Assembly: GCF_032444005.1 (NCBI RefSeq)
Contig: NC_091287.1
Location: forward strand, 559,798,001-559,862,000
DNA length: 64,000 nucleotides
Direction of reading: 5' to 3'
Origin: Ranitomeya imitator
Lineage: Eukaryota
The notes below the pieces were generated by a model. The model saw nothing but the letters and a program-made list of their open reading frames with translations. It ran no database searches and was not told where the DNA came from. The stretch's first letter is position 1. Every line of letters starts with the position of its first letter. Of the stretch, positions 1 to 64,000 are shown piece by piece. The position numbers were made by a program, and so were the translations under genes.

Positions 1-717
1 CCTTTGGCCCTTATTCCTGGGTGCCCTGGCGTCTCTCTGAGATATTATTCCTCCTCCATCGCCTGCGGCGCGCTATTTGTTTGGACGTCATACACGGCTG
101 ATTGATAAGACGTCACTTCTAAATGATATTTTATGCTCCGGGGTCCTGGAGTGACGGGTGCGGGGCAGTGTACAATTATGCGCCGAAGACCATGACACAA
201 TCAGCGACCAATGTCACTGCTGCCAATCACATCCATCATGGCTGGAGATTACTCTCCGATGCATCTGTAGAACGTTATCAGCTTCACCTGTGGTCAGTGC
301 TCTGGTTACAAGGACGTAAGGCGCGGTGCATTCACTGAAATGGACAAAATTACAGATATACCCCTTTCCATACACACAAAACTGACCACACGTTGGTATG
401 ATCATCTACTCGGTCATTATAGCAGCTCTCTCCATCTCTCACAGCAGCGAGTCACAGCACAAATCTCAAGTGCTGCAAAGCTAATGCACTGCACTGTACC
501 TGACGCAGCATAACATAAATGAATGTCACCCCAAATTATCAGTATTACTCACCCAACCCAGCTCCAGTGCAGAGCGCTGCATCGCCCCTCTCTCCTGGCA
601 TCTTCTCCAGCATTTCAGGTTGCTGTGTCAAACAGGTGCACAACGAAACAGCAAAGTCAATAAAGTATTATGATAGTAGGTTTTTACGCTAGGTTCTTCA
701 CTTTTCCAGTTCTGCTT

Positions 718-2880
718 CTCAGTTCTGCTACACCTAGGTCTCCACTACACAATTCTGCTTTATTCAGGTCTCCATTACTCAAGTCTGCTACAACGAGATC
801 TCCACTACTCAATTCTCCTAAAGCCAGGTCTCCACTGCTCAATTCTACTACATCCAGATCTCCACTACTGAATTCTGCTACATCCAGGTCTCCACTGCTC
901 AATTCTACTACATCCAGATCTCCACTGCTCAATTCTACTACATCCAGATCTCCACTACTGAATTCTGCTACATCCAGGTCTCCACTACTCAATTCTCCTA
1001 AAGCCAGGTCTCCACTGCTCAATTCTACTACATCCAGATCTCCACTACTGAATTCTGCTACATCCAGGTCTCCACTGCTCAATTCTACTACATCCAGATC
1101 TCCACTACTGAATTCTGCTACATCCAGGTCTCCACTGCTCAATTCTACTACATCCAGGTCTCCACTGCTCAATTCTACTACATCCAGATCTCCACTACTG
1201 AATTCTGCTACATCCAGGTCTCCACTGCTCAATTCTACTACATCCAGGTCTCCACTGCTCAATTCTACTACATCCAGGTCTCCACTGCTCAATTCTACTA
1301 CATCCAGGTCTCCACTACTGAATTCTGCTACATCCAGGTCTCCACTACTGAATTCTGCTAAATCCAGGTCTCCACTGCTCAATTCTACTACATCCAGGTC
1401 TCCACTGCTCAATTCTACTACATCCAGGTCTCCACTACTGAATTCTGCTACATCCAGGTCTCCACTACTGAATTCTGCTACATCCAGGTCTCCGCTACTG
1501 AATTCTGCTACATCCAGGTCTCAACTACTGAATGCTGCTACATCCAGGTCTCCACTACTGAATTCTGCTACATCCAGGTCTCAACTACTTAATTCTGCTA
1601 CATCCATGTCTCCACTACTGAATTCTGCTACATCCAGGTCTCCACTACTGAATTCTGCTACATCCAGGTCTCAACTTCTGAATTCTGTTACATCCAAGTC
1701 TCCACTACTAAATTCTGCTACATCCAGGTCTCCACTACTGAATTCTGCTACATCCAGGTCTCCACTTCTGAATTCTGTTGCATCCAGGTCTCTACTACTG
1801 AATTCTGCTACATCCAGGTCTCCACTTCTGAATTTTGTTACATCCAAGTCTCCACTACTAAATTCTGCTACATCCAGGTCTCCACTACTGAATTCTGCTA
1901 CATCCAGGTCTCCACTTCTGAATTCTGCTACATTCTGGTCTCCACTACTGAATTCTGCTACATCCAGGTCTCCACTACTGAATTCTGCTACATCCAGGTC
2001 TCCACTACTGAATTCTGCTACATCCAGGTCTCCACTACTGAATTCTGCTACATCCAGGTCTCCACTTCTGAATTCTGTTACATCCAAGTCTCCACTACTA
2101 AATTCTGCTACATCCAGGTCTCCACTACTGAATTCTGTTGCATCCAGGTCTCTACTACTGAATTCTGCTACATCCAGGTCTCCACTTCTGAATTCTGTTA
2201 CATCCAAGTCTCCACTACTAAATTCTGCTACATCCAGGTCTCCACTACTGAATTCTGCTACATCCAGGTCTCCACTACTGAATTCTGCTACATCCAGGTC
2301 TCCACTACTGAATTCTGCTACATCCAGGTCTCAACTACTGAATGCTGCTGCATCCACGTCTCCATTACTCAATTCTGCTACATCCATGCCTTCACTATTC
2401 AATTCTGCTACATCCAGGTCTCCACTACTTAATTCTGCTACATCCAGGTCTCCACTACTGAATTCTGCCACATCCAGGTCTCCATTACTCAATTCTGCTA
2501 CATCCATGCCTTCACTATTCAATTCTGCTACATCCAGGTCTCCACTACTGAATTCTGCTACATCCAGGTCTCCACTACTGAATTCTGCCACATCCAGGTC
2601 TCCACTACTGAAATCTGTTGCATCCAGGTCTCTACTACTGAATTCTGCTACATCCAGGTCTCCACTACTGAATTCTGCTACATCCAGGTCTCCACTACTG
2701 AATTCTGCTACATCCAGGTCTCCACTACTGAATTCTGCTACATCCAGGTCTCCACTACTGAATTCTGCTACATCGAGGCCTTCACTATTCAATTCTGCTG
2801 CATCCAGGTCTCCACTACTGAATTCTGCTACATCGAGGCCTTCACTATTCAATTCTGCTGCATCCAGGTCTCCACTACTC
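718..2880. repeat. 30-bp minisatellite (AATTCTGCTACATCCAGGTCTCCACTACTG)n, about 72 units; + frame open as a 741-aa ORF (670-2895, NSATSRSPLL repeats)
   Basis: 30-bp periodicity seen directly; ORF track 670..2895 +. Coding status unproven. Confidence 0.95.
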
Positions 2881-3175
2881 CTGTTCCTGCCTTGAGCATT
2901 AGGCATCTCTCTACACACTGCTCAAAGGAGAAAGTCACAGCCCAAATATTAATATTTTGCAATGGTTGCTGTGTTCTCCAAGTGCCGCATTCTGTTTTTT
3001 CTAGCAGTAAGAGGACACTCCAGGCACAATTTTGGCATCTTAAAGTTTGGGCACCCCTGTTCAAAATTACTGTCATCGTGAACAGTTAAGCAAGTTGAAA
3101 ATTAAATGATCTCTAAAAGGCCTAAAATTACAGGTGACACATTTCCTTTGCATTTTTGGCAAATATATATATATA

Positions 3176-3538
3176 CTAGATTGTGGCCCGATTCTAACGC
3201 ATCGGGTATTCTAGAATATGCATGTCCCCGTAGTATATGGACAATGATGATTCCAGAATTCGCGGCAGACTGTGCCCGTCGCTGATTGGTCGAGGCAACC
3301 TTTATGACATCATGGTTGCCATGGCAACCATTATGACATCTACGTCGATACTGTGCCCATTGCTGATTGGTCGAGGCATGGCGGCCTCGACCAATCAGAC
3401 GCGGGATGTCTGCGTCCTTTATGACATCATCGTCGCTGTGCCGGTCGCTGATTGGTCAGAGACGCGGGATTTCCAGGACAGACAGACAGAAAGACAGACA
3501 GACAGACGGAAAAACCCTTAGGCAATTATATATATAGA
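3176..3538 (-). mobile_element. Non-autonomous Helitron (363 bp)
   Basis: On the minus strand: 5' TC (TCTATATATATAATTGCC) followed by a (CTGT)n tract; 3' hairpin CCCGAT-N8-ATCGGG (3187-3206) ending CTAG (3176-3179); inserted between A and T with no TSD. Confidence 0.8.
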
Positions 3539-3888
3539 TATATATATAATGTTCATCTTTTACATTTTAAAAATGACCAAGGTTTCAGACCTTAATTAGC
3601 CAGTTAGTGTTATGAGTTGTTCACTAGCATCGTTAGGAAAGGCAAGGTGATGCAAATTTCCCAGCTTTATAAAACCCAGTCTCCTCTAACCTTGTGCCAA
3701 AAACAGCAGCCATGGGTTTTCTAATCTGCTGTCTAGCGCACTGAAAATGGCGGAGGCCCACAAATCAGGTGAAGTCTATGAGAAGATAGCAAAGTGCTTT
3801 CGAGTTGTCCTTTCCTGAGTTCAAAATGTAATTAAGAACTGGCGGTTATCAGGAACAGTGGCGATCAAGATAAGGTCGGTAAGACTTA

Positions 3889-4281
3889 GGGTACCGTCAC
3901 ACAGTGCAATTTTGATCGCTACGACGGCACGATTCGTGACGTTCGAGCGATATAGTTACGATATCGCAGTGTCTGACACGCTCCTGCGATCAGGGACCCC
4001 GCTGAGAATCGTACGTCGTAGCAGATCGTTTGCAACTTTCTTTCGTCGTCTAGTGTCCCGCTGTGGCGGCATGATCGCATGGTGTAACATATATCGTATA
4101 CGATGTGCGCATAGTAACCAACGGCTTCTACATCGCACATACGTCATGAAATTATCGCTCCAGCGTCGTAGATTGCAAAGTGTGACAGCAGTCTACGACG
4201 CTGGAGCGATATTGTTACGATGCTGGAGCGTCACGGATCGTACCGTTGTAGCGATGAAAATTGCACTGTGTGACGGTACCC
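3889..4281. mobile_element. MITE with ~39-bp TIRs (GGGTACCGTCACACAGTGCAATTTT...), probably PIF/Harbinger-derived
   Basis: TIRs at both ends; flanks TTA / TAA (imperfect TWA duplication); Tc1-A sequence resumes on either side. Confidence 0.8.
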
Positions 4282-4461
4282 TAAGCAACATTTCAGTGAG
4301 AGCTGCTCGTAGGATTGCTAGACCGACAAATCAGAACCCCTGCTTGACTGCAAAAGATTCATCAGACTCTGGAGTTGTGGAACATTTTTCTACTGTTCAG
4401 AGAAATGTGCACAAATATGGCCTTCATGGAAGAGTCAGCAGAAGAAAACCTCTTCTGCGTT

Positions 4462-5540
4462 TGTAAGAGGGCGAACTGTAGTCCCACTGAGAGGGCACTA
4501 GGACCCTGTGGTTTTTGCCTGTTGCAGCAGAAGACAGACAGGGCAAAACTCCCAGAGACAATGTGTGCTGGGGGGTGGGGTCCAGTGTCTCGTGTGTGAA
4601 GTGAAACTAGGAAGTGAGAGCTGAGAGAGAAAAGGCGGGAAGCAAAGGAGACGCTGCTGTGAGATCTTAAAAAAAGAGACTGTGTGTGGATTTACTGCAA
4701 GTGTTTTTGGAGGAAAAGAAGCTTTTGAGAGACTTTTTGTTGCTAACGTTCCCCTGGAGAAGAGCTAACCTTTTGTTTAACTCTGTGAGAGACTTGTGTT
4801 GCTAACGTTTCCTGGAGAAGAGCTAACCCTTTATCTAAGAAAAGACGGAGACTTTACTAAGAACCCAGTACGAATTTGGAAGTCTGTGGATTCCCTGTGC
4901 ATTGAGTGGAGGAACAAGTCTGGACAGACTGCTGATACAGAGACGGACGGATTGTCGTGGAAGCATTCCTAGGAGCTACAGAAGCAGAGATTACATCGTG
5001 AGACCACTAACTAAGTCACCGGCGTTTGGGCTCGGCATCGGCCGACAAGACAAGAGGAGCTTGCTGTAACTTATTGGCGCTGAAGATATGGACTAGCTAC
5101 AGCCTGTGCGGATTCCTGCCTGAGAGGAAATCTATCTCAGGATACGGTACCATAGTTATAGATACCCGGGTATCTCTGCTCAGAGTGTTAAGTTGTTACT
5201 TTAGAGGTGTATCTTATATTAGAGTTGTGTAAGTTATACTCAATGTGCCATTCCAGGGGCTCCCTTAATAACACTACATTCAATTTACACTTGTTCCTGT
5301 TTTTAGTTGCCTGTTAGGTAAATTTCTTACTAGTCTGTTGTAGTATACAGTTCTCAGGAGACCTTGGAGTGGCACAGTGATTTCAGCTGCTGCTGAGCTA
5401 GTGTATCTTTGGGGTGCATCTGCCTTAATATTCTCCATATTACCTTGATTATTTTGCCTTTGAGTAAATACCGTTGGAGATTTCTGCCTTGGTCTTGGTT
5501 TGTGACTCACTGGATCTTATTCGGACCTCTGGTCATTACA
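4462..5540 (+). repeat. 5' LTR of Gypsy-1
   Basis: TGTAAG...TTACA; about 13 substitutions versus the 3' LTR by eye. Confidence 0.95.
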
Positions 5541-5544
5541 TTTT

Positions 5545-5562
5545 TGGCGTAGTCGGCAGGAT
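5545..5562 (+). promoter_or_regulatory. Primer-binding site complementary to the 3' end of tRNA-Ser
   Basis: TGGCGTAGTCGGCAGGAT, 4 nt after the LTR, is the reverse complement of ATCCTGCCGACTACG-CCA, the vertebrate tRNA-Ser(AGA/TGA-type) 3' end. Confidence 0.88.
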
Positions 5563-5574
5563 CCAGTGTTTGTC

Positions 5575-6573
5575 ATGGACGAGGGCGAGGGTGGAAATGA
5601 CCCCGCTGTAGCCGCATCCTCCTCGGGGGTTGGGGTTCCCCTGGCAGCCGCGGCGACCCCGGGAGGGTATGTGCCTGTAGGAGCTTTACTTCAGCACATG
5701 CCGAAATACGATGGGCGCAATATGGCGTTGCAAGATTGGGCTGAGAGAATCCGGAGTATTCTGCGCATGTGTAATTTGACCCCCGCGTTACGCGCTGAGC
5801 TGGCATTAAATGCACTGGAGGGTGATATTAGGCGTATGGTGATGGTGCGCCCAGAATCAGAGAGGGATACATTAGAAAAGATTTTGGAACTGTTAGAGGG
5901 GAGTTTGGGGGGCCGAGCGCGTGTGGCCCAGCTTCGGTCCCTATTCTTTAATCGTCCCCAGAGAGAGTGTGAGTCCCTGATGCAGTACTCTAATATTTTG
6001 CAAGAGATGTTGAATGAGATGCAGCGACTAGACCCAGGGGCCATGGGGGCGTTCCGGGAGGTAGACCGCTTGCTCCGGGACCAATTCATCACCGGTTTAG
6101 CCAATAGACTTCTCCGGGACAAACTGTTGGAAATGGCTCGGGTTGCACCAGAGTTATCTTTCTGGCAGATTTACCGAGCTGCAGTGGAAAGGGAAGAGAA
6201 ATCAGCCTATGTTCCCGAGGGGTCAGTGAACAGTGCCCAGCTGGAGGAAGGTGGGTCATCAGGGTCGGGGGGAGAGGGGCTGGTAAGCGTGGTACAAGCT
6301 TTGCGTGCTGAGGTGAAGGAGTTGAAGCTGAAATTGTCTCAACTGACAGTTGATCCCGCCTCTACCCCCTCACGGGAACCTCCTGCCCCACCCCCTGGAA
6401 CGGTGACCCCGCAAATGGCCAGGTCGTCCTATCAGAATGAGTCAAGCCCTCGCCCACGAGGAACAATCACCTGCTGGAAGTGTGGCCGCCAGGGACACAT
6501 CTCGCATTACTGCCGGGCGCTTACAGCCCCAGAAACCACGTCGCCGGCTTTAAACTTCCGGCCGCTGCCATGA
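5575..6573 (+). CDS. gag: Gag of Gypsy-1, intact ORF with CCHC zinc knuckle
   Basis: ATG at 5575 (the track starts at GTG 5566); capsid-like helical region (LRDQFITGL); CWKCGRQGHISHYC. Confidence 0.9.
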   Translation: MDEGEGGNDPAVAASSSGVGVPLAAAATPGGYVPVGALLQHMPKYDGRNMALQDWAERIRSILRMCNLTPALRAELALNALEGDIRRMVMVRPESERDTLEKILELLEGSLGGRARVAQLRSLFFNRPQRECESLMQYSNILQEMLNEMQRLDPGAMGAFREVDRLLRDQFITGLANRLLRDKLLEMARVAPELSFWQIYRAAVEREEKSAYVPEGSVNSAQLEEGGSSGSGGEGLVSVVQALRAEVKELKLKLSQLTVDPASTPSREPPAPPPGTVTPQMARSSYQNESSPRPRGTITCWKCGRQGHISHYCRALTAPETTSPALNFRPLP

Positions 6574-9500
6574 GAGGGCAAGCAGCAGCGGCCCCACCCA
6601 CACAAAGCCCTCGACGGAATGAACAAGATTTGTTTGCATGTAGTCCAGTGATAGAAGCAGAGTTTGAAGGGCGGAAGATGAGGTGCTTGGTTGACATGGG
6701 ATCCGAATGTACTATAATGCCTCTAGAAGTATATGAGAGATACTTCAGTCGACTAGTGATTCCAGAGGATGGCCGAGTGATACGACTGACCGCCGCAAAT
6801 AATGGTCAATTGTCAGTCAAAGGGATCGTGTGGATGCAACTAAAAATGTTTGGTCAAGAGCTGGGGCAGAAAGGGGTAGTACTGGTGGATCACCCCCCTA
6901 GAAGAGGGATGGAAGTGACGCTCGGAATGAACGTGCTGCGAGATTTGAATCACCAGATGTATGCCAGTGAAGGACCCCGATACTGGGCCCGTGCGACAAG
7001 ACACCGACCCACACAGAGAATTCTACACCGTCAAGTGCTGAGTTGCGACTTGCTGAAAAGTGCGGTCCCAGGTGGCCGGGTGGGCTGGGTCCGAGTGACT
7101 TCGAGGGCCCCGATCCTGCTGGGACCCAGACAAGAGGAACTCTTAATGCTGCCTGTGGGAGCTGCACAGAGATTGAATGGGCTTGAAGTGCTACTTGAGC
7201 CCGCCCGAGAGGGTTCCTCATTTGCCAAGGTACATGTGGCCCGGTCTTTGGCGATTGTGAAGAATGGACGAGTGCCGGTCCGATGCATCAATGTTTTAGA
7301 TGAAGCTGTTGCAATTCCCGCTGGGACCATACTGGCTGAACTGTTCGTGCCGGCAGAGAAGGTGCCGGAAAATGCAGGGTTCGAATTGCGACCAGACCAA
7401 CAGTCATCCTGGACATTCGCGGTCGAGGTAGGCCGGACTGAACCTCCTACGGAGGAATGGAATGTTCATGTGATCATGGAGCAGATGGGAGTGGATCGGG
7501 AGAAGCTGACCCCCGTGCAGTTGGAGCAGTTGGAGAGAGTTTTGTGGGAACATCAAGAGACCTTTTCCCGACATGGAGAGGACTTCGGGTGTACCCAGAC
7601 GATTGAGCATGAGATTCCAACGGGGGATACTCCACCCATTAGAGAAAGATATCGTCAAATTCCTCCGGCGCTCTATCAAGAGGTGAAGAGCATGGTGGCC
7701 AGTATGCTGGACAACCAAGTGATCCGAGAGATCCGGAGTCCCTGGGCGGCCCCTGTAGTTTTGGTCCGCAAGAAGGATGGGACACTCTGATTTTGTGTGG
7801 ACTATCGGAAATTGAATGCCCACACCGTACGGGACGCATATCCTTTACCCCGTATTGAAGAATCCCTGTCGGCCCTGGGTCGGGCCAAGTATTTCTCAAT
7901 GTTGGATTTGGCAAGCGGGTACTGGCAGGTCCCAATGGCTGAAAAAGATCGGGCCAAGACGGCGTTTGTCTTGCCAATGGGGCTCTTTGAGTTCAACCGG
8001 ATGCCCTTTGGCCTCGCTACCGCCCCGGGAACCTTCCAACGCCTGATGGAACATTGCTTGGGCGATCTAAATTTTGAATCAGTCTTGATATATCTAGACG
8101 ACATTGTGGTGTTCGGAACCTCATTTGAAGATCATCTAGAGAAGCTGCGTCAAGTTCTCCGGCGGCTCAAGAGCTACGGCCTGAAAATAAAGCCAAAAAA
8201 ATGTCAACTGTTACGAAACCAGATTGAATATTTGGGGCATCTGGTGACCCCGGATGGGGTACTACCTTTAGCCAGTAAGATTAAGGCGGTACAAGAGTGG
8301 CCACCTCCTTGTGACCTGCGAGAAGTGCGGGCCTTCCTGGGCCTAGCAGGATACTATCGGCGGTTTGTGCCTAAATTCTCACAAGTGGTGAGTCCCTTGA
8401 ATGAACTTTTGAGAGGGACAGCGCTGGGTCCTCGAAATCGCCCCATTCCATGGGGGCCCCTACAGAAAAAGGCATTTGATGGAGTGAAAACCGCCCTAAC
8501 GAGTGCCCCATTGCTGGCCTACGCCCGGTTTGACACCCCTTTTTTGTTGTATACCGATGGTAGTCTTCATGGGTTGGGGGCAGTACTAGCACAGGTGCAG
8601 GACGGCCGAGAACGAGTGATTTCTTATGGCAGCAGATCTTTAAGAGACTCCGAGCGAAATCCAGCTAACTACAGCTCATTCCGGCTGGAATTGCTGGCCC
8701 TGGTGTGGGCAATGACAGAACGCTTCGCCGAGTATCTAACAGGAGCTGAGGTGCTAGTCATGACAGATAACAACCCGCTAGCTCACTTAGAGAATGCAAA
8801 ACTGGGGGCGTTGGAGCAGCGGTGGGTCGCCAGACTGGCCAAGTTCAATTACTGCATTAAATTTCGCTCTGGTCGAGAGAACGGCAATGCAGATGCATTG
8901 TCAAGAGTGCCCCTTGGGTCATCCGGGGAAGATGTTGATGAACAACTTGAGGATACTGAAACTCCAGCTTTGGGGCAGATACCTATCTTCCAAAGTGTGG
9001 TACACTCAAGTGGGGTGGCCACCGGGATGCCCTGTGTCCTGGGTAAAACACCCTCAGATTGGACAAGAGTCCAGGATGAGTGTCCGGACGTTGCACTTGT
9101 GCGCCGTTGGGTACAAAACAAGGCCTGGCCCAGTGCAGAGGACAAGGCTCAGTTGTCCATGGAAGGAATGAAACTCCTTCGACAATGGGATAAATTGTGT
9201 GTGGAACAAGGTCTTTTGTATCGTAAGGTGTACCTGCCATCGGAGCTGCAGCATCGGTACCAACTGATAATTCCTGTGGGGATGGGGCCAGTGGTCGCTC
9301 GTGAGGCGCATGAGAAGGGGGCCCATTTTGGAAGTGAAAAGACACTTCAGTGGTTGCAGCGAGTCCTCTACTGCCCTGAGTTGGGAGGGATGGTGGCCGA
9401 CGCGTGTCGGCAGTGCCGAATTTGTGGGCTCAACAAAAGCCCTAAGCAGCGGGCTCCCACACAGTCTATTAAGACTTCAGCTCCACTGGAACTACTCATG

Positions 9501-10734
9501 ATTGACTACGTGTTGATAGGGTACTCTACGTCAGGGTACTCCTATTGCCTGGTGATGACAGATCACTTTACCAAGTATGCTGTAGCGGTGCCGACAAGAG
9601 ATCAGACGGCCAGGTCGGCGGCTGAGGAAGTGTGCCGACATTTCTTCCAAGTGTTCGGGTGTCCGCAGAGAATACATTCAGATCAAGGGGCCTGCTTTCA
9701 GGGGACGCTGATGAAAGAGTTGCACCAGCTCTATGGTATCGAGCAGTCGAGAACAACGCCTTACCACCCTCAGGGTAACGGGGCGTGTGAGCGTTTTAAT
9801 CGGACCCTGTTGCAAATGTTGAGGTCCTTAGAGAGTCAGCAACAGACATGCTGGCCTGAGTATCTCCCCGAATTGATGTGGGCTTACAATAACAGGGTGC
9901 ACAGTACTACTGGTTACTCACCACACATGTTGATGTTTGGTAGACCTGGCCGAGACATTGAGGATTTGAACATGCCAGATCCCTCCTCCGCCCCCCTTCG
10001 GACTGCATCCGAGTGGGTACTAGAGCATCGGCGGCGGTTGAGGGTGGTGCATCAGGTGGTGGGCGACCGCCTTCGCCAGGTGGTCCATAAGGACACGCGA
10101 CCTGTACAAACAGAGCTGTTCTCTCCGGGAGACAGAGTGTTGGTGAGGACAAAACGACGGTCAGGAAAGCTGAGTGATCGATGGGAGGCGATACCGTATC
10201 TGATAAAAAAAACAGGTGAACCCTGAGATTCCAGTGTACGAGGTCGAACCGGTGGGGACAGGGGGGCCAACCCGTAATTTGCATCGTAACATGTTACAGC
10301 GGTGCTGGTTTGAAGATTCGGCGCCTACCCCCCTAGAGCCAGAGGCCATGTTTCAAGGGGCGGAAGCTCTGAATGATCTTGAGTTTGATGGTGTGCTTAC
10401 TCCTGCGCCTGCTTATTTGCCCCCTGTGACCGATCTGGCCTCGGGTGATGAGAATGTTGGGGATATGGAGGATGTTGTTGAGGAGAGTGCATCAGGTCAA
10501 CTGCTTGGTCCTGACGCTGTATCACAGGACATCGAGCCGCAGGAGGAGACAACTCCACTTACGCCCACTAACACGACCACGGAAGAGACTCTAGCTCCCT
10601 CTAAGGTCGCACCTGTTGATGTAGGACTCAGGAGAACTACACGATCTACGGCAGGAATACCGCCTCAGCGATATGCTCAAGATGAATTTGAGTGGGGAGG
10701 TATGTCGAGGACGCCAACCTCTAGTGGGGTGGCA
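6549..10734 (+). pseudogene. pol: Pol of Gypsy-1 (protease, RT, RNase H, integrase), disrupted
   Basis: Protease LVDMGS; RT YLDDIVV; RNase H LYTDGS...TDNNPL; integrase HHCC, DDE (MIDY / HSDQG / GACERFN) and GPY/F-like region. TGA at 7788-7790 inside KKDGTL*FCVDYR; +1 frameshift in the A8 run at 10205-10212. Confidence 0.93.
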
Positions 10735-11813
10735 TGTAAGAGGGTGAACTGTAGTCCCACTGAGAGGGCACTAGGACCCTGTGGTTTTTGCCTGTTGCAG
10801 CAGAAGACAGACAGGGCAAAACTCCCAGAGACAATGTGTGCTGGGGGGTGGGGTCCAGTGTCTCGTGTGTGAAGTGAAACTAGGAAGTGAGAGCTGAGAG
10901 AGAAAAGGCGGGAAGCAAAGGAGAAGCTGCTGTGAGATCTTAAAAAAAGAGACTGTGTGTGGATTTACTGCAAGTGTTTTTGGAGGAAAAGAAGCTTTTG
11001 AGAGACTTTTTGTTGCTAACGTTCCCCTGGAGAAGAGCTAACCTTTTGTTTAACTCTGTGAGAGACTTGTGTTGCTAACGTTTCCTGGAGAAGAGCTAAC
11101 CCTTTATCTAAGAAAAGACTGAGACTTTACTAAGAACCCAGTACGAATTTGGAAGTCTGTGGATTCCCTGTGCATTGAGTGGAGAAACAAGTCTGGACAG
11201 ACGGCTGATACAGAGACGGACGGATTGTCGTGGAAGCATTCCTAGGAGCTACAGAAGCAGAGACAACATCGTGAGACCACTAACTAAGTCCCCGGTGTTT
11301 GGGCTCGGCATCGGCCGACAAGACAAGAGGAGCTTGCTGTAACTTATTGGCGCTGAAGATATGGACTGGCTACAGCCTGTGCGGATTCCTGCCTGAGAGG
11401 AAATCTATCTCAGGATACGGTACCATAGTTATAGATACCCGGGTATCTCTGCTCAGAGTGTTAAATTGTTACTTTAGAGGTGTATCTTATATTAGAGTTG
11501 TGTAAGTTATACTCAGTGTGCCATTCCAGGGGCTCCCTTAATAACACTACATTCAATTTACACTTGTTCCTGTTTTTAGTTGCCTGTTAGGTAAATTTCT
11601 TACTAGTCTGTTGTAGTATACAGTTCTCAGGAGACCTTGGAGTGGCACAGTGATTTCAGCTGCTGCTGAGCTAGTGTATCTTTGGGGTGCATCTGCCTTA
11701 ATATTCTCCATATTACCTTGATTATTTTGCCTTTGAGTAAATACCGTTGGAGATTTCTGCCTTGGTCTTGGTTTGTGACTCACTGGATCATATTCGGACC
11801 TCTGGTCATTACA
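10735..11813 (+). repeat. 3' LTR of Gypsy-1
   Basis: Direct repeat of 4462-5540, same length. Confidence 0.95.
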
Positions 11814-12362
11814 TGTTCTCACCATAACATTCAGTATGTAAAAGAAAATCTAAAAAAGCCTGATGCATTTTTGGAACAAGTCCTGTGGGCCGATGAGGTT
11901 AAAGTAGAACTCTTTGGTCTAATAAACAAAGGTATGCGCGGAGAAAAAAGAGCACAGAATTTCAGGAAAGGAACATCTCGCCTATCATTAAGCACGGGGG
12001 CGGATCAATCCTGCTTTGGGGTAGTGTTGTAGACAATGGAACGGGGAACATTTCACAGGTAGAGGGAAGAATGGATTTAATGAAATTTAAAAAAAATTCT
12101 TGATGCAAACATAACACTGTTAAAAAAGCTGAAGGTGAAAAGAGGAAGAGGATGGCTTCTACAAATCAAATGGATAAAGATCCTGAACACACATCACAAT
12201 CCACAATAGACAACCTCAAAAGACGCAAGCTGAAGGTTTTACAATGGCCCTCACAGTCCCCTGGTCTGAGCATCATTGAAAATCTATGGCGAGACCTAAA
12301 ATACCAGAGGATGGAAGATGCCCCAGGAATCTCACAGAACTGGAAGAATTTTCCAATGGAAG

Positions 12363-13211
12363 TGTAACACCTCAGGAATTCGTTTGACACAGTGGTATTG
12401 CCTTCCTCACTGGGAGGGGGATGCCATGGCTGGAAGCGAGAAGGATCCCTTTAACAGGTAACACGTACATACAACACTGTTCTGACTCCAGGCCAGAAGG
12501 GGGAGCTCTAGACCTGGTTTGAGGGTAGCTTCCCTATATATTCTGGCTAGAAGAGGAGTTAGCAGTCAGTCTGTGAGGAAAGCTGGAGCACAGCAGCAGA
12601 TTAGAGCCCGGAGTCACCACGAGAAGGGACACCTGTAAAAAGGCTCGAGTTGCCTGCCATGTGGGTAGTGTCCAGGTTAGAGGACAGATTGAGAGTGGAC
12701 CTTGTATGAAGCCTAAGGCAACAAGGGACATGGAACACAGCACAGAAAGGAAGACTTCCAACCCCACCTGGCTAGGGGGATTCCGAATCACTTCCAGGCT
12801 GCTCGGATTCCAAAGACCACCTGTAATCTGTGTACCTAAACTACATCAGTAAAAGGCAAAGAGACTGCATGCAACCTTGTGTCCTCCAATTCTTTCCTGC
12901 ACTTCACCATCTATCTTCCTTGCCAATTGCAGTGGGAGCCCTGGGGACTAAGCTCTACCTGTGGGGATCTATACCACCTCTGCTGCAATACCATCATCCC
13001 CAGTGGACCCCTTTAGCAGCGTCGGCCATCCCTGGCCAAGTACCACAGGTGGCGTCACGAACATACTACATTAGACTTTATTCCCATTTCCATTAAACCC
13101 CTTTTTACTGGACGCCCAGGGCCACGCACCGGGTCACTGCAAACGTGAACACCCCTTTAAGAACGGAACCGGCCCGGTACTGAGAACCCCACGGTCCTAG
13201 GGGGCACTCCA
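12363..13211. mobile_element. Solo LTR (849 bp) inserted in the Tc1-A transposase
   Basis: TGTAACACC...GGGGCACTCCA; 4-bp TSD GAAG on both sides; transposase (EEWRKIPQ) resumes after it. Confidence 0.85.
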
Positions 13212-13684
13212 GAAGAATGGAGGAAAATCCCTCAAACAAGAATGGAAAGACTCTTGTCTGGTTACATGCATTGTGCACAAATTTTTGCATCAGCCTATTT
13301 TCCTTTTTGTAATTTTTAAAATATAAAAGATAAAATATATATTTTTTCTTGCATAACATACAATGGTAATGTGTCAGCGGTAACTTTAAGCCTTTTATAG
13401 ATCACTAGTGATGAGCGAGTGTGCTCGATACTTGCGTTTTCCTAGCATGCTCGGGTGGTCTCCGAGTATTTTGGGTGTGCTCGTATATTATGTTTGAGTC
13501 CCCGCAGCTGCATGATTTGTGACTGCTAGACAGCCTGAATACATGTGGGTAGGGTTGAGCGAAATGGATCGGCCAATTTCAAAAGTCGTCGACTTTTGGC
13601 AAAGTCGGGTTTCGTAAAACCCGACCCGATCCCACTGTGGGATCGGGTCGGCGGTCGGCGATCTTCGCTCCAAAGTCGGGTTTC

Positions 13685-13724
<40 letters not shown>

Positions 13725-13728
<4 letters not shown>

Positions 13729-14190
13729 CGAGTATGAAGAAAGGAGCGCACTACCTGGACGTTCGCTGCGGGTGAACTTTATTGCAAAAGCATAAAAGAC
13801 ATCTTCACGACCGGGGGTGCTGTGAAAGGAGTGCGGCAAAGCTAGACGACGGCCGTTTCGCGCCCGACCGGCGCTTCAACGGGTCAATGTCACATTGACC
13901 CGTTGAAGAGCCGGTCGGGCGCGAAACGGCCATCGTCTAGCTTTGCCGCACTCCTTTCACAGCACCCCCGGTCGTGAAGATGTCTTTTATGCTTTTGCAA
14001 TAAAGTTCACCCGCAGCGAACGTCCAGGTAGTGCGCTCCTTTCTTCATACTCGTTATTCACTTGTGGCTGCTTTCCGTGGAGTCTCGCACCCAGGACTGA
14101 GCTTTTCCTCCAAGACACAGGTGAGCGGTTCCCACAGTATCCTTTGGCGGTGGTGCCGCCCGGCTGTTTTCTCTTTGTTTGCATATATAT
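13725..14190 (+). mobile_element. Penelope-like element (PLE) terminal fragment with an inverted 5' arm
   Basis: 166-bp inverted arms; hammerhead-shaped motif ...GAAACGGCC(G/A)TCGTC; AATAAA at 13999-14004 followed by GGTAGTGCG. No RT or GIY-YIG coding sequence is present, so the family call is inferred from this architecture. Confidence 0.6.
13845..13885 (-). ncRNA. Putative minimal type I hammerhead-like RNA motif, variant core
   Basis: Minus strand GAC CCGTTGAA GCGCC-GGTCG-GGCGC GAAAC-GGCC-GTC GTC; a mirror copy on + at 13897-13937 carries two substitutions. Confidence 0.5.
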
Positions 14191-14206
14191 ACTGTATATA
14201 TATATA

Positions 14207-15909
14207 TTAGCTATTGAACCCGTTCTACGCCCGGGTGGCGAGCATTTATATTGGTATATGGTCTCCATCCTGGTATGTGCTGCTCGATCCTGCGTCCCCA
14301 TCCTGTCATGTGCTGCTCCATCCTGGGCCCCATTCTGTCATGTGCTGCTCCCATCCTGCGCCCCCGTTCTGTCATGTGCTGCTGCATCCTGCACCCCCAT
14401 CCTGTCATGTGCTGCTCCCATCCTGCGCCCCCGTTCTGTCATGTGCTGCTCCATCCTGCGCCCCCATCCTGACATGTGCTGCACCCATCCTGCGCCCCCA
14501 TTCTGTCATGTGCTGCTCCCATCCTGCGCCCCCATTCTATCATGTGCTGCTCCCATCCTGCGCCCCCGTTCTGTCATGTGCTGCTCCCATCCTGCGCCCC
14601 CGTTCTGTCATGTGCTGCTTCCATCCTGCACCCCCGATCTGTCATGTGCTGCTCCCATCCTGCGCCCCGTTCTGTCATGTGCTGCTCCCATCCTGCGCCC
14701 CCATTCTGTCATTTGCTGCTCCCATTCTGCGCCCCCATTCGGTCATGTGCTGCTCCCATCCTGCGCCCCCGTTCTGTCATGTGCTGCTCCATCCTGAGCC
14801 CCCATCCTGACATGTGCTGCACCCATCCTGCGCCCCCATTCTGTCATTTGCTGCTCCCATTCTGCGCCCCCATTCGGTCATGTGCTGCTCCCATCCTGCG
14901 CCCCCGTTCTGTCATGTGCTGCTGCCATCCTGCACCCCCGTTCTGTCATGTGCTGCCCTATTCTGTCATGTGCTGCTCCCATCCTGCGCCACCGTTCTTT
15001 AATTTGCTGCTCCCATCCATATGCCCCATACGCTGCTCCATAATATGCTCCATAGTATATGCCCCGTATCAGGTGGCGTAAGTAACAAATAGCTGTGGCA
15101 TGAAGTGCCACAGCCTCATGCCACAGCAATTTGTTACTTGCGCCACCTGATTCCTTTCCGCCGCCATTTTCTTGGTCCTCCTGCTGGCGGAATCGGCGCC
15201 TGCGCAGTCCGTGCTTTCCGGCACCATTTTTTTGAAGACACACTGCAGTGTGTCTTCAAGAAAATGGCGCCGGAAAGCGAGGACAGCGCAGGCGCCAATT
15301 CCGGCAGCAGGACCAAGAAAATGGCGGCGGAAAGGAATCAGGTGGCGTAAGTAACAAATTGCTGTGACATAAAGTGCCACAGCTTCATGCCACAGCAATT
15401 TGCTACTTACGACATTCCTTTCCGCCCATTTTCTTCATCCTCCTGCTGCAGGAATCGGCGCCTGCGCAGTCCGTGCTTTCCAGCGCCATTTTCTTGAATG
15501 CACACTTCAGTGCGCAGGCGCCGATTCCGGCAGCAGGACAAAGAAAATCGCGGCGGAAAGGAATCAGGTGGCATAAGTAACAAATTGCTGTGGCATGAAA
15601 AGCTTGCAGTGTGTCTTCAAGAAAATGGCGCCGGAAAGCGCGGACTGTGCAGGCGCCGATTCCGGCAGCAGGAGGACGAAGAAATGGGCAGAAAGGAATG
15701 GCGTAAGTAACAAATTGCTGTGGCATGAAGTGCCACAGCATAATCGGAGCGCAAATATGTGCACGGTGTCCCCCTGCTCCCGACCCCCTGCTCCCGGCAG
15801 TCCGCGCCTTCCGGCGCCATTTTTTTTCCTGACACTCTATAATGTAACGCTAGGAGCGTCGCGCCTGCGCAGTCTATAAAGGCTTCGTACAGAGTAACAC
15901 TCCCAGCGT

Positions 15910-15920
<11 letters not shown>
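14207..15920 (-). mobile_element. Non-autonomous Helitron-like element with an internal minisatellite
   Basis: Minus-strand 3' end has hairpin ACCCG-N9-CGGGT and ends CTAA|T (fits CTRR); the 5' end merges into (TA)n near 15920, so the TC terminus is not resolved. Confidence 0.55.
14270..15060. repeat. ~31-34 bp minisatellite (CTGTCATGTGCTGCTCCCATCCTGCGCCCCC.TT)n
   Basis: Direct periodicity; it generates the spurious Cys/His/Pro-rich ORFs in the track. Confidence 0.9.
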
Positions 15921-15948
<28 letters not shown>

Positions 15949-16239
15949 CAGTATATGTCATTGAGACACATATATATATATATATACAGTGGGGCAAAAA
16001 AGTATTTAGTCAGTCAGCAATAGTGCAAGTTCCACCACTTAAAAAGATGAGAGGCGTCTGTAATTTGCATCATAGGTAGACCTCAACTATGGGAGACAAA
16101 CTGAGAAAAAAAAATACAGAAAATCACATTGTCTGTTTTTTTAACATTTTATTTGCATATTATGGTGGAAAATAAGTATTTGGTCAGAAACAAACAATCA
16201 AGATTTCTGGCTCTCACAGACCTGTAACTTCTTCTTTAA

Positions 16240-16966
16240 AGGCCCCTTCACATTTAGCGACGCTGCAGCGATACCGACAACGATCCGAATCGCTGCAGCG
16301 TCGCTGTTTGGTCGCTGGAGAGCTGTCACACAGACCGCTCTCCAGCGACCAACGATGCCGGTAACCAGGGTAAACATCGGGTAACTAAGCGCAGGGCCGC
16401 GCTTAGTAACCCGATGTTTACCCTGGTTACCATGCTAAAAGTAAAAAAAAAACAAACAGTACATACTTACCTACAGCCGTCTGTCCTCCAGCGCTGCGCT
16501 CTGCTTCTCTGCTCTCCTCCTGTACTGTCTGGGAGCCGGAAAGCAGAGCAGTGACGTCACCGCTCTGCTTTCCGGCTCACAGCCAGTACAGGAAGAGTGC
16601 AGAGCACAGCGCTGGAGGACAGACAGCGTTAGGTAAGTATGTACTGTTTGTTTTTTTTTACTTTTAGCATGGTAACCAGGGTAAACATCGGGTTACTAAG
16701 CGCGGCCCTGCGCTTAGTTACCCGATGTTTACCCTGGTTACCAGTGAAGACATCGCTGGATCGGTGTCACACACGCCGATCCAGCGATGTCTCCAGGGAG
16801 TCCAGCGACGAAATAAAGTTCTGGACTTTATTCAGCGACCAACGATCTCCCAGCAGGGGCCTGATCGTTGGTCGCTGTCACACATAACGATTTCATTAAC
16901 GATATCGTTGTTACGTCACAAATAGCAACGATATCGTTAACAATATCGTTATGTGTGAAGGTACCT
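16240..16966. mobile_element. MITE with TAA TSD (PIF/Harbinger-like) inside Tc1-B
   Basis: Ends AGGCCCCTTCACA / TGTGAAGGTACCT; TAA at 16237-16239 and 16967-16969; two internal ~70-bp palindromes (GGTAACCAGGGTAAACATCGGG...CCCGATGTTTACCCTGGTTACC). Confidence 0.85.
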
Positions 16967-17083
16967 TAAGAGTCTCCTCTTTCCTCCACTCATTACCTGT
17001 AGTAATGGCACCTGTTTAAACTTGTTATCAGTATAAAAAGACACCTGTGCACACCCTCAAACAGTCTGACTCCAAACTCCACT

Positions 17084-18106
17084 ATGGTGAAGACCAAAGA
17101 GCTGTCAAAGGACACCAGAAACAAAACTGTAGCCCTGCACCAGGCTGGGAAGACTGAATCTGCAATAGCCAACCAGCTTGGAGTGAAGAAATCAACAGTG
17201 GGAGCAATAATTAGAAAATGGAAGACATACAAGACCACTGATAATCTCCCTCGAGCTGGGGCTCCACGCAAAATCCCACCTCGTGGGGTCAGAATGATCA
17301 CAAGAACGGTGAGCAAAAATCCCAGAACCACGCGGGGGGACCTAGTGAATGAACTGCAGAGAGCTGGGACCAATGTAATAAGGCCTACCATAAGTAACAC
17401 ACTACGCCACCATGGACTCAGATCCTGCAGTGCCAGACGTGTCCCACTGCTTAAGCCAGTACATGTCCGGGCCCGTCTGAAATTTGCTAGAGAGCATTTG
17501 GATGATCCAGAGGAGTTTTGGGAGAATGTCCTATGGTCTGATGAAACCAAACTGGAACTGTTTGGTAGAAACACAACTTGTCGTGTTTGGAGGAAAAAGA
17601 ATACTGAGTTGCATCCATCAAATACCATACCTACTGTAAAGCATGGTGGTGGAAACATCATGCTTTGGGGCTGTTTCTCTGCAAAGGGGCCAGGACGACT
17701 GATCCGGGTACATGAAAGAATGAATGGGGCCATGTATCGTGACATTTTGAGTGCAAACCTCCTTCCATCAGCAAGGGCATTGAAGATGAAACGTGGCTGG
17801 GTCTTTTAACATGACAATGATCCAAAGCACACCGCCAGGGCAACGAAGGAGTGGCTTCGTAAGAAGCATTTCAAGGTCCTGTAGTGGCCTAGCCAGTCTC
17901 CAGATCTCAACCCTATAGAAAACCTTTGGAGGGAGTTGAAAGTCCGCGTTGCCAAGCGAAAAGCCAAAAACATCACTGCTCTAGAGGAGATCTGCATGGA
18001 GGAATGGGCCAACATACCAACAATAGTGTGTGGCAACCTTGTGAAGACTTACAGAAAACGTTTGACCTCTGTCATTGCCAACAAAGGATATATTACAAAG
18101 TATTGA
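17084..18106 (+). pseudogene. Tc1-B transposase with two nonsense codons
   Basis: [10 protein letters not shown]..., [17 protein letters not shown]; TAA at 17807-17809 (CAA in the Tc1-C copy) and TAG near 17882 (GAG in Tc1-C). Confidence 0.92.
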
Positions 18107-18319
18107 GATTAAATTTTGTTTCTGACCAATACTTATTTTCCACCATAATATGCAAATAAATTGTTAAAAAAAAGAGACAATGTGATTTTCTGGATTTTTT
18201 TTCTCAGTTTATCTCCCATAGTTGAGGTCTACCTATGATGTAAATTACAGACGCCTCTCATCTTTTTAAGTGGTGGCACTATTGCTGACTGACTAAATAC
18301 TTTTTTGCCCCACTGTATG

Positions 18320-20105
18320 TATATATATTTATATTTACTTCAGCGCGATACAGCAGAACAGCCGGTAATTCAATTGCCGGCTTTGCTATCTCCTTCCTAA
18401 ACCCGACATGATATGAGACATGGTTTACATACAGTAAACCATCTCATATCCCCATTTTTTTTGCATATTCCACACTACTAATGTTAGTAGTGTGTATGTG
18501 GAAAATTTGGGCGCTGTAGCTATTAAATTTAAGGGTTAAATCGCGGAAAAAATTGGCATGGGCTCCTGCGCAATTTTCTCCGCCATAGTGGTAAAGCCAG
18601 TGACTGAGGGCAGATATTAATAGCCTAGAGAGGGACCATAGATATTGCCCCCCCCCCCCGGCTAAAAACATCTGCCCCCAGCCACCCCAGAAAAGGCACA
18701 TCTGGAAGATGCGCCTATTCTGGCACTTGGCCACTCTCTTCCCATTCCTGTGTAGCGGTGGGATATGGGGTAATGAAGGGTTAATGTCACCTTGCTATTG
18801 TAAGGTGACATTAAGCCAGATTAATAATGGAGAGGTGTCAATTATGACACCTCTCCATTATTAATCCAATTGTATGAAAGAGTTAAAAAACACACACACA
18901 TTATTACAAAGTCTTTTAATGAAATAAACACACAGGTTGTTGTAATATTTTATTATCCTGGTAATCCACCTGAAGACCCTCGCTCTGTAACAAAGGAAAA
19001 ATAAAAAAACAACAATATACATACCTTCCGATGATCTGTCACGTCCCACGCTGTAAATCCATCTGAAGTGGTTAAATTATTTTACAGGCAGGAGCTCTGC
19101 TATAATGCAGCTGTGCTTGTGGCTGTAAAACCCCGGGGAATGAATGGAATGTAGGTCAATGACCTGTAGTTACCTTCATTCATGGTGAGGCGCCCTCTGC
19201 TGGATGTCCTCATATGACCTCAAGCATGGGAAAATATTCTGAAAAGTTCCCAGGCTCGAGTTCATATGAGGACATCCAGCAGAGGGCGCCTCACCGCGAA
19301 TGAAGGTAACTACAGGTCATTGACCTACTTTCCATTCATTCACTGGGGTTTTACTGGCATTATAGCAGAGCTCCTGCCTGTAAAATAATTTAACCCCATC
19401 AGATGGATTTACATCGTGGGACATATCGACGGAAGGATTGAGATATTGTTGGTTTATTATTTTTAATTTGTTACAGGTCAAGGGTCTTCAGGTGGATTAC
19501 CAGGATAATATAATATTACAACAACCTGTGGGTTTATATCATTAAAATACTTTGCAATACTGTGTGTGTTTTTTAACCATTTCATGCTATTGGATTAATA
19601 ATGGATAGGTGTCATAATTGACGCCTCTCCATTATTAATCTGGCTTAATGTCACCTTACAATAGCAAGGTGATATTAACCCTTCATTACCCCATATCCCA
19701 CCGCTACACGGGAATGGGAAGAGAGTGGCCAAGTGCCAGAATAGGCGCATCTTCCAGATGTGCCTTTTCTGGGGTGGCTGGGGGCAGATGTTTTTAGCCA
19801 GGGGGGCCAATAACCATGGACCCTCTCCAGGCTAATAATATCTGCCCTCAGTCACTGGCTTTGCTACTCTGGCGGAGAAAATTGTGTGGGAGCCCACGCC
19901 AATTTTTTCCGCGATTTAACCCTTAAATTTAATAGCTACAGCGCCCAAATTATCCACATACACACTACTAACATTAGTAGTGTGGAATATGCAAAAAAAG
20001 GGGGATATGAGATGGTTTACTGTATGTATTAGGAAGGAGAAATGAAAAGCCGGCAATTGAATTACCGGCTGTTCTGCTATATCGCGCTGAAATAAATATA
20101 AATAT
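18320..20105. repeat. ~1.8-kb imperfect fold-back (long inverted repeat) inside hAT MITE B
   Basis: Left ...CAGCGCGATACAGCAGAACAGCCGGTAATTCAATTGCCGG mirrors right CCGGCAATTGAATTACCGGCTGTTCTGCTATATCGCGCTG; centre near 19240. Confidence 0.88.
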
Positions 20106-21839
20106 ATAGAGATTTCCCATTGACTTGCATTGGGTTTTGTGTTTCGGCCGATCCCCGACCCGGCTTTTCAAGATAATTGGCCGATTTCACTCGACTCAAC
20201 TTTTGAGAAAGTCGGGTTTCGCGAAACCCGACTCGACCTCAAAAAAGGAAAAGTCGCTCAACCCTACATGTGGGGATTCCCTAACAAACAGGCAATTCCA
20301 GCATCTGTTCAGGTTGTCTAACAGCCGCAAATTATGCAGCTGCGGTGACTCAAACATAATCTACGAGCACGCCCAAAATACTCGGAGACCACCCGAGCAT
20401 GCTCGGAAAACCCGAGTAACGAGCACACCTGCTCATCGCTAGAGATCATCTTCCACTTGCTTATCTGTTCACAATGACAGTAATTTTGACTTGGGGTGCC
20501 CAAACTTTTACATGTAATGTGTTGTGCCTAGTGATGAACCTAAAAGGAGCAGTCAGGGACCGTAGAATGAGTGCTGCTCTGCAGAATGCGCAATATCTGC
20601 AGTCGGATATTATTGAATTGTAAAACAATCTTAAGCGAGGGGCTTTTCTGAATGGATTAACATCTCGGCTGATCATTACGATGGACCATCCTTGGGTGGC
20701 TTGACGTTTGGGACCCTATCCATTAGCAGCACGCGGGGGCAGAGCGCGTCAGTAAGAAAGAGCACTGTGATACCATCACAGATCAGGCTCTACTGTTCTA
20801 ACTTCTATGGTCCTTGGATGTCAATTTTCCGAGGGTCCGACCATGTTGTTGCGACTTTTACGGTCCTCAGCCATCTCCTTTGTTTGCCCCATCCTCGCTG
20901 CTGCTCAGAAAGCTCCAGTGTATCACTGAGACGTCCAGAGACGTTTGTTTAGAAGGTCACTGATTCCTCGCGTCGTCCTTTCAATAATGCAGTAACTTCC
21001 CGATGTCTCTATCTGGTCTTATGACGATACATGAATTAAACATCTGTTCCCCGCATGGAAATTGTCTAAGTGCTTTTTGTGTTTTTTTGTGTTTTTTTTT
21101 TCCTTTCACCTGGTGGTTTTTGGTGCATTTAAACTTTGATGCATGAATACTCTAACAAATTGGTGGAGATGTACAGGCGGCAGAAGATCGTGTCGGAACA
21201 AGGGTCGGATAAAACAAGAATATGTTCTTCTGAGTTTGTGTGAAATGAGCTGACTAAGGAGAAACGTGCGGGGGGTGGATGGGCTCTCGGAGGAGACGAC
21301 TTCCGTCTCGAACGGCTCGGAAAATGAGAAGAAGGAAGAAAAACCTAAATACGACAATGGCCTCGTAACCAAGAGTGCACCATGCATCAGCCGGCAGATG
21401 TCCGGTAGAGGGAGGCCTGACCAAACATTCTCCGACCTATGTTTTTGAAATATAGACCCCCAGTCCACAACACCAGATGTTTTATCCTAAATTTGGATGA
21501 GAACAGCTGAAAATGCAAAAACATCGTCAACGATAGGTCCAATCTGTAGTCAAAAGAGCACTGAAATCAAAGGGTGAATGATGGACATTTTCGAAGATGC
21601 AGAGCTCAGGAGTAGCCACAATAGAATATAGAATATATGAGTTTCAACTTTTGTATTGAAGAACTGAACTAAATTCACTTTTTGATGACATTCTAATTTT
21701 GTGAGAAGCACTTATGTATAATTTAATCTTAAATTTCATCAGAAACGCAGAAAATTTCTAAAGGGTCAAATTGAAATAATCACATCAGTATTTTCTGAAA
21801 ATACAATTCTTCTGGGGGTCAGTGTTCCCCAATATTTTT

Positions 21840-24830
21840 GGAGAACTGTTTTCAGTTATTCTGTGGTAAGTGCATCCCTGTCTTTTGGGGTAAGTGTTCC
21901 AAATATTCTAGGGCGAGCGCTTTCAGTACTTTCTGGGCTAGTGCTTCACATTCTTCTGGAGTGAGTGCTTACCGTTCTTCTGGGCGAACAAGCGTTTCCT
22001 GTTCTTCTGGGGTGAAAGCTTCCCATTCTTCTGGGGTGAGCAGTTCCTGTTCTGCTGTCACGAGCCCTTTCCGTTCATCTGGTGTGAGCACTTCCCATTA
22101 TTCTGCAGCAAGCACTTTCAGTTCTTCTGAAGCGAGCGCTTTCAGCTCTGCTAGGCGAGCACTTCCCATTCTCCTGGGGCGAGCACTTCAAGTTCTTCTA
22201 GGACTGAGTTCTTCTTATTCTTCTAGACCAAATGCTTCACATTCTGTGGCAAGCGTTTCCCACTCTTATAAGGTGGGTGCTTCTCATTCTTCTGAGGTTG
22301 AGTGCTTCCCATTCTTTAGGACCAAATGCTTCACATTTTTCTGGGGCAAATACTTCCTGTTCTTCTGGTCCGAGCACTTGCCATTTTCCTGATGTGAGCT
22401 CTTCCAGTTCATCTGAGAAGAGTGCTTTCAGTTGTTCTAGATCAAGCACATCCCATTCTTCTGAGGGTGAATGCTTCCTCTTCTTCTGGGTCAAGTGCTT
22501 CCTGTTCTTCTGGGGAGGGTGCTTCCTGCTCTTCTTTGGTCAAGCTTTCCCCAATATTTTTGGAAGAGTACTTTCAGTTCTTCTGGGAATACCTTCTTTA
22601 AGGGGCGAATGTTGACCCCTATTCTAGGATGAGCGCTTTCAGTTCTTCTGAGCCAAGCTCTTCCCATTTTTCAGGGCTTCCTGTTCTTCTGGAGTTAGTG
22701 CCTGCCGTTCTTCTTAAAAGATTACTTCTGGTACTCCTAGGGCAAGCACTTTCAGTTGTTCTGGAGCTAATATTTCAATGTTTTTCTGGACAGGGCATGA
22801 AGCGCCCCCAGACGCAGGGCCGCGGGTTACTCGGTACCGGTCCTCTCTGTCTCGGTGCTGTGGTTGTCACGGTGGCTGGAGCCGGCCTGTGACCCTGCTA
22901 AGGGGCGTCCATTAAACGGGGTGATGAAAGTTAGTCAAGGGTTCGTGACGCCACCTGTGATCTTCGGTCAGGGTGACTGACGCTGCTTGGGGGTCCGCTG
23001 GGGTGATGGAATGGCAGCTAGAAGGTATACCTTCCCACAGGTGAAGTATATCCCCAGGGCTTCCCAGTAGTGTAGGTGGCGATGATGTGTGGCGCAGTTA
23101 ATAACGAGGACGCAGGGTTGCAGTCTCTTTACCTTTTACTGAAGACTTCGGGATCCGCAATCCAGAGCACTGCTAACACGGCTGGCTGAGTCCAGCCGGT
23201 CTGAAGGCACATCCAGAGTTCTCTTTGCAGGTGGAAATCAGTGCCTACCAACTAGCGCCTGTGTGTTGTAGTCCTTCCCTGCTGAGCATTCGGGATAGTC
23301 CTCACAACTTTCGTGTTCGTTCTTTCTCTTCTCCGTCCCCCAAGTTTATCTGGCTAGGACGCACCCGTATGACAGGTAGGCTCGAAGCTATTCTGGGACC
23401 ATAGGGACGCCCCTCTCCAACTTTGCCCCCTATGTCTGCTTAGGTGATGTATGGTAGACAGCCAACCTAAAATCAACTGCCCTGCCGCTGTTTGAAGTAA
23501 TGCTTGAAGTCTGTTACTTCCTCGGCGTTCCGGCCACCGGCTACGCGCCTCAGTAGGATGTTGCCGATCTCGGGGCACGACTCCTACTGGATATCTCCTT
23601 GTGCTGCGATTTCGTTTCTCACTTCTCCACAATATCCTTCGCTTCGTGTCCTTCCTTAGGATGCCGCCGCAAGGTAGTGCAGGCGCGGCTCCGTACATTC
23701 TGTCCTTTCTGCTAGGTACCTGCCAGGAACCCACCCCTGACAGGTCCTCCCTGGAGCTCTCCCAGGCTGCGTTCTGTTCTAACTTCTTATCCAACCCCCA
23801 GTTTTACCAAAGTGTGAGGAGTGGCCTAATACATAGTGACTTTTGCTCCCCCTGGTGGCCGGAGTGTGAAGTGTAATGTGTGACTGTGATACCTGGTCAG
23901 GTGAACTCCTTTAGTGCAATCAGACATAACATCACTCCCCTTAGTGGCAGAGCGACATTACTGCAACGGCCAGGACTCTGGGGCGCTGCAGGCAAATCCT
24001 ATTATTCTGGGCTGACAGCTTCCCTATATTCTTGGGTGAGAGCTTCCCGATCTTCTGCAGCAAGAGCTTCCCTTTCTTCTGGGGCGAGAGCTTCCCTTTC
24101 GTCTTGGGTGAGAGCTTCCGGATCTTCTGCGGCAAGAGCTTCCCTTTGTTCTGGGGTGAGAGCTTCCCTTTCTTCTTGGGTGAGAGCTTCCCGATCTTCT
24201 GTGGCGTGAGCTTCCCTTTCTTCTTGGGTGAGAGCTTCCCGATCTTCTTGGGTGAGAGCTTCCCGATCTTCTGCGGCAAGAGCTTCCCTTTCTTCCGGGG
24301 CGAGAGCTTCCTTTTCTTCTTGGGAGAGAGCTTCCCGATCTTCTACGGCAAGAGCTTCCCTTTGTTCTTGGGTGAGAGCTTCCCTTTCTTCTTGGGTGAG
24401 AGCTTCCCGATCTTCTGCGGCATGAGCTTCCCTTTGTTCTGGGGTGAGAGCTTCCCTTTCTTCTTGGGTGAGAGCTTCCCGATCTTCTGCGGCATGAGCT
24501 TCCCTTTCTTCTTGGGTGAGAGCTTCCCGATCTTCTTGGGTGAGAGCTTCCATTCGTTCTGGGGTCAGAGCTTCCCTTTCTTCTTGGGTGAGAGCTTCCC
24601 TTTCTTTTTGGGTGAGAGCTTCCCGATCTTCTTGGGTGAGAGCTTCCATTTGTTCTGGGGTCAGAGCTTCCCTTTCTTCTTGGGTGAGAGCTTCTCATTC
24701 TTCTTGGGTAAGAGCTTCCCGATCTTCTGCTGCAAGAGCTTCCTGATCTTCAGGGCCTAGCACTTCATATTCTTTCGGACAAGCGCTTACCATTCTTCTA
24801 GGACAAGTGCTTCCATTTTTCTAGGCTGAG
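21840..24830 (-). repeat. Degenerate 24-bp (8-codon) repeat, E-A-L-x-x-E-E-R-like on the minus strand, interrupted by a solo LTR
   Basis: ORF 24002..24649 - (EALTQEEREALTPE...); the same period continues, more decayed, at 21840-22797. Confidence 0.75.
22798..23990. mobile_element. Solo LTR (1193 bp)
   Basis: TGAAGCGCCCC...GGGGCGCTGCA (inverted termini); 4-bp TSD GGCA; shares motifs, in opposite orientation, with the solo LTR at 12363-13211. Confidence 0.9.
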
Positions 24831-25814
24831 CACTTTCCGTTTCGCTGTCTTCTCAGTTTCCTCCACCCGGCTGGACTGTGCCTTTAACAGGAGAATTACC
24901 AGATAGTGGAGTGAAATCCCACTACTTGAGCTGTCGATAGCGGCCGCGGGTGATGAATGGCTCCGTTTTAGGCCGATCCGCTCGTTTGAGCACCACAGAG
25001 GCTTAAACTTCATGCAAAAAAGCAGCTGCGGCCATTTTTCACTTTCCCAGAGACCCAGGAATACATTTTCCCAGTGAAATTCTGCTGGGATCAGTGTTTT
25101 TGCGGCTGAGGCCGGCGTGACAAGCTGTCAGCGAGCCGGAGGGTTCACATCCAGTCTTTATTGCTTTTTCTAAAGACCTGGATGGAGGAAAAAAAAATGA
25201 AATAAAACATTTGCTGCTTTTCTTGACAGGACTCATATATATATTTACTGCTCCGAGGAGACGGCGCCTTTAACCCTTTCACTCCAGGATTATAGAGCCA
25301 CATCGCCCCCATCGCTGGAGAATGGGGAGCCAGAGAAGTCACCGAGGATTGTGCTGTATATTGTATGGGCGCTGCCAGGATCCGACCAAGGGCCCACCGC
25401 TAACACGGACAGGGGCAGGCGGGGACCCCACTCATGCACAAGGGCTCAAGGGGGCAGGGGGCCAATATCACCTCCAAAGCAGAGGAATGGCGCATCGTGA
25501 GGAGTACAGGGCCCATATTCTGCCCCTGCCCAGGGGCCACTCCTGCATATAGTGGTGATACATTACACCCAGCCCCCTCTCTCCACTGCGAAGGACAGAA
25601 GATGGAGTGACAGGAGTGCGGCCTCAGTGACAGAGCGTCCCCTCATGTCAGCTGTCTGACGGCCCCCTCCATCCATCGCTCTGTAACCAGGAGGGTCACA
25701 GAAAATATGTGAGCGCCGACATCTGGGGACGACCAGCAATGAAAAGGTTAAATAACATCAGCTAGTGTAACAATGTATCAGGGGATGAGAACACACAGGT
25801 GAAGGGAGACAGGA

Positions 25815-28800
25815 CCTCTCATCTACAGAGACCCCTCATCTATACAGACCCCAGACCAGACCCCTCATCTATAGAGTCCCCAGACCAGACCCATTATCTA
25901 TAGAATCCCCAAACCAGACCCCTCATCTATACAGACCCCAGACCAGACCCCTCATCTACAGTCTCCAGACCAGACCCCTCATCTATAGAGTCCCCAAACC
26001 AGACCCCTCATCTATAGAGTCCTGAGACCAGACCCCTTATCTACAGAGTTCCCAGACCAGACCCATTATCTATAGAGGCCCCAAACCAGACCCCTCATCT
26101 ATAGAGTCCCCAGACCAGACCCATTATCTATAGAATCCCCAAACCAGACCCCTCATCTATACAGACCCCAGACCAGACCCCTCATCTACAGTCTCCAGAC
26201 CAGACCCCTCATCTATAGAGTCCTGAGACCAGACCCCTTATCTACAGAGTCCCCAGACCAGACCCATTATCTATAGAGGCCCCAAACCAGACCCCTCATC
26301 TATAGAGTCCTGAGACCAGACCCCTTATCTACAGAGTCCCCAGACCAGACCCCTCATCTATAGAGTCCCCAAATCAGACCCCTCATCTATAGAGTCCTGA
26401 GACCAGACCCCTTATCTACAGAGTCCCCAGACCAGACCCATTATCTATAGAGGCCCCAAACCAGACCCCTCATCTATAGAGTCCTGAGACCAGACCCCTT
26501 ATCTACAGAGTCCCCAGACCAGACCCCTCATCTATAGAGTCCCCAAATCAGACCCCTCATCTATAGAGTCCTGAGACCAGACCCCTTATCTACAGAGTCC
26601 CCAGACCAGACCCATTATCTATAGAGGCCCCAAACCAGACCCCTCATCTACAGAGTCCCCAGACCGGACCCCTCATCTATAAAGTCCAAAGACTGACCCC
26701 TTAACTATACAGTCCCCAAACTGAACCCCTCATCTATAGAGTCCCCAGACAAGACCCCTCATCTACAGAGTCCCTAAACCAGACCCCTCATCTACAATTA
26801 CCTAGACCAGACCCCAAATCTACAGAGTGCCCAGACCAAACCCCGGACCCCTCATCTATAGATTCCCCAGACTGGACCCCTCATCTATAGAGTCCCCAGA
26901 CTGGACCCTTTATCTACAGAGTACCCAGACCGAACCCTTTATCTACAGAGTCCCTAAACCAGAACCCTCATCTATAGAGTCACTAGACCAGACCCCTCAT
27001 CTACAGAGTGCCCAGACCGGACCTCTCATCTACCGAGTTCCCAGACCAGACCCCTCATCTACAGAGTCCCCAAACCAGACCCCTCATCTACAGAGTGCCC
27101 AGACCGGACCTCTCATCTACCGAGTTCCCAGACCAGACCCCTCATCTATAGAGTGCCAAGACTGGACTTCTCATCTACAGAGTCCCCAGACCAGACCCCT
27201 GATCTACAGAGTTTCCAGACCGGACCCCTCAACTATACAGACCCCAGACCGGACCCCTCTTCTATAGAGTGCCCAGACCGGACCCCTCTTCTATAGAGTT
27301 CCCCAGACCGAACCCCTCATCTACAGAGTCCCAAAACCAGACCCCTCATCTATACAGATCTCAGACCAGACCCCTCATTTAGAGAGTCCCCAGACTAGAC
27401 CCCTCATCTACAGATTCCCCAGACCGGACCCCTCATCTACAGAGTCTCCAGACCGGACCCCTCATCTACAGAGTCCCCAGACCGGACGCCTCATCTATAG
27501 AGTCTCCAGACCGGACCCCTCATCTACAGAGTCCCCAGACCGGACGCCTCATCTATAGAGTCCCCAGACTGGACCCTTCATCTACAGAGTCCCAAACCCA
27601 GAACCCTCATCTATAGAGTCACCAGACGAGACCCCTCATCTACAGAGTCCCCAGACTGGACCCCTCATCTACAGAGTCTCCAGACCGGACCCCTCATCTA
27701 CAGAGTCCCCAGACCGGACCCCTCATCTACAGAGTCTCCAGACCGGACCCCTCATCTACAGAGTCTCCAGACCGGACCCCTCATCTACAGAGTCCCCAGA
27801 CCGGACCCCTCATCTACAGAGTCTCCAGACCGGACCCCTCATCTACAGAGTCCCCAGACCGGACGCCTCATCTATAGAGTCCCCAGACTGGACCCTTCAT
27901 CTACAGAGTCCCAAACCCAGAACCCTCATCTATAGAGTCACCAGACGAGACCCCTCATCTACAGAGTCCCCAGACTGGACCCTTCATCTACAGAGTCCCC
28001 AGACCAGACCCCTCATCTCCAGGGTCCCCAGACCAGACCCCTCATCTCCAGGGTCTCCAGACCAGACCCCTCATCTATAGAAAGCGTAGCCCATACTTTG
28101 TGTTTCTTCTTTTTCACTTTCTTTTTTCCTTTTTTCACTTTCCCACTGGGTGTTTCTTCCTTTTCAATATTACAAGGTATGTGTTATCTCTTTAATTTCT
28201 CTTCAGTGATCTTTTGTGCCATTTTTTGCCTTATTATACCTGGTCTTTATCTGCGGTGTGTGCTTCCCCGTGCCTTCGTCTATCCGTTGCCATGGTCACG
28301 CGTCCGTGTGACGTCTTCGGCCCTTCGCCCGCCTCCTGGCGCGTCAGTGGCGGGCGCGGGCTGATGACGTCGGACGCTGGTATCTTGGTTTTCGGCGGGT
28401 GTCACATGATACCGCTTTTACACTCTATTGGCCGCCTGGCGCTATTAATACCGGCAGCTTTCATCTGTGCACCGCGCCCCCGAGGAAGCATAGTAGCGAA
28501 ACGCGCGTTGGGGTTGTCTTCCACGTCCATTCTCAAGGTTGGTCTATTACGGGTATGCATTTTCAGGGATTTTGATTACAATCTAATCCGTCATTACTAG
28601 GCCTCTTTTGGTAAACTATTATGGTTATGGTTTGGCATAATTGCATGATTTTTATTGGGGGCCTGTATATACCGTGCACTTGCTGGTTTATATTGTTACA
28701 TTGGATACGAGGCCCTTATGAATCTCTTGTAGCCAGCAATTTTGCGTGTGTTATCTTATATATTTATAACCATTAACCTTTTTGTTCATTCTTTGCCTTT

Positions 28801-29732
28801 TTTGCACATATATACTTTTTGTAGTTTATGGCCTGTTAAATATTACTTAATATGATCATTAGTCCTGCGGCTCATTTTGCTATTTTGCACATATTTATAA
28901 GCATGTAGTTTTATTATGCCCTTTTGATTAATCTCACCCCCTTTGGACAGGACTCTAGGTGTCACTTGAACCCTGTTCTCTTGTTCTTTATGTTTTTTTA
29001 TGTATTTATTTATTGAAATGATGATAAAATTGTTGTTATATCATCATCAATAACATTTCTATTTTTATTTCTCTGAGATCCATTTCTTTTTTTGGTTTAC
29101 ATTTATGCATTTATGGATGCTCTTATCTATAGAGCCCCCAGACCGGACCCCTCATCTATACATACCCCAGACCGGACCCCTCATCTACAAAGTCCCCAGA
29201 CCGGACCCCTCAAGTACAGAGTGCCCAGACTGAATCCTCATCTGTAGAGTCCCCAGACCTGACCTCTCATCTACAGAGTCCCAAGACTGGACCCCTCATC
29301 TATAAAGTCCACAAACCAGATCCCTCATCTATACAGACCCCAGACCGGACCCCTCATCTACAGAGCCCCCAGACCGGACCCTCATCTACAGAGTTCCCAG
29401 ACTGGACCCCTCATCTACGGAGTCCCCAAACAGGACCCCTCATCTATAGAGTCCCCAGACCAGATCCCTCATCTACAGAGTCCCCTAGACCGGACCCTTC
29501 ATCTACAGAGCCCCCAGACCAGACCCCTCATCTACAGAGTCGCCAATCCAGACCACTCGTCTATATAGACCCCAGACCAGACCCCTCATCTTAACAGACC
29601 CCAGACCAGACCCTTCATCTATAGATTCCCCAGACCCTTCATCTATACAGACCGCAGAGCAGACCGCTCATCTATAGAATAACCAGACCAGACCCCTCCT
29701 ATATAAAGAACCCAGACTAGACCCCTCATCTA
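25815..29732. repeat. ~30-bp minisatellite (CCAGACCAGACCCCTCATCTATAGAGTCC)n, interrupted at ~28082-29115
   Basis: Direct periodicity on both sides of the interruption. Confidence 0.92.
28082..29115 (+). mobile_element. Probable Penelope-like terminal fragment inserted in the minisatellite
   Basis: Non-repetitive AT-rich insert with hammerhead-shaped motif CCC CCGAGGAA GC-N6-GC GAAAC-GCGC-GTT GGG (28476-28512). Confidence 0.45.
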
Positions 29733-29880
29733 CAGTTGTGTTCAAAAGTTTACAGACCCTGGCAGAATTTTTGCTTTCTTGGCCTTTTTTCAGAGAATAT
29801 GAATGATATCACCAAAACTTTTTCTCCCCTCCTGGTTAGTGGTTGGGTGAAGCCATTTATTGTCACTACTGTATATTCTC
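29733..29880 (+). mobile_element. Truncated left end of a further Tc1 family
   Basis: TA|CAGTTGTGTTCAAAAGTTTACAGACCCTGGCAG...; same family as 42718-42808. Confidence 0.7.
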
Positions 29881-29959
29881 TTTTCAAATCAGCATCGCTC
29901 TCAGCGTGCAGACGGCAGATCGGCGCAGTCCTGCCCCCTCCGTCCTCACCGGTATGTGC

Positions 29960-30505
29960 TGCACTGATCTGCCCTCACCGTCCCGCGCCATCCTGCCCTC
30001 ACCGTCCCGCGCCATCCTTCCCTCACCGTCCCGCGCCATCCTGCCCTCGCCATCCTGCCCTCACCGTCCCACGCCATCCTGCCCTCACCGTCCCGCGCCA
30101 TCCTGCCCTCGCCATCCTGCCCTCACCGTCCCGCACCATCCTGCCCTCGACATCCTGCCCTCATGTCCCGCGCCATCCTGCCCTCACCGTCCCGCGCCAT
30201 CCTGCCCTCGCCATCCTGCCCTCACCATCCCACGCCATCCTGCCCTCGACATCCTGCCCTCACGTCCCGCGCCATCCTGCCCTCGCCATCCTGCCCTCAC
30301 CGTCCCGCGCCATCCTGCCCTCGCCATCCTGCCCTCACCGTCCCACGCCATCCTGCCCTCGACATCCTGCCCTCACGTCCCGCGCCATCCTGCCCTCGCC
30401 ATCCTGCCCTCACCGTCCCGCGCCGTCCTGCCCTCGACATCCTGTCATCACCGTCCCGCGCCATCCTGCCCTCGCCATCCTGCCCTCGCCATCCTGCCCT
30501 CGTCC
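29960..30505. repeat. GC-rich ~24-bp minisatellite (CCATCCTGCCCTCACCGTCCCGCG)n with shorter subunits
   Basis: Direct periodicity. Confidence 0.9.
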
Positions 30506-30817
30506 TCGTCCTTCTGCTATGACACAAATCTTCTCTGCTGCAATTAGAAGTGATGGACAATTTGCCACTGACTGATCCAGAATCACTGTCCCGGCGGAGA
30601 TGTGACCGCCGCTTTCTGCCTAATTATTTCTTCATTTTTTGTTAAATGATTCAAGGAGAAGCAGATGATGATTATCCTCCATGTTGATGTTCTGCCGGAA
30701 AGATTTATGGGCAAATCAGAAAGAAAAAAAAGATAAGTCTGGAATAGAAGCTGCACATGGTGACGCTAACGAGCCGCTGAACGATGGGATTATGAGGAGG
30801 AAAACGGCGACATATAA

Positions 30818-32310
30818 ACTGCCGCAGCTCGCACTGAAAGTGTACCATCATCTGCCGCAGCTCGGACTGACAGTGTACCATCATCTGCCGCAGCTCGGAC
30901 TGACAGTGTACCATCATCTGCCGCAGCTCGGACTGACAGTGTACCATCATCTGCCGCAGCTCGGACTGACAGTGTACCATCATCTGCCGCAGCTCGGACT
31001 GACAGTGTACCATCATCTGCCGCAGCTCGGACTGACAGTGTACCATCATCTGCCGCAGCTCGGACTGACAGTGTACCATCATCTGCCGCAGCTCGGACTG
31101 ACAGTGTACCATCATCTGCCGCAGCTCGGACTGACAGTGTACCATCATCTGCCGCACCTCGGACTGACAGTGTACCATCATCTGCCGCAGCTCGGACTGA
31201 CAGTGCATCATCATCTGCCGCAGCTCGGACTGACAGTGTACCATCATCTGCCGCAGCTCGGACTGACAGTGTACCATCATCTGCCGCAGCTCGGATTGAC
31301 AGTGTACCATCATCTGCCGCAGCTCGGACTGACAGTGTACCATCATCTGTCGCAGCTCGGACTGACAGTGTACCATCATCTGCCGCAGCTCGGACTGACA
31401 GTGTACCATCATCTGCCGCACCTCGGACTGACAGTGTACCATCATCTGCCGCAGCTCGGACTGACAGTGTACCATCATCTGCCGCAGCTCGGACTGACAG
31501 TGTACCATCATCTGCCGCAGCTCGGACTGACAGTGTACCGTCATCTGCCGCAGCTCGGACTGACAGTGTACCATCATCTGTCGCAGCTCGGACTGACAGG
31601 GTACCATCATCTGCCGCAGCTCGGACTGACAGTGTACCATCATCTGCCGCAGCTCGGACTGACAGTGTACCATCATCTGCCGCACCTCGGACTGACAGTG
31701 TACCATCATCTGCCGCAGCTAGGACTGACAGTGTACCATCATCTGCCGCAGCTCGGACTGACAGTGTACCATCATCTGCCGCAACTCGGACTGACAGTGT
31801 ATCATCATCTGCCGCACCTCGGACTGACAGTGTACCATCATCTGCCGCAGCTAGGACTGACAGTGTACCGTCATCTGCCGCAGCTAGGACTGACAGTGTA
31901 CCGTCATCTGCTACAGCTCGGACTGACAGTGTACCGTCATCTGACGCAGCTCGGACTGACAGTGTACCGTCATCTGACGCAGCCCGGACTGACAGTGTAT
32001 CGTCATCTGCCGCAGCTCGGACTGACAGTGTACCATCATCTGCCGCAGCTCGGACTGACAGTGTACCGTCATCTGCCGCAGCTCGGACTGACAGTGTACC
32101 ATCATCTGCCGCAGCCCGGACTGACAGTGTACCATCATCTGCCGTAGTTCAGACTGACAGTGTACCATCATCTGCCGCAGTTCAGACTGACAGTGTACCG
32201 TCATCTGCCGCAGCTCGGACTGACAGTGTACCATCATCTGCCGCAGCCCGGACTGACAGTGTACCATCATCTGCCACAGTTCAGACTGACAGTGTACCTT
32301 CATCTGCTAC
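30818..32310. repeat. 33-bp minisatellite (CTGCCGCAGCTCGGACTGACAGTGTACCATCAT)n, about 45 units
   Basis: Highly homogeneous direct repeat. Confidence 0.95.
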
Positions 32311-32949
32311 GGAGCACAAGAATACACGCGTAGAATGAAACAATGTATCATCTGACGCCCGGCACCATAAGTAACATATTATAATCAGAGATCAATCAAT
32401 GTGTCGTAATTTAGGAAATGCACTGAATCTGGTGAATTTGAATAATTTGCATAAATGTCGATTTACGTCAATCAACAAAATGCCACCATTTTACATAAAG
32501 CAGAACATTGCCAACGAAGGCTCACATGACTTCAGGCGCGACTTCCCCATCGTAATGCATTACATCACAGCTATCTCCTCACATCAGGAGCGAATAATGT
32601 AGCCAGTATAAAATCCGGGGCAGGGAATGCAGCAGCCGTTCTAGGGTGAATCTGGATAGTGACAAGACGTCTCAGAAATAGACGTAGGAAGAGGAAGGCA
32701 TAAAACACCAAATAATCATTACAGATAGTGTGTGACAGCGCAGCAGTGAAGAACCGTTACCATCCGGTCAACGATAGTCAGGTGTAGTGAGAACACTTGG
32801 ACATTAGTAAGGCAGCATGTTATAGAAAGTGAGCACACTAGGTAAGGTGGATCCACTAAGCCCAAAGTCTGCGTGGATACTTGGGTGTCAGTACAGCAGG
32901 CGGGTATTTCATGTTGATACAGATAGCAGAGTTACTAGAGGAGAACTAA

Positions 32950-33640
32950 AAGTCTTAATGGCGTCCTGTAAGCTGCAAACGGACAGGAGACGTCCTGGAA
33001 GCCGGTAGTGGACATGAAAAGGCAAACTGAAAGTCATTAAAGGGGTACTGGAAACCACAAGCAGACAGGAGATGCCCTGGAAACTGCATGTGTACATGAA
33101 AAGGCAAACTGAAAGCCTTAAAGGGGTACTGGAAACCACAAGCAGACAGGAGATGCCCTAGAAACTGCATGTGTACATGAAAAGGCAAACTGAAGGTTTT
33201 GAAGTGGTCCTGAAAGCCACAAGCAGACAGGAGATGCCCTGGAAACTGTGTGTGTACATTTAAAGGCAAACTGAAGGTTTTGAAGTGGTCCTGAAAGCCA
33301 CAAGCAGACAGGAGATGCCCTGGAAACTGTGTGTGTACATGTAAAGGCAAACTGAAGGTTTTGAAGTGGTCCTGAAAGCCGCAAGCAGACAGGAGACATC
33401 TTGGATGTTGTAGGTGGACACATAGAGGCAAACTAAAAGTCTTAAAGGGGTACTGGTAGCCACAAGCAGATAGGAGACATCGTGGAAGCTGCATGCTCAC
33501 AAGTAGAAACAAACGGAAAGTCTTAAAGTTGTCCTGGAACCCACAAACGGACAGGAGACCTCTTGGATGTTGCAGGTGAACATGTAGAGGCAAACTGAAG
33601 ATCTTAAAGGGGTCCTGGAAGCCAAAGACAGGTAGCAGAC
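32950..33640. repeat. 81-bp degenerate tandem repeat, about 8 units
   Basis: GGCAAACT recurs at 33021, 33103, 33184, 33265, 33346 and 33427. Confidence 0.85.
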
Positions 33641-35559
33641 AAAACTTCAGAGTAAAAAAAAAGAAAGTCTAAATACTATGGAAGCTGCAGGTGTCTAGGG
33701 GACGTCCTGACACCTGCCGGACATGCAGCAGAGATCTTAGATTACCGGGAACAGGTAGCAGACAGATCTCCAGAATAACTAGAAAGTATGAATACCATGG
33801 AAGCCGCAGCCAAAAAGGCGACGTCCTAAAGACCTTTATTTTTTCTTTTTCTATGATTTCTACACGACCCTTCTATTATTTTGAGTTAATTATTGATTAT
33901 ATTCCTGATTTCTGCTCCACGTTGGTGCGGTGAGTCACTTACGCCATGGTCCATTAGGAGCGGGGAGGGTGGTCTGCCATGTCTCTATCCCTGCAGACGT
34001 CAGCCCGGCCGGTGAGATTGATGGGAGGTTGCGGTGTCCCTCGGAAAGTAAATACATGGAGCCTAATGAATGAGATATATCCTGTCCACTCCTGTCCCAG
34101 ATAAGTATTTAACAGCCGGTATTGGATTTTTGTGGTATCTTTCAGTAACTGGTGCATTATGACCATTAATGGATTTTTGAAGCTTGATTGATTTTTCATT
34201 AATTTGGTAAAAATCTTTCTCATCTCCCATATAATTCTGTCTTAAAACGCTGGCGGTGACAGCTCGATAAGTCATACGTCTCATAATGCAGAACGCGCCA
34301 TCAATCTCCGGCAGCTCCCCGATTATCCCGGGCCCGGCGCACCCATCATTTTTCACTCTGCGCTCTGATGAAAGTAAACACTGAATTATTAACACACTTT
34401 GACTTGGGCATCGCAGATGGATTTATGGCGGACATTACGCCGGGGTCCTGTGATTAGCTTACCTGTCCTCCCTGCCTTCCTGTAGGTTAATGTACTCCCA
34501 CGATATTTCATAATATTGGATAAGACCGGTCAAAGCAAAATGTGACACCCCCCCCCCCCACCACACACCAGGAAAGGAAAAAGAAAAATATATAAAAATT
34601 AAAACAAAAATTCACAATTTACGTATAATGATTATTAAACATTTCAAGTATAATAATGAAATCACAAAATGTGTTTCCAAACCAAAAGAAAATAAACTTG
34701 AGAAAATGTGAAAAAATATATATATATACAGTGGGGCAAAAAAGTATTTAGTCAGTCAGCAATAGTGCAAGTTCCACCACTTAAAAAGATGAGAGGCGTC
34801 TGTAATTTACATCATAGGTAGACCTCAACTATGGGAGACAAACTGAGAAAAAAAAATCCAGAAAATCACATTGTCTGTTTTTTTATCATTTTATTTGCAT
34901 ATTATGGTGGAAAATAAGTATTTGGTCAGAAACAAACAATCAAGATTTCTGACTCTCACAGACCTGTAACTTCTTCTTTAACCCCTTTACCCCCAAGGGT
35001 GGTTTGCACGTTAATGACCGGTCCAATTTTTACAATTCTGACCACTGTCCCTTTATGAGGTTATAACTCCGAAACGCTTCAACGGATCCTGGTGATTCTG
35101 ACACTGTTTTCTCGTGACATATTGTACTTCATGATAGTGGTAAAATTTCTTTGATAGTACCTGCGTTTATTTGTGAAAAAAACGGAAATTTGGCGAAAAT
35201 TTTGAAAATTTCGCAATTTTCAAACTTTGAATTTTTATGCAATTAAATCACAGAGATATGTCACACAAAATACTTAATAAGTAACATTTCCCACATGTCT
35301 CCTTTACATCAGCATAATTTTGGAACCAATTTTTTTTTTTGTTAGGGAGTTATAAGGGTTAAAAGTTGACCAGCAATTTCTCATTTTTACAACACCATTT
35401 TTTTTGAGGGACCACGTCTCATTTGAAGTCATTTTCAGGGGTCTATATGATAGAAAATGCCCAAGTGTGACACCATTCTAAAAACTGCACCCATCAAGGT
35501 GCTCAAAACCACATTCAAGAAGTTTATTAACCCTTCAGGTGTTTAATAGGAATTTTTGG

Positions 35560-37810
35560 AATGTTTAAATAAAAATGAACATTTAACTTTTTTACACAAA
35601 AAATTTACTTCAGCTCCAATTTGTTTTATTTTACCAAGGGTAACAGGAGAAATTGGACCCAAAAAGTTGTTGTCCAATTTGTCCTGAGTACGCTGATACC
35701 CCATATGTGGCAGTAAACCACTGTTTGGGCGCATGGGAGAGCTCGGAAGGGAAGGAGCGCTATTTGACTTTTCAATGCAAAATTGACAGGAATTGAGATG
35801 GGACGCCATGTTGCGTTTGGAGAGCCACTGATGTGCCTAAACATTGAAACCCCCCACAAGTGACACCATTTTGGAAAGTAGACCCCCTAAGGAACTTATC
35901 TGGATGTGTGGTGAGCACTTTGACCCACCAAGTGATTCACAGAAGTTTATAATGCAGAACCGTAAAAATAAAAAATCATATTTTTTCACAAAAATTATAT
36001 TTTTGCCCCCAATTTTTTATTTTTCCAAGGGTAAGAGAAGAAATTGGACCTCAAAAGTTGTTGTCCAATTTGTCCTGAGTACGCTGATACCCCATATGTG
36101 GCAGTAAACCACTGTTTGGGCGCATGGGAGAGCTCGGAAGGGAAGGAGCGCAGTTTGACTTTTCAATGCAAAATTGACAGAAATTGAGATGGGACGCCAT
36201 GTTGCGTTTGGAGAGCCACTGATGTGCCTAAACATTGAAACCCCCCACAAGTGACACCATTTTGGAAAGTAGACCCCCTAAGGAACTTATCTAGAGGTGT
36301 GGTAAGTACTTTGACCCACCAAGTGCTTCACAGAAGTTTATAATGCAGAACCGTAAAAATAAAAAAATCATATTTTTTCACAAAAATTATATTTTTGCCC
36401 CCAATTTTTTATTTTTCCAAGGGTAAGAGAAGAAATTGGACCTCAAAAGTTGTTGTCCAATTTGTCCCGAGTACGCTGATACCCCATATGTGGCAGTAAA
36501 CCACTGTTTGGGCGCATGGGAGAGCTCGGAAGGGAAGGAGCGCCGTTTGACTTTTCAATGCAAAATTGACAGGAATTGAGATGGGACGCCATGTTGCGTT
36601 TGGAGAGCCACTGATGTGCCTAAACATTGAAACCCCCCACAAGTGACACCATTTTGGAAAGTAGACCCCCTAAGGAACTTATCTGGATGTGTGGTGAGCA
36701 CTTTGACCCACCAAGGGCTTCACAGAAGTTTATAATGCAGAGCCATAAAAATAAAACAAAATTTTTTTCCCACAAAAATTATTTTTTAGCCCCCAGATTT
36801 GTATTTTCCCTAGGGTAACAGGAGAAATTGGACCCCAAAAGTTGTTGTCCAATTTGTCCTGAGTACGCTGATACCCCATATGTGGGGGGGAACCACCGTT
36901 TGGGCGCATGGGAGGGCTCGGAAGGGAAGGAGCGCCATTTGGAATGCAGACTTAGATGGAATGGTCTGCAGGCGTCACATTGCGTTTGCAGAGCCCCTAA
37001 TGTACCTAAACAGTAGAAACCCCCCACAAGTGACACCATTTTGGAAAGTAGACCCCCTAAGGAACTCATCTTGATGTGTTGTGAGAGCTTTGAACCCCCA
37101 AGTATTTCACTACAGTTTATAACGCAGAGCCATGCAAATAAAAAATATTTTTTTTTCCACAAAAATTATATTTTAGCCCCCAGTTTTGTATTTTTCCAAG
37201 GTTAGCAGGAGAAATTGGACCCTAAATGTTGTTGTCCAATTTGTCCTGAGTACGCTGATACCCGATATGTGGGGGGGAACCACCGTTTGGGCGCATGGGA
37301 GGGCTCGGAAGGGAAGGAGCATCATTTGGAATGCAGACTTAGATGGATTGGTCTGCAGGCGTCACATTGCGTTTGCAGAGCCCCTAATGTACCTAAACAG
37401 TAGAAACCCCCCACAAGTGACCCCATATTGGAAACTAGACCCCTCAATGAACTTATCTAGATGTGTTGTGAGAACTTTGAACCCCCAAGTGTTTCACTAC
37501 AGTTTATAACGCAGAGCCGTGAAAATAAAAAATCTTTTTGTTTTCCCACAAAAATTATTTTTTAGCCCCCAGTTTTGTATTTTCCCAAGGGTAACAGGAG
37601 AAATTGGTCCACAAAAGTTGTTGTCCAATTTGTCCTGAGTACGCTGATACCCCATATGTTGGGGTAAACCCCTGTTTGGGCACACAGGAGAGCTCGGAAG
37701 GGAAGGAGCACTGTTTTACTTTTTCAACGCAGAATTGGCTGGAATTGAGATCGGACGCCATGTCATGTTTGGAGAGCCCCTGATGTGCCGAAACAGTGGA
37801 AACCCCCCAA
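35560..37810. repeat. Tandem array of ~390-bp units inside the piggyBac-like element
   Basis: AAATTGG anchor at 35650, 36041, 36433, 36825, 37212 and 37601. Confidence 0.9.
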
Positions 37811-37819
37811 TTATAACTG

Positions 37820-37972
37820 AAACCCTAATCTAAACACACCCCTAACCCTAATTCCAACGGTAACCCTAACCACACCTCTAACCCTGACACACCCCTAACC
37901 CTAATCCCAACCCTATTCCCAACTGTAAATGTAATCTAAACCCTAACCCTAACTTTAGCCCCAACCCTAACT
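37820..37972. repeat. Degenerate telomere-like (CCCTAA)n tract
   Basis: Multiple CCCTAA/CCCTAACCCTAA units with variants, running into the gap. Confidence 0.7.
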
Positions 37973-38236
37973 NNNNNNNNNNNNNNNNNNNNNNNNNNNN
38001 NNNNNNNNNNNNNNNNNNNNNNNNNNNNNNNNNNNNNNNNNNNNNNNNNNNNNNNNNNNNNNNNNNNNNNNNNNNNNNNNNNNNNNNNNNNNNNNNNNNN
38101 NNNNNNNNNNNNNNNNNNNNNNNNNNNNNNNNNNNNNNNNNNNNNNNNNNNNNNNNNNNNNNNNNNNNNNNNNNNNNNNNNNNNNNNNNNNNNNNNNNNN
38201 NNNNNNNNNNNNNNNNNNNNNNNNNNNNNNNNNNNN
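37973..38236. other. Assembly gap (264 N)
   Basis: Run of N. Confidence 1.
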
Positions 38237-39813
38237 TAAATACATTTTTTTTTATTTGTCCCTAACTAAGGGGGTGATGAAGGGGGGTTTGATTTACTTT
38301 TATAGCGAGTTTTTTAGCGGATTTTTATGATTGGCAGCCGTCACACACTGAAAGACCCTTTTTATTGCAAAAAATATTTTTTGCAATACCACATTTTGAG
38401 AGCTATAATTTTTCCATATTTTGGTCCACAGAGTCATGTGAGGTCTTGTTTTTTGCGGGACGAGTTGACGTTTTTATTGAAAACATTTTTGGGCACGTGA
38501 CATTTTTTGATCGCTTTTTATTCCGATTTTTGTGAGGAAGAATGACCAAAAGCCAGCTATTCATGAATTTCTATTGGGGGAGGCGTTTATACCGTTCCGC
38601 GTTTGGTAAAATTGATAAATCAGTTTTATTCTTCGGGTCAGTACGATTACAGCGATACCTTATTTATATCATTTTTTTATGGTTTGGCGCTTTTATACGA
38701 TAAAAACTATTTTACAGAAAAAATAATTATTTTTGCATCGCTTTATTCTCAGGACTATAACTTTTTTACTTTTTTGCTGATGATGCTGTATGGCAGCTCT
38801 TTTTTTGCGGGACAATATGACGCTTTCAGCGGTACCATGGTTATTTATATCTGTCCTTTTGATCACGTGTTATTCCACTTTTTGTTCGGCGGTATGATAA
38901 TAAAGCGTTGTTTTTTGCCTCGTTTTTTTTTTTTTTTTCTTACGGTGTTTACTGAAGGGGTTAACTAGTGGGACAGTTTTATAGGTCGGGTCGTTACGGA
39001 CGCGGCGATACTAAATATGTGTACTTTTATTGTTTTTTTTTTTTTATTTAGATGAAGAAATGTATTTATGGGAATAATATATATATTTTTTTTTCATTAT
39101 TTTGGAATATTTTTTTTTATTTTTTTTACACATTTGGAAAAATTTTTTTTTACTTTTTTACTTTGTCCCAGGGGGGGACATCACAGATCAGTGATCTGAC
39201 AGTTTGCACAGCACTCTGTCAGATCACTGATCTGACATGCAGCGCTGCAGGCTTCACAGTGCCTGCTCTGAGCAGGCTCTGTGAAGCCACCTCCCTCCCT
39301 GCAGGACCCGGATCCGCGGCCATCTTGGATCCGGGGCTGGAGGGAGCAGGGAGGGAGGTGAGACCCTCGCAGCAACGCGATCACATCGCGTTGCTCCGGG
39401 GGTCTCAGGGAAGCCCGCAGGGAGCCCCCTCCCTGCGCGGTGCTTCCCTGCACCGCCGGCACATCGCGATCATCTTTGATCGCGGTGTGCCAGGGGTTAA
39501 TGTGCCGGGGGCGGTCCGTGACCGCTCCTGGCAAATAGTGCCGGATGTCAGCTGCGATAAGCAGCTGACACCCGGCCGCGATCGGCCGCGCTCCCCCCGT
39601 GAGCGCGGCCGATCGGCTATGACGTACTATCCCGTCCAGGGTCAGATAAGCCCAGGGCACCTCGACGGGATAGTACGTCTAAGGTCACAGAGGGGTTAAG
39701 AGGCTCCTCTGTCCTCCACTCATTACCTGTAGTAATGGCACCTGTTTAAACTTGTTATCAGTATAAAAAGACACCTGTGCACACCCTCAAACAGTCTGAC
39801 TCCAAACTCCAGT

Positions 39814-40835
39814 ATGGTGAAGACCAAAGAGCTGTCAAAGGACACCAGAAACAAAATTGTAGCCCTGCACCAGGCTGGGAAGACTGAATCTGCAATAGCC
39901 AACCAGCTTGGAGTGAAGAAATCAACAGTGGGAGCAATAATTAGAAAATGGAAGACATACAAGACCACTGATAATCTCCCTCGATCTTGGCTCCACGCAA
40001 AATCCCACCCCGTGGGGTCAGAATGATCACAAGAACGGTGAGCAAAACTCCCAGAACCACGTGGGGGGACCTAGTGAATGAACTGCAGAGAGCTGGGACC
40101 AATGTAACAAGGCCTACCATAAGTAACACACTACGCCACCATGGACTCAGATCCTGCAGTGCCAGACGTGTCCCACTGCTTAAGCCAGTACATGTCCGGG
40201 CCCGTCTGAAGTTTGCTAGAGAGCATTTGGATGATCCAGAGGAGTTTTGGGAGAATGTCCTATGGTCTGATGAAACCAAACTGGAACTGTTTGGTAGAAA
40301 CACAACTTGTCGTGTTTGGAGGAAAAAGAATACTGAGTTGCATCCATCAAACACCATACCTACTGTAAAGCATGGTGGTGGAAACATCATGCTTTGGGGC
40401 TGTTTCTCTGCAAAGGGGCCAGGACGACTGATCCGGGTACATGAAAGAATGAATGGGGCCATGTATCGTGAGATTTTGAGTGCAAACCTCCTTCCATCAG
40501 CAAGGGCATTGAAGATGAAACGTGGCTGGGTCTTTCAACATGACAATGATCCAAAGCACACCGCCAGGGCAACGAAGGAGTGGCTTCGTAAGAAGCATTT
40601 CAAGGTCCTGGAGTGGCCTAGCCAGTCTCCAGATCTCAACCCTATAGAAAACCTTTGGAGGGAGTTGTAAGTCCGTGTTGCCAAGCGAAAAGCCAAAAAC
40701 ATCACTGCTCTAGAGGAGATCTGCATGGAGGAATGGGCCAACATACCAACAACAGTGTGTGGCAACCTTGTGAAGACTTACAGAAAACGTTTGACCTCTG
40801 TCATTGCCAACAAAGGATATATTACAAAGTATTGA
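39814..40835 (+). pseudogene. Tc1-C transposase (frameshift near 39985, stop at 40668-40670)
   Basis: ORF pieces 39814..40026 and 39987..40670; DD34E (HDNDPKH...DLNPIE). Confidence 0.92.
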
Positions 40836-41080
40836 GATGAAATTTTGTTTCTGACCAAATACTTATTTTCCACCATAATATGCAAATAAAATGTTAAAAA
40901 AACAGACAATGTGATTTTCTGGATTTTTTTTTCTCAGTTTGTCTCCCATAGTTGAGGTCTACCTATGATGTAAATTACAGACGCCTCTCATCTTTTTAAG
41001 TGGTGGAACTTGCACTATTGCTGACTGACTAAATACTTTTTTGCCCCACTGTGTATACAGTATATATATATATATATATA

Positions 41081-42629
41081 CAGTACAGACCAAAAGTTTG
41101 GACACACCTTCTCATTTAAAGATCTTTCTTTTAAAAAAAAAGTGTGAAACAACTGAAATTATGTCTTATATTCTAGGTTCTTCCAAGTAGCCACGTTTTG
41201 CTTTGATGACTGCTTTGCACACTCTTGGCATTCTCTTGATGAGATTCAAGAGGTAGTCACCGGGAATGGTTTTCACTTCACAGGTGTGCCCTGTCAGGTT
41301 TAATAAGTGGGATTTCTTGCCGTATAAATGGGGTTGGGATCATCAGTTGTGTTGAGCAGAAGTCTGGTGGATACACAGCTGATAGTCCTACTGAAGAGAC
41401 TGTTAGAATTTGTATTATGGCAAGAAAAAAGCATCTAAGTAAAGAAAAACGAGTGGCCATCATTACTTTAAGAAATGAAGGTCAGTCAGTCCGAAAAAAT
41501 GGGAAAACTTTGAAAGTGTCCCCAAGTGCGGTGGCAAAAACCATCAAGCGCTACAAAGAAACTGGCTCACATGAGGACCTCCCCAGGAAAGGAAGACCAA
41601 GAGTCACCTCTGCTTCTGAGGATAAGTTTATCCGAGTCACCAGCCTCAGAAATCGCAGGTTAACAGCAGCTCAGATTAGAGACCAGGTCAATGCCACACA
41701 GTTCTAGCAGCAGACACATCTCTACAACAACTGTTAAGAGGAGACTTTGTGCAGCAGGCCTTCATGGTAAAATAGCTGCTAGGAAACCACTGCTAAGGAC
41801 AGGTAACAAGCAGAAGAGACTTGTTTGGGCTAAAGAACGCAAGGAATGGACATTAGACCAGTGGAAATCTGTGCTTTGGTCTGATGAGTCCAAATTTGAG
41901 ATCTTTGGTTCCAACCACTGTGTCTTTGTGCGACACAGAAAAGGTGAACGGATGGACTCTACATGCCTGGTTCCCACCGTGAAGCATGGAGGAGGAGGTG
42001 TGATGGTGTGGGGGGCTTTGCTGGTGACACTGTTGGGGATTTATTCAAAATTGAAGGCATACTGAACCAGCATGGCTACCACAGCATCTTGCAGCGGCAT
42101 GCTATTCCATCCGGTTTGCATTTAGTTGGACCATCATTTATTTTTCAACAGGACAATGACCCCAAACACATCTCCAGGCTGTGTAAGGGCTATTTGACCA
42201 AGAAGGAGAGTGATGGGGTGCTACACCAGATGACCTGGCCTCCACAGTCACCAGACCTGAACCCAATCGAGATGGTTTGGGGTGAGCTGGACCGCAGAGT
42301 GAAGGCAAAAGGGCCAACAAGTGCTAAGCATCTCTGGGAACTCCTTCAAGATTGTTGGAAGACCATTCCCGGTGACTACCTCTTGAAGCTCATCAAGAGA
42401 ATGCCAAGAGTGTACAAAGCAGTCATCAAAGCAAAAGGTGGCTACTGTGAAGAACCTAGAATATAAGACATAATTTCAGTTGTTTCACACTTTTTTGTTA
42501 AGTATATAATTCCACATGTGTTAATTCATAGTTTTGATGCCTCCAGTGTGAATGTACAATTTTCATAGTCATGACAATACAGAAAAATCTTTAAATGAGA
42601 AGGTGTGTCCAAACTTTTGGTCTGTACTG
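41081..42629 (+). mobile_element. Tc1-like element 'Tc1-D' with DD38E spacing (Intruder-type), 1549 bp
   Basis: TIR CAGTACAGACCAAAAGTTTGGACACACCT / AGGTGTGTCCAAACTTTTGGTCTGTACTG, TA flanks; QQD-NDPKH...DLNPI-E has 38 residues between D and E. Confidence 0.9.
41417..42466 (+). pseudogene. Tc1-D transposase, broken into three ORF pieces
   Basis: Track ORFs 41417..41707, 41691..42065 (WSDESKFE) and 41963..42466. Confidence 0.9.
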
Positions 42630-42642
42630 TATATATATATAT

Positions 42643-42717
<75 letters not shown>
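42630..42717. repeat. (TA)n + (GATA)n microsatellite
   Basis: Direct. Confidence 0.95.
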
Positions 42718-42808
42718 CAGTCGTGCTCAAAAGTTTACATACCCTGGCAGAATTTTTGCTTTCTTGGCCTTTTTTTCAGAGAATATGAATGATAACACCA
42801 AAACTTTT
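42718..42808 (+). mobile_element. Truncated Tc1 left end (same family as 29733)
   Basis: TA|CAGTCGTGCTCAAAAGTTTACATACCCTGGCAG... Confidence 0.7.
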
Positions 42809-43094
42809 ATATATGTCTATAAAAAGAAATACTACATTAGTTTCAAAATTTCAATTGAGTAAAATGCTATTTAAGCAACCAAAATACTTCCAAAATTTAC
42901 ATAAGATAATTAAAAAAAAAATCCCAAAATAATTCAAAACTATTTCTGCATGACAAACATAAAGATTGGAACAGCACCAGGGCTCGCCTTCTGGTTCTAT
43001 GCCCCTTTGCTTATTTCACCGATATATACCAATTGCGTTTTCCAGATAAAGCTACTGGATACGGTGCTCTGCTCAATAAGTAACAGTAATCTTC

Positions 43095-43647
43095 ATATCT
43101 CATCAAAGGATAATAAAAGAAGCGGCACTCACCAGTTTGCTGAAAAAAGTGTCTTTAATGCAGCCTTAATCCATGCTTACAGGCTATTCAGACACGTTGC
43201 AGGTGATTGTGAGGGTGCGGGGAGTGAAGGAGGACGACGGCCGTTTCGTGCAATCAGCACTTTGACGGGTCCATGTGGGCTTAAACGACAAATTGGATAT
43301 GGCCGTATTTCTATAAAATTCTATAAATCTCATATAGTGTTGCAACAAGCATTTGAGTATTTTTACTGACAATGTTTAAATTATAAGTATTTGGCAAATG
43401 TATGAAAAAAAAAACAAAAAAAAAACATGTATGTCAGTAATTTACCTTGATGCGCATATTGCCTTTAAAAGGAAATGACATCATTTTACCCCCACATGGA
43501 CCCGTCGAAGTGCTGATTGCACGAAACGGCCGTCGTCCTCCTTCACTCCCCGCACCCTCACAATCACCTGCAACGTGTCTGAATTAAAGACACTTTTTTC
43601 AGCAAACTGGTGAGTGCCGCTTCTTTTATTATCCTTTGATGAGATAT
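43095..43647. mobile_element. Penelope-like inverted terminal fragments (second family)
   Basis: Arms 43095-43279 and 43491-43647 (the right arm lacks ~28 bp), 211-bp spacer; hammerhead-shaped motif in each arm; ATTAAA at 43583-43588 followed by GGTGAGTGCCG. Confidence 0.6.
43498..43538 (+). ncRNA. Putative minimal type I hammerhead-like RNA motif, variant core
   Basis: GGAC CCGTCGAA GTGC-TGATT-GCAC GAAAC-GGCC-GTC GTCC; the mirror copy on - at 43232-43272 has core CCGTCAAA. Confidence 0.5.
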
Positions 43648-43858
43648 AATTCAAAACTATCCATATGTAAAAAATTTAAAAAATGAGTTATAACAAAAGC
43701 AACGAAGAACAGTGCAAAACTTTAGATAAAATATATTTAAAATAAAATATAAAAAAATTCATATACTTATATAAAATAAATGCTAAAAAATGTCAAATGT
43801 AGTTAAAAAAAAATGGAGCAAATGATGAAAACATGTAAGAAATTATTCAGACATGTAA

Positions 43859-44224
43859 AGCTATGTGCACACGTTCAGGAATGTCTGCATGATTTTGCTG
43901 AGCAAAACCGGACTCCCTGTGCAGGAAATCCGCTAGCTTTTTTTTTCCTGTTTTTTTCGCTAATTTTTCTCGTTTTTTCCACAGCTTCCAAATGCAATAA
44001 TATAGCAGCAAAACCATGAAAAATCCGCAAAATTAATGAATATGCTGTTTTTTTTTTTCCACGATGCGTTTTTTTTTTCACGGAAAAAAATACAGCATGG
44101 GCACAGAAATTGCAGAATGCACTAAAAATTATGCGATGTTTAATGTTTAAGCGTTTTTGCAGCTGAAAACCGCAGAAAAAATGTGAAAAAAACGCGAAAA
44201 ATCCTGAACGTGTGCACACAGCCT
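43859..44224. mobile_element. MITE with TAA TSD (PIF/Harbinger-like)
   Basis: AGCTATGTGCACACGTTCAGGA / TCCTGAACGTGTGCACACAGCCT; TAA at 43856-43858 and 44225-44227. Confidence 0.85.
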
Positions 44225-45165
44225 TAAAGATATTCAAAAAAATCAAATCTAGTTAAAAATGTATAGAAAATAAATGATAAAAAAAAATCCAAAAATTGTT
44301 TAAAAATATTTAGAAAATAAATTCTAAAAAAATCTCCAAACAACAGTTTCAAAAAATCAATTATATTAAAATAAAAACGCAACAAAATTGGAAATATTTT
44401 CTGTAGCAATTGTAATCACTCCCATCAGCCCCTACTCTACAGTGTGATTTTGGGTGGGTGGAGAGTGTACAAGTTGGAGGAGACCATAGTCATGGAGGCT
44501 CCATGCTGATTGTGTCCTTGGTAGATTAGGATGCCACAACTGACCGCTTATCCGTGGCACTTCCACAAGAGCCAAAATAAACTTGTAGCCTCCAGTGGAT
44601 CTTAGAAGAAAAACATTGTGGTAGAATCAAACCTCAGAACCTTCCCAAATCCAGTGGGACAGACACAAATTTCGTGAACTGTCCCACTGTGATCGGAGCT
44701 CCAGGATATATCTCGGCTTCCAGTGTATCTGTGTCATCAAAACACATAAATACTTGAATACAATGATGGAGCAAGAGCCGTCAACTCTCTGCTCCACCAT
44801 TTTGTCTGGGTAGGGACTAAAGGTCCTGCAGGTCACATGACATTCTCAGGTCAGCTGATTGGCCATCAGACCTCAGTGGCAGAGAAGCAGAAGTTTATAA
44901 GAGGACACCCAGGCCAGTGCAATTCTGGTGTAGTGTATGGGGGCCGTAGGGCATTATACTGTGTGTGTGGGATGTGAGGGCCTAATATTGTGTGAGGGGT
45001 CTGTGGGGTCTTTACATTGTGTGTGGGTTCTCTGGAGCTTCATACTGTGTGGGGCTTCATACTGGGTTTGGGGGGTTTATCCTGAGAGAGAGAGATGTGG
45101 GGCTTCATACAGTGTGAGGTCTGTGGGGCTTCATATTGTGTGTGGGGGTCTTCATACTGTGTGTG

Positions 45166-47876
45166 TGTAATAGAGTGCAGGGTTGCGTATGTCACCATGG
45201 AACAGACAGACCAACTGTTGGGGGGAATTTATTAACAGGGACAATATTCTTCTCGCAGGGAGAAAACAGTAGAATATGAACTGAAAAGATAACGGTGCAA
45301 AATATGGGAGTCAAACAGTGTATCAGAAGTAAGCAGGATTTCTTCAGAAAAGAACACTTATCAAGGGTCATCTTCTCCAGCGTAGGTGCTGAGAAACAGC
45401 GGCACTTGCCGTCCCTCTGTTGTCCGTGGGCTGAGTAGTCTCTAGGAACCCGCTGTCTGGGGTTTCGGGAGTTAATGTGATATACACTGGCTCTGAGTCT
45501 TTAGCTTTTCCAGCACAGCCTATCCTGGGAAAACGATGCTCAGTCTATTATTAAGTCTCTTAACAGGAATCAGGGGCTCTGCACTGATACCGTGGGTACC
45601 AGGGGTCACTGTCTCTGCATGGGCCACTATCTCTGCATGGGCCAGTGTCTCTGCACAGGTGTCAAGGCGCCCCTCTCCAGTCACAGCAGAGTCCGCTTTC
45701 ATGTACTCACAAGATGCAGTCTTTCTGGGCAATCTCCCTGCATTTGTCCTCTGACAGGGAGCCCTCTTTCCTCCCGGGAGCGCAGCTGCGTCCTGCCCTG
45801 ACCGCTGCACACGCTGCTCTGCCACTTCCGCGCACCCTCAGAGGGGTGAGTGGATCTCTGCCACCACTCTACTCGGGTAGGGCAATTTCTGGACATGTGT
45901 CCCACCCTTCTGCACGACCAGCACTCACGTCTGCGTCTGTCTGGAGGGCGCTTCAGTCTGGATCGTCGACCTTGGCGGGAGACATCTCTCATCTGCGGTT
46001 GCTCTTCACCTAGAATACGGAGTTACACCTGGGGCCACCATTAAAGCCTTCTTCATGCTACACACCTCTCCTCTATCTCTTTCTGGCAGCTTCTGCACGT
46101 TACCTCGGGGTATACCGCTGGTCCCCAAAAAGGCAGTAAGGGCTTTCCCCAGGCTCTCAATCTCCTCCCAGATTCTCCTTATCTTCAGCTGGGAATCTCG
46201 GGTCCACATCGCCTCCTCTTCATTCTGACTGGGTGCTCCACAATTGTAGCATGTTGGCAGTCTTCTTTGCCGAGCGGCACTGGTCTCACTTTGGGGGGCG
46301 GTCTCTCTTTCTCGCACCGGAGGGCTGCACTCTGCAGCAGGGGTCTTCTTATATTCAGCCACTTCCTCACGGACTCTCTTAAACTCCTTCTTCAAGTCTT
46401 GTACCCATTGAGGGGCGGTTAACTCCCATCTCCAGACCTTCCCACACTGGCACTACCACCCCTTGCTCTTGCTCGCGCATGCGTGCCTCACTTCCGACCT
46501 CAGAGAAAGTCATATCTGGCTTTATGCGCATGCGCTCTCGCAGGGCCTGTTTCATCAACACATCTCGCAAGCCTGTCACCAATTGGTCTCGCAGCACAAC
46601 GTCAATTGCCCCCACACCTACGCCGTCCTTCCGTATGATTGCAGTATGAAGCTCCTGCAGGGCATTCATATATTGAGTCACGGTCTCCTCCTCTCTTTGT
46701 ACCCGGCGGAACAGTCACATCCGCAGCTCCCCTACGTCAGTGGGGTCCCCGTGCGTCTCCTCAAGTATACCTAATACTTTGTCCAGGGTATCTCTCGCCT
46801 GGGGGGTCTGAGCATAACCGAGTTCCGTGCATCCCCCTCTAGGGCCATCACAGCTATTTCCGCCTGCAGTGCCGGCGTTATAGGATGCATTCGCATCATC
46901 CCTCGGATGCGCTCCGACCAACTCCACAACATGACATTGCTCCCCAAAAATTTTGGCAGGTTAACTAACAAGGCTCCCAGGATGATGTTAGACCTGGGGC
47001 CTCCACCAATTGCTTGGTCTGCCCCTTCCACGCTACCGTGTGACATCCTGCCGACTACGCCAAGTGTAATAGAGTACAAGGTTGAGTATGTCACCACGGA
47101 ACAGACAGACCAATTGTTGGGGGGAATTTATTAACAGGGACAATATTCTCATCGCAGGGAGAAAACAGTAGACTATGAACTGAAAAGATAACGGTGCAAA
47201 ATATGGGAGTCAAACAGTGTATCAGAAGTAAACAGGATTTCTTGAGAAAAGGACACTTATCAGTCTGATGAGGATTTGCTTGAAGGGTCGTCTTCTCCAA
47301 CGTAGGCACCAAGAAACAGCGGCACTTGTCGTCCCTCTGTTGTCGGTGGGCTGAGTAGTCTCTAGGAACCTGCTATCTGGGGTTTCGGAAGTTAATGTGA
47401 TATACACCGGCTCTTTAGCTTTTGCAGCACAGCCTATCCCGGGAAAATGATGCTCAGTCTATTATTAAGTCTCTTGACAGGAATCAGGGGCTCTGCACTG
47501 ATATACCATGGGTACCAGGGGTCACAGTCTCTGCATGGACCACTGCCTCTGCACGGGTGCCAAGGCACCCCTCTCCAGTCACAGCAGAGTCCGCTTTCAT
47601 GTGCTCACAAGGTGCAGTCTTTCTGGACAATACCTGCATTTGTCCTCTGACCGGGAGCCCTTTCTCATCCCGGAGAGCAGCTGAGTCCTGCCCTGACCGC
47701 TGCACATGGTGCTCTGCCACTTGCACACATGCCTTTCCCGCTCTCTTCCCGGCTTACTTCCTGCCCCAGTCTCTAAGTCTGCCCCCCGGGGAACCTGTAG
47801 CACAGTTCAATGGTTCCAGGCACGGAGCCGAGAAGGTAACCGCCCTCGGACTCTTCTTGTGTTGCACCTCCTCACA
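45166..47876 (-). mobile_element. Internally deleted Gypsy (5' LTR, tRNA-Ser PBS, decayed gag, truncated 3' LTR; no pol)
   Basis: 5' LTR 47065-47876 (TG...CA on minus); PBS 47045-47062 identical to that of Gypsy-1; gag pieces align by eye to Gypsy-1 gag (ERIRGMMR..TPALQAEIA..ALEGD; RDTLDKVL; LRDQLVTGL); 3' LTR remnant 45166-45827; flanks TGTG / TTTG. Confidence 0.85.
45830..47042 (-). pseudogene. gag: Frameshifted gag of the deleted Gypsy
   Basis: Track ORFs 46771..47097, 46715..46927, 46379..46681, 46006..46395 and 45699..45992; knuckles CYNC (partial) and CWSCRRVGHMSRNC. Confidence 0.8.
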
Positions 47877-50800
47877 TTTGGGGGAGGGGCTGTGGTGTTA
47901 TGTGTGAATGGAAGCTTCATACTTTATGAGGGGAATGTGGAGGCGTCATACAGTGTGTTTGGTTTGTGGGGGCTTCACACTATTGTGGGGCATGTGGAGG
48001 CTTTCTACTGTGTGTGATGTCTGTTGGGGCTTCATACTGTGTTTAAGGGTCTGCTGGGCTTCCTACTGTGTGTTGGGGCTTCATACTATATGTGCGTGCT
48101 GTGAAACTTCATACTTTATGAGGGGTCTCATTCTGTGTGTTGGGTCTGTGAGGGCATCATACTGTGTGTGGGGGTCTGTGAGGGCTTCATACTGTGTATG
48201 ATGTTTGTGGGGGCTTCATTCTGTATGAGGGTCTGTAGGGCTTTCTACTGTGTGTCGGGGCTTCATGTTATATGTGGGGGCTGTGGGGCTTTATACTTTA
48301 TGGGGGGCCTCATTCTGTGTATTGGGTCTTTGAGGGTTTCATACTGTGTGTGGGGGCTTCATTCTGTGTGAGGGTCTGTAGGGCTTCCTACTATGTGTCG
48401 GGGCTTCATGTTATATGTGGGGGCTGTGGGGCTTTATACTTTATGGGGGGCCTCATTCTGTGTATTGGGTCTTTGAGGGTTTCATACTGTGTGTGGGGGC
48501 TTCATTCTGTGTGAGGGTCTGTAGGGCTTCCTACTATGTGTTGGGGCTTCATGTTATATGTGGGGGCTGTGGGGCTTTATACTTTATGAGGAGTCTCATT
48601 CTGTGTGAGGGTCTGTGAGGGCATCATACTGTGTGTGGAGGTCTGTAGGGCTTCCTACTAAGTGTTGGGGCTTCATGTTATATGTGGGGGCTGTGGGGCT
48701 TTATTCTTTATGGGGGGCCTCATTCTGTGTGTTGGGTCTTTGAGGGTTTCATACTGTGTGTGGGGGCTTCATTCTGTATGAGGGTCTTAAGGGCTTCCTA
48801 CTATGTGTCGGGGCTTCATGTTATATGTGGGGGCTGTGGGGCTTTATACTTTATGGGGGGCCTCATTCTGTGTGTTGGGTCTTTCAGGGTTTCATACTGT
48901 GTGTGGGGGCTTCATTCTGTATGAGGGTCTGTAGGGCTTCCTACTATGTGTTGGGGCTTCATGTTATACATGGGGGCTGCGGGGCTTCATACTTTGTGAG
49001 GGGTCTCATTCTGTGTTGGGTCTGTGAGGGCTTCATACTGTATATGGGGTCTGTGGAGCTTCTTACTGTGCCTCGGGGCTTCATACTGAGTGTGGTGGAC
49101 ATTTTGGGGTCAATAAAAAAGGTATGCTATAATGTGGGAACGCTAAAAGGCTTCACCAGGAGAATATCTCTGTATTTCTAATATTCAATGTTGGGATTTA
49201 TGGTGCTTCCACTATATGCAAATACAGGTGGAGTTTAACTGGTTGTATCCAATGGAAATCGTACGGTTTACATGAGCCTCACTATGAGGGGCCATAATAA
49301 TAATAATAATAATAATTAATGGTGGAGAAAGCTTTAGTAAGATGTGTACTCTTGAGATGAAAGCGATATGACAATCCCCCTGTACATAATTCGGGTGCAC
49401 ATACGGATGGAGCGACATTGGTCGTATGGAATGGGCCGCTATGGTTTACGTTGGACGTGCTTTGAGCAGCCATATTAGTGTACAAAATGTTTTGTGCATT
49501 TTTTAAATTATTTTATTAGATGCAAAAATTGCGATTATTCACATTTAACCCACGTTGGGTTTTGTTCTCAGCCTCATGGGATACGTTATAGAAATTTATG
49601 GTGGATTCCTCATGGTGAGACATTTGGGGTCCGGTAGCCCGTCTCGGAGAAGACCCCCACCGTGCTCAGATTTCCTTTAAGATGTAAAATAGGAAGAATG
49701 TCAGAATTTTTGAGCAGGAAATGTTAATGAAGGCCACACAGGAGGTGTACTAACATTATGTGCTCGTCCAAGCGTCCGCAAGTCTTTATGAGCCTACAAC
49801 CCCCCGGAGGGGCCATAAAGCCTCGGTTATTGTGATATTGATCCCCACAGATCGGTCTGCAACAGCAATTTTTTTTTTAAATAACAGTCACATTAATATT
49901 GAATGAGCCGAAATGAATCATGATTTGGCGACATCTTAGGAGGACGCTTCTGTCATCATTGACTGGGCCGAAGATAAGACAATGAGGCTCCTGGAGCTCG
50001 GGAAAGATGGACTGCGGGCTGCAGTGCCGAGTCACCAGCGGAACACATGGACCTCTTAAAGGGAAAGTGTCGCTGATTCCCTCCAGGTGGCCGAGATGGC
50101 GACGATACAATATTACTTACAAGTTTATTGTTCACAGGTTACAATGTGTAAGAAAATGTATCACACTGCAGAGAGGAGCGACGAGTTACTACAGGAAACG
50201 AAATCACTGCACTCTCATAGGAATCACTGCACTCTCATAGGAATCACTGCACTCTCATAGAAATCACTGCACTCTCATAGGAATCACTGCACTCTCATAG
50301 AAATCACTGCACTCTCATAGGAATCACTGCACTCTCATAGAAATCACTGCACTCTCATAGAAATCACTGCGCTCTCAAAGAAATCACTGCACTCTCATAG
50401 AAATCACTGCGCTCTCATAGGAATCACTGCACTCTCATAGAAATCACTGCACTCTCATAGAAATCACTGAGCTCTCATAGAAATCACTGCACTCTCATAG
50501 AAATCACTGAGCTCTCATAGAAATCACTGCACTCTCATAGAAATCACTGCGCTCTCATAGAAATCACTGCGCTCTCATAGAAATCACTGCACTCTGATAG
50601 AAATCACTGCGCTCTCAAAGAAATCACTGCACTCTCGCAGAAATCACTGCGCTTTCAAAGAAATCACTGCACTCTCATAGAAATCACTGAGCTCTCATAG
50701 AAATCACTGCACTCTCATAGAAATCACTGAGCTCTCATAGAAATCACTGCGCTCTCAAAGAAATAACTGCGCTCTCAAAGAAATAACTGCGCTCTCAAAG

Positions 50801-53800
50801 AAATAACTGCGCTCTCATAGAAATCACTGTGCTCTCATAGAAATCACTGCGCTCTCATAGGAATCACTGCACTCTCATAGAAATCACTGCGCTCTCATAG
50901 AAATCACTGCACTCTCATAGAAATCACTGCGCTTTCAAAGAAATCACTGCGCTCTCATAGAAATCACTGAGCTCTCATAGAAATCACTGCACTCTCATAG
51001 AAATCACTGCGCTCTCAAAGAAATAACTGCGCTCTCAAAGAAATAACTGCGCTCTCAAAGAAATAACTGCGCTCTCATAGAAATCACTGCGCTCTCATAG
51101 AAATCACTGCGCTCTCATAGGAATCACTGCACTCTCATAGAAATCACTGCGCTCTCATAGAAATCACTGCGCTCTCAAAGAAATCACTGCACTCTCATAG
51201 AAATCACTGCACTCTCATAGAAATCACTGCACTCTCATAGAAATCACTGCACTCTCATAGAAATCACTGCGCTCTCATAGAAATCACTGCACTCTGATAG
51301 AAATCACTGCACTCATAGAAATCACTGCGCTCTCATAGAAATCACTGCACTCATAGAAATCACTGCACTCTCATAGAAATCACTGCACTCTAATAGAAAT
51401 CACTGCACTCTCATAGAAATCACTTCACTCTCATAGAAATCACTGCGCTCTCATAGAAATCACTGCGCTCTCATAGAAATCACTGCACTCATAGAAATCA
51501 CTGCACTCATAGAAATCACTGCACTCATAGAAATCACTGCACTCTCATAGAAATCACTGCACTCATAGAAATCACTGCACTCTCATAGAAATCACTGCGC
51601 TCTCATAGAAATCACTGCGCTCTCATAGAAATCACTGCACTCATAGAAATCACTGCACTCATAGAAATCACTGCACTCATAGAAATCACTGCACTCTCAT
51701 AGAAATCACTGCGCTCTCATAGAAATCACTGCGCTCTCATAGAAATCACTGCCCTCATAGAAATCACTGCGCTCTCATAGAAATCACTGCGCTCTCATAG
51801 AAATCACTGCGCTCTCATAGAAATCACTGCGCTCTCATAGAAATCACTGTGCTCTCATAGAAATCACTGCGCTCTCAGAAATCATTGCGCTCTCATAGAA
51901 ATCACTGCGCTCTGATAGAAATCACTGCACTCTCATAGGAATCACTGCACTCTAATAGAAATCACTGCACTCTAATAGAAATCACTGCACTCTAATAGGA
52001 ATCACTGCACTCTAATAGAAATCACTGCACTCTCATAGGAATCACTGCACTCTAATAGAAATCACTGCACTCTCATAGGAATCACTGCACTCTCATAGGA
52101 ATCACTGCACTCTCATAGAAATCACTGCGTTCTCAGGAAGATAATTGATCACATAGAAATCACTGCGCTTTGATAGAAATCACTGCGCTCTGATAGAAAT
52201 CACTGCACTCTCATAGGAAACACTGCACTCTCATTGAAATCACTGCGCTCTCATAGGAATCACTGCACTCTCATAGAAATCACTGCACTCTCATAGAAAT
52301 CACTGCGCTCTCATAGAAATCACTGCGCTCTTATAGAAATCACGGCGCTCTCATAGAAATCACGGCACTCATAGAAATCACTGCGCTCTCATAGAAATCA
52401 CTGCGCTCTCATAGAAATCACTGCACTCTCATAGAAATCACTGCGCTCTCATAGAAATCACTGCGCTCTCATAGAAATCACTGCGCTCTTATAGAAATCA
52501 CTGTGCTCTCATAGAAATCACTGCACTCTCATAGAAGTCACTGCACTCTCATAGAAATCACTGCACTCTCATAGAAATCACTGTGCTCTCATAGAAATCA
52601 CTGCGCTCTCATAGAAATCACTGCAATCTCATAGAAATCACTGTGCTCTCATCGAAATCACTGCGCTCTGATAGAAATCACTGCGCTCTCATAGAAATCA
52701 ATGCGCTCTGATAGAAATCACTGCGCTCTGATAGAAATCACTGCACTCTCATAGAAATCACTGCGCTCTCATAGAAATCACTGCACTCTCATAGAAATCA
52801 CTGCGCTCTCATAGAAATCACTGCACTCATAGAAATCACTGCGCTCTCATAGAAATCACTGCGCTCTCATAGAAATCACTGCACTCTCATAGAAATCACT
52901 GCGCTCTCATAGAAATCACTGCGCTCTCATAGAAATCACTGCACTCTCATAGAAATCACTGTGCTCTCATAGAAATCACTGCGCTCTCAGAAATCATTGC
53001 GCTCTCATAGAAATCACTGCGCTCTGATAGAAATCACTGTGCTCTCATAGAAATCAATGCACTCTCATAGAAATCACTGCGCTCTGATAGAAATCACTGC
53101 GCTCTCATAGAAATCACTGCGCTCTCAAAGAAATAACTGCACTCTCAAAGAAATAACTGCGCTCTCAAAGAAATAACTGCGCTCTCATAGAAATCACTGC
53201 GCTCTCATAGAAATCACTGCGCTCTCATAGGAATCACTGCACTCTCATAGAAATCACTGCACTCTCATAGAAATCACTGCGCTCTCATAGAAATCACTGC
53301 GCTCTCAAAGAAATCACTGCACTCTCATAGAAATCACTGCGCTCTCATAGAAATCACTGCGCTCTCAAAGAAATAACTGCGCTCTCAAAGAAATAACTGC
53401 GCTCTCATAGAAATCACTGCGCTCTCATAGAAATCACTGCGCTCTCATAGGAATCACTGCACTCTCATAGAAATCACTGCACTCTCATAGAAATCACTGC
53501 ACTCTCATAGAAATCACTGCGCTCTCAAAGAAATAACTGCGCTCTCAAAGAAATAACTGCGCTCTCATAGAAATCACTGCGCTCTCATAGAAATCACTGC
53601 GCTCTCATAGGAATCACTGCACTCTCATAGAAATCACTGCACTCTCATAGAAATCACTGCGCTCTCATAGAAATCACTGCGCTCTCATAGAAATCACTGC
53701 GCTCTCAAAGAAATAACTGCACTCTAAAAGAAATAACTGCGCTCTCAAAGAAATAACTGCGCTCTCATAGAAATCACTGCGCTCTCATAGAAATCACTGC

Positions 53801-56800
53801 GCTCTCATAGGAATCACTGCACTCTCATAGAAATCACTGCACTCTCATAGAAATCACTGCGCTCTCATAGAAATCACTGCGCTCTCAAAGAAATCACTGC
53901 ACTCTCATAGAAATCACTGCACTCTCATAGAAATCACTGCGCTCTCAAAGAAATAACTGCGCTCTCAAAGAAATAACTGCGCTCTCATAGAAATCACTGC
54001 GCTCTCATAGAAATCACTGCGCTCTCATAGGAATCACTGCGCTCTGATAGAAATCACTGCGCTCTCATAGAAATCACTGCGCTCTCAAAGAAATAACTGC
54101 ACTCTCAAAGAAATAACTGCGCTCTCAAAGAAATAACTGCGCTCTCATAGAAATCACTGCGCTCTCATAGAAATCACTGCGCTCTCATAGGAATCACTGC
54201 ACTCTCATAGAAATCACTGCACTCTCATAGAAATCACTGCGCTCTCATAGAAATCACTGCGCTCTCAAAGAAATCACTGCGCTCTCATAGAAATCACTGC
54301 CCTCATAGAAATCACTGCGCTCTCATAGAAATCACTGCGCTCTCATAGAAATCACTGCGCTCTCATAGAAATCACTGCGCTCTCATAGAAATCACTGTGC
54401 TCTCATAGAAATCACTGCGCTCTCAGAAATCATTGCGCTCTCATAGAAATCACTGCGCTCTGATAGAAATCACTGCACTCTCATAGGAATCACTGCACTC
54501 TAATAGAAATCACTGCACTCTAATAGAAATCACTGCACTCTAATAGGAATCACTGCACTCTAATAGAAATCACTGCACTCTCATAGGAATCACTGCACTC
54601 TAATAGAAATCACTGCACTCTCATAGGAATCACTGCACTCTCATAGGAATCACTGCACTCTCATAGAAATCACTGCGTTCTCAGGAAGATAATTGATCAC
54701 ATAGAAATCACTGCGCTTTGATAGAAATCACTGCGCTCTGATAGAAATCACTGCACTCTCATAGGAATCACTGCACTCTCATTGAAATCACTGCGCTCTC
54801 ATAGGAATCACTGCACTCTCATAGAAATCACTGCACTCTCATAGAAATCACTGCGCTCTCATAGAAATCACTGCGCTCTTATAGAAATCACGGCGCTCTC
54901 ATAGAAATCACGGCACTCATAGAAATCACTGCGCTCTCATAGAAATCACTGCGCTCTCATAGAAATCACTGCACTCTCATAGAAATCACTGCACTCTCAT
55001 AGAAATCACTGCGCTCTCATAGAAATCACTGCGCTCTCATAGAAATCACTGTGCTCTCATAGAAATCACTGCACTCTCATAGAAGTCACTGCACTCTCAT
55101 AGAAATCACTGTGCTCTCATAGAAATCACTGAGCTCTCATAGAAATCACTGCACTCTCATAGAAATCACTGCGCTCTGATAGAAATCACTGCACTCTCAT
55201 AGAAATCACTGCGCTCTCATAGAAATCACTGCGCTCTCATAGAAATCACTGCACTCTCATAGAAATCACTGCGCTCTCATAGAAATCACTGCACTCTCAT
55301 AGAAATCACTGCGCTCTCATAGAAATCACTGCACTCTCATAGAAATCACTGCGCTCTCATAGAAATCACTGCACTCATAGAAATCACTGCGCTCTCATAG
55401 AAATCACTGCGCTCTCATAGAAATCACTGCACTCTCATAGAAATCACTGCGCTCTCATAGAAATCACTGCGCTCTCATAGAAATCACTGCACTCTCATAG
55501 AAATCACTGTGCTCTCATAGAAATCACTGCGCTCTCAGAAATCATTGCGCTCTCATAGAAATCACTGCGCTCTGATAGAAATCACTGTGCTCTCATAGAA
55601 ATCAATGCACTCTCATAGAAATCACTGCGCTCTGATAGAAATCACTGCGCTCTCATAGAAATCAATGTGCTCTCATAGAAATCACTGCGCTCTGATAGAA
55701 ATCACTGCGCTCTCATAGAAATCACTGCGTTCTCATAGAAATCACTGCACTCTTAGAAATCACTGCACTCATAGAAATCACTGCGCTCTCATAGAAATCA
55801 CTGCAATCTCATAGAAATCACTGTGCTCTCATAGAAATCACTGCGCTCTCAGAAATCATTGCGCTCTCATAGAAATCACTGCGCTCTGATAGAAATCACT
55901 GCGCTCTCATAGAAATCAATGCACTCTCATAGAAATCACTGCGCTCTGATAGAAATCACTGCACTCTCATAGAAATCAATGCACTCTCATAGTAATCACT
56001 GCACTCTCATAGAAATCACTGCACTCTCATAGAAATCACTGCACTCTCATAGAAATCACTGCGCTCTGATAGGAATCACTGCACTCTCATATAAATCACT
56101 GCGCTCTCATAGAAATCACTGTGCACTCATAGAAATCACTGCGCTCTCATAGAAATCACTGCTCTCATAGAAATCACTGCACTCTCATAGAAATCACTGC
56201 ACTCTCATAGAAATCACTGCACTCATAGAAATCACTGCGCTCTTATAGAAATCACTGCACTCTCATAGAAATCACTGCACTCTCATAGAAATCACTGCAC
56301 TCATAGAAATCACTGCGCTCTCATAGAAATCACTGCACTCTCATAGAAATCACTGCACTCTGATAGAAATCACTGCGCTCTCATAGAAATCATTGCGCTC
56401 TCAGAAATCAATGCACTCTCATAGAAATCACTGCGTTCTCTGGAAGATAATTGATCACATAGAAATCACTGCAATTTGATAGAAATCACTGCGCTGTCAT
56501 AGAAATCATTGCACTCTCATAGAAATCACTGCACTCTCATAGAAATCACTGCACTCTCATAGAAATCACTGCACTCATAGAAATCACAGCACTCTCATAG
56601 AAATCACTGCGCTCTTATAGAAATCACTGTGCTCTCATAGAAATAACTGCACTCTCATAGAAATCACTGCACTCTCATAGAAATCACTGCGCTCTTATAG
56701 AAATCACTGCGCTCTCATAGAAATCACTGCACTCATAGAAATCACTGCGCTCTTATAGAAATCACAGCACTCTCATAGAAATCACTGCGCTCTTATAGAA

Positions 56801-58504
56801 TTCACTGCACTCTCATAGAAATCACTGCACTCTCATAGAAATCACTGCACTCTCATAGAAATCACTGCGTTCTCAGGAAGATAATTGATCACATAGAAAT
56901 CACTGCACTCTCATAGAAATCACTGCACTCTCATAGAAATCACTGCACTCATAGAAATCACTGCACTCATAGAAATCACTGCACTCTCATAGAAATCACT
57001 GCGCTCTCATAGAAATCACTGCACTCTCAGAAATCAATGCACTCTCATAGAAATCACTGCGTTCTCGGGAAGATAATTGATCACATAGAAATCACTGCAA
57101 TTTGATAGAAATCACTGCGCTGTCATAGAAATCACTGCACTCTCATAGAAATCACTGCACTCTCATAGAAATCACTGCACTCTCATAGAAATCACTGCAC
57201 TCATAGAAATCACAGCACTCTCATAGAAATCACTGCGCTCTTATAGAAATCACTGCGCTCTCATAGAAATCACTGCACTCTCATAGAAATCACTGCACTC
57301 TCATAGAAATCACTGCGCTCTTATAGAAATCACTGCACTCTCAGAAATCACTGCACTCATAGAAATCACTGCACTCTTATAGAAATCACAGCACTCTCAT
57401 AGAAATCACTGCGCTCTTATAGAAATCACTGCACTCTCATAGAAATCACTGCACTCTCATAGAAATCACTGCACTCTCATAGAAATCACTGCGTTCTCAG
57501 GAAGATAATTGATCACATAGAAATCACTGCAATTTGATAGAAATCACTGCGCTCTGATAGAAATCACTGCACTCTCATAGGAATCACTGCACTCATAGAA
57601 ATTATTGCGCTCTCATAGGAATCACTGCACTCTCATAGAAATCACTGTGCTCTCATAGGAATCACTGCGCTCTCATAGAAATCACTGCGCTCTCTGTTAT
57701 GAACAGGTAATTCAGAACCACAATGGACCTTGAAGTTCAGAGCACACAAAGTGACCTGACAATTACCAAAAACATAGGACGAGCTCTGAGACGTGGTAAC
57801 TCTGCTGACCGCAATCCCTAATCCTATCCAACCACACTAGAGGTAGCCGTGGAGCGCTCCTGACCAGACCTATGCGCCTCGAGCACAGCCTGAGAAACTA
57901 GCTAGCCCTAAGAAAGAAAAATAAGCCTACCTTGCCTCAGAGAAATTCCCCAAAGGAAAAGGCAGGCCCCCACATATAATGACTGTGAGTTGAGATGAAA
58001 ATACAAACGCAGAAATGAAATAGATTTAGCAAAGTGAGGCCCAACTTACTGAACAGACCGAAGATAGGAAAGATTGCTTTGCGGTCAACACAAAACCCTA
58101 CAAACAACCACGCAGAGGGCGCAAAAAGACCCTCCGCACCGACTAACGGTACGGAGGTGCTCCCTCTGCGTCCCAGAGCTTCCAGCAAGCAAGAAAAACC
58201 AATATAGCAAGCTGGACAGAAAAAATAGCAAACAAATATAACACAAGCAGAACTTAGCTTATGCAGGATAGTCAGGCCACAAGACGATCCAGGAGTAAGC
58301 AAGACCAATACTAGAACATTGACTGGAGGCCAGGATCAAAGCACTAGGTGGAGTTAAATAGAGCAGCACCTAACGACTTAACCTCATCACCTGAGGAAGG
58401 AAACTCAGAAGCCACAGTACCACTCTCATCCACCAAAGGAAGCTCATAGACAGAACCAGCTGAAGTACCACTCACGACCACAGGAGGGAGCTTGGCCACA
58501 GAAT

Positions 58505-61500
58505 TCACAACAGTACCCCCCCTTGAGGAGGGGTCACCGAACCCTCACCAGAGCCCCCAGGCCGACCAGGATGAGCCACATGAAAGGCACGAACCAGATC
58601 GGCAGCATGGACATCAGAGGCAAAGACCCAGGAATTATCTTCCTGACCATAACCTTTCCACTTAACCAGATACTGGAGTTTCCGTCTTGAAACACGAGAA
58701 TCCAAAATCTTCTCCACTATATACTCCAACTCCCCTTCAACCAAAACCGGAGCAGGAGGATCAACAGATGGAACCACAGGTGCCACGTATCTCCGCAACG
58801 ATGACCTATGGAACACGTTATGAATGGAAAAATAAGCTGGAAGAGTCAAACGAAAAGACACAGGATTAAGAACCTCAGAAATCTTATACAGACCAATGAA
58901 ACGAGGCTTAAACTTAGCAGAGGAAACCTTCATAGGAATATAACGAGATGACAACCAAACCAAATCCCCAACACGAAGTCGGGGACCCACACAGCGCCTG
59001 CGGTTAGCGAAACGTTGAGCCTTCTCCTGGGACAAAGTCAAATTGTCCACTACATGAGTCCAAATCTGCTGCAACCTATCCACCACAGTATCCACACCAG
59101 GACAGTCCGAAGACTCAACCTGCCCTGAAGAGAAACGAGGGTGGAACCCAGAATTGCAGAAAAACGGCGAAACCAAAGTAGCCGAGCTGGCCCGATTATT
59201 AAGGGCGAACTCAGCCAAAGGCAAAAAGGACACCCAATCATCCTGATCAGCAGAAACAAAACATCTCAGATATGTTTCCAAGGTCTGATTGGTTCGTTCA
59301 GTCTGGCCATTAGTCTGAGGATGGAAAGCCGAGGAAAAAGACAAATCAATGCCCATCCTAACATAAAAGGCTCGCCAAAACCTCGAAACAAACTGGGAAC
59401 CTCTGTCAGAAACGATGTTCTCTGGAATGCCATGTAAACGAACCACATGCTGGAAAAACAATGGCACCAAATCAGAGAAGGAAGGCAATTTAGACAAGGG
59501 CACCAAATGGACCATCTTAGAGAAGCGATCCCAAACCACCCAAATGACCGACATTCTTTGAGAGACGGGGAGATCCGAAATAAAAATCCATAGAGATATG
59601 TGTCCAAGGCCTCTTCGGGACCGGCAAGGGCAAAAGCAACCCACTGGCACGAGAACAGCAGGGCTTAGCCCGAGCATAAATCCCACAGGACTGCACAAAA
59701 GAACGCACATCCCGCGACAGAGACGGCCACCAAAAGGATCTAGCCACCCAATCTCTGGTACCAAAGATTCCAGGATGACCAGCCAACACCGAACAATGAA
59801 CCTCAGAGATAACTTTATTCGTCCACCTATCAGGGACAAACAGTCTCTCCGCTGGGCAACGGTCAGGTCTATTAACCTGAAATTTTTGCAGCACCCGCCG
59901 CAAATCAGGGGAGATGGCAGACAAAATTACCCCCTCTTTGAGAATACCCGCCGGCTCAGGCAAACCCGGAGAATCGGGCACAAAACTCCTAGACAGGGCA
60001 TCCGCCTTCACATTTTTAGAGCCCGGAAGGTACGAAACCACAAAGTCAAAACGGGAGAAAAACAGCGACCAACGAGCCTGTCTAGGATTCAACCGTTTAG
60101 CAGACTCGAGATAAGTCAAGTTCTTGTGATCAGTCAAGACCACCACGCGATGCTTAGCTCCTTCAAGCCAATGACGCCACTCCTCAAATGCCCACTTCAT
60201 GGCTAGCAACTCTCGATTGCCAACATCATAATTTCGCTCAGCGGCGAAAATTTCCTGGAAAAGAAGGCGCATGGTTTCATCACCGAGCAATCAGAACTTT
60301 TCTGCGACAAAACAGCCCCTGCTCCAATTTCAGAAGCATCAACCTCGACCTGGAACGGAAGCGAAACATCTGGTTGGCACAACACAGGGGCAGAAGAAAA
60401 ACTACGCTTCAACTCCTGAAAAGCTTCCACAGCAGCAGAAGACAAATTGACCACATCAGCACCCTTCTTGGTTAAATCAGTCAACGGTTTAGCAATACTA
60501 GAAAGATTATTGATGAAGCGACGATAAAAATTAGCAAAGCCCAGGAACTTCTGCAGACTCTTCAGAGATGTTGGCTGAGTCCAATCATAAATGGCCTGAA
60601 CTTTAACAGGGTCCATCTCGATAGTAGAAGGAGAAAAAATGAACCCCAAAAATGAAACCTTCTGAACACCAAAGAGACATTTTGACCCCTTCACAAACAA
60701 AGAATTCGCACGCAGGACCTGGAACACCATTCTGACCTGCTTCACGTGAGACTCCCAATCATCCGAGAAGACCAAAATATCATCCAAGTATACAATCAGG
60801 AATTTATCCAGGTATTCTCGGAAGATGTCATGCATAAAGGACTGAAACACAGATGGAGCATTAGAAAGCCCGAATGGCATAACCAGGTACTCAAAATGGC
60901 CCTCGGGCGTATTAAATGCTGTTTTCCATTCATCGCCCGGTTTAATACGCACAAGATTATATGCACCACGAAGATCTATCTTGGTGAACCAACTAGCCCC
61001 CTTAATCCGAGCAAACAAATCAGACAGCAACGGCAAGGGGTACTGAAATTTGACCGTAATTTTATTTAGAAGGCGGTAATCAATACAAGGTCTCAGCGAA
61101 CCATCCTTCTTGGCCACAAAAAAGAATGACGGGCGAATATGACCCTTCTCCAAGGACTCCTTCACGTAACTCCGCATAGCGGCGTGCTCAGGTACAGATA
61201 AATTAAACAGTCGACCCTTAGGAAACTTACTACCAGGAATCAAATCGATAGCACAATCACAATCCCTGTGCGGAGGTAGGGCATCGGACTTGGGCTCATC
61301 GAATACATCCCGGTAATCAGACAAGAACTCTGGGACCTCAGAAGGGGTGGATGATGAGATAAACAGAAATGGAACATCACCATGTACCCCCTGACAACCC
61401 CAGCTGGACACAGACATTGATTTCCAATCTAATACTGGGTTATGGACTTGTAGCCATGGCAACCCCAACACGACCATATCATGCAGATTATGCAACACCA

Positions 61501-62551
61501 GAAAGCGAATATCCTCCTGATGCCCAGGAGCCATGCACATGGTCAGCTGGGTCCAATACTGAGGCTTATTCTTGGCCAAAGGCGTAGCATCAATTCCTCT
61601 CAATGGAATAGGACACTGCAAGGGCTCCAAGACAAACCCACAGCGCCTAGCATACTCCAAGTCCATCAAATTCAGGGCAGCGCCTGAATCCACAAATGCC
61701 ATGACAGAATAGGAAGACAAAGAGCAGATCAAAGTAACGGACAAAAGAAATTTCGACTGTACCGTACCAATGGTGGCAGACCTAGCGAACCGCATAGTGC
61801 GCTTAGGACAATCGGAGATAGCATGAGTGGAATCACCACAGTAGAAACACAGCCCATTCTGACGTCTGTGTTCTTGCCTTTCAGCTCTGGTCAAAGTCCT
61901 ATCGCACTGCATAGGCTCAGGTTTATGCTCTGATAATACCGCCAAATGGTGCACAGATTTACGCTCACGCAAGCGTCGACCGATCTGAATGGCCAAAGAC
62001 ATAGACTCATTCAGACCAGCAGGCATAGGAAATCCCACCATGACATCCTTAAGGGCTTCAGAGAGACCCTTTCTGAAAATAGCTGCCAGCACACATTCAT
62101 TCCATTGAGTGAGCACGGACCACATTTTAAACTTCTGACAATAAATCTCTAACTCATCCTGACCCTGACACAGAGCCAGCAAATTTTTCTCTGCCTGATC
62201 CACTGAATTAGGTTCATCGTACAGCAATCCGAGCGCCAGAAAAAACGCATCAATATTACATAATGCAGGATTTTCTGGCGCAAGGGAAAATGCCCAGTCT
62301 TGAGGGTCGCCACGTAATAAAGAAATAATGATCTTAACTTGTTGAACTGGGTCACCAGAGGAGCGGGGTTTCAAAGCCAGAAATAGTTTACAATTATTTT
62401 TAAAATTCAAAAACTTAGCTCTATCTCCAGAAAATAACTCAGGAATAGGAATTTTAGGTTCTAACATAGGATTCTGAACCACTAAATCTTGAATGTTCTG
62501 TACATTTATAGCGAGATTATCCATCAAAGAGAACAGACCCTGAATGTCCAT
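58505..62551 (-). pseudogene. pol: Gag-Pol of Gypsy-2 (Gag, CCHC, protease, RT, RNase H, integrase, chromodomain), two frameshifts
   Basis: ATG at 62551 (MDIQGLFS); CFYCGDSTHAISDC; FVDSGA; YLDDIL; VEVDAS; HSDRGSQF-like VSDRGSQF / TERTNQ; EYIVEKILDSR...YLVKWKGYGQEDNSW. Frameshifts near 60240 and 59585. Confidence 0.93.
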
Positions 62552-62675
62552 GTCCACACTTGTGTTCTGAACCACCCTGATGTAAAGGGGAAAAGAAAGA
62601 CAGAACACAGTGCAAAGAAAAAAAAATGGTCTCAGAACTTCTCTTTTCCCTCTATTGAGAAGCATTAGTACTTTG

Positions 62676-62685
62676 GGCCTCCAGT
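62676..62685 (-). promoter_or_regulatory. Self-priming primer-binding site
   Basis: Minus-strand ACTGGAGGCC, 2 nt after the 5' LTR, is complementary to GGCCTCCAGT in the same LTR (63316-63325), which lies 29 nt downstream of TATTTAA (63354-63348). Confidence 0.75.
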
Positions 62686-64000
62686 ACTGTTATGAACAGG
62701 TAATTCAGAACCACAATGGACCTTGAAGTTCAGAGCACACAAAGTGACCTGACAATTACCAAAAACATAGGACGAGCTCTGAGACGTGGTAACTCTGCTG
62801 ACCGCAATCCCTAATCCTATCCAACCACAGTAGAGGTAGCCGTGGAGCGCTCCTGACCAGTCCTATGCGCCTCGAGCACAGCCTGAGAAACTAGCTAGCC
62901 CTAAGAAAGAAAAATAAGCCTAGCTTGCCTCAGAGAAATACCCCAAAGGAAAAGGCAGCCCCCCACATATAATGACTGTGAGTTGAGATGAAAATACAAA
63001 CGCAGAGATGAAATAGATTTAGCAAAGTGAGGCCCAACTTACTGAACAGACCGAAGATAGGAAAGATTGCTTTGCGGTCAACACAAAACCCTACAAACAA
63101 CCACGCAGAGGGGGCAAAAAGACCCTCCGCACCGACTAACGGTACGGAGGTGCTCCCTCTGCGTCCCAGAGCCTCCAGCAAGCAAGACAAACCAATATAG
63201 CAAGCTGGACAGAAAAAATAGCAAACAAAAATAACACAAGCAAAACTTAGCTTATGCAGGATAGTCAGGCCACAGGAACGATCCAGGAGAAAGCAAGACC
63301 AATACTAGAACATTGACTGGAGGCCAGGATCAAAGCACTACGTGGAGTTAAATAGAGCAGCACCTAACGACTTAACCCCTTCACCTGAGGAAGGAAACTC
63401 AGAAGCCGCCGTACCACTCTCATCCACCAAAGGAAGCTCATAGACAGAACCAGCCAAAGTACCAGTCACGACCACAGGAGGGAGCTTGGCCACAGAATTC
63501 ACAACAGCTCTCATAGAAATCACTGCACTCTCATAGAAATCACTGCGCTCTGATAGAAATCACTGCACTCTCATTGAAATCACTGCGCTCTGATAGAAAT
63601 CACTGCACTCTCATTGAAATCACTGTGCTCTGATAGAAATCACTGCACTCTCATAGAAATCACTGCGCTCTCATAGGAATCACTGCACTCTCATAGAAAT
63701 CACTGCGCTCTGATAGAAATCACTGTGCTCTGATAGAAATCACTGCGCTCTGATAGAAATCACTGCGCTCTCATAGAAATCACTGCACTTTCATAGAAAT
63801 CACTGCACTCTCATAGAAATCACTGCGCTCTTATAGAAATCACTGCGTTCTGATAGAAATCACTGCGCTCTCATAGAAATCACTGTGCCCTCATAGAAAT
63901 CACTGCATTCTGATAGAAATCACTGCACTCTCATAGAAATCACTGCGCTCTCATAGAAATCACTGCACTCATAGAAATCACTGCGCTCTCATAGAAATCA

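Follow-up and report, generated by a model that had tools for sequence, protein, structure and literature searches.

A hammerhead-shaped RNA motif with a variant core, and copy 5' ends at its predicted cleavage site, in Penelope-like elements of a poison frog

Textbooks count U4 and A6 among the invariant core positions of the hammerhead, the best-studied small ribozyme. The hammerheads of newt satellite-2 are said to act as double hammerheads, as Forster reportedly found in 1988, and the minimal type I hammerheads of Penelope-like elements (PLEs) were reportedly also treated by Lünse, Weinberg and Breaker in 2017. The latter hammerheads (Cervera & de la Peña 2014, PMC4209133), which are slow in vitro, are the closest described relatives of the motif found here in Ranitomeya imitator. 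Both occupy the same pseudo-LTR site of elements encoding RT and GIY-YIG, in tandem or inverted arrangement in our case, and they have in common a short helix I, an unpaired base between A9 and G10.1, the G10.1-C11.1 pair, the GAAAC segment, a 2-bp helix III with a palindromic loop, implied action as dimers, frequent pairs of copies on opposite strands and a highly variable stem II with covariation. The motif shows every feature of the minimal type I PLE hammerheads except C4 and U6: the 5' core strand of a type I hammerhead is C3-U4-G5-A6-N7-G8-A9, and the change is best summarized as U4C plus A6U, fixed in the lineage.

Motif copies in the window and their parent elements

The window, by which we mean the whole 64-kb stretch of DNA analysed, holds four copies of the motif in two families (Table 1), at the positions and on the strands given in the initial annotation. 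The pattern CCGTYRAA..GAAACGGCC had four matches in the window; 100 shuffles gave an expectation of 0.00. Comparison of the window sequences showed that the mirror copies differ from their intact partners in both families: in family 1, stem II is GAGCC instead of GCGCC and the triplet AUC instead of GUC, and in family 2 the mirror copy carries CCGUCAAA, i.e. G8 is replaced by A. Family 1 forms a 333-bp near-perfect palindrome (13725-13890/13892-14057, 99% complementary), in which the minus-strand copy extends from ~5 nt upstream to ~120 nt downstream of the motif. This copy adjoins a (TA)n microsatellite (13687-13728), and a minisatellite starts where the direct copy stops. Family 2 is an inverted repeat (43095-43285/43485-43647) with a spacer of 199 nt. 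The assembly gap is more than 5 kb from both loci, and no claim depends on continuity across it.

Table 1. Positions of the motif copies, predicted cleavage sites and surrounding element segments in the window
Feature	Position	Strand	Details
Family 1 motif, intact copy	13845-13885	-	GAC CCGUUGAA GCGCC-GGUCG-GGCGC GAAAC GGCC GUC GUC
Predicted cleavage, family 1 intact copy	between 13848 (C17) and 13847 (G1.1)	-	
Family 1 motif, mirror copy	13897-13937	+	two substitutions; C17 = 13934
Family 1 inverted PLE pseudo-LTR copy, 5'-truncated	13725-13890	-	98.8% identical to L037 6414-6579
Family 1 direct copy, same PLE segment	13891-14207	+	98% identical to L037 6413-6708
Family 2 motif, intact copy	43498-43538	+	GGAC CCGUCGAA GUGC-UGAUU-GCAC GAAAC GGCC GUC GUCC
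Predicted cleavage, family 2 intact copy	between 43534 and 43535	+	
Family 2 motif, mirror copy	43232-43272	-	C17 = 43236
Family 2 inverted copy, cut off 13 nt upstream of motif	43048-43285	-	about 79-82% identical to L015/L016
Family 2 direct copy	43418-43647	+	~80 nt upstream (including GAAATGAC box) and ~110 nt downstream of motif
Assembly gap (N run), outside feature	37973-38236	.	>5 kb from either locus

The two families had been described as unrelated, with flanks that do not align. They are in fact related: family 1 matches a full RT/GIY-YIG element at 98% identity (L037 is a tandem element of this kind), and family 2 shares 76-82% identity with a different coding element from the same variant-core clade; L015/L016 carry RT-EN coding sequence. 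The statement about the flanks needs qualifying, as short boxes are common to both, one TGACGT-like ~26 nt upstream and the other, CCGCAC(C/U)C, 12-16 nt downstream of the motif.

The proposed association with PLEs was confirmed at 19 loci, in which the motif lies 180-445 nt downstream of an RT-EN (RT/GIY-YIG) ORF in the same orientation (41-100% amino-acid identity by tblastn). Some copies have frames open for 830-885 aa, some tandem units are identical over the whole of a 420-aa RT query, and one tandem array spans 3,965 bp. RVT_1 and GIY-YIG domains are present in database homologues. The ORF pieces of the tandem element had no Pfam match themselves, and their RT and GIY-YIG motifs were read by eye; the PLE identity therefore rests on these eye-read motifs, the RVT_1/GIY-YIG homologues and tblastn. 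All variant-core elements fall into one clade (support 95/92), within which Ranitomeya proteins nest. The sister lineage (L083) has a U3-A8 hammerhead with ordinary U4 and A6 and a GGCC loop.

Abundance, core sequence and covariation

Searching the genome with GGAC-N8-G…CGAAAC-GGCC-GUC-GUCC, in which eight core positions were left free, returned 2,460 matches against 0 for the reversed-pattern control. The cores of the 100 matches listed were all CCGUNGAA or CpG-decay forms of it, none being CUGANGA, and among these matches N7 was free (U, C, A or G). C3, G5, G8 and A9 never vary, but essentially every copy has C at position 4 and U at position 6. In the same context, the canonical CUGANGA core was at background level (94 vs 64 in the control). 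Canonical PLE hammerheads coexist with the variant-core motif in this genome: the canonical hammerhead pattern gave 30,620 matches (about 390 in the control), a figure that pools retrozyme-type and PLE-type hammerheads. The canonical PLE-type copies among the matches listed have a GCGC loop, a GC loop or none, with helix I of the CCCC/GGGG type. Cutting by heterodimers between them and the variant was considered and rejected by inference, as helix III (ACGGCCGU vs ACGCGCGU) and helix I are non-complementary. One other pattern search had a high reversed-pattern control (5,750) and was left out of the significance claims. An Rfam search of the motif returned no hammerhead match, either at the gathering score or at E<=10.

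The layout is that of type I, with three helices, open at helix I. Across 37 distinct copies, 94.3% of cells were paired, and 27 double-sided changes were counted against 7.1±2.1 in shuffles, none of 500 shuffles reaching 27. Compensatory changes affect three of the four pairs in stem II and two of the four in helix I. G10.1-C11.1 is invariant, as is GAAA in the 3' core strand, and A15.1-U16.1 is present in 37/37 copies. Loop 3 is GGCC or, in several multi-copy families, GAUC, and the 8-nt palindrome is kept in both; GGCC to GAUC is a compensatory change for a putative dimer helix III. Among 100 listed copies without C at position 17, 64 have U, 35 have A and 1 has G, which fits the NUH rule; GUC was the commonest triplet (15/19 copies retrieved with position 17 left free), and A17 occurs in several families and G17 in none. 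As a structural null, we used the chance-like matches in GC-rich DNA that made up all 120 stretches from a metagenome scan for the motif: at least four stem II pairs were found in only 5/93 of them, and G17 in 24%.

These counts bear on several points of the initial annotation. Its view of a hammerhead layout in which stem II is replaced and pairing is kept is upheld by the covariation of helices I and II, the check that it had proposed, and the maintenance of the CCGUNGA(A) core throughout the matches listed is as it had suggested, together with the prediction that standard searches miss it. Its caution that support came from only two families no longer applies, given thousands of copies in dozens of stem II families.

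5' ends of copies and candidate readings

In the AAGCUCCAACACCGCACC-anchored family, ~54 loci have a junction no more than 17 nt upstream of the anchor, and ~39/54 of these junctions lie exactly at G1.1, the predicted cleavage site, either with unrelated flanks adjoining or in fold-backs with an arm that stops at G1.1. Another 12 start 1-5 nt further downstream, and the 13 upstream positions account for only 3. The probability of at least 39/54 on one pre-specified position of 17 is 4e-36, with junction classes assigned by eye among the matches listed and some loci possibly being segmental duplicates. Two further, smaller families also include copies starting at G1.1. The same tally for a canonical-core PLE family, meant as a positive control, returned no rows. 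A separate, fuzzier class of 5' ends lies 0-13 nt upstream of helix I and looks more like transcription start. The motif also appears uncut within longer assembled contigs, from runs of uncertain type; contigs cannot show ends.

The pile-up at G1.1 points to cleavage in vivo. Since many copies start exactly at the predicted site, the altered ribozyme probably still cuts, and between the two options first offered, a catalytic-core variant and a non-cleaving signal, the genomic 5' ends favour the former. Considering structure, covariation, PLE linkage, fixation across the clade and the accumulation of copy 5' ends at G1.1, we regard the motif, with a probability of roughly 0.6, as derived within its lineage from the minimal type I hammerhead of the PLE pseudo-LTR and as cleaving in dimeric form after GUH. 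It belongs to one RT + GIY-YIG clade in the poison-frog genome. Two transcript copies would pair through their palindromic A-C-GGCC-G-U or A-C-GAUC-G-U segments, giving an intermolecular helix III and thus a double hammerhead; cleavage after GUH would give the RNA a 5' end at G1.1, and this end would then be copied into new insertions. The altered core of the RNA itself would do the cutting, perhaps with help from the element's protein, as reported for the Anolis element. That C3-C4-G5-U6-N7-G8-A9 represents a second natural core, competent in vivo and fixed in an active retrotransposon clade, has in our estimate only slightly better than an even chance.

A rather less probable reading is that the module is hammerhead-shaped and catalytically dead, its fold and palindromic dimerization serving a different purpose, for instance in RNP assembly, in RNA pairing or in the way the PLE reverse transcriptase handles its template. 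In hammerheads that have been assayed, altering U4 or A6 impairs activity (U4C 'considerably decreases' activity and A6C gives <0.1 per minute, both as single changes; PMC3088659). In the Anolis PLE, cleavage depended on the protein, insertion in vitro did not require cleavage, and RNA-seq revealed no ends at the site (PMC11167929), and PLE clades lacking a hammerhead proliferate well (PMC8557442). The G1.1 ends would then come from a sharp transcription start, C17|G1.1 being a pyrimidine-purine step that could act as initiator, from an RT stop at the dimer helix III or from a host or element nuclease. However, the pile-up matches the hammerhead-predicted site to the nucleotide, a stop at helix III is expected after C17 and not after G1.1, and the ends more like transcription starts form the separate, fuzzier class upstream of helix I. 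The other catalytic positions are moreover fixed clade-wide, with N7 free and G17 avoided. The minimum-energy fold of the family 2 dimer is a double hammerhead, in favour of the cleaving form, and that of the monomer, on the side of the dead module, is a rod pairing CCGU with ACGG. Selection of U4C and A6U for this cis rod is not supported, because the GAUC-loop families keep an unchanged CCGU core at the loss of one pair, with the palindrome preserved by a double change.

It is quite improbable that the signal acts at the DNA level, with the stem II hairpin and the ACGGCCGT palindrome working either in the cDNA or in the target DNA, for instance as a site for the GIY-YIG endonuclease or as a snap-back primer in second-strand synthesis. 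Both elements are indeed DNA palindromes too, fold-back (head-to-head) junctions are frequent, and a few of these junctions have their centre at GG|CC within the loop palindrome. Yet the motif is strand-asymmetric and always in the ORF sense, its unpaired segments correspond to the hammerhead core at every position, with N7 free and H at 17, G-U pairs are tolerated in helix I on the sense strand, and the reported preference of a PLE endonuclease is an ATT-type site (PMC11167929). That the copies arose by neutral decay of canonical hammerheads, or match by chance, is scarcely credible: CpG deamination explains several minor forms, among them CUGU, CCAU and CCGUCAAA, but the control gave 0 matches, chance matches lack stems, and the CCGU core is fixed across RT-EN proteins diverged to 41% identity, occurs beside intact ORFs and retains its CpG (C4-G5).

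Comparison with described hammerheads

A clade-wide, maintained U4C plus A6U with precise processing footprints would widen the sequence space of hammerhead catalysis and offer a potential natural double mutant for structural and mechanistic studies. If the second core is real, positions 4 and 6 are not individually essential and can be exchanged together, and consensus-based searches systematically miss thousands of functional hammerheads; descriptor and Rfam searches would under-count ribozymes in large amphibian genomes. The insertion ends also bear on the open question of what PLE hammerheads do, as they may record that cleaved RNAs (G1.1) and uncleaved RNAs (just upstream of helix I) both serve as templates. 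Within the full texts that could be searched, a search for CCGUNGA-type cores turned up no description of the combination U4C plus A6U.

Amphibian retrozymes and newt satellite-2 (PMC7229834; bioRxiv 10.64898/2026.07.22.740005) are dimer-dependent type I hammerheads of amphibian repeats related to PLE pseudo-LTRs, but they have the canonical CUGAUGA core and loop-loop contacts and are non-coding tandem repeats. The CChMVd hammerhead (De la Peña & Flores 2001, cited in PMC4209133) has the same extra nucleotide between A9 and G10.1; the extra A of CCGUNGA-A is also present in canonical PLE hammerheads and leaves the changes at positions 4 and 6 unexplained. Unlike the minimal PLE hammerheads, the motif has C-C-G-U-N-G-A instead of C-U-G-A-N-G-A clade-wide, and it is missed by canonical descriptors and by all Rfam hammerhead models. 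Natural core variants (Perreault et al. 2011, PMC3088659), namely a U3-A8 covariation, a form also present in the sister PLE lineage, U4C in a viroid and A6C in phage Bcep176, are evidence that the 'invariant' core can, on rare occasions, change in nature, single changes at positions 4 and 6 included. Those variants are single changes or a base-pair swap, mostly isolated and of reduced activity, whereas the present motif combines changes at two non-pairing positions, fixed across thousands of copies.

Motif copies in the window and their source elements

All four copies of the hammerhead-shaped motif listed in the initial annotation were found at the positions it reported, against 0.00 matches expected in shuffles of the window. 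Its assignment of the motif to Penelope-like elements (PLEs) also held: both window families match elements bearing the PLE coding region (RT-EN), and in 19 loci, with amino-acid identities to the reference of 41% to 100%, the motif lies on the same strand, 180–445 nt downstream of the RT-EN ORF end. Some copies have uninterrupted frames of 830–885 aa, and in at least one case an intact-frame copy adjoins the variant motif. The family 1 locus is a 333-bp palindrome adjoining a (TA)n tract; by blastn and tblastn, 13725–14207 is 98% identical to the unit start of L037, a tandem element of 3,965 bp at another genomic location, whose three tandem units are identical over a 420-aa RT query. RT and GIY-YIG motifs are visible in the L037 ORFs, and their database homologues have RVT_1 and GIY-YIG domains. 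At the family 2 locus, two inverted arms flank a 199-nt spacer; the sequence is 76–82% identical to two retrieved loci (L015 and L016), both with RT-EN coding sequence. The two window loci are non-coding pseudo-LTR insertions of the 'direct plus inverted' kind. They are short, each reaching from a few nt upstream of the motif to roughly 110–270 nt downstream, an extent consistent with a reverse-transcription start that is internal and past the hammerhead, as described for an Anolis PLE (PMC11167929).

Coordinates of motif copies and related features (window positions unless a contig or locus is named)
Feature	Position	Strand	Remark
Family 1 motif, intact	13845-13885	-	pattern match
Family 1 motif, mirror	13897-13937		pattern match; two substitutions
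Family 2 motif, intact	43498-43538	+	pattern match
Family 2 motif, mirror	43232-43272		pattern match; G8 changed to A
N gap	37973-38236		between the two loci, no role in the feature
5' end/fold-back centred between GG and CC of loop 3	G000:C4:606008342-606008395
5' end/fold-back centred between GG and CC of loop 3	L037:2478-2512

A minisatellite (14214–15100) begins directly at the end of the family 1 fragment; read in several frames, it gives long pseudo-ORFs of the repetitive 'CHVLLPSCAP…' type. Tc1/mariner-like transposase ORFs are found at 17084–17809 and 39987–40670; the string CTGATGAAACCAAACTGG… occurs at both 17538 and 40267, so both belong to copies of one Tc1-like repeat. A single contig of run X1, whose type was only guessed as RNA, spans 43050–43273 with 12 differences, all T>C (window 43129–43188). 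Such a pattern resembles A-to-I hyper-editing in a minus-strand transcript that folds back through the family 2 inverted repeat; alternatively, the contig could be a diverged copy.

Conservation of the variant core and of the stems

The 5.96-Gb genome was searched with helix I, G10.1/C11.1 and GAAAC-GGCC-GUC-GUCC fixed and the eight core positions free, giving 2,460 matches against 0 for the reversed control pattern. Among the 100 matches listed, every core read CCGUNGAA or a form explained by CpG decay, and N7 could be any of U, C, A and G. Combined with GAAACGGCC, the canonical CUGANGA core stayed at background level (94 matches against 64 in the control), whereas canonical hammerheads elsewhere in the genome, divided between retrozyme-type and minimal PLE-type copies, reached 30,620 matches against about 390. 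Given these counts, the variant (U4C and A6U) is a distinct lineage rather than a product of general decay, in line with the initial annotation's preference for a maintained variant. An Rfam search of the motif gave no match, in line with the expectation that standard hammerhead searches would miss it. The retrozyme-type arrays, with periods of 353–384 bp, occur in the same genome as the PLE minimal hammerheads. A search pattern reversed without complementation (CCGGCAAAG…AARYTGCC) had 5,750 genome-wide matches, more than its unreversed form, presumably from another abundant repeat containing that string.

Patterns leaving helix I and the inside of stem II free provided an alignment of 37 distinct copies, in which 94.3% of cells are paired and 27 double-sided changes are observed against 7.1±2.1 in shuffles. 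Stem II alternates between GCGC/GCGC, GCAC/GUGC, GUGC/GCAC and GCGU/ACGC, with mismatches almost absent, and helix I between GGAC/GUCC, GAAC/GUUC and UGAC/GUCA. Metagenome chance matches to the same pattern lack stems (5 of 93 reach four stem pairs) and have G17 in 24% of cases. At position 17, the base before the predicted cleavage site, the first 100 listed non-C copies comprise 64 U, 35 A (from few founder families) and 1 G, a usage that reads as the hammerhead NUH rule. In several multi-copy families the loop GAUC replaces GGCC, a double change that leaves A-C-G-N-N-C-G-U palindromic, as is characteristic of a helix III formed between two molecules; the computed minimum-energy fold of a family 2 dimer is exactly a double hammerhead.

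Flanking the motif in many loci, two short boxes are common to otherwise unalignable families (e.g. window 43471–43480 and 43550–43558; also L009, L018 and L027). The upstream one, (A)AATGAC(G/A)U, is a possible promoter element about 26 nt before helix I. The downstream one, CCGCAC(C/U)C, lies 12–16 nt past the cleavage site and does not covary with stem II.

5' ends of copies and predicted cleavage

We tallied every genomic occurrence of the 18 nt that start 4 nt past the predicted cut, along with the 17 nt in front of it. The L004/L018 family has 253 copies, most with an intact motif upstream, and a junction within the 17 nt in about 54 loci. In about 39 of these 54, sorted by eye from listings and possibly including duplicates, the copy starts exactly at G1.1, the first base after the predicted site (…GUCCAAGCUCC); for 39 of 54 to fall by chance on a single position, named in advance among 17, the probability is 4e-36, with the same caveats of by-eye sorting and duplicates. 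Some of these starts follow unrelated flanks, usually ending in T, in keeping with the ATT-type target that a PLE endonuclease is reported to prefer (PMC11167929), and the rest are fold-backs with an arm ending at G1.1. Twelve further junctions start 1–5 nt further in, and only three fall within the 13 upstream positions. A second family has five ends at G1.1, one at the next base, nine at GAGCUC, an internal palindrome lying 4 nt downstream, and none upstream; in family 1, one of three junction copies starts at G1.1. The same tally on a canonical-core family, tried as a positive control, returned no rows.

Head-to-head junctions of a distinct, more diffuse class, to which both window loci belong, lie 0–13 nt upstream of helix I. 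We infer that they mark a transcription start, given the TGACGT-like box about 26 nt upstream in several families. Taken with the G1.1 starts, both cut and uncut RNAs seem to have served as templates for DNA copies. The midpoint of the loop 3 palindrome (table) is a second, minor place where 5' ends or fold-back centres recur; copies then start CCGUCGUC.

From these ends, cleavage at the canonical site has most likely been retained by the variant (probability about 0.6). Its main rival, a module that keeps the hammerhead shape for dimerisation or for an RNP but has lost cutting, seems less likely beside the concentration of starts at G1.1; it would accord with the reported harm of single changes at U4 and A6 to hammerhead activity (PMC3088659). 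The Anolis hammerhead is protein-dependent and dispensable in vitro (PMC11167929).

Relation to known hammerheads

The motif is a genuine hammerhead derivative, carried by PLEs and kept by selection, whose core combines U4C with A6U. Given that it fails the strict core consensus and all models, we do not class it as a plain hammerhead member. Text searches, which did not cover Lünse et al. 2017, where an earlier mention is possible, turned up no account of such a core. In a maximum-likelihood tree of the C-terminal part of RT-EN, all variant-motif elements form one clade (support 95/92), within which two Ranitomeya proteins nest. Elements with canonical CUGA cores branch further out, though the root is not secure, because few canonical rows are included and their branches are long. 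Sister to the variant clade is a related PLE (RT-EN 45% identical) on Logan contigs from other public runs (L083/L084; SRR5149406 and SRR5149511), with the motif GGCC-UUGACAAA-G…U-GAAAC-GGCC-GUA-GGCC about 60–110 nt from the 3' end, a G10.1-U11.1 wobble and a GUA triplet. It shares the GGCC loop with the variant but differs in carrying the known U3-A8 swap with ordinary U4 and A6. The canonical PLE minimal hammerheads of the 5.96-Gb genome have a GCGC or GC loop 3 or none, where the variant has GGCC or GAUC.
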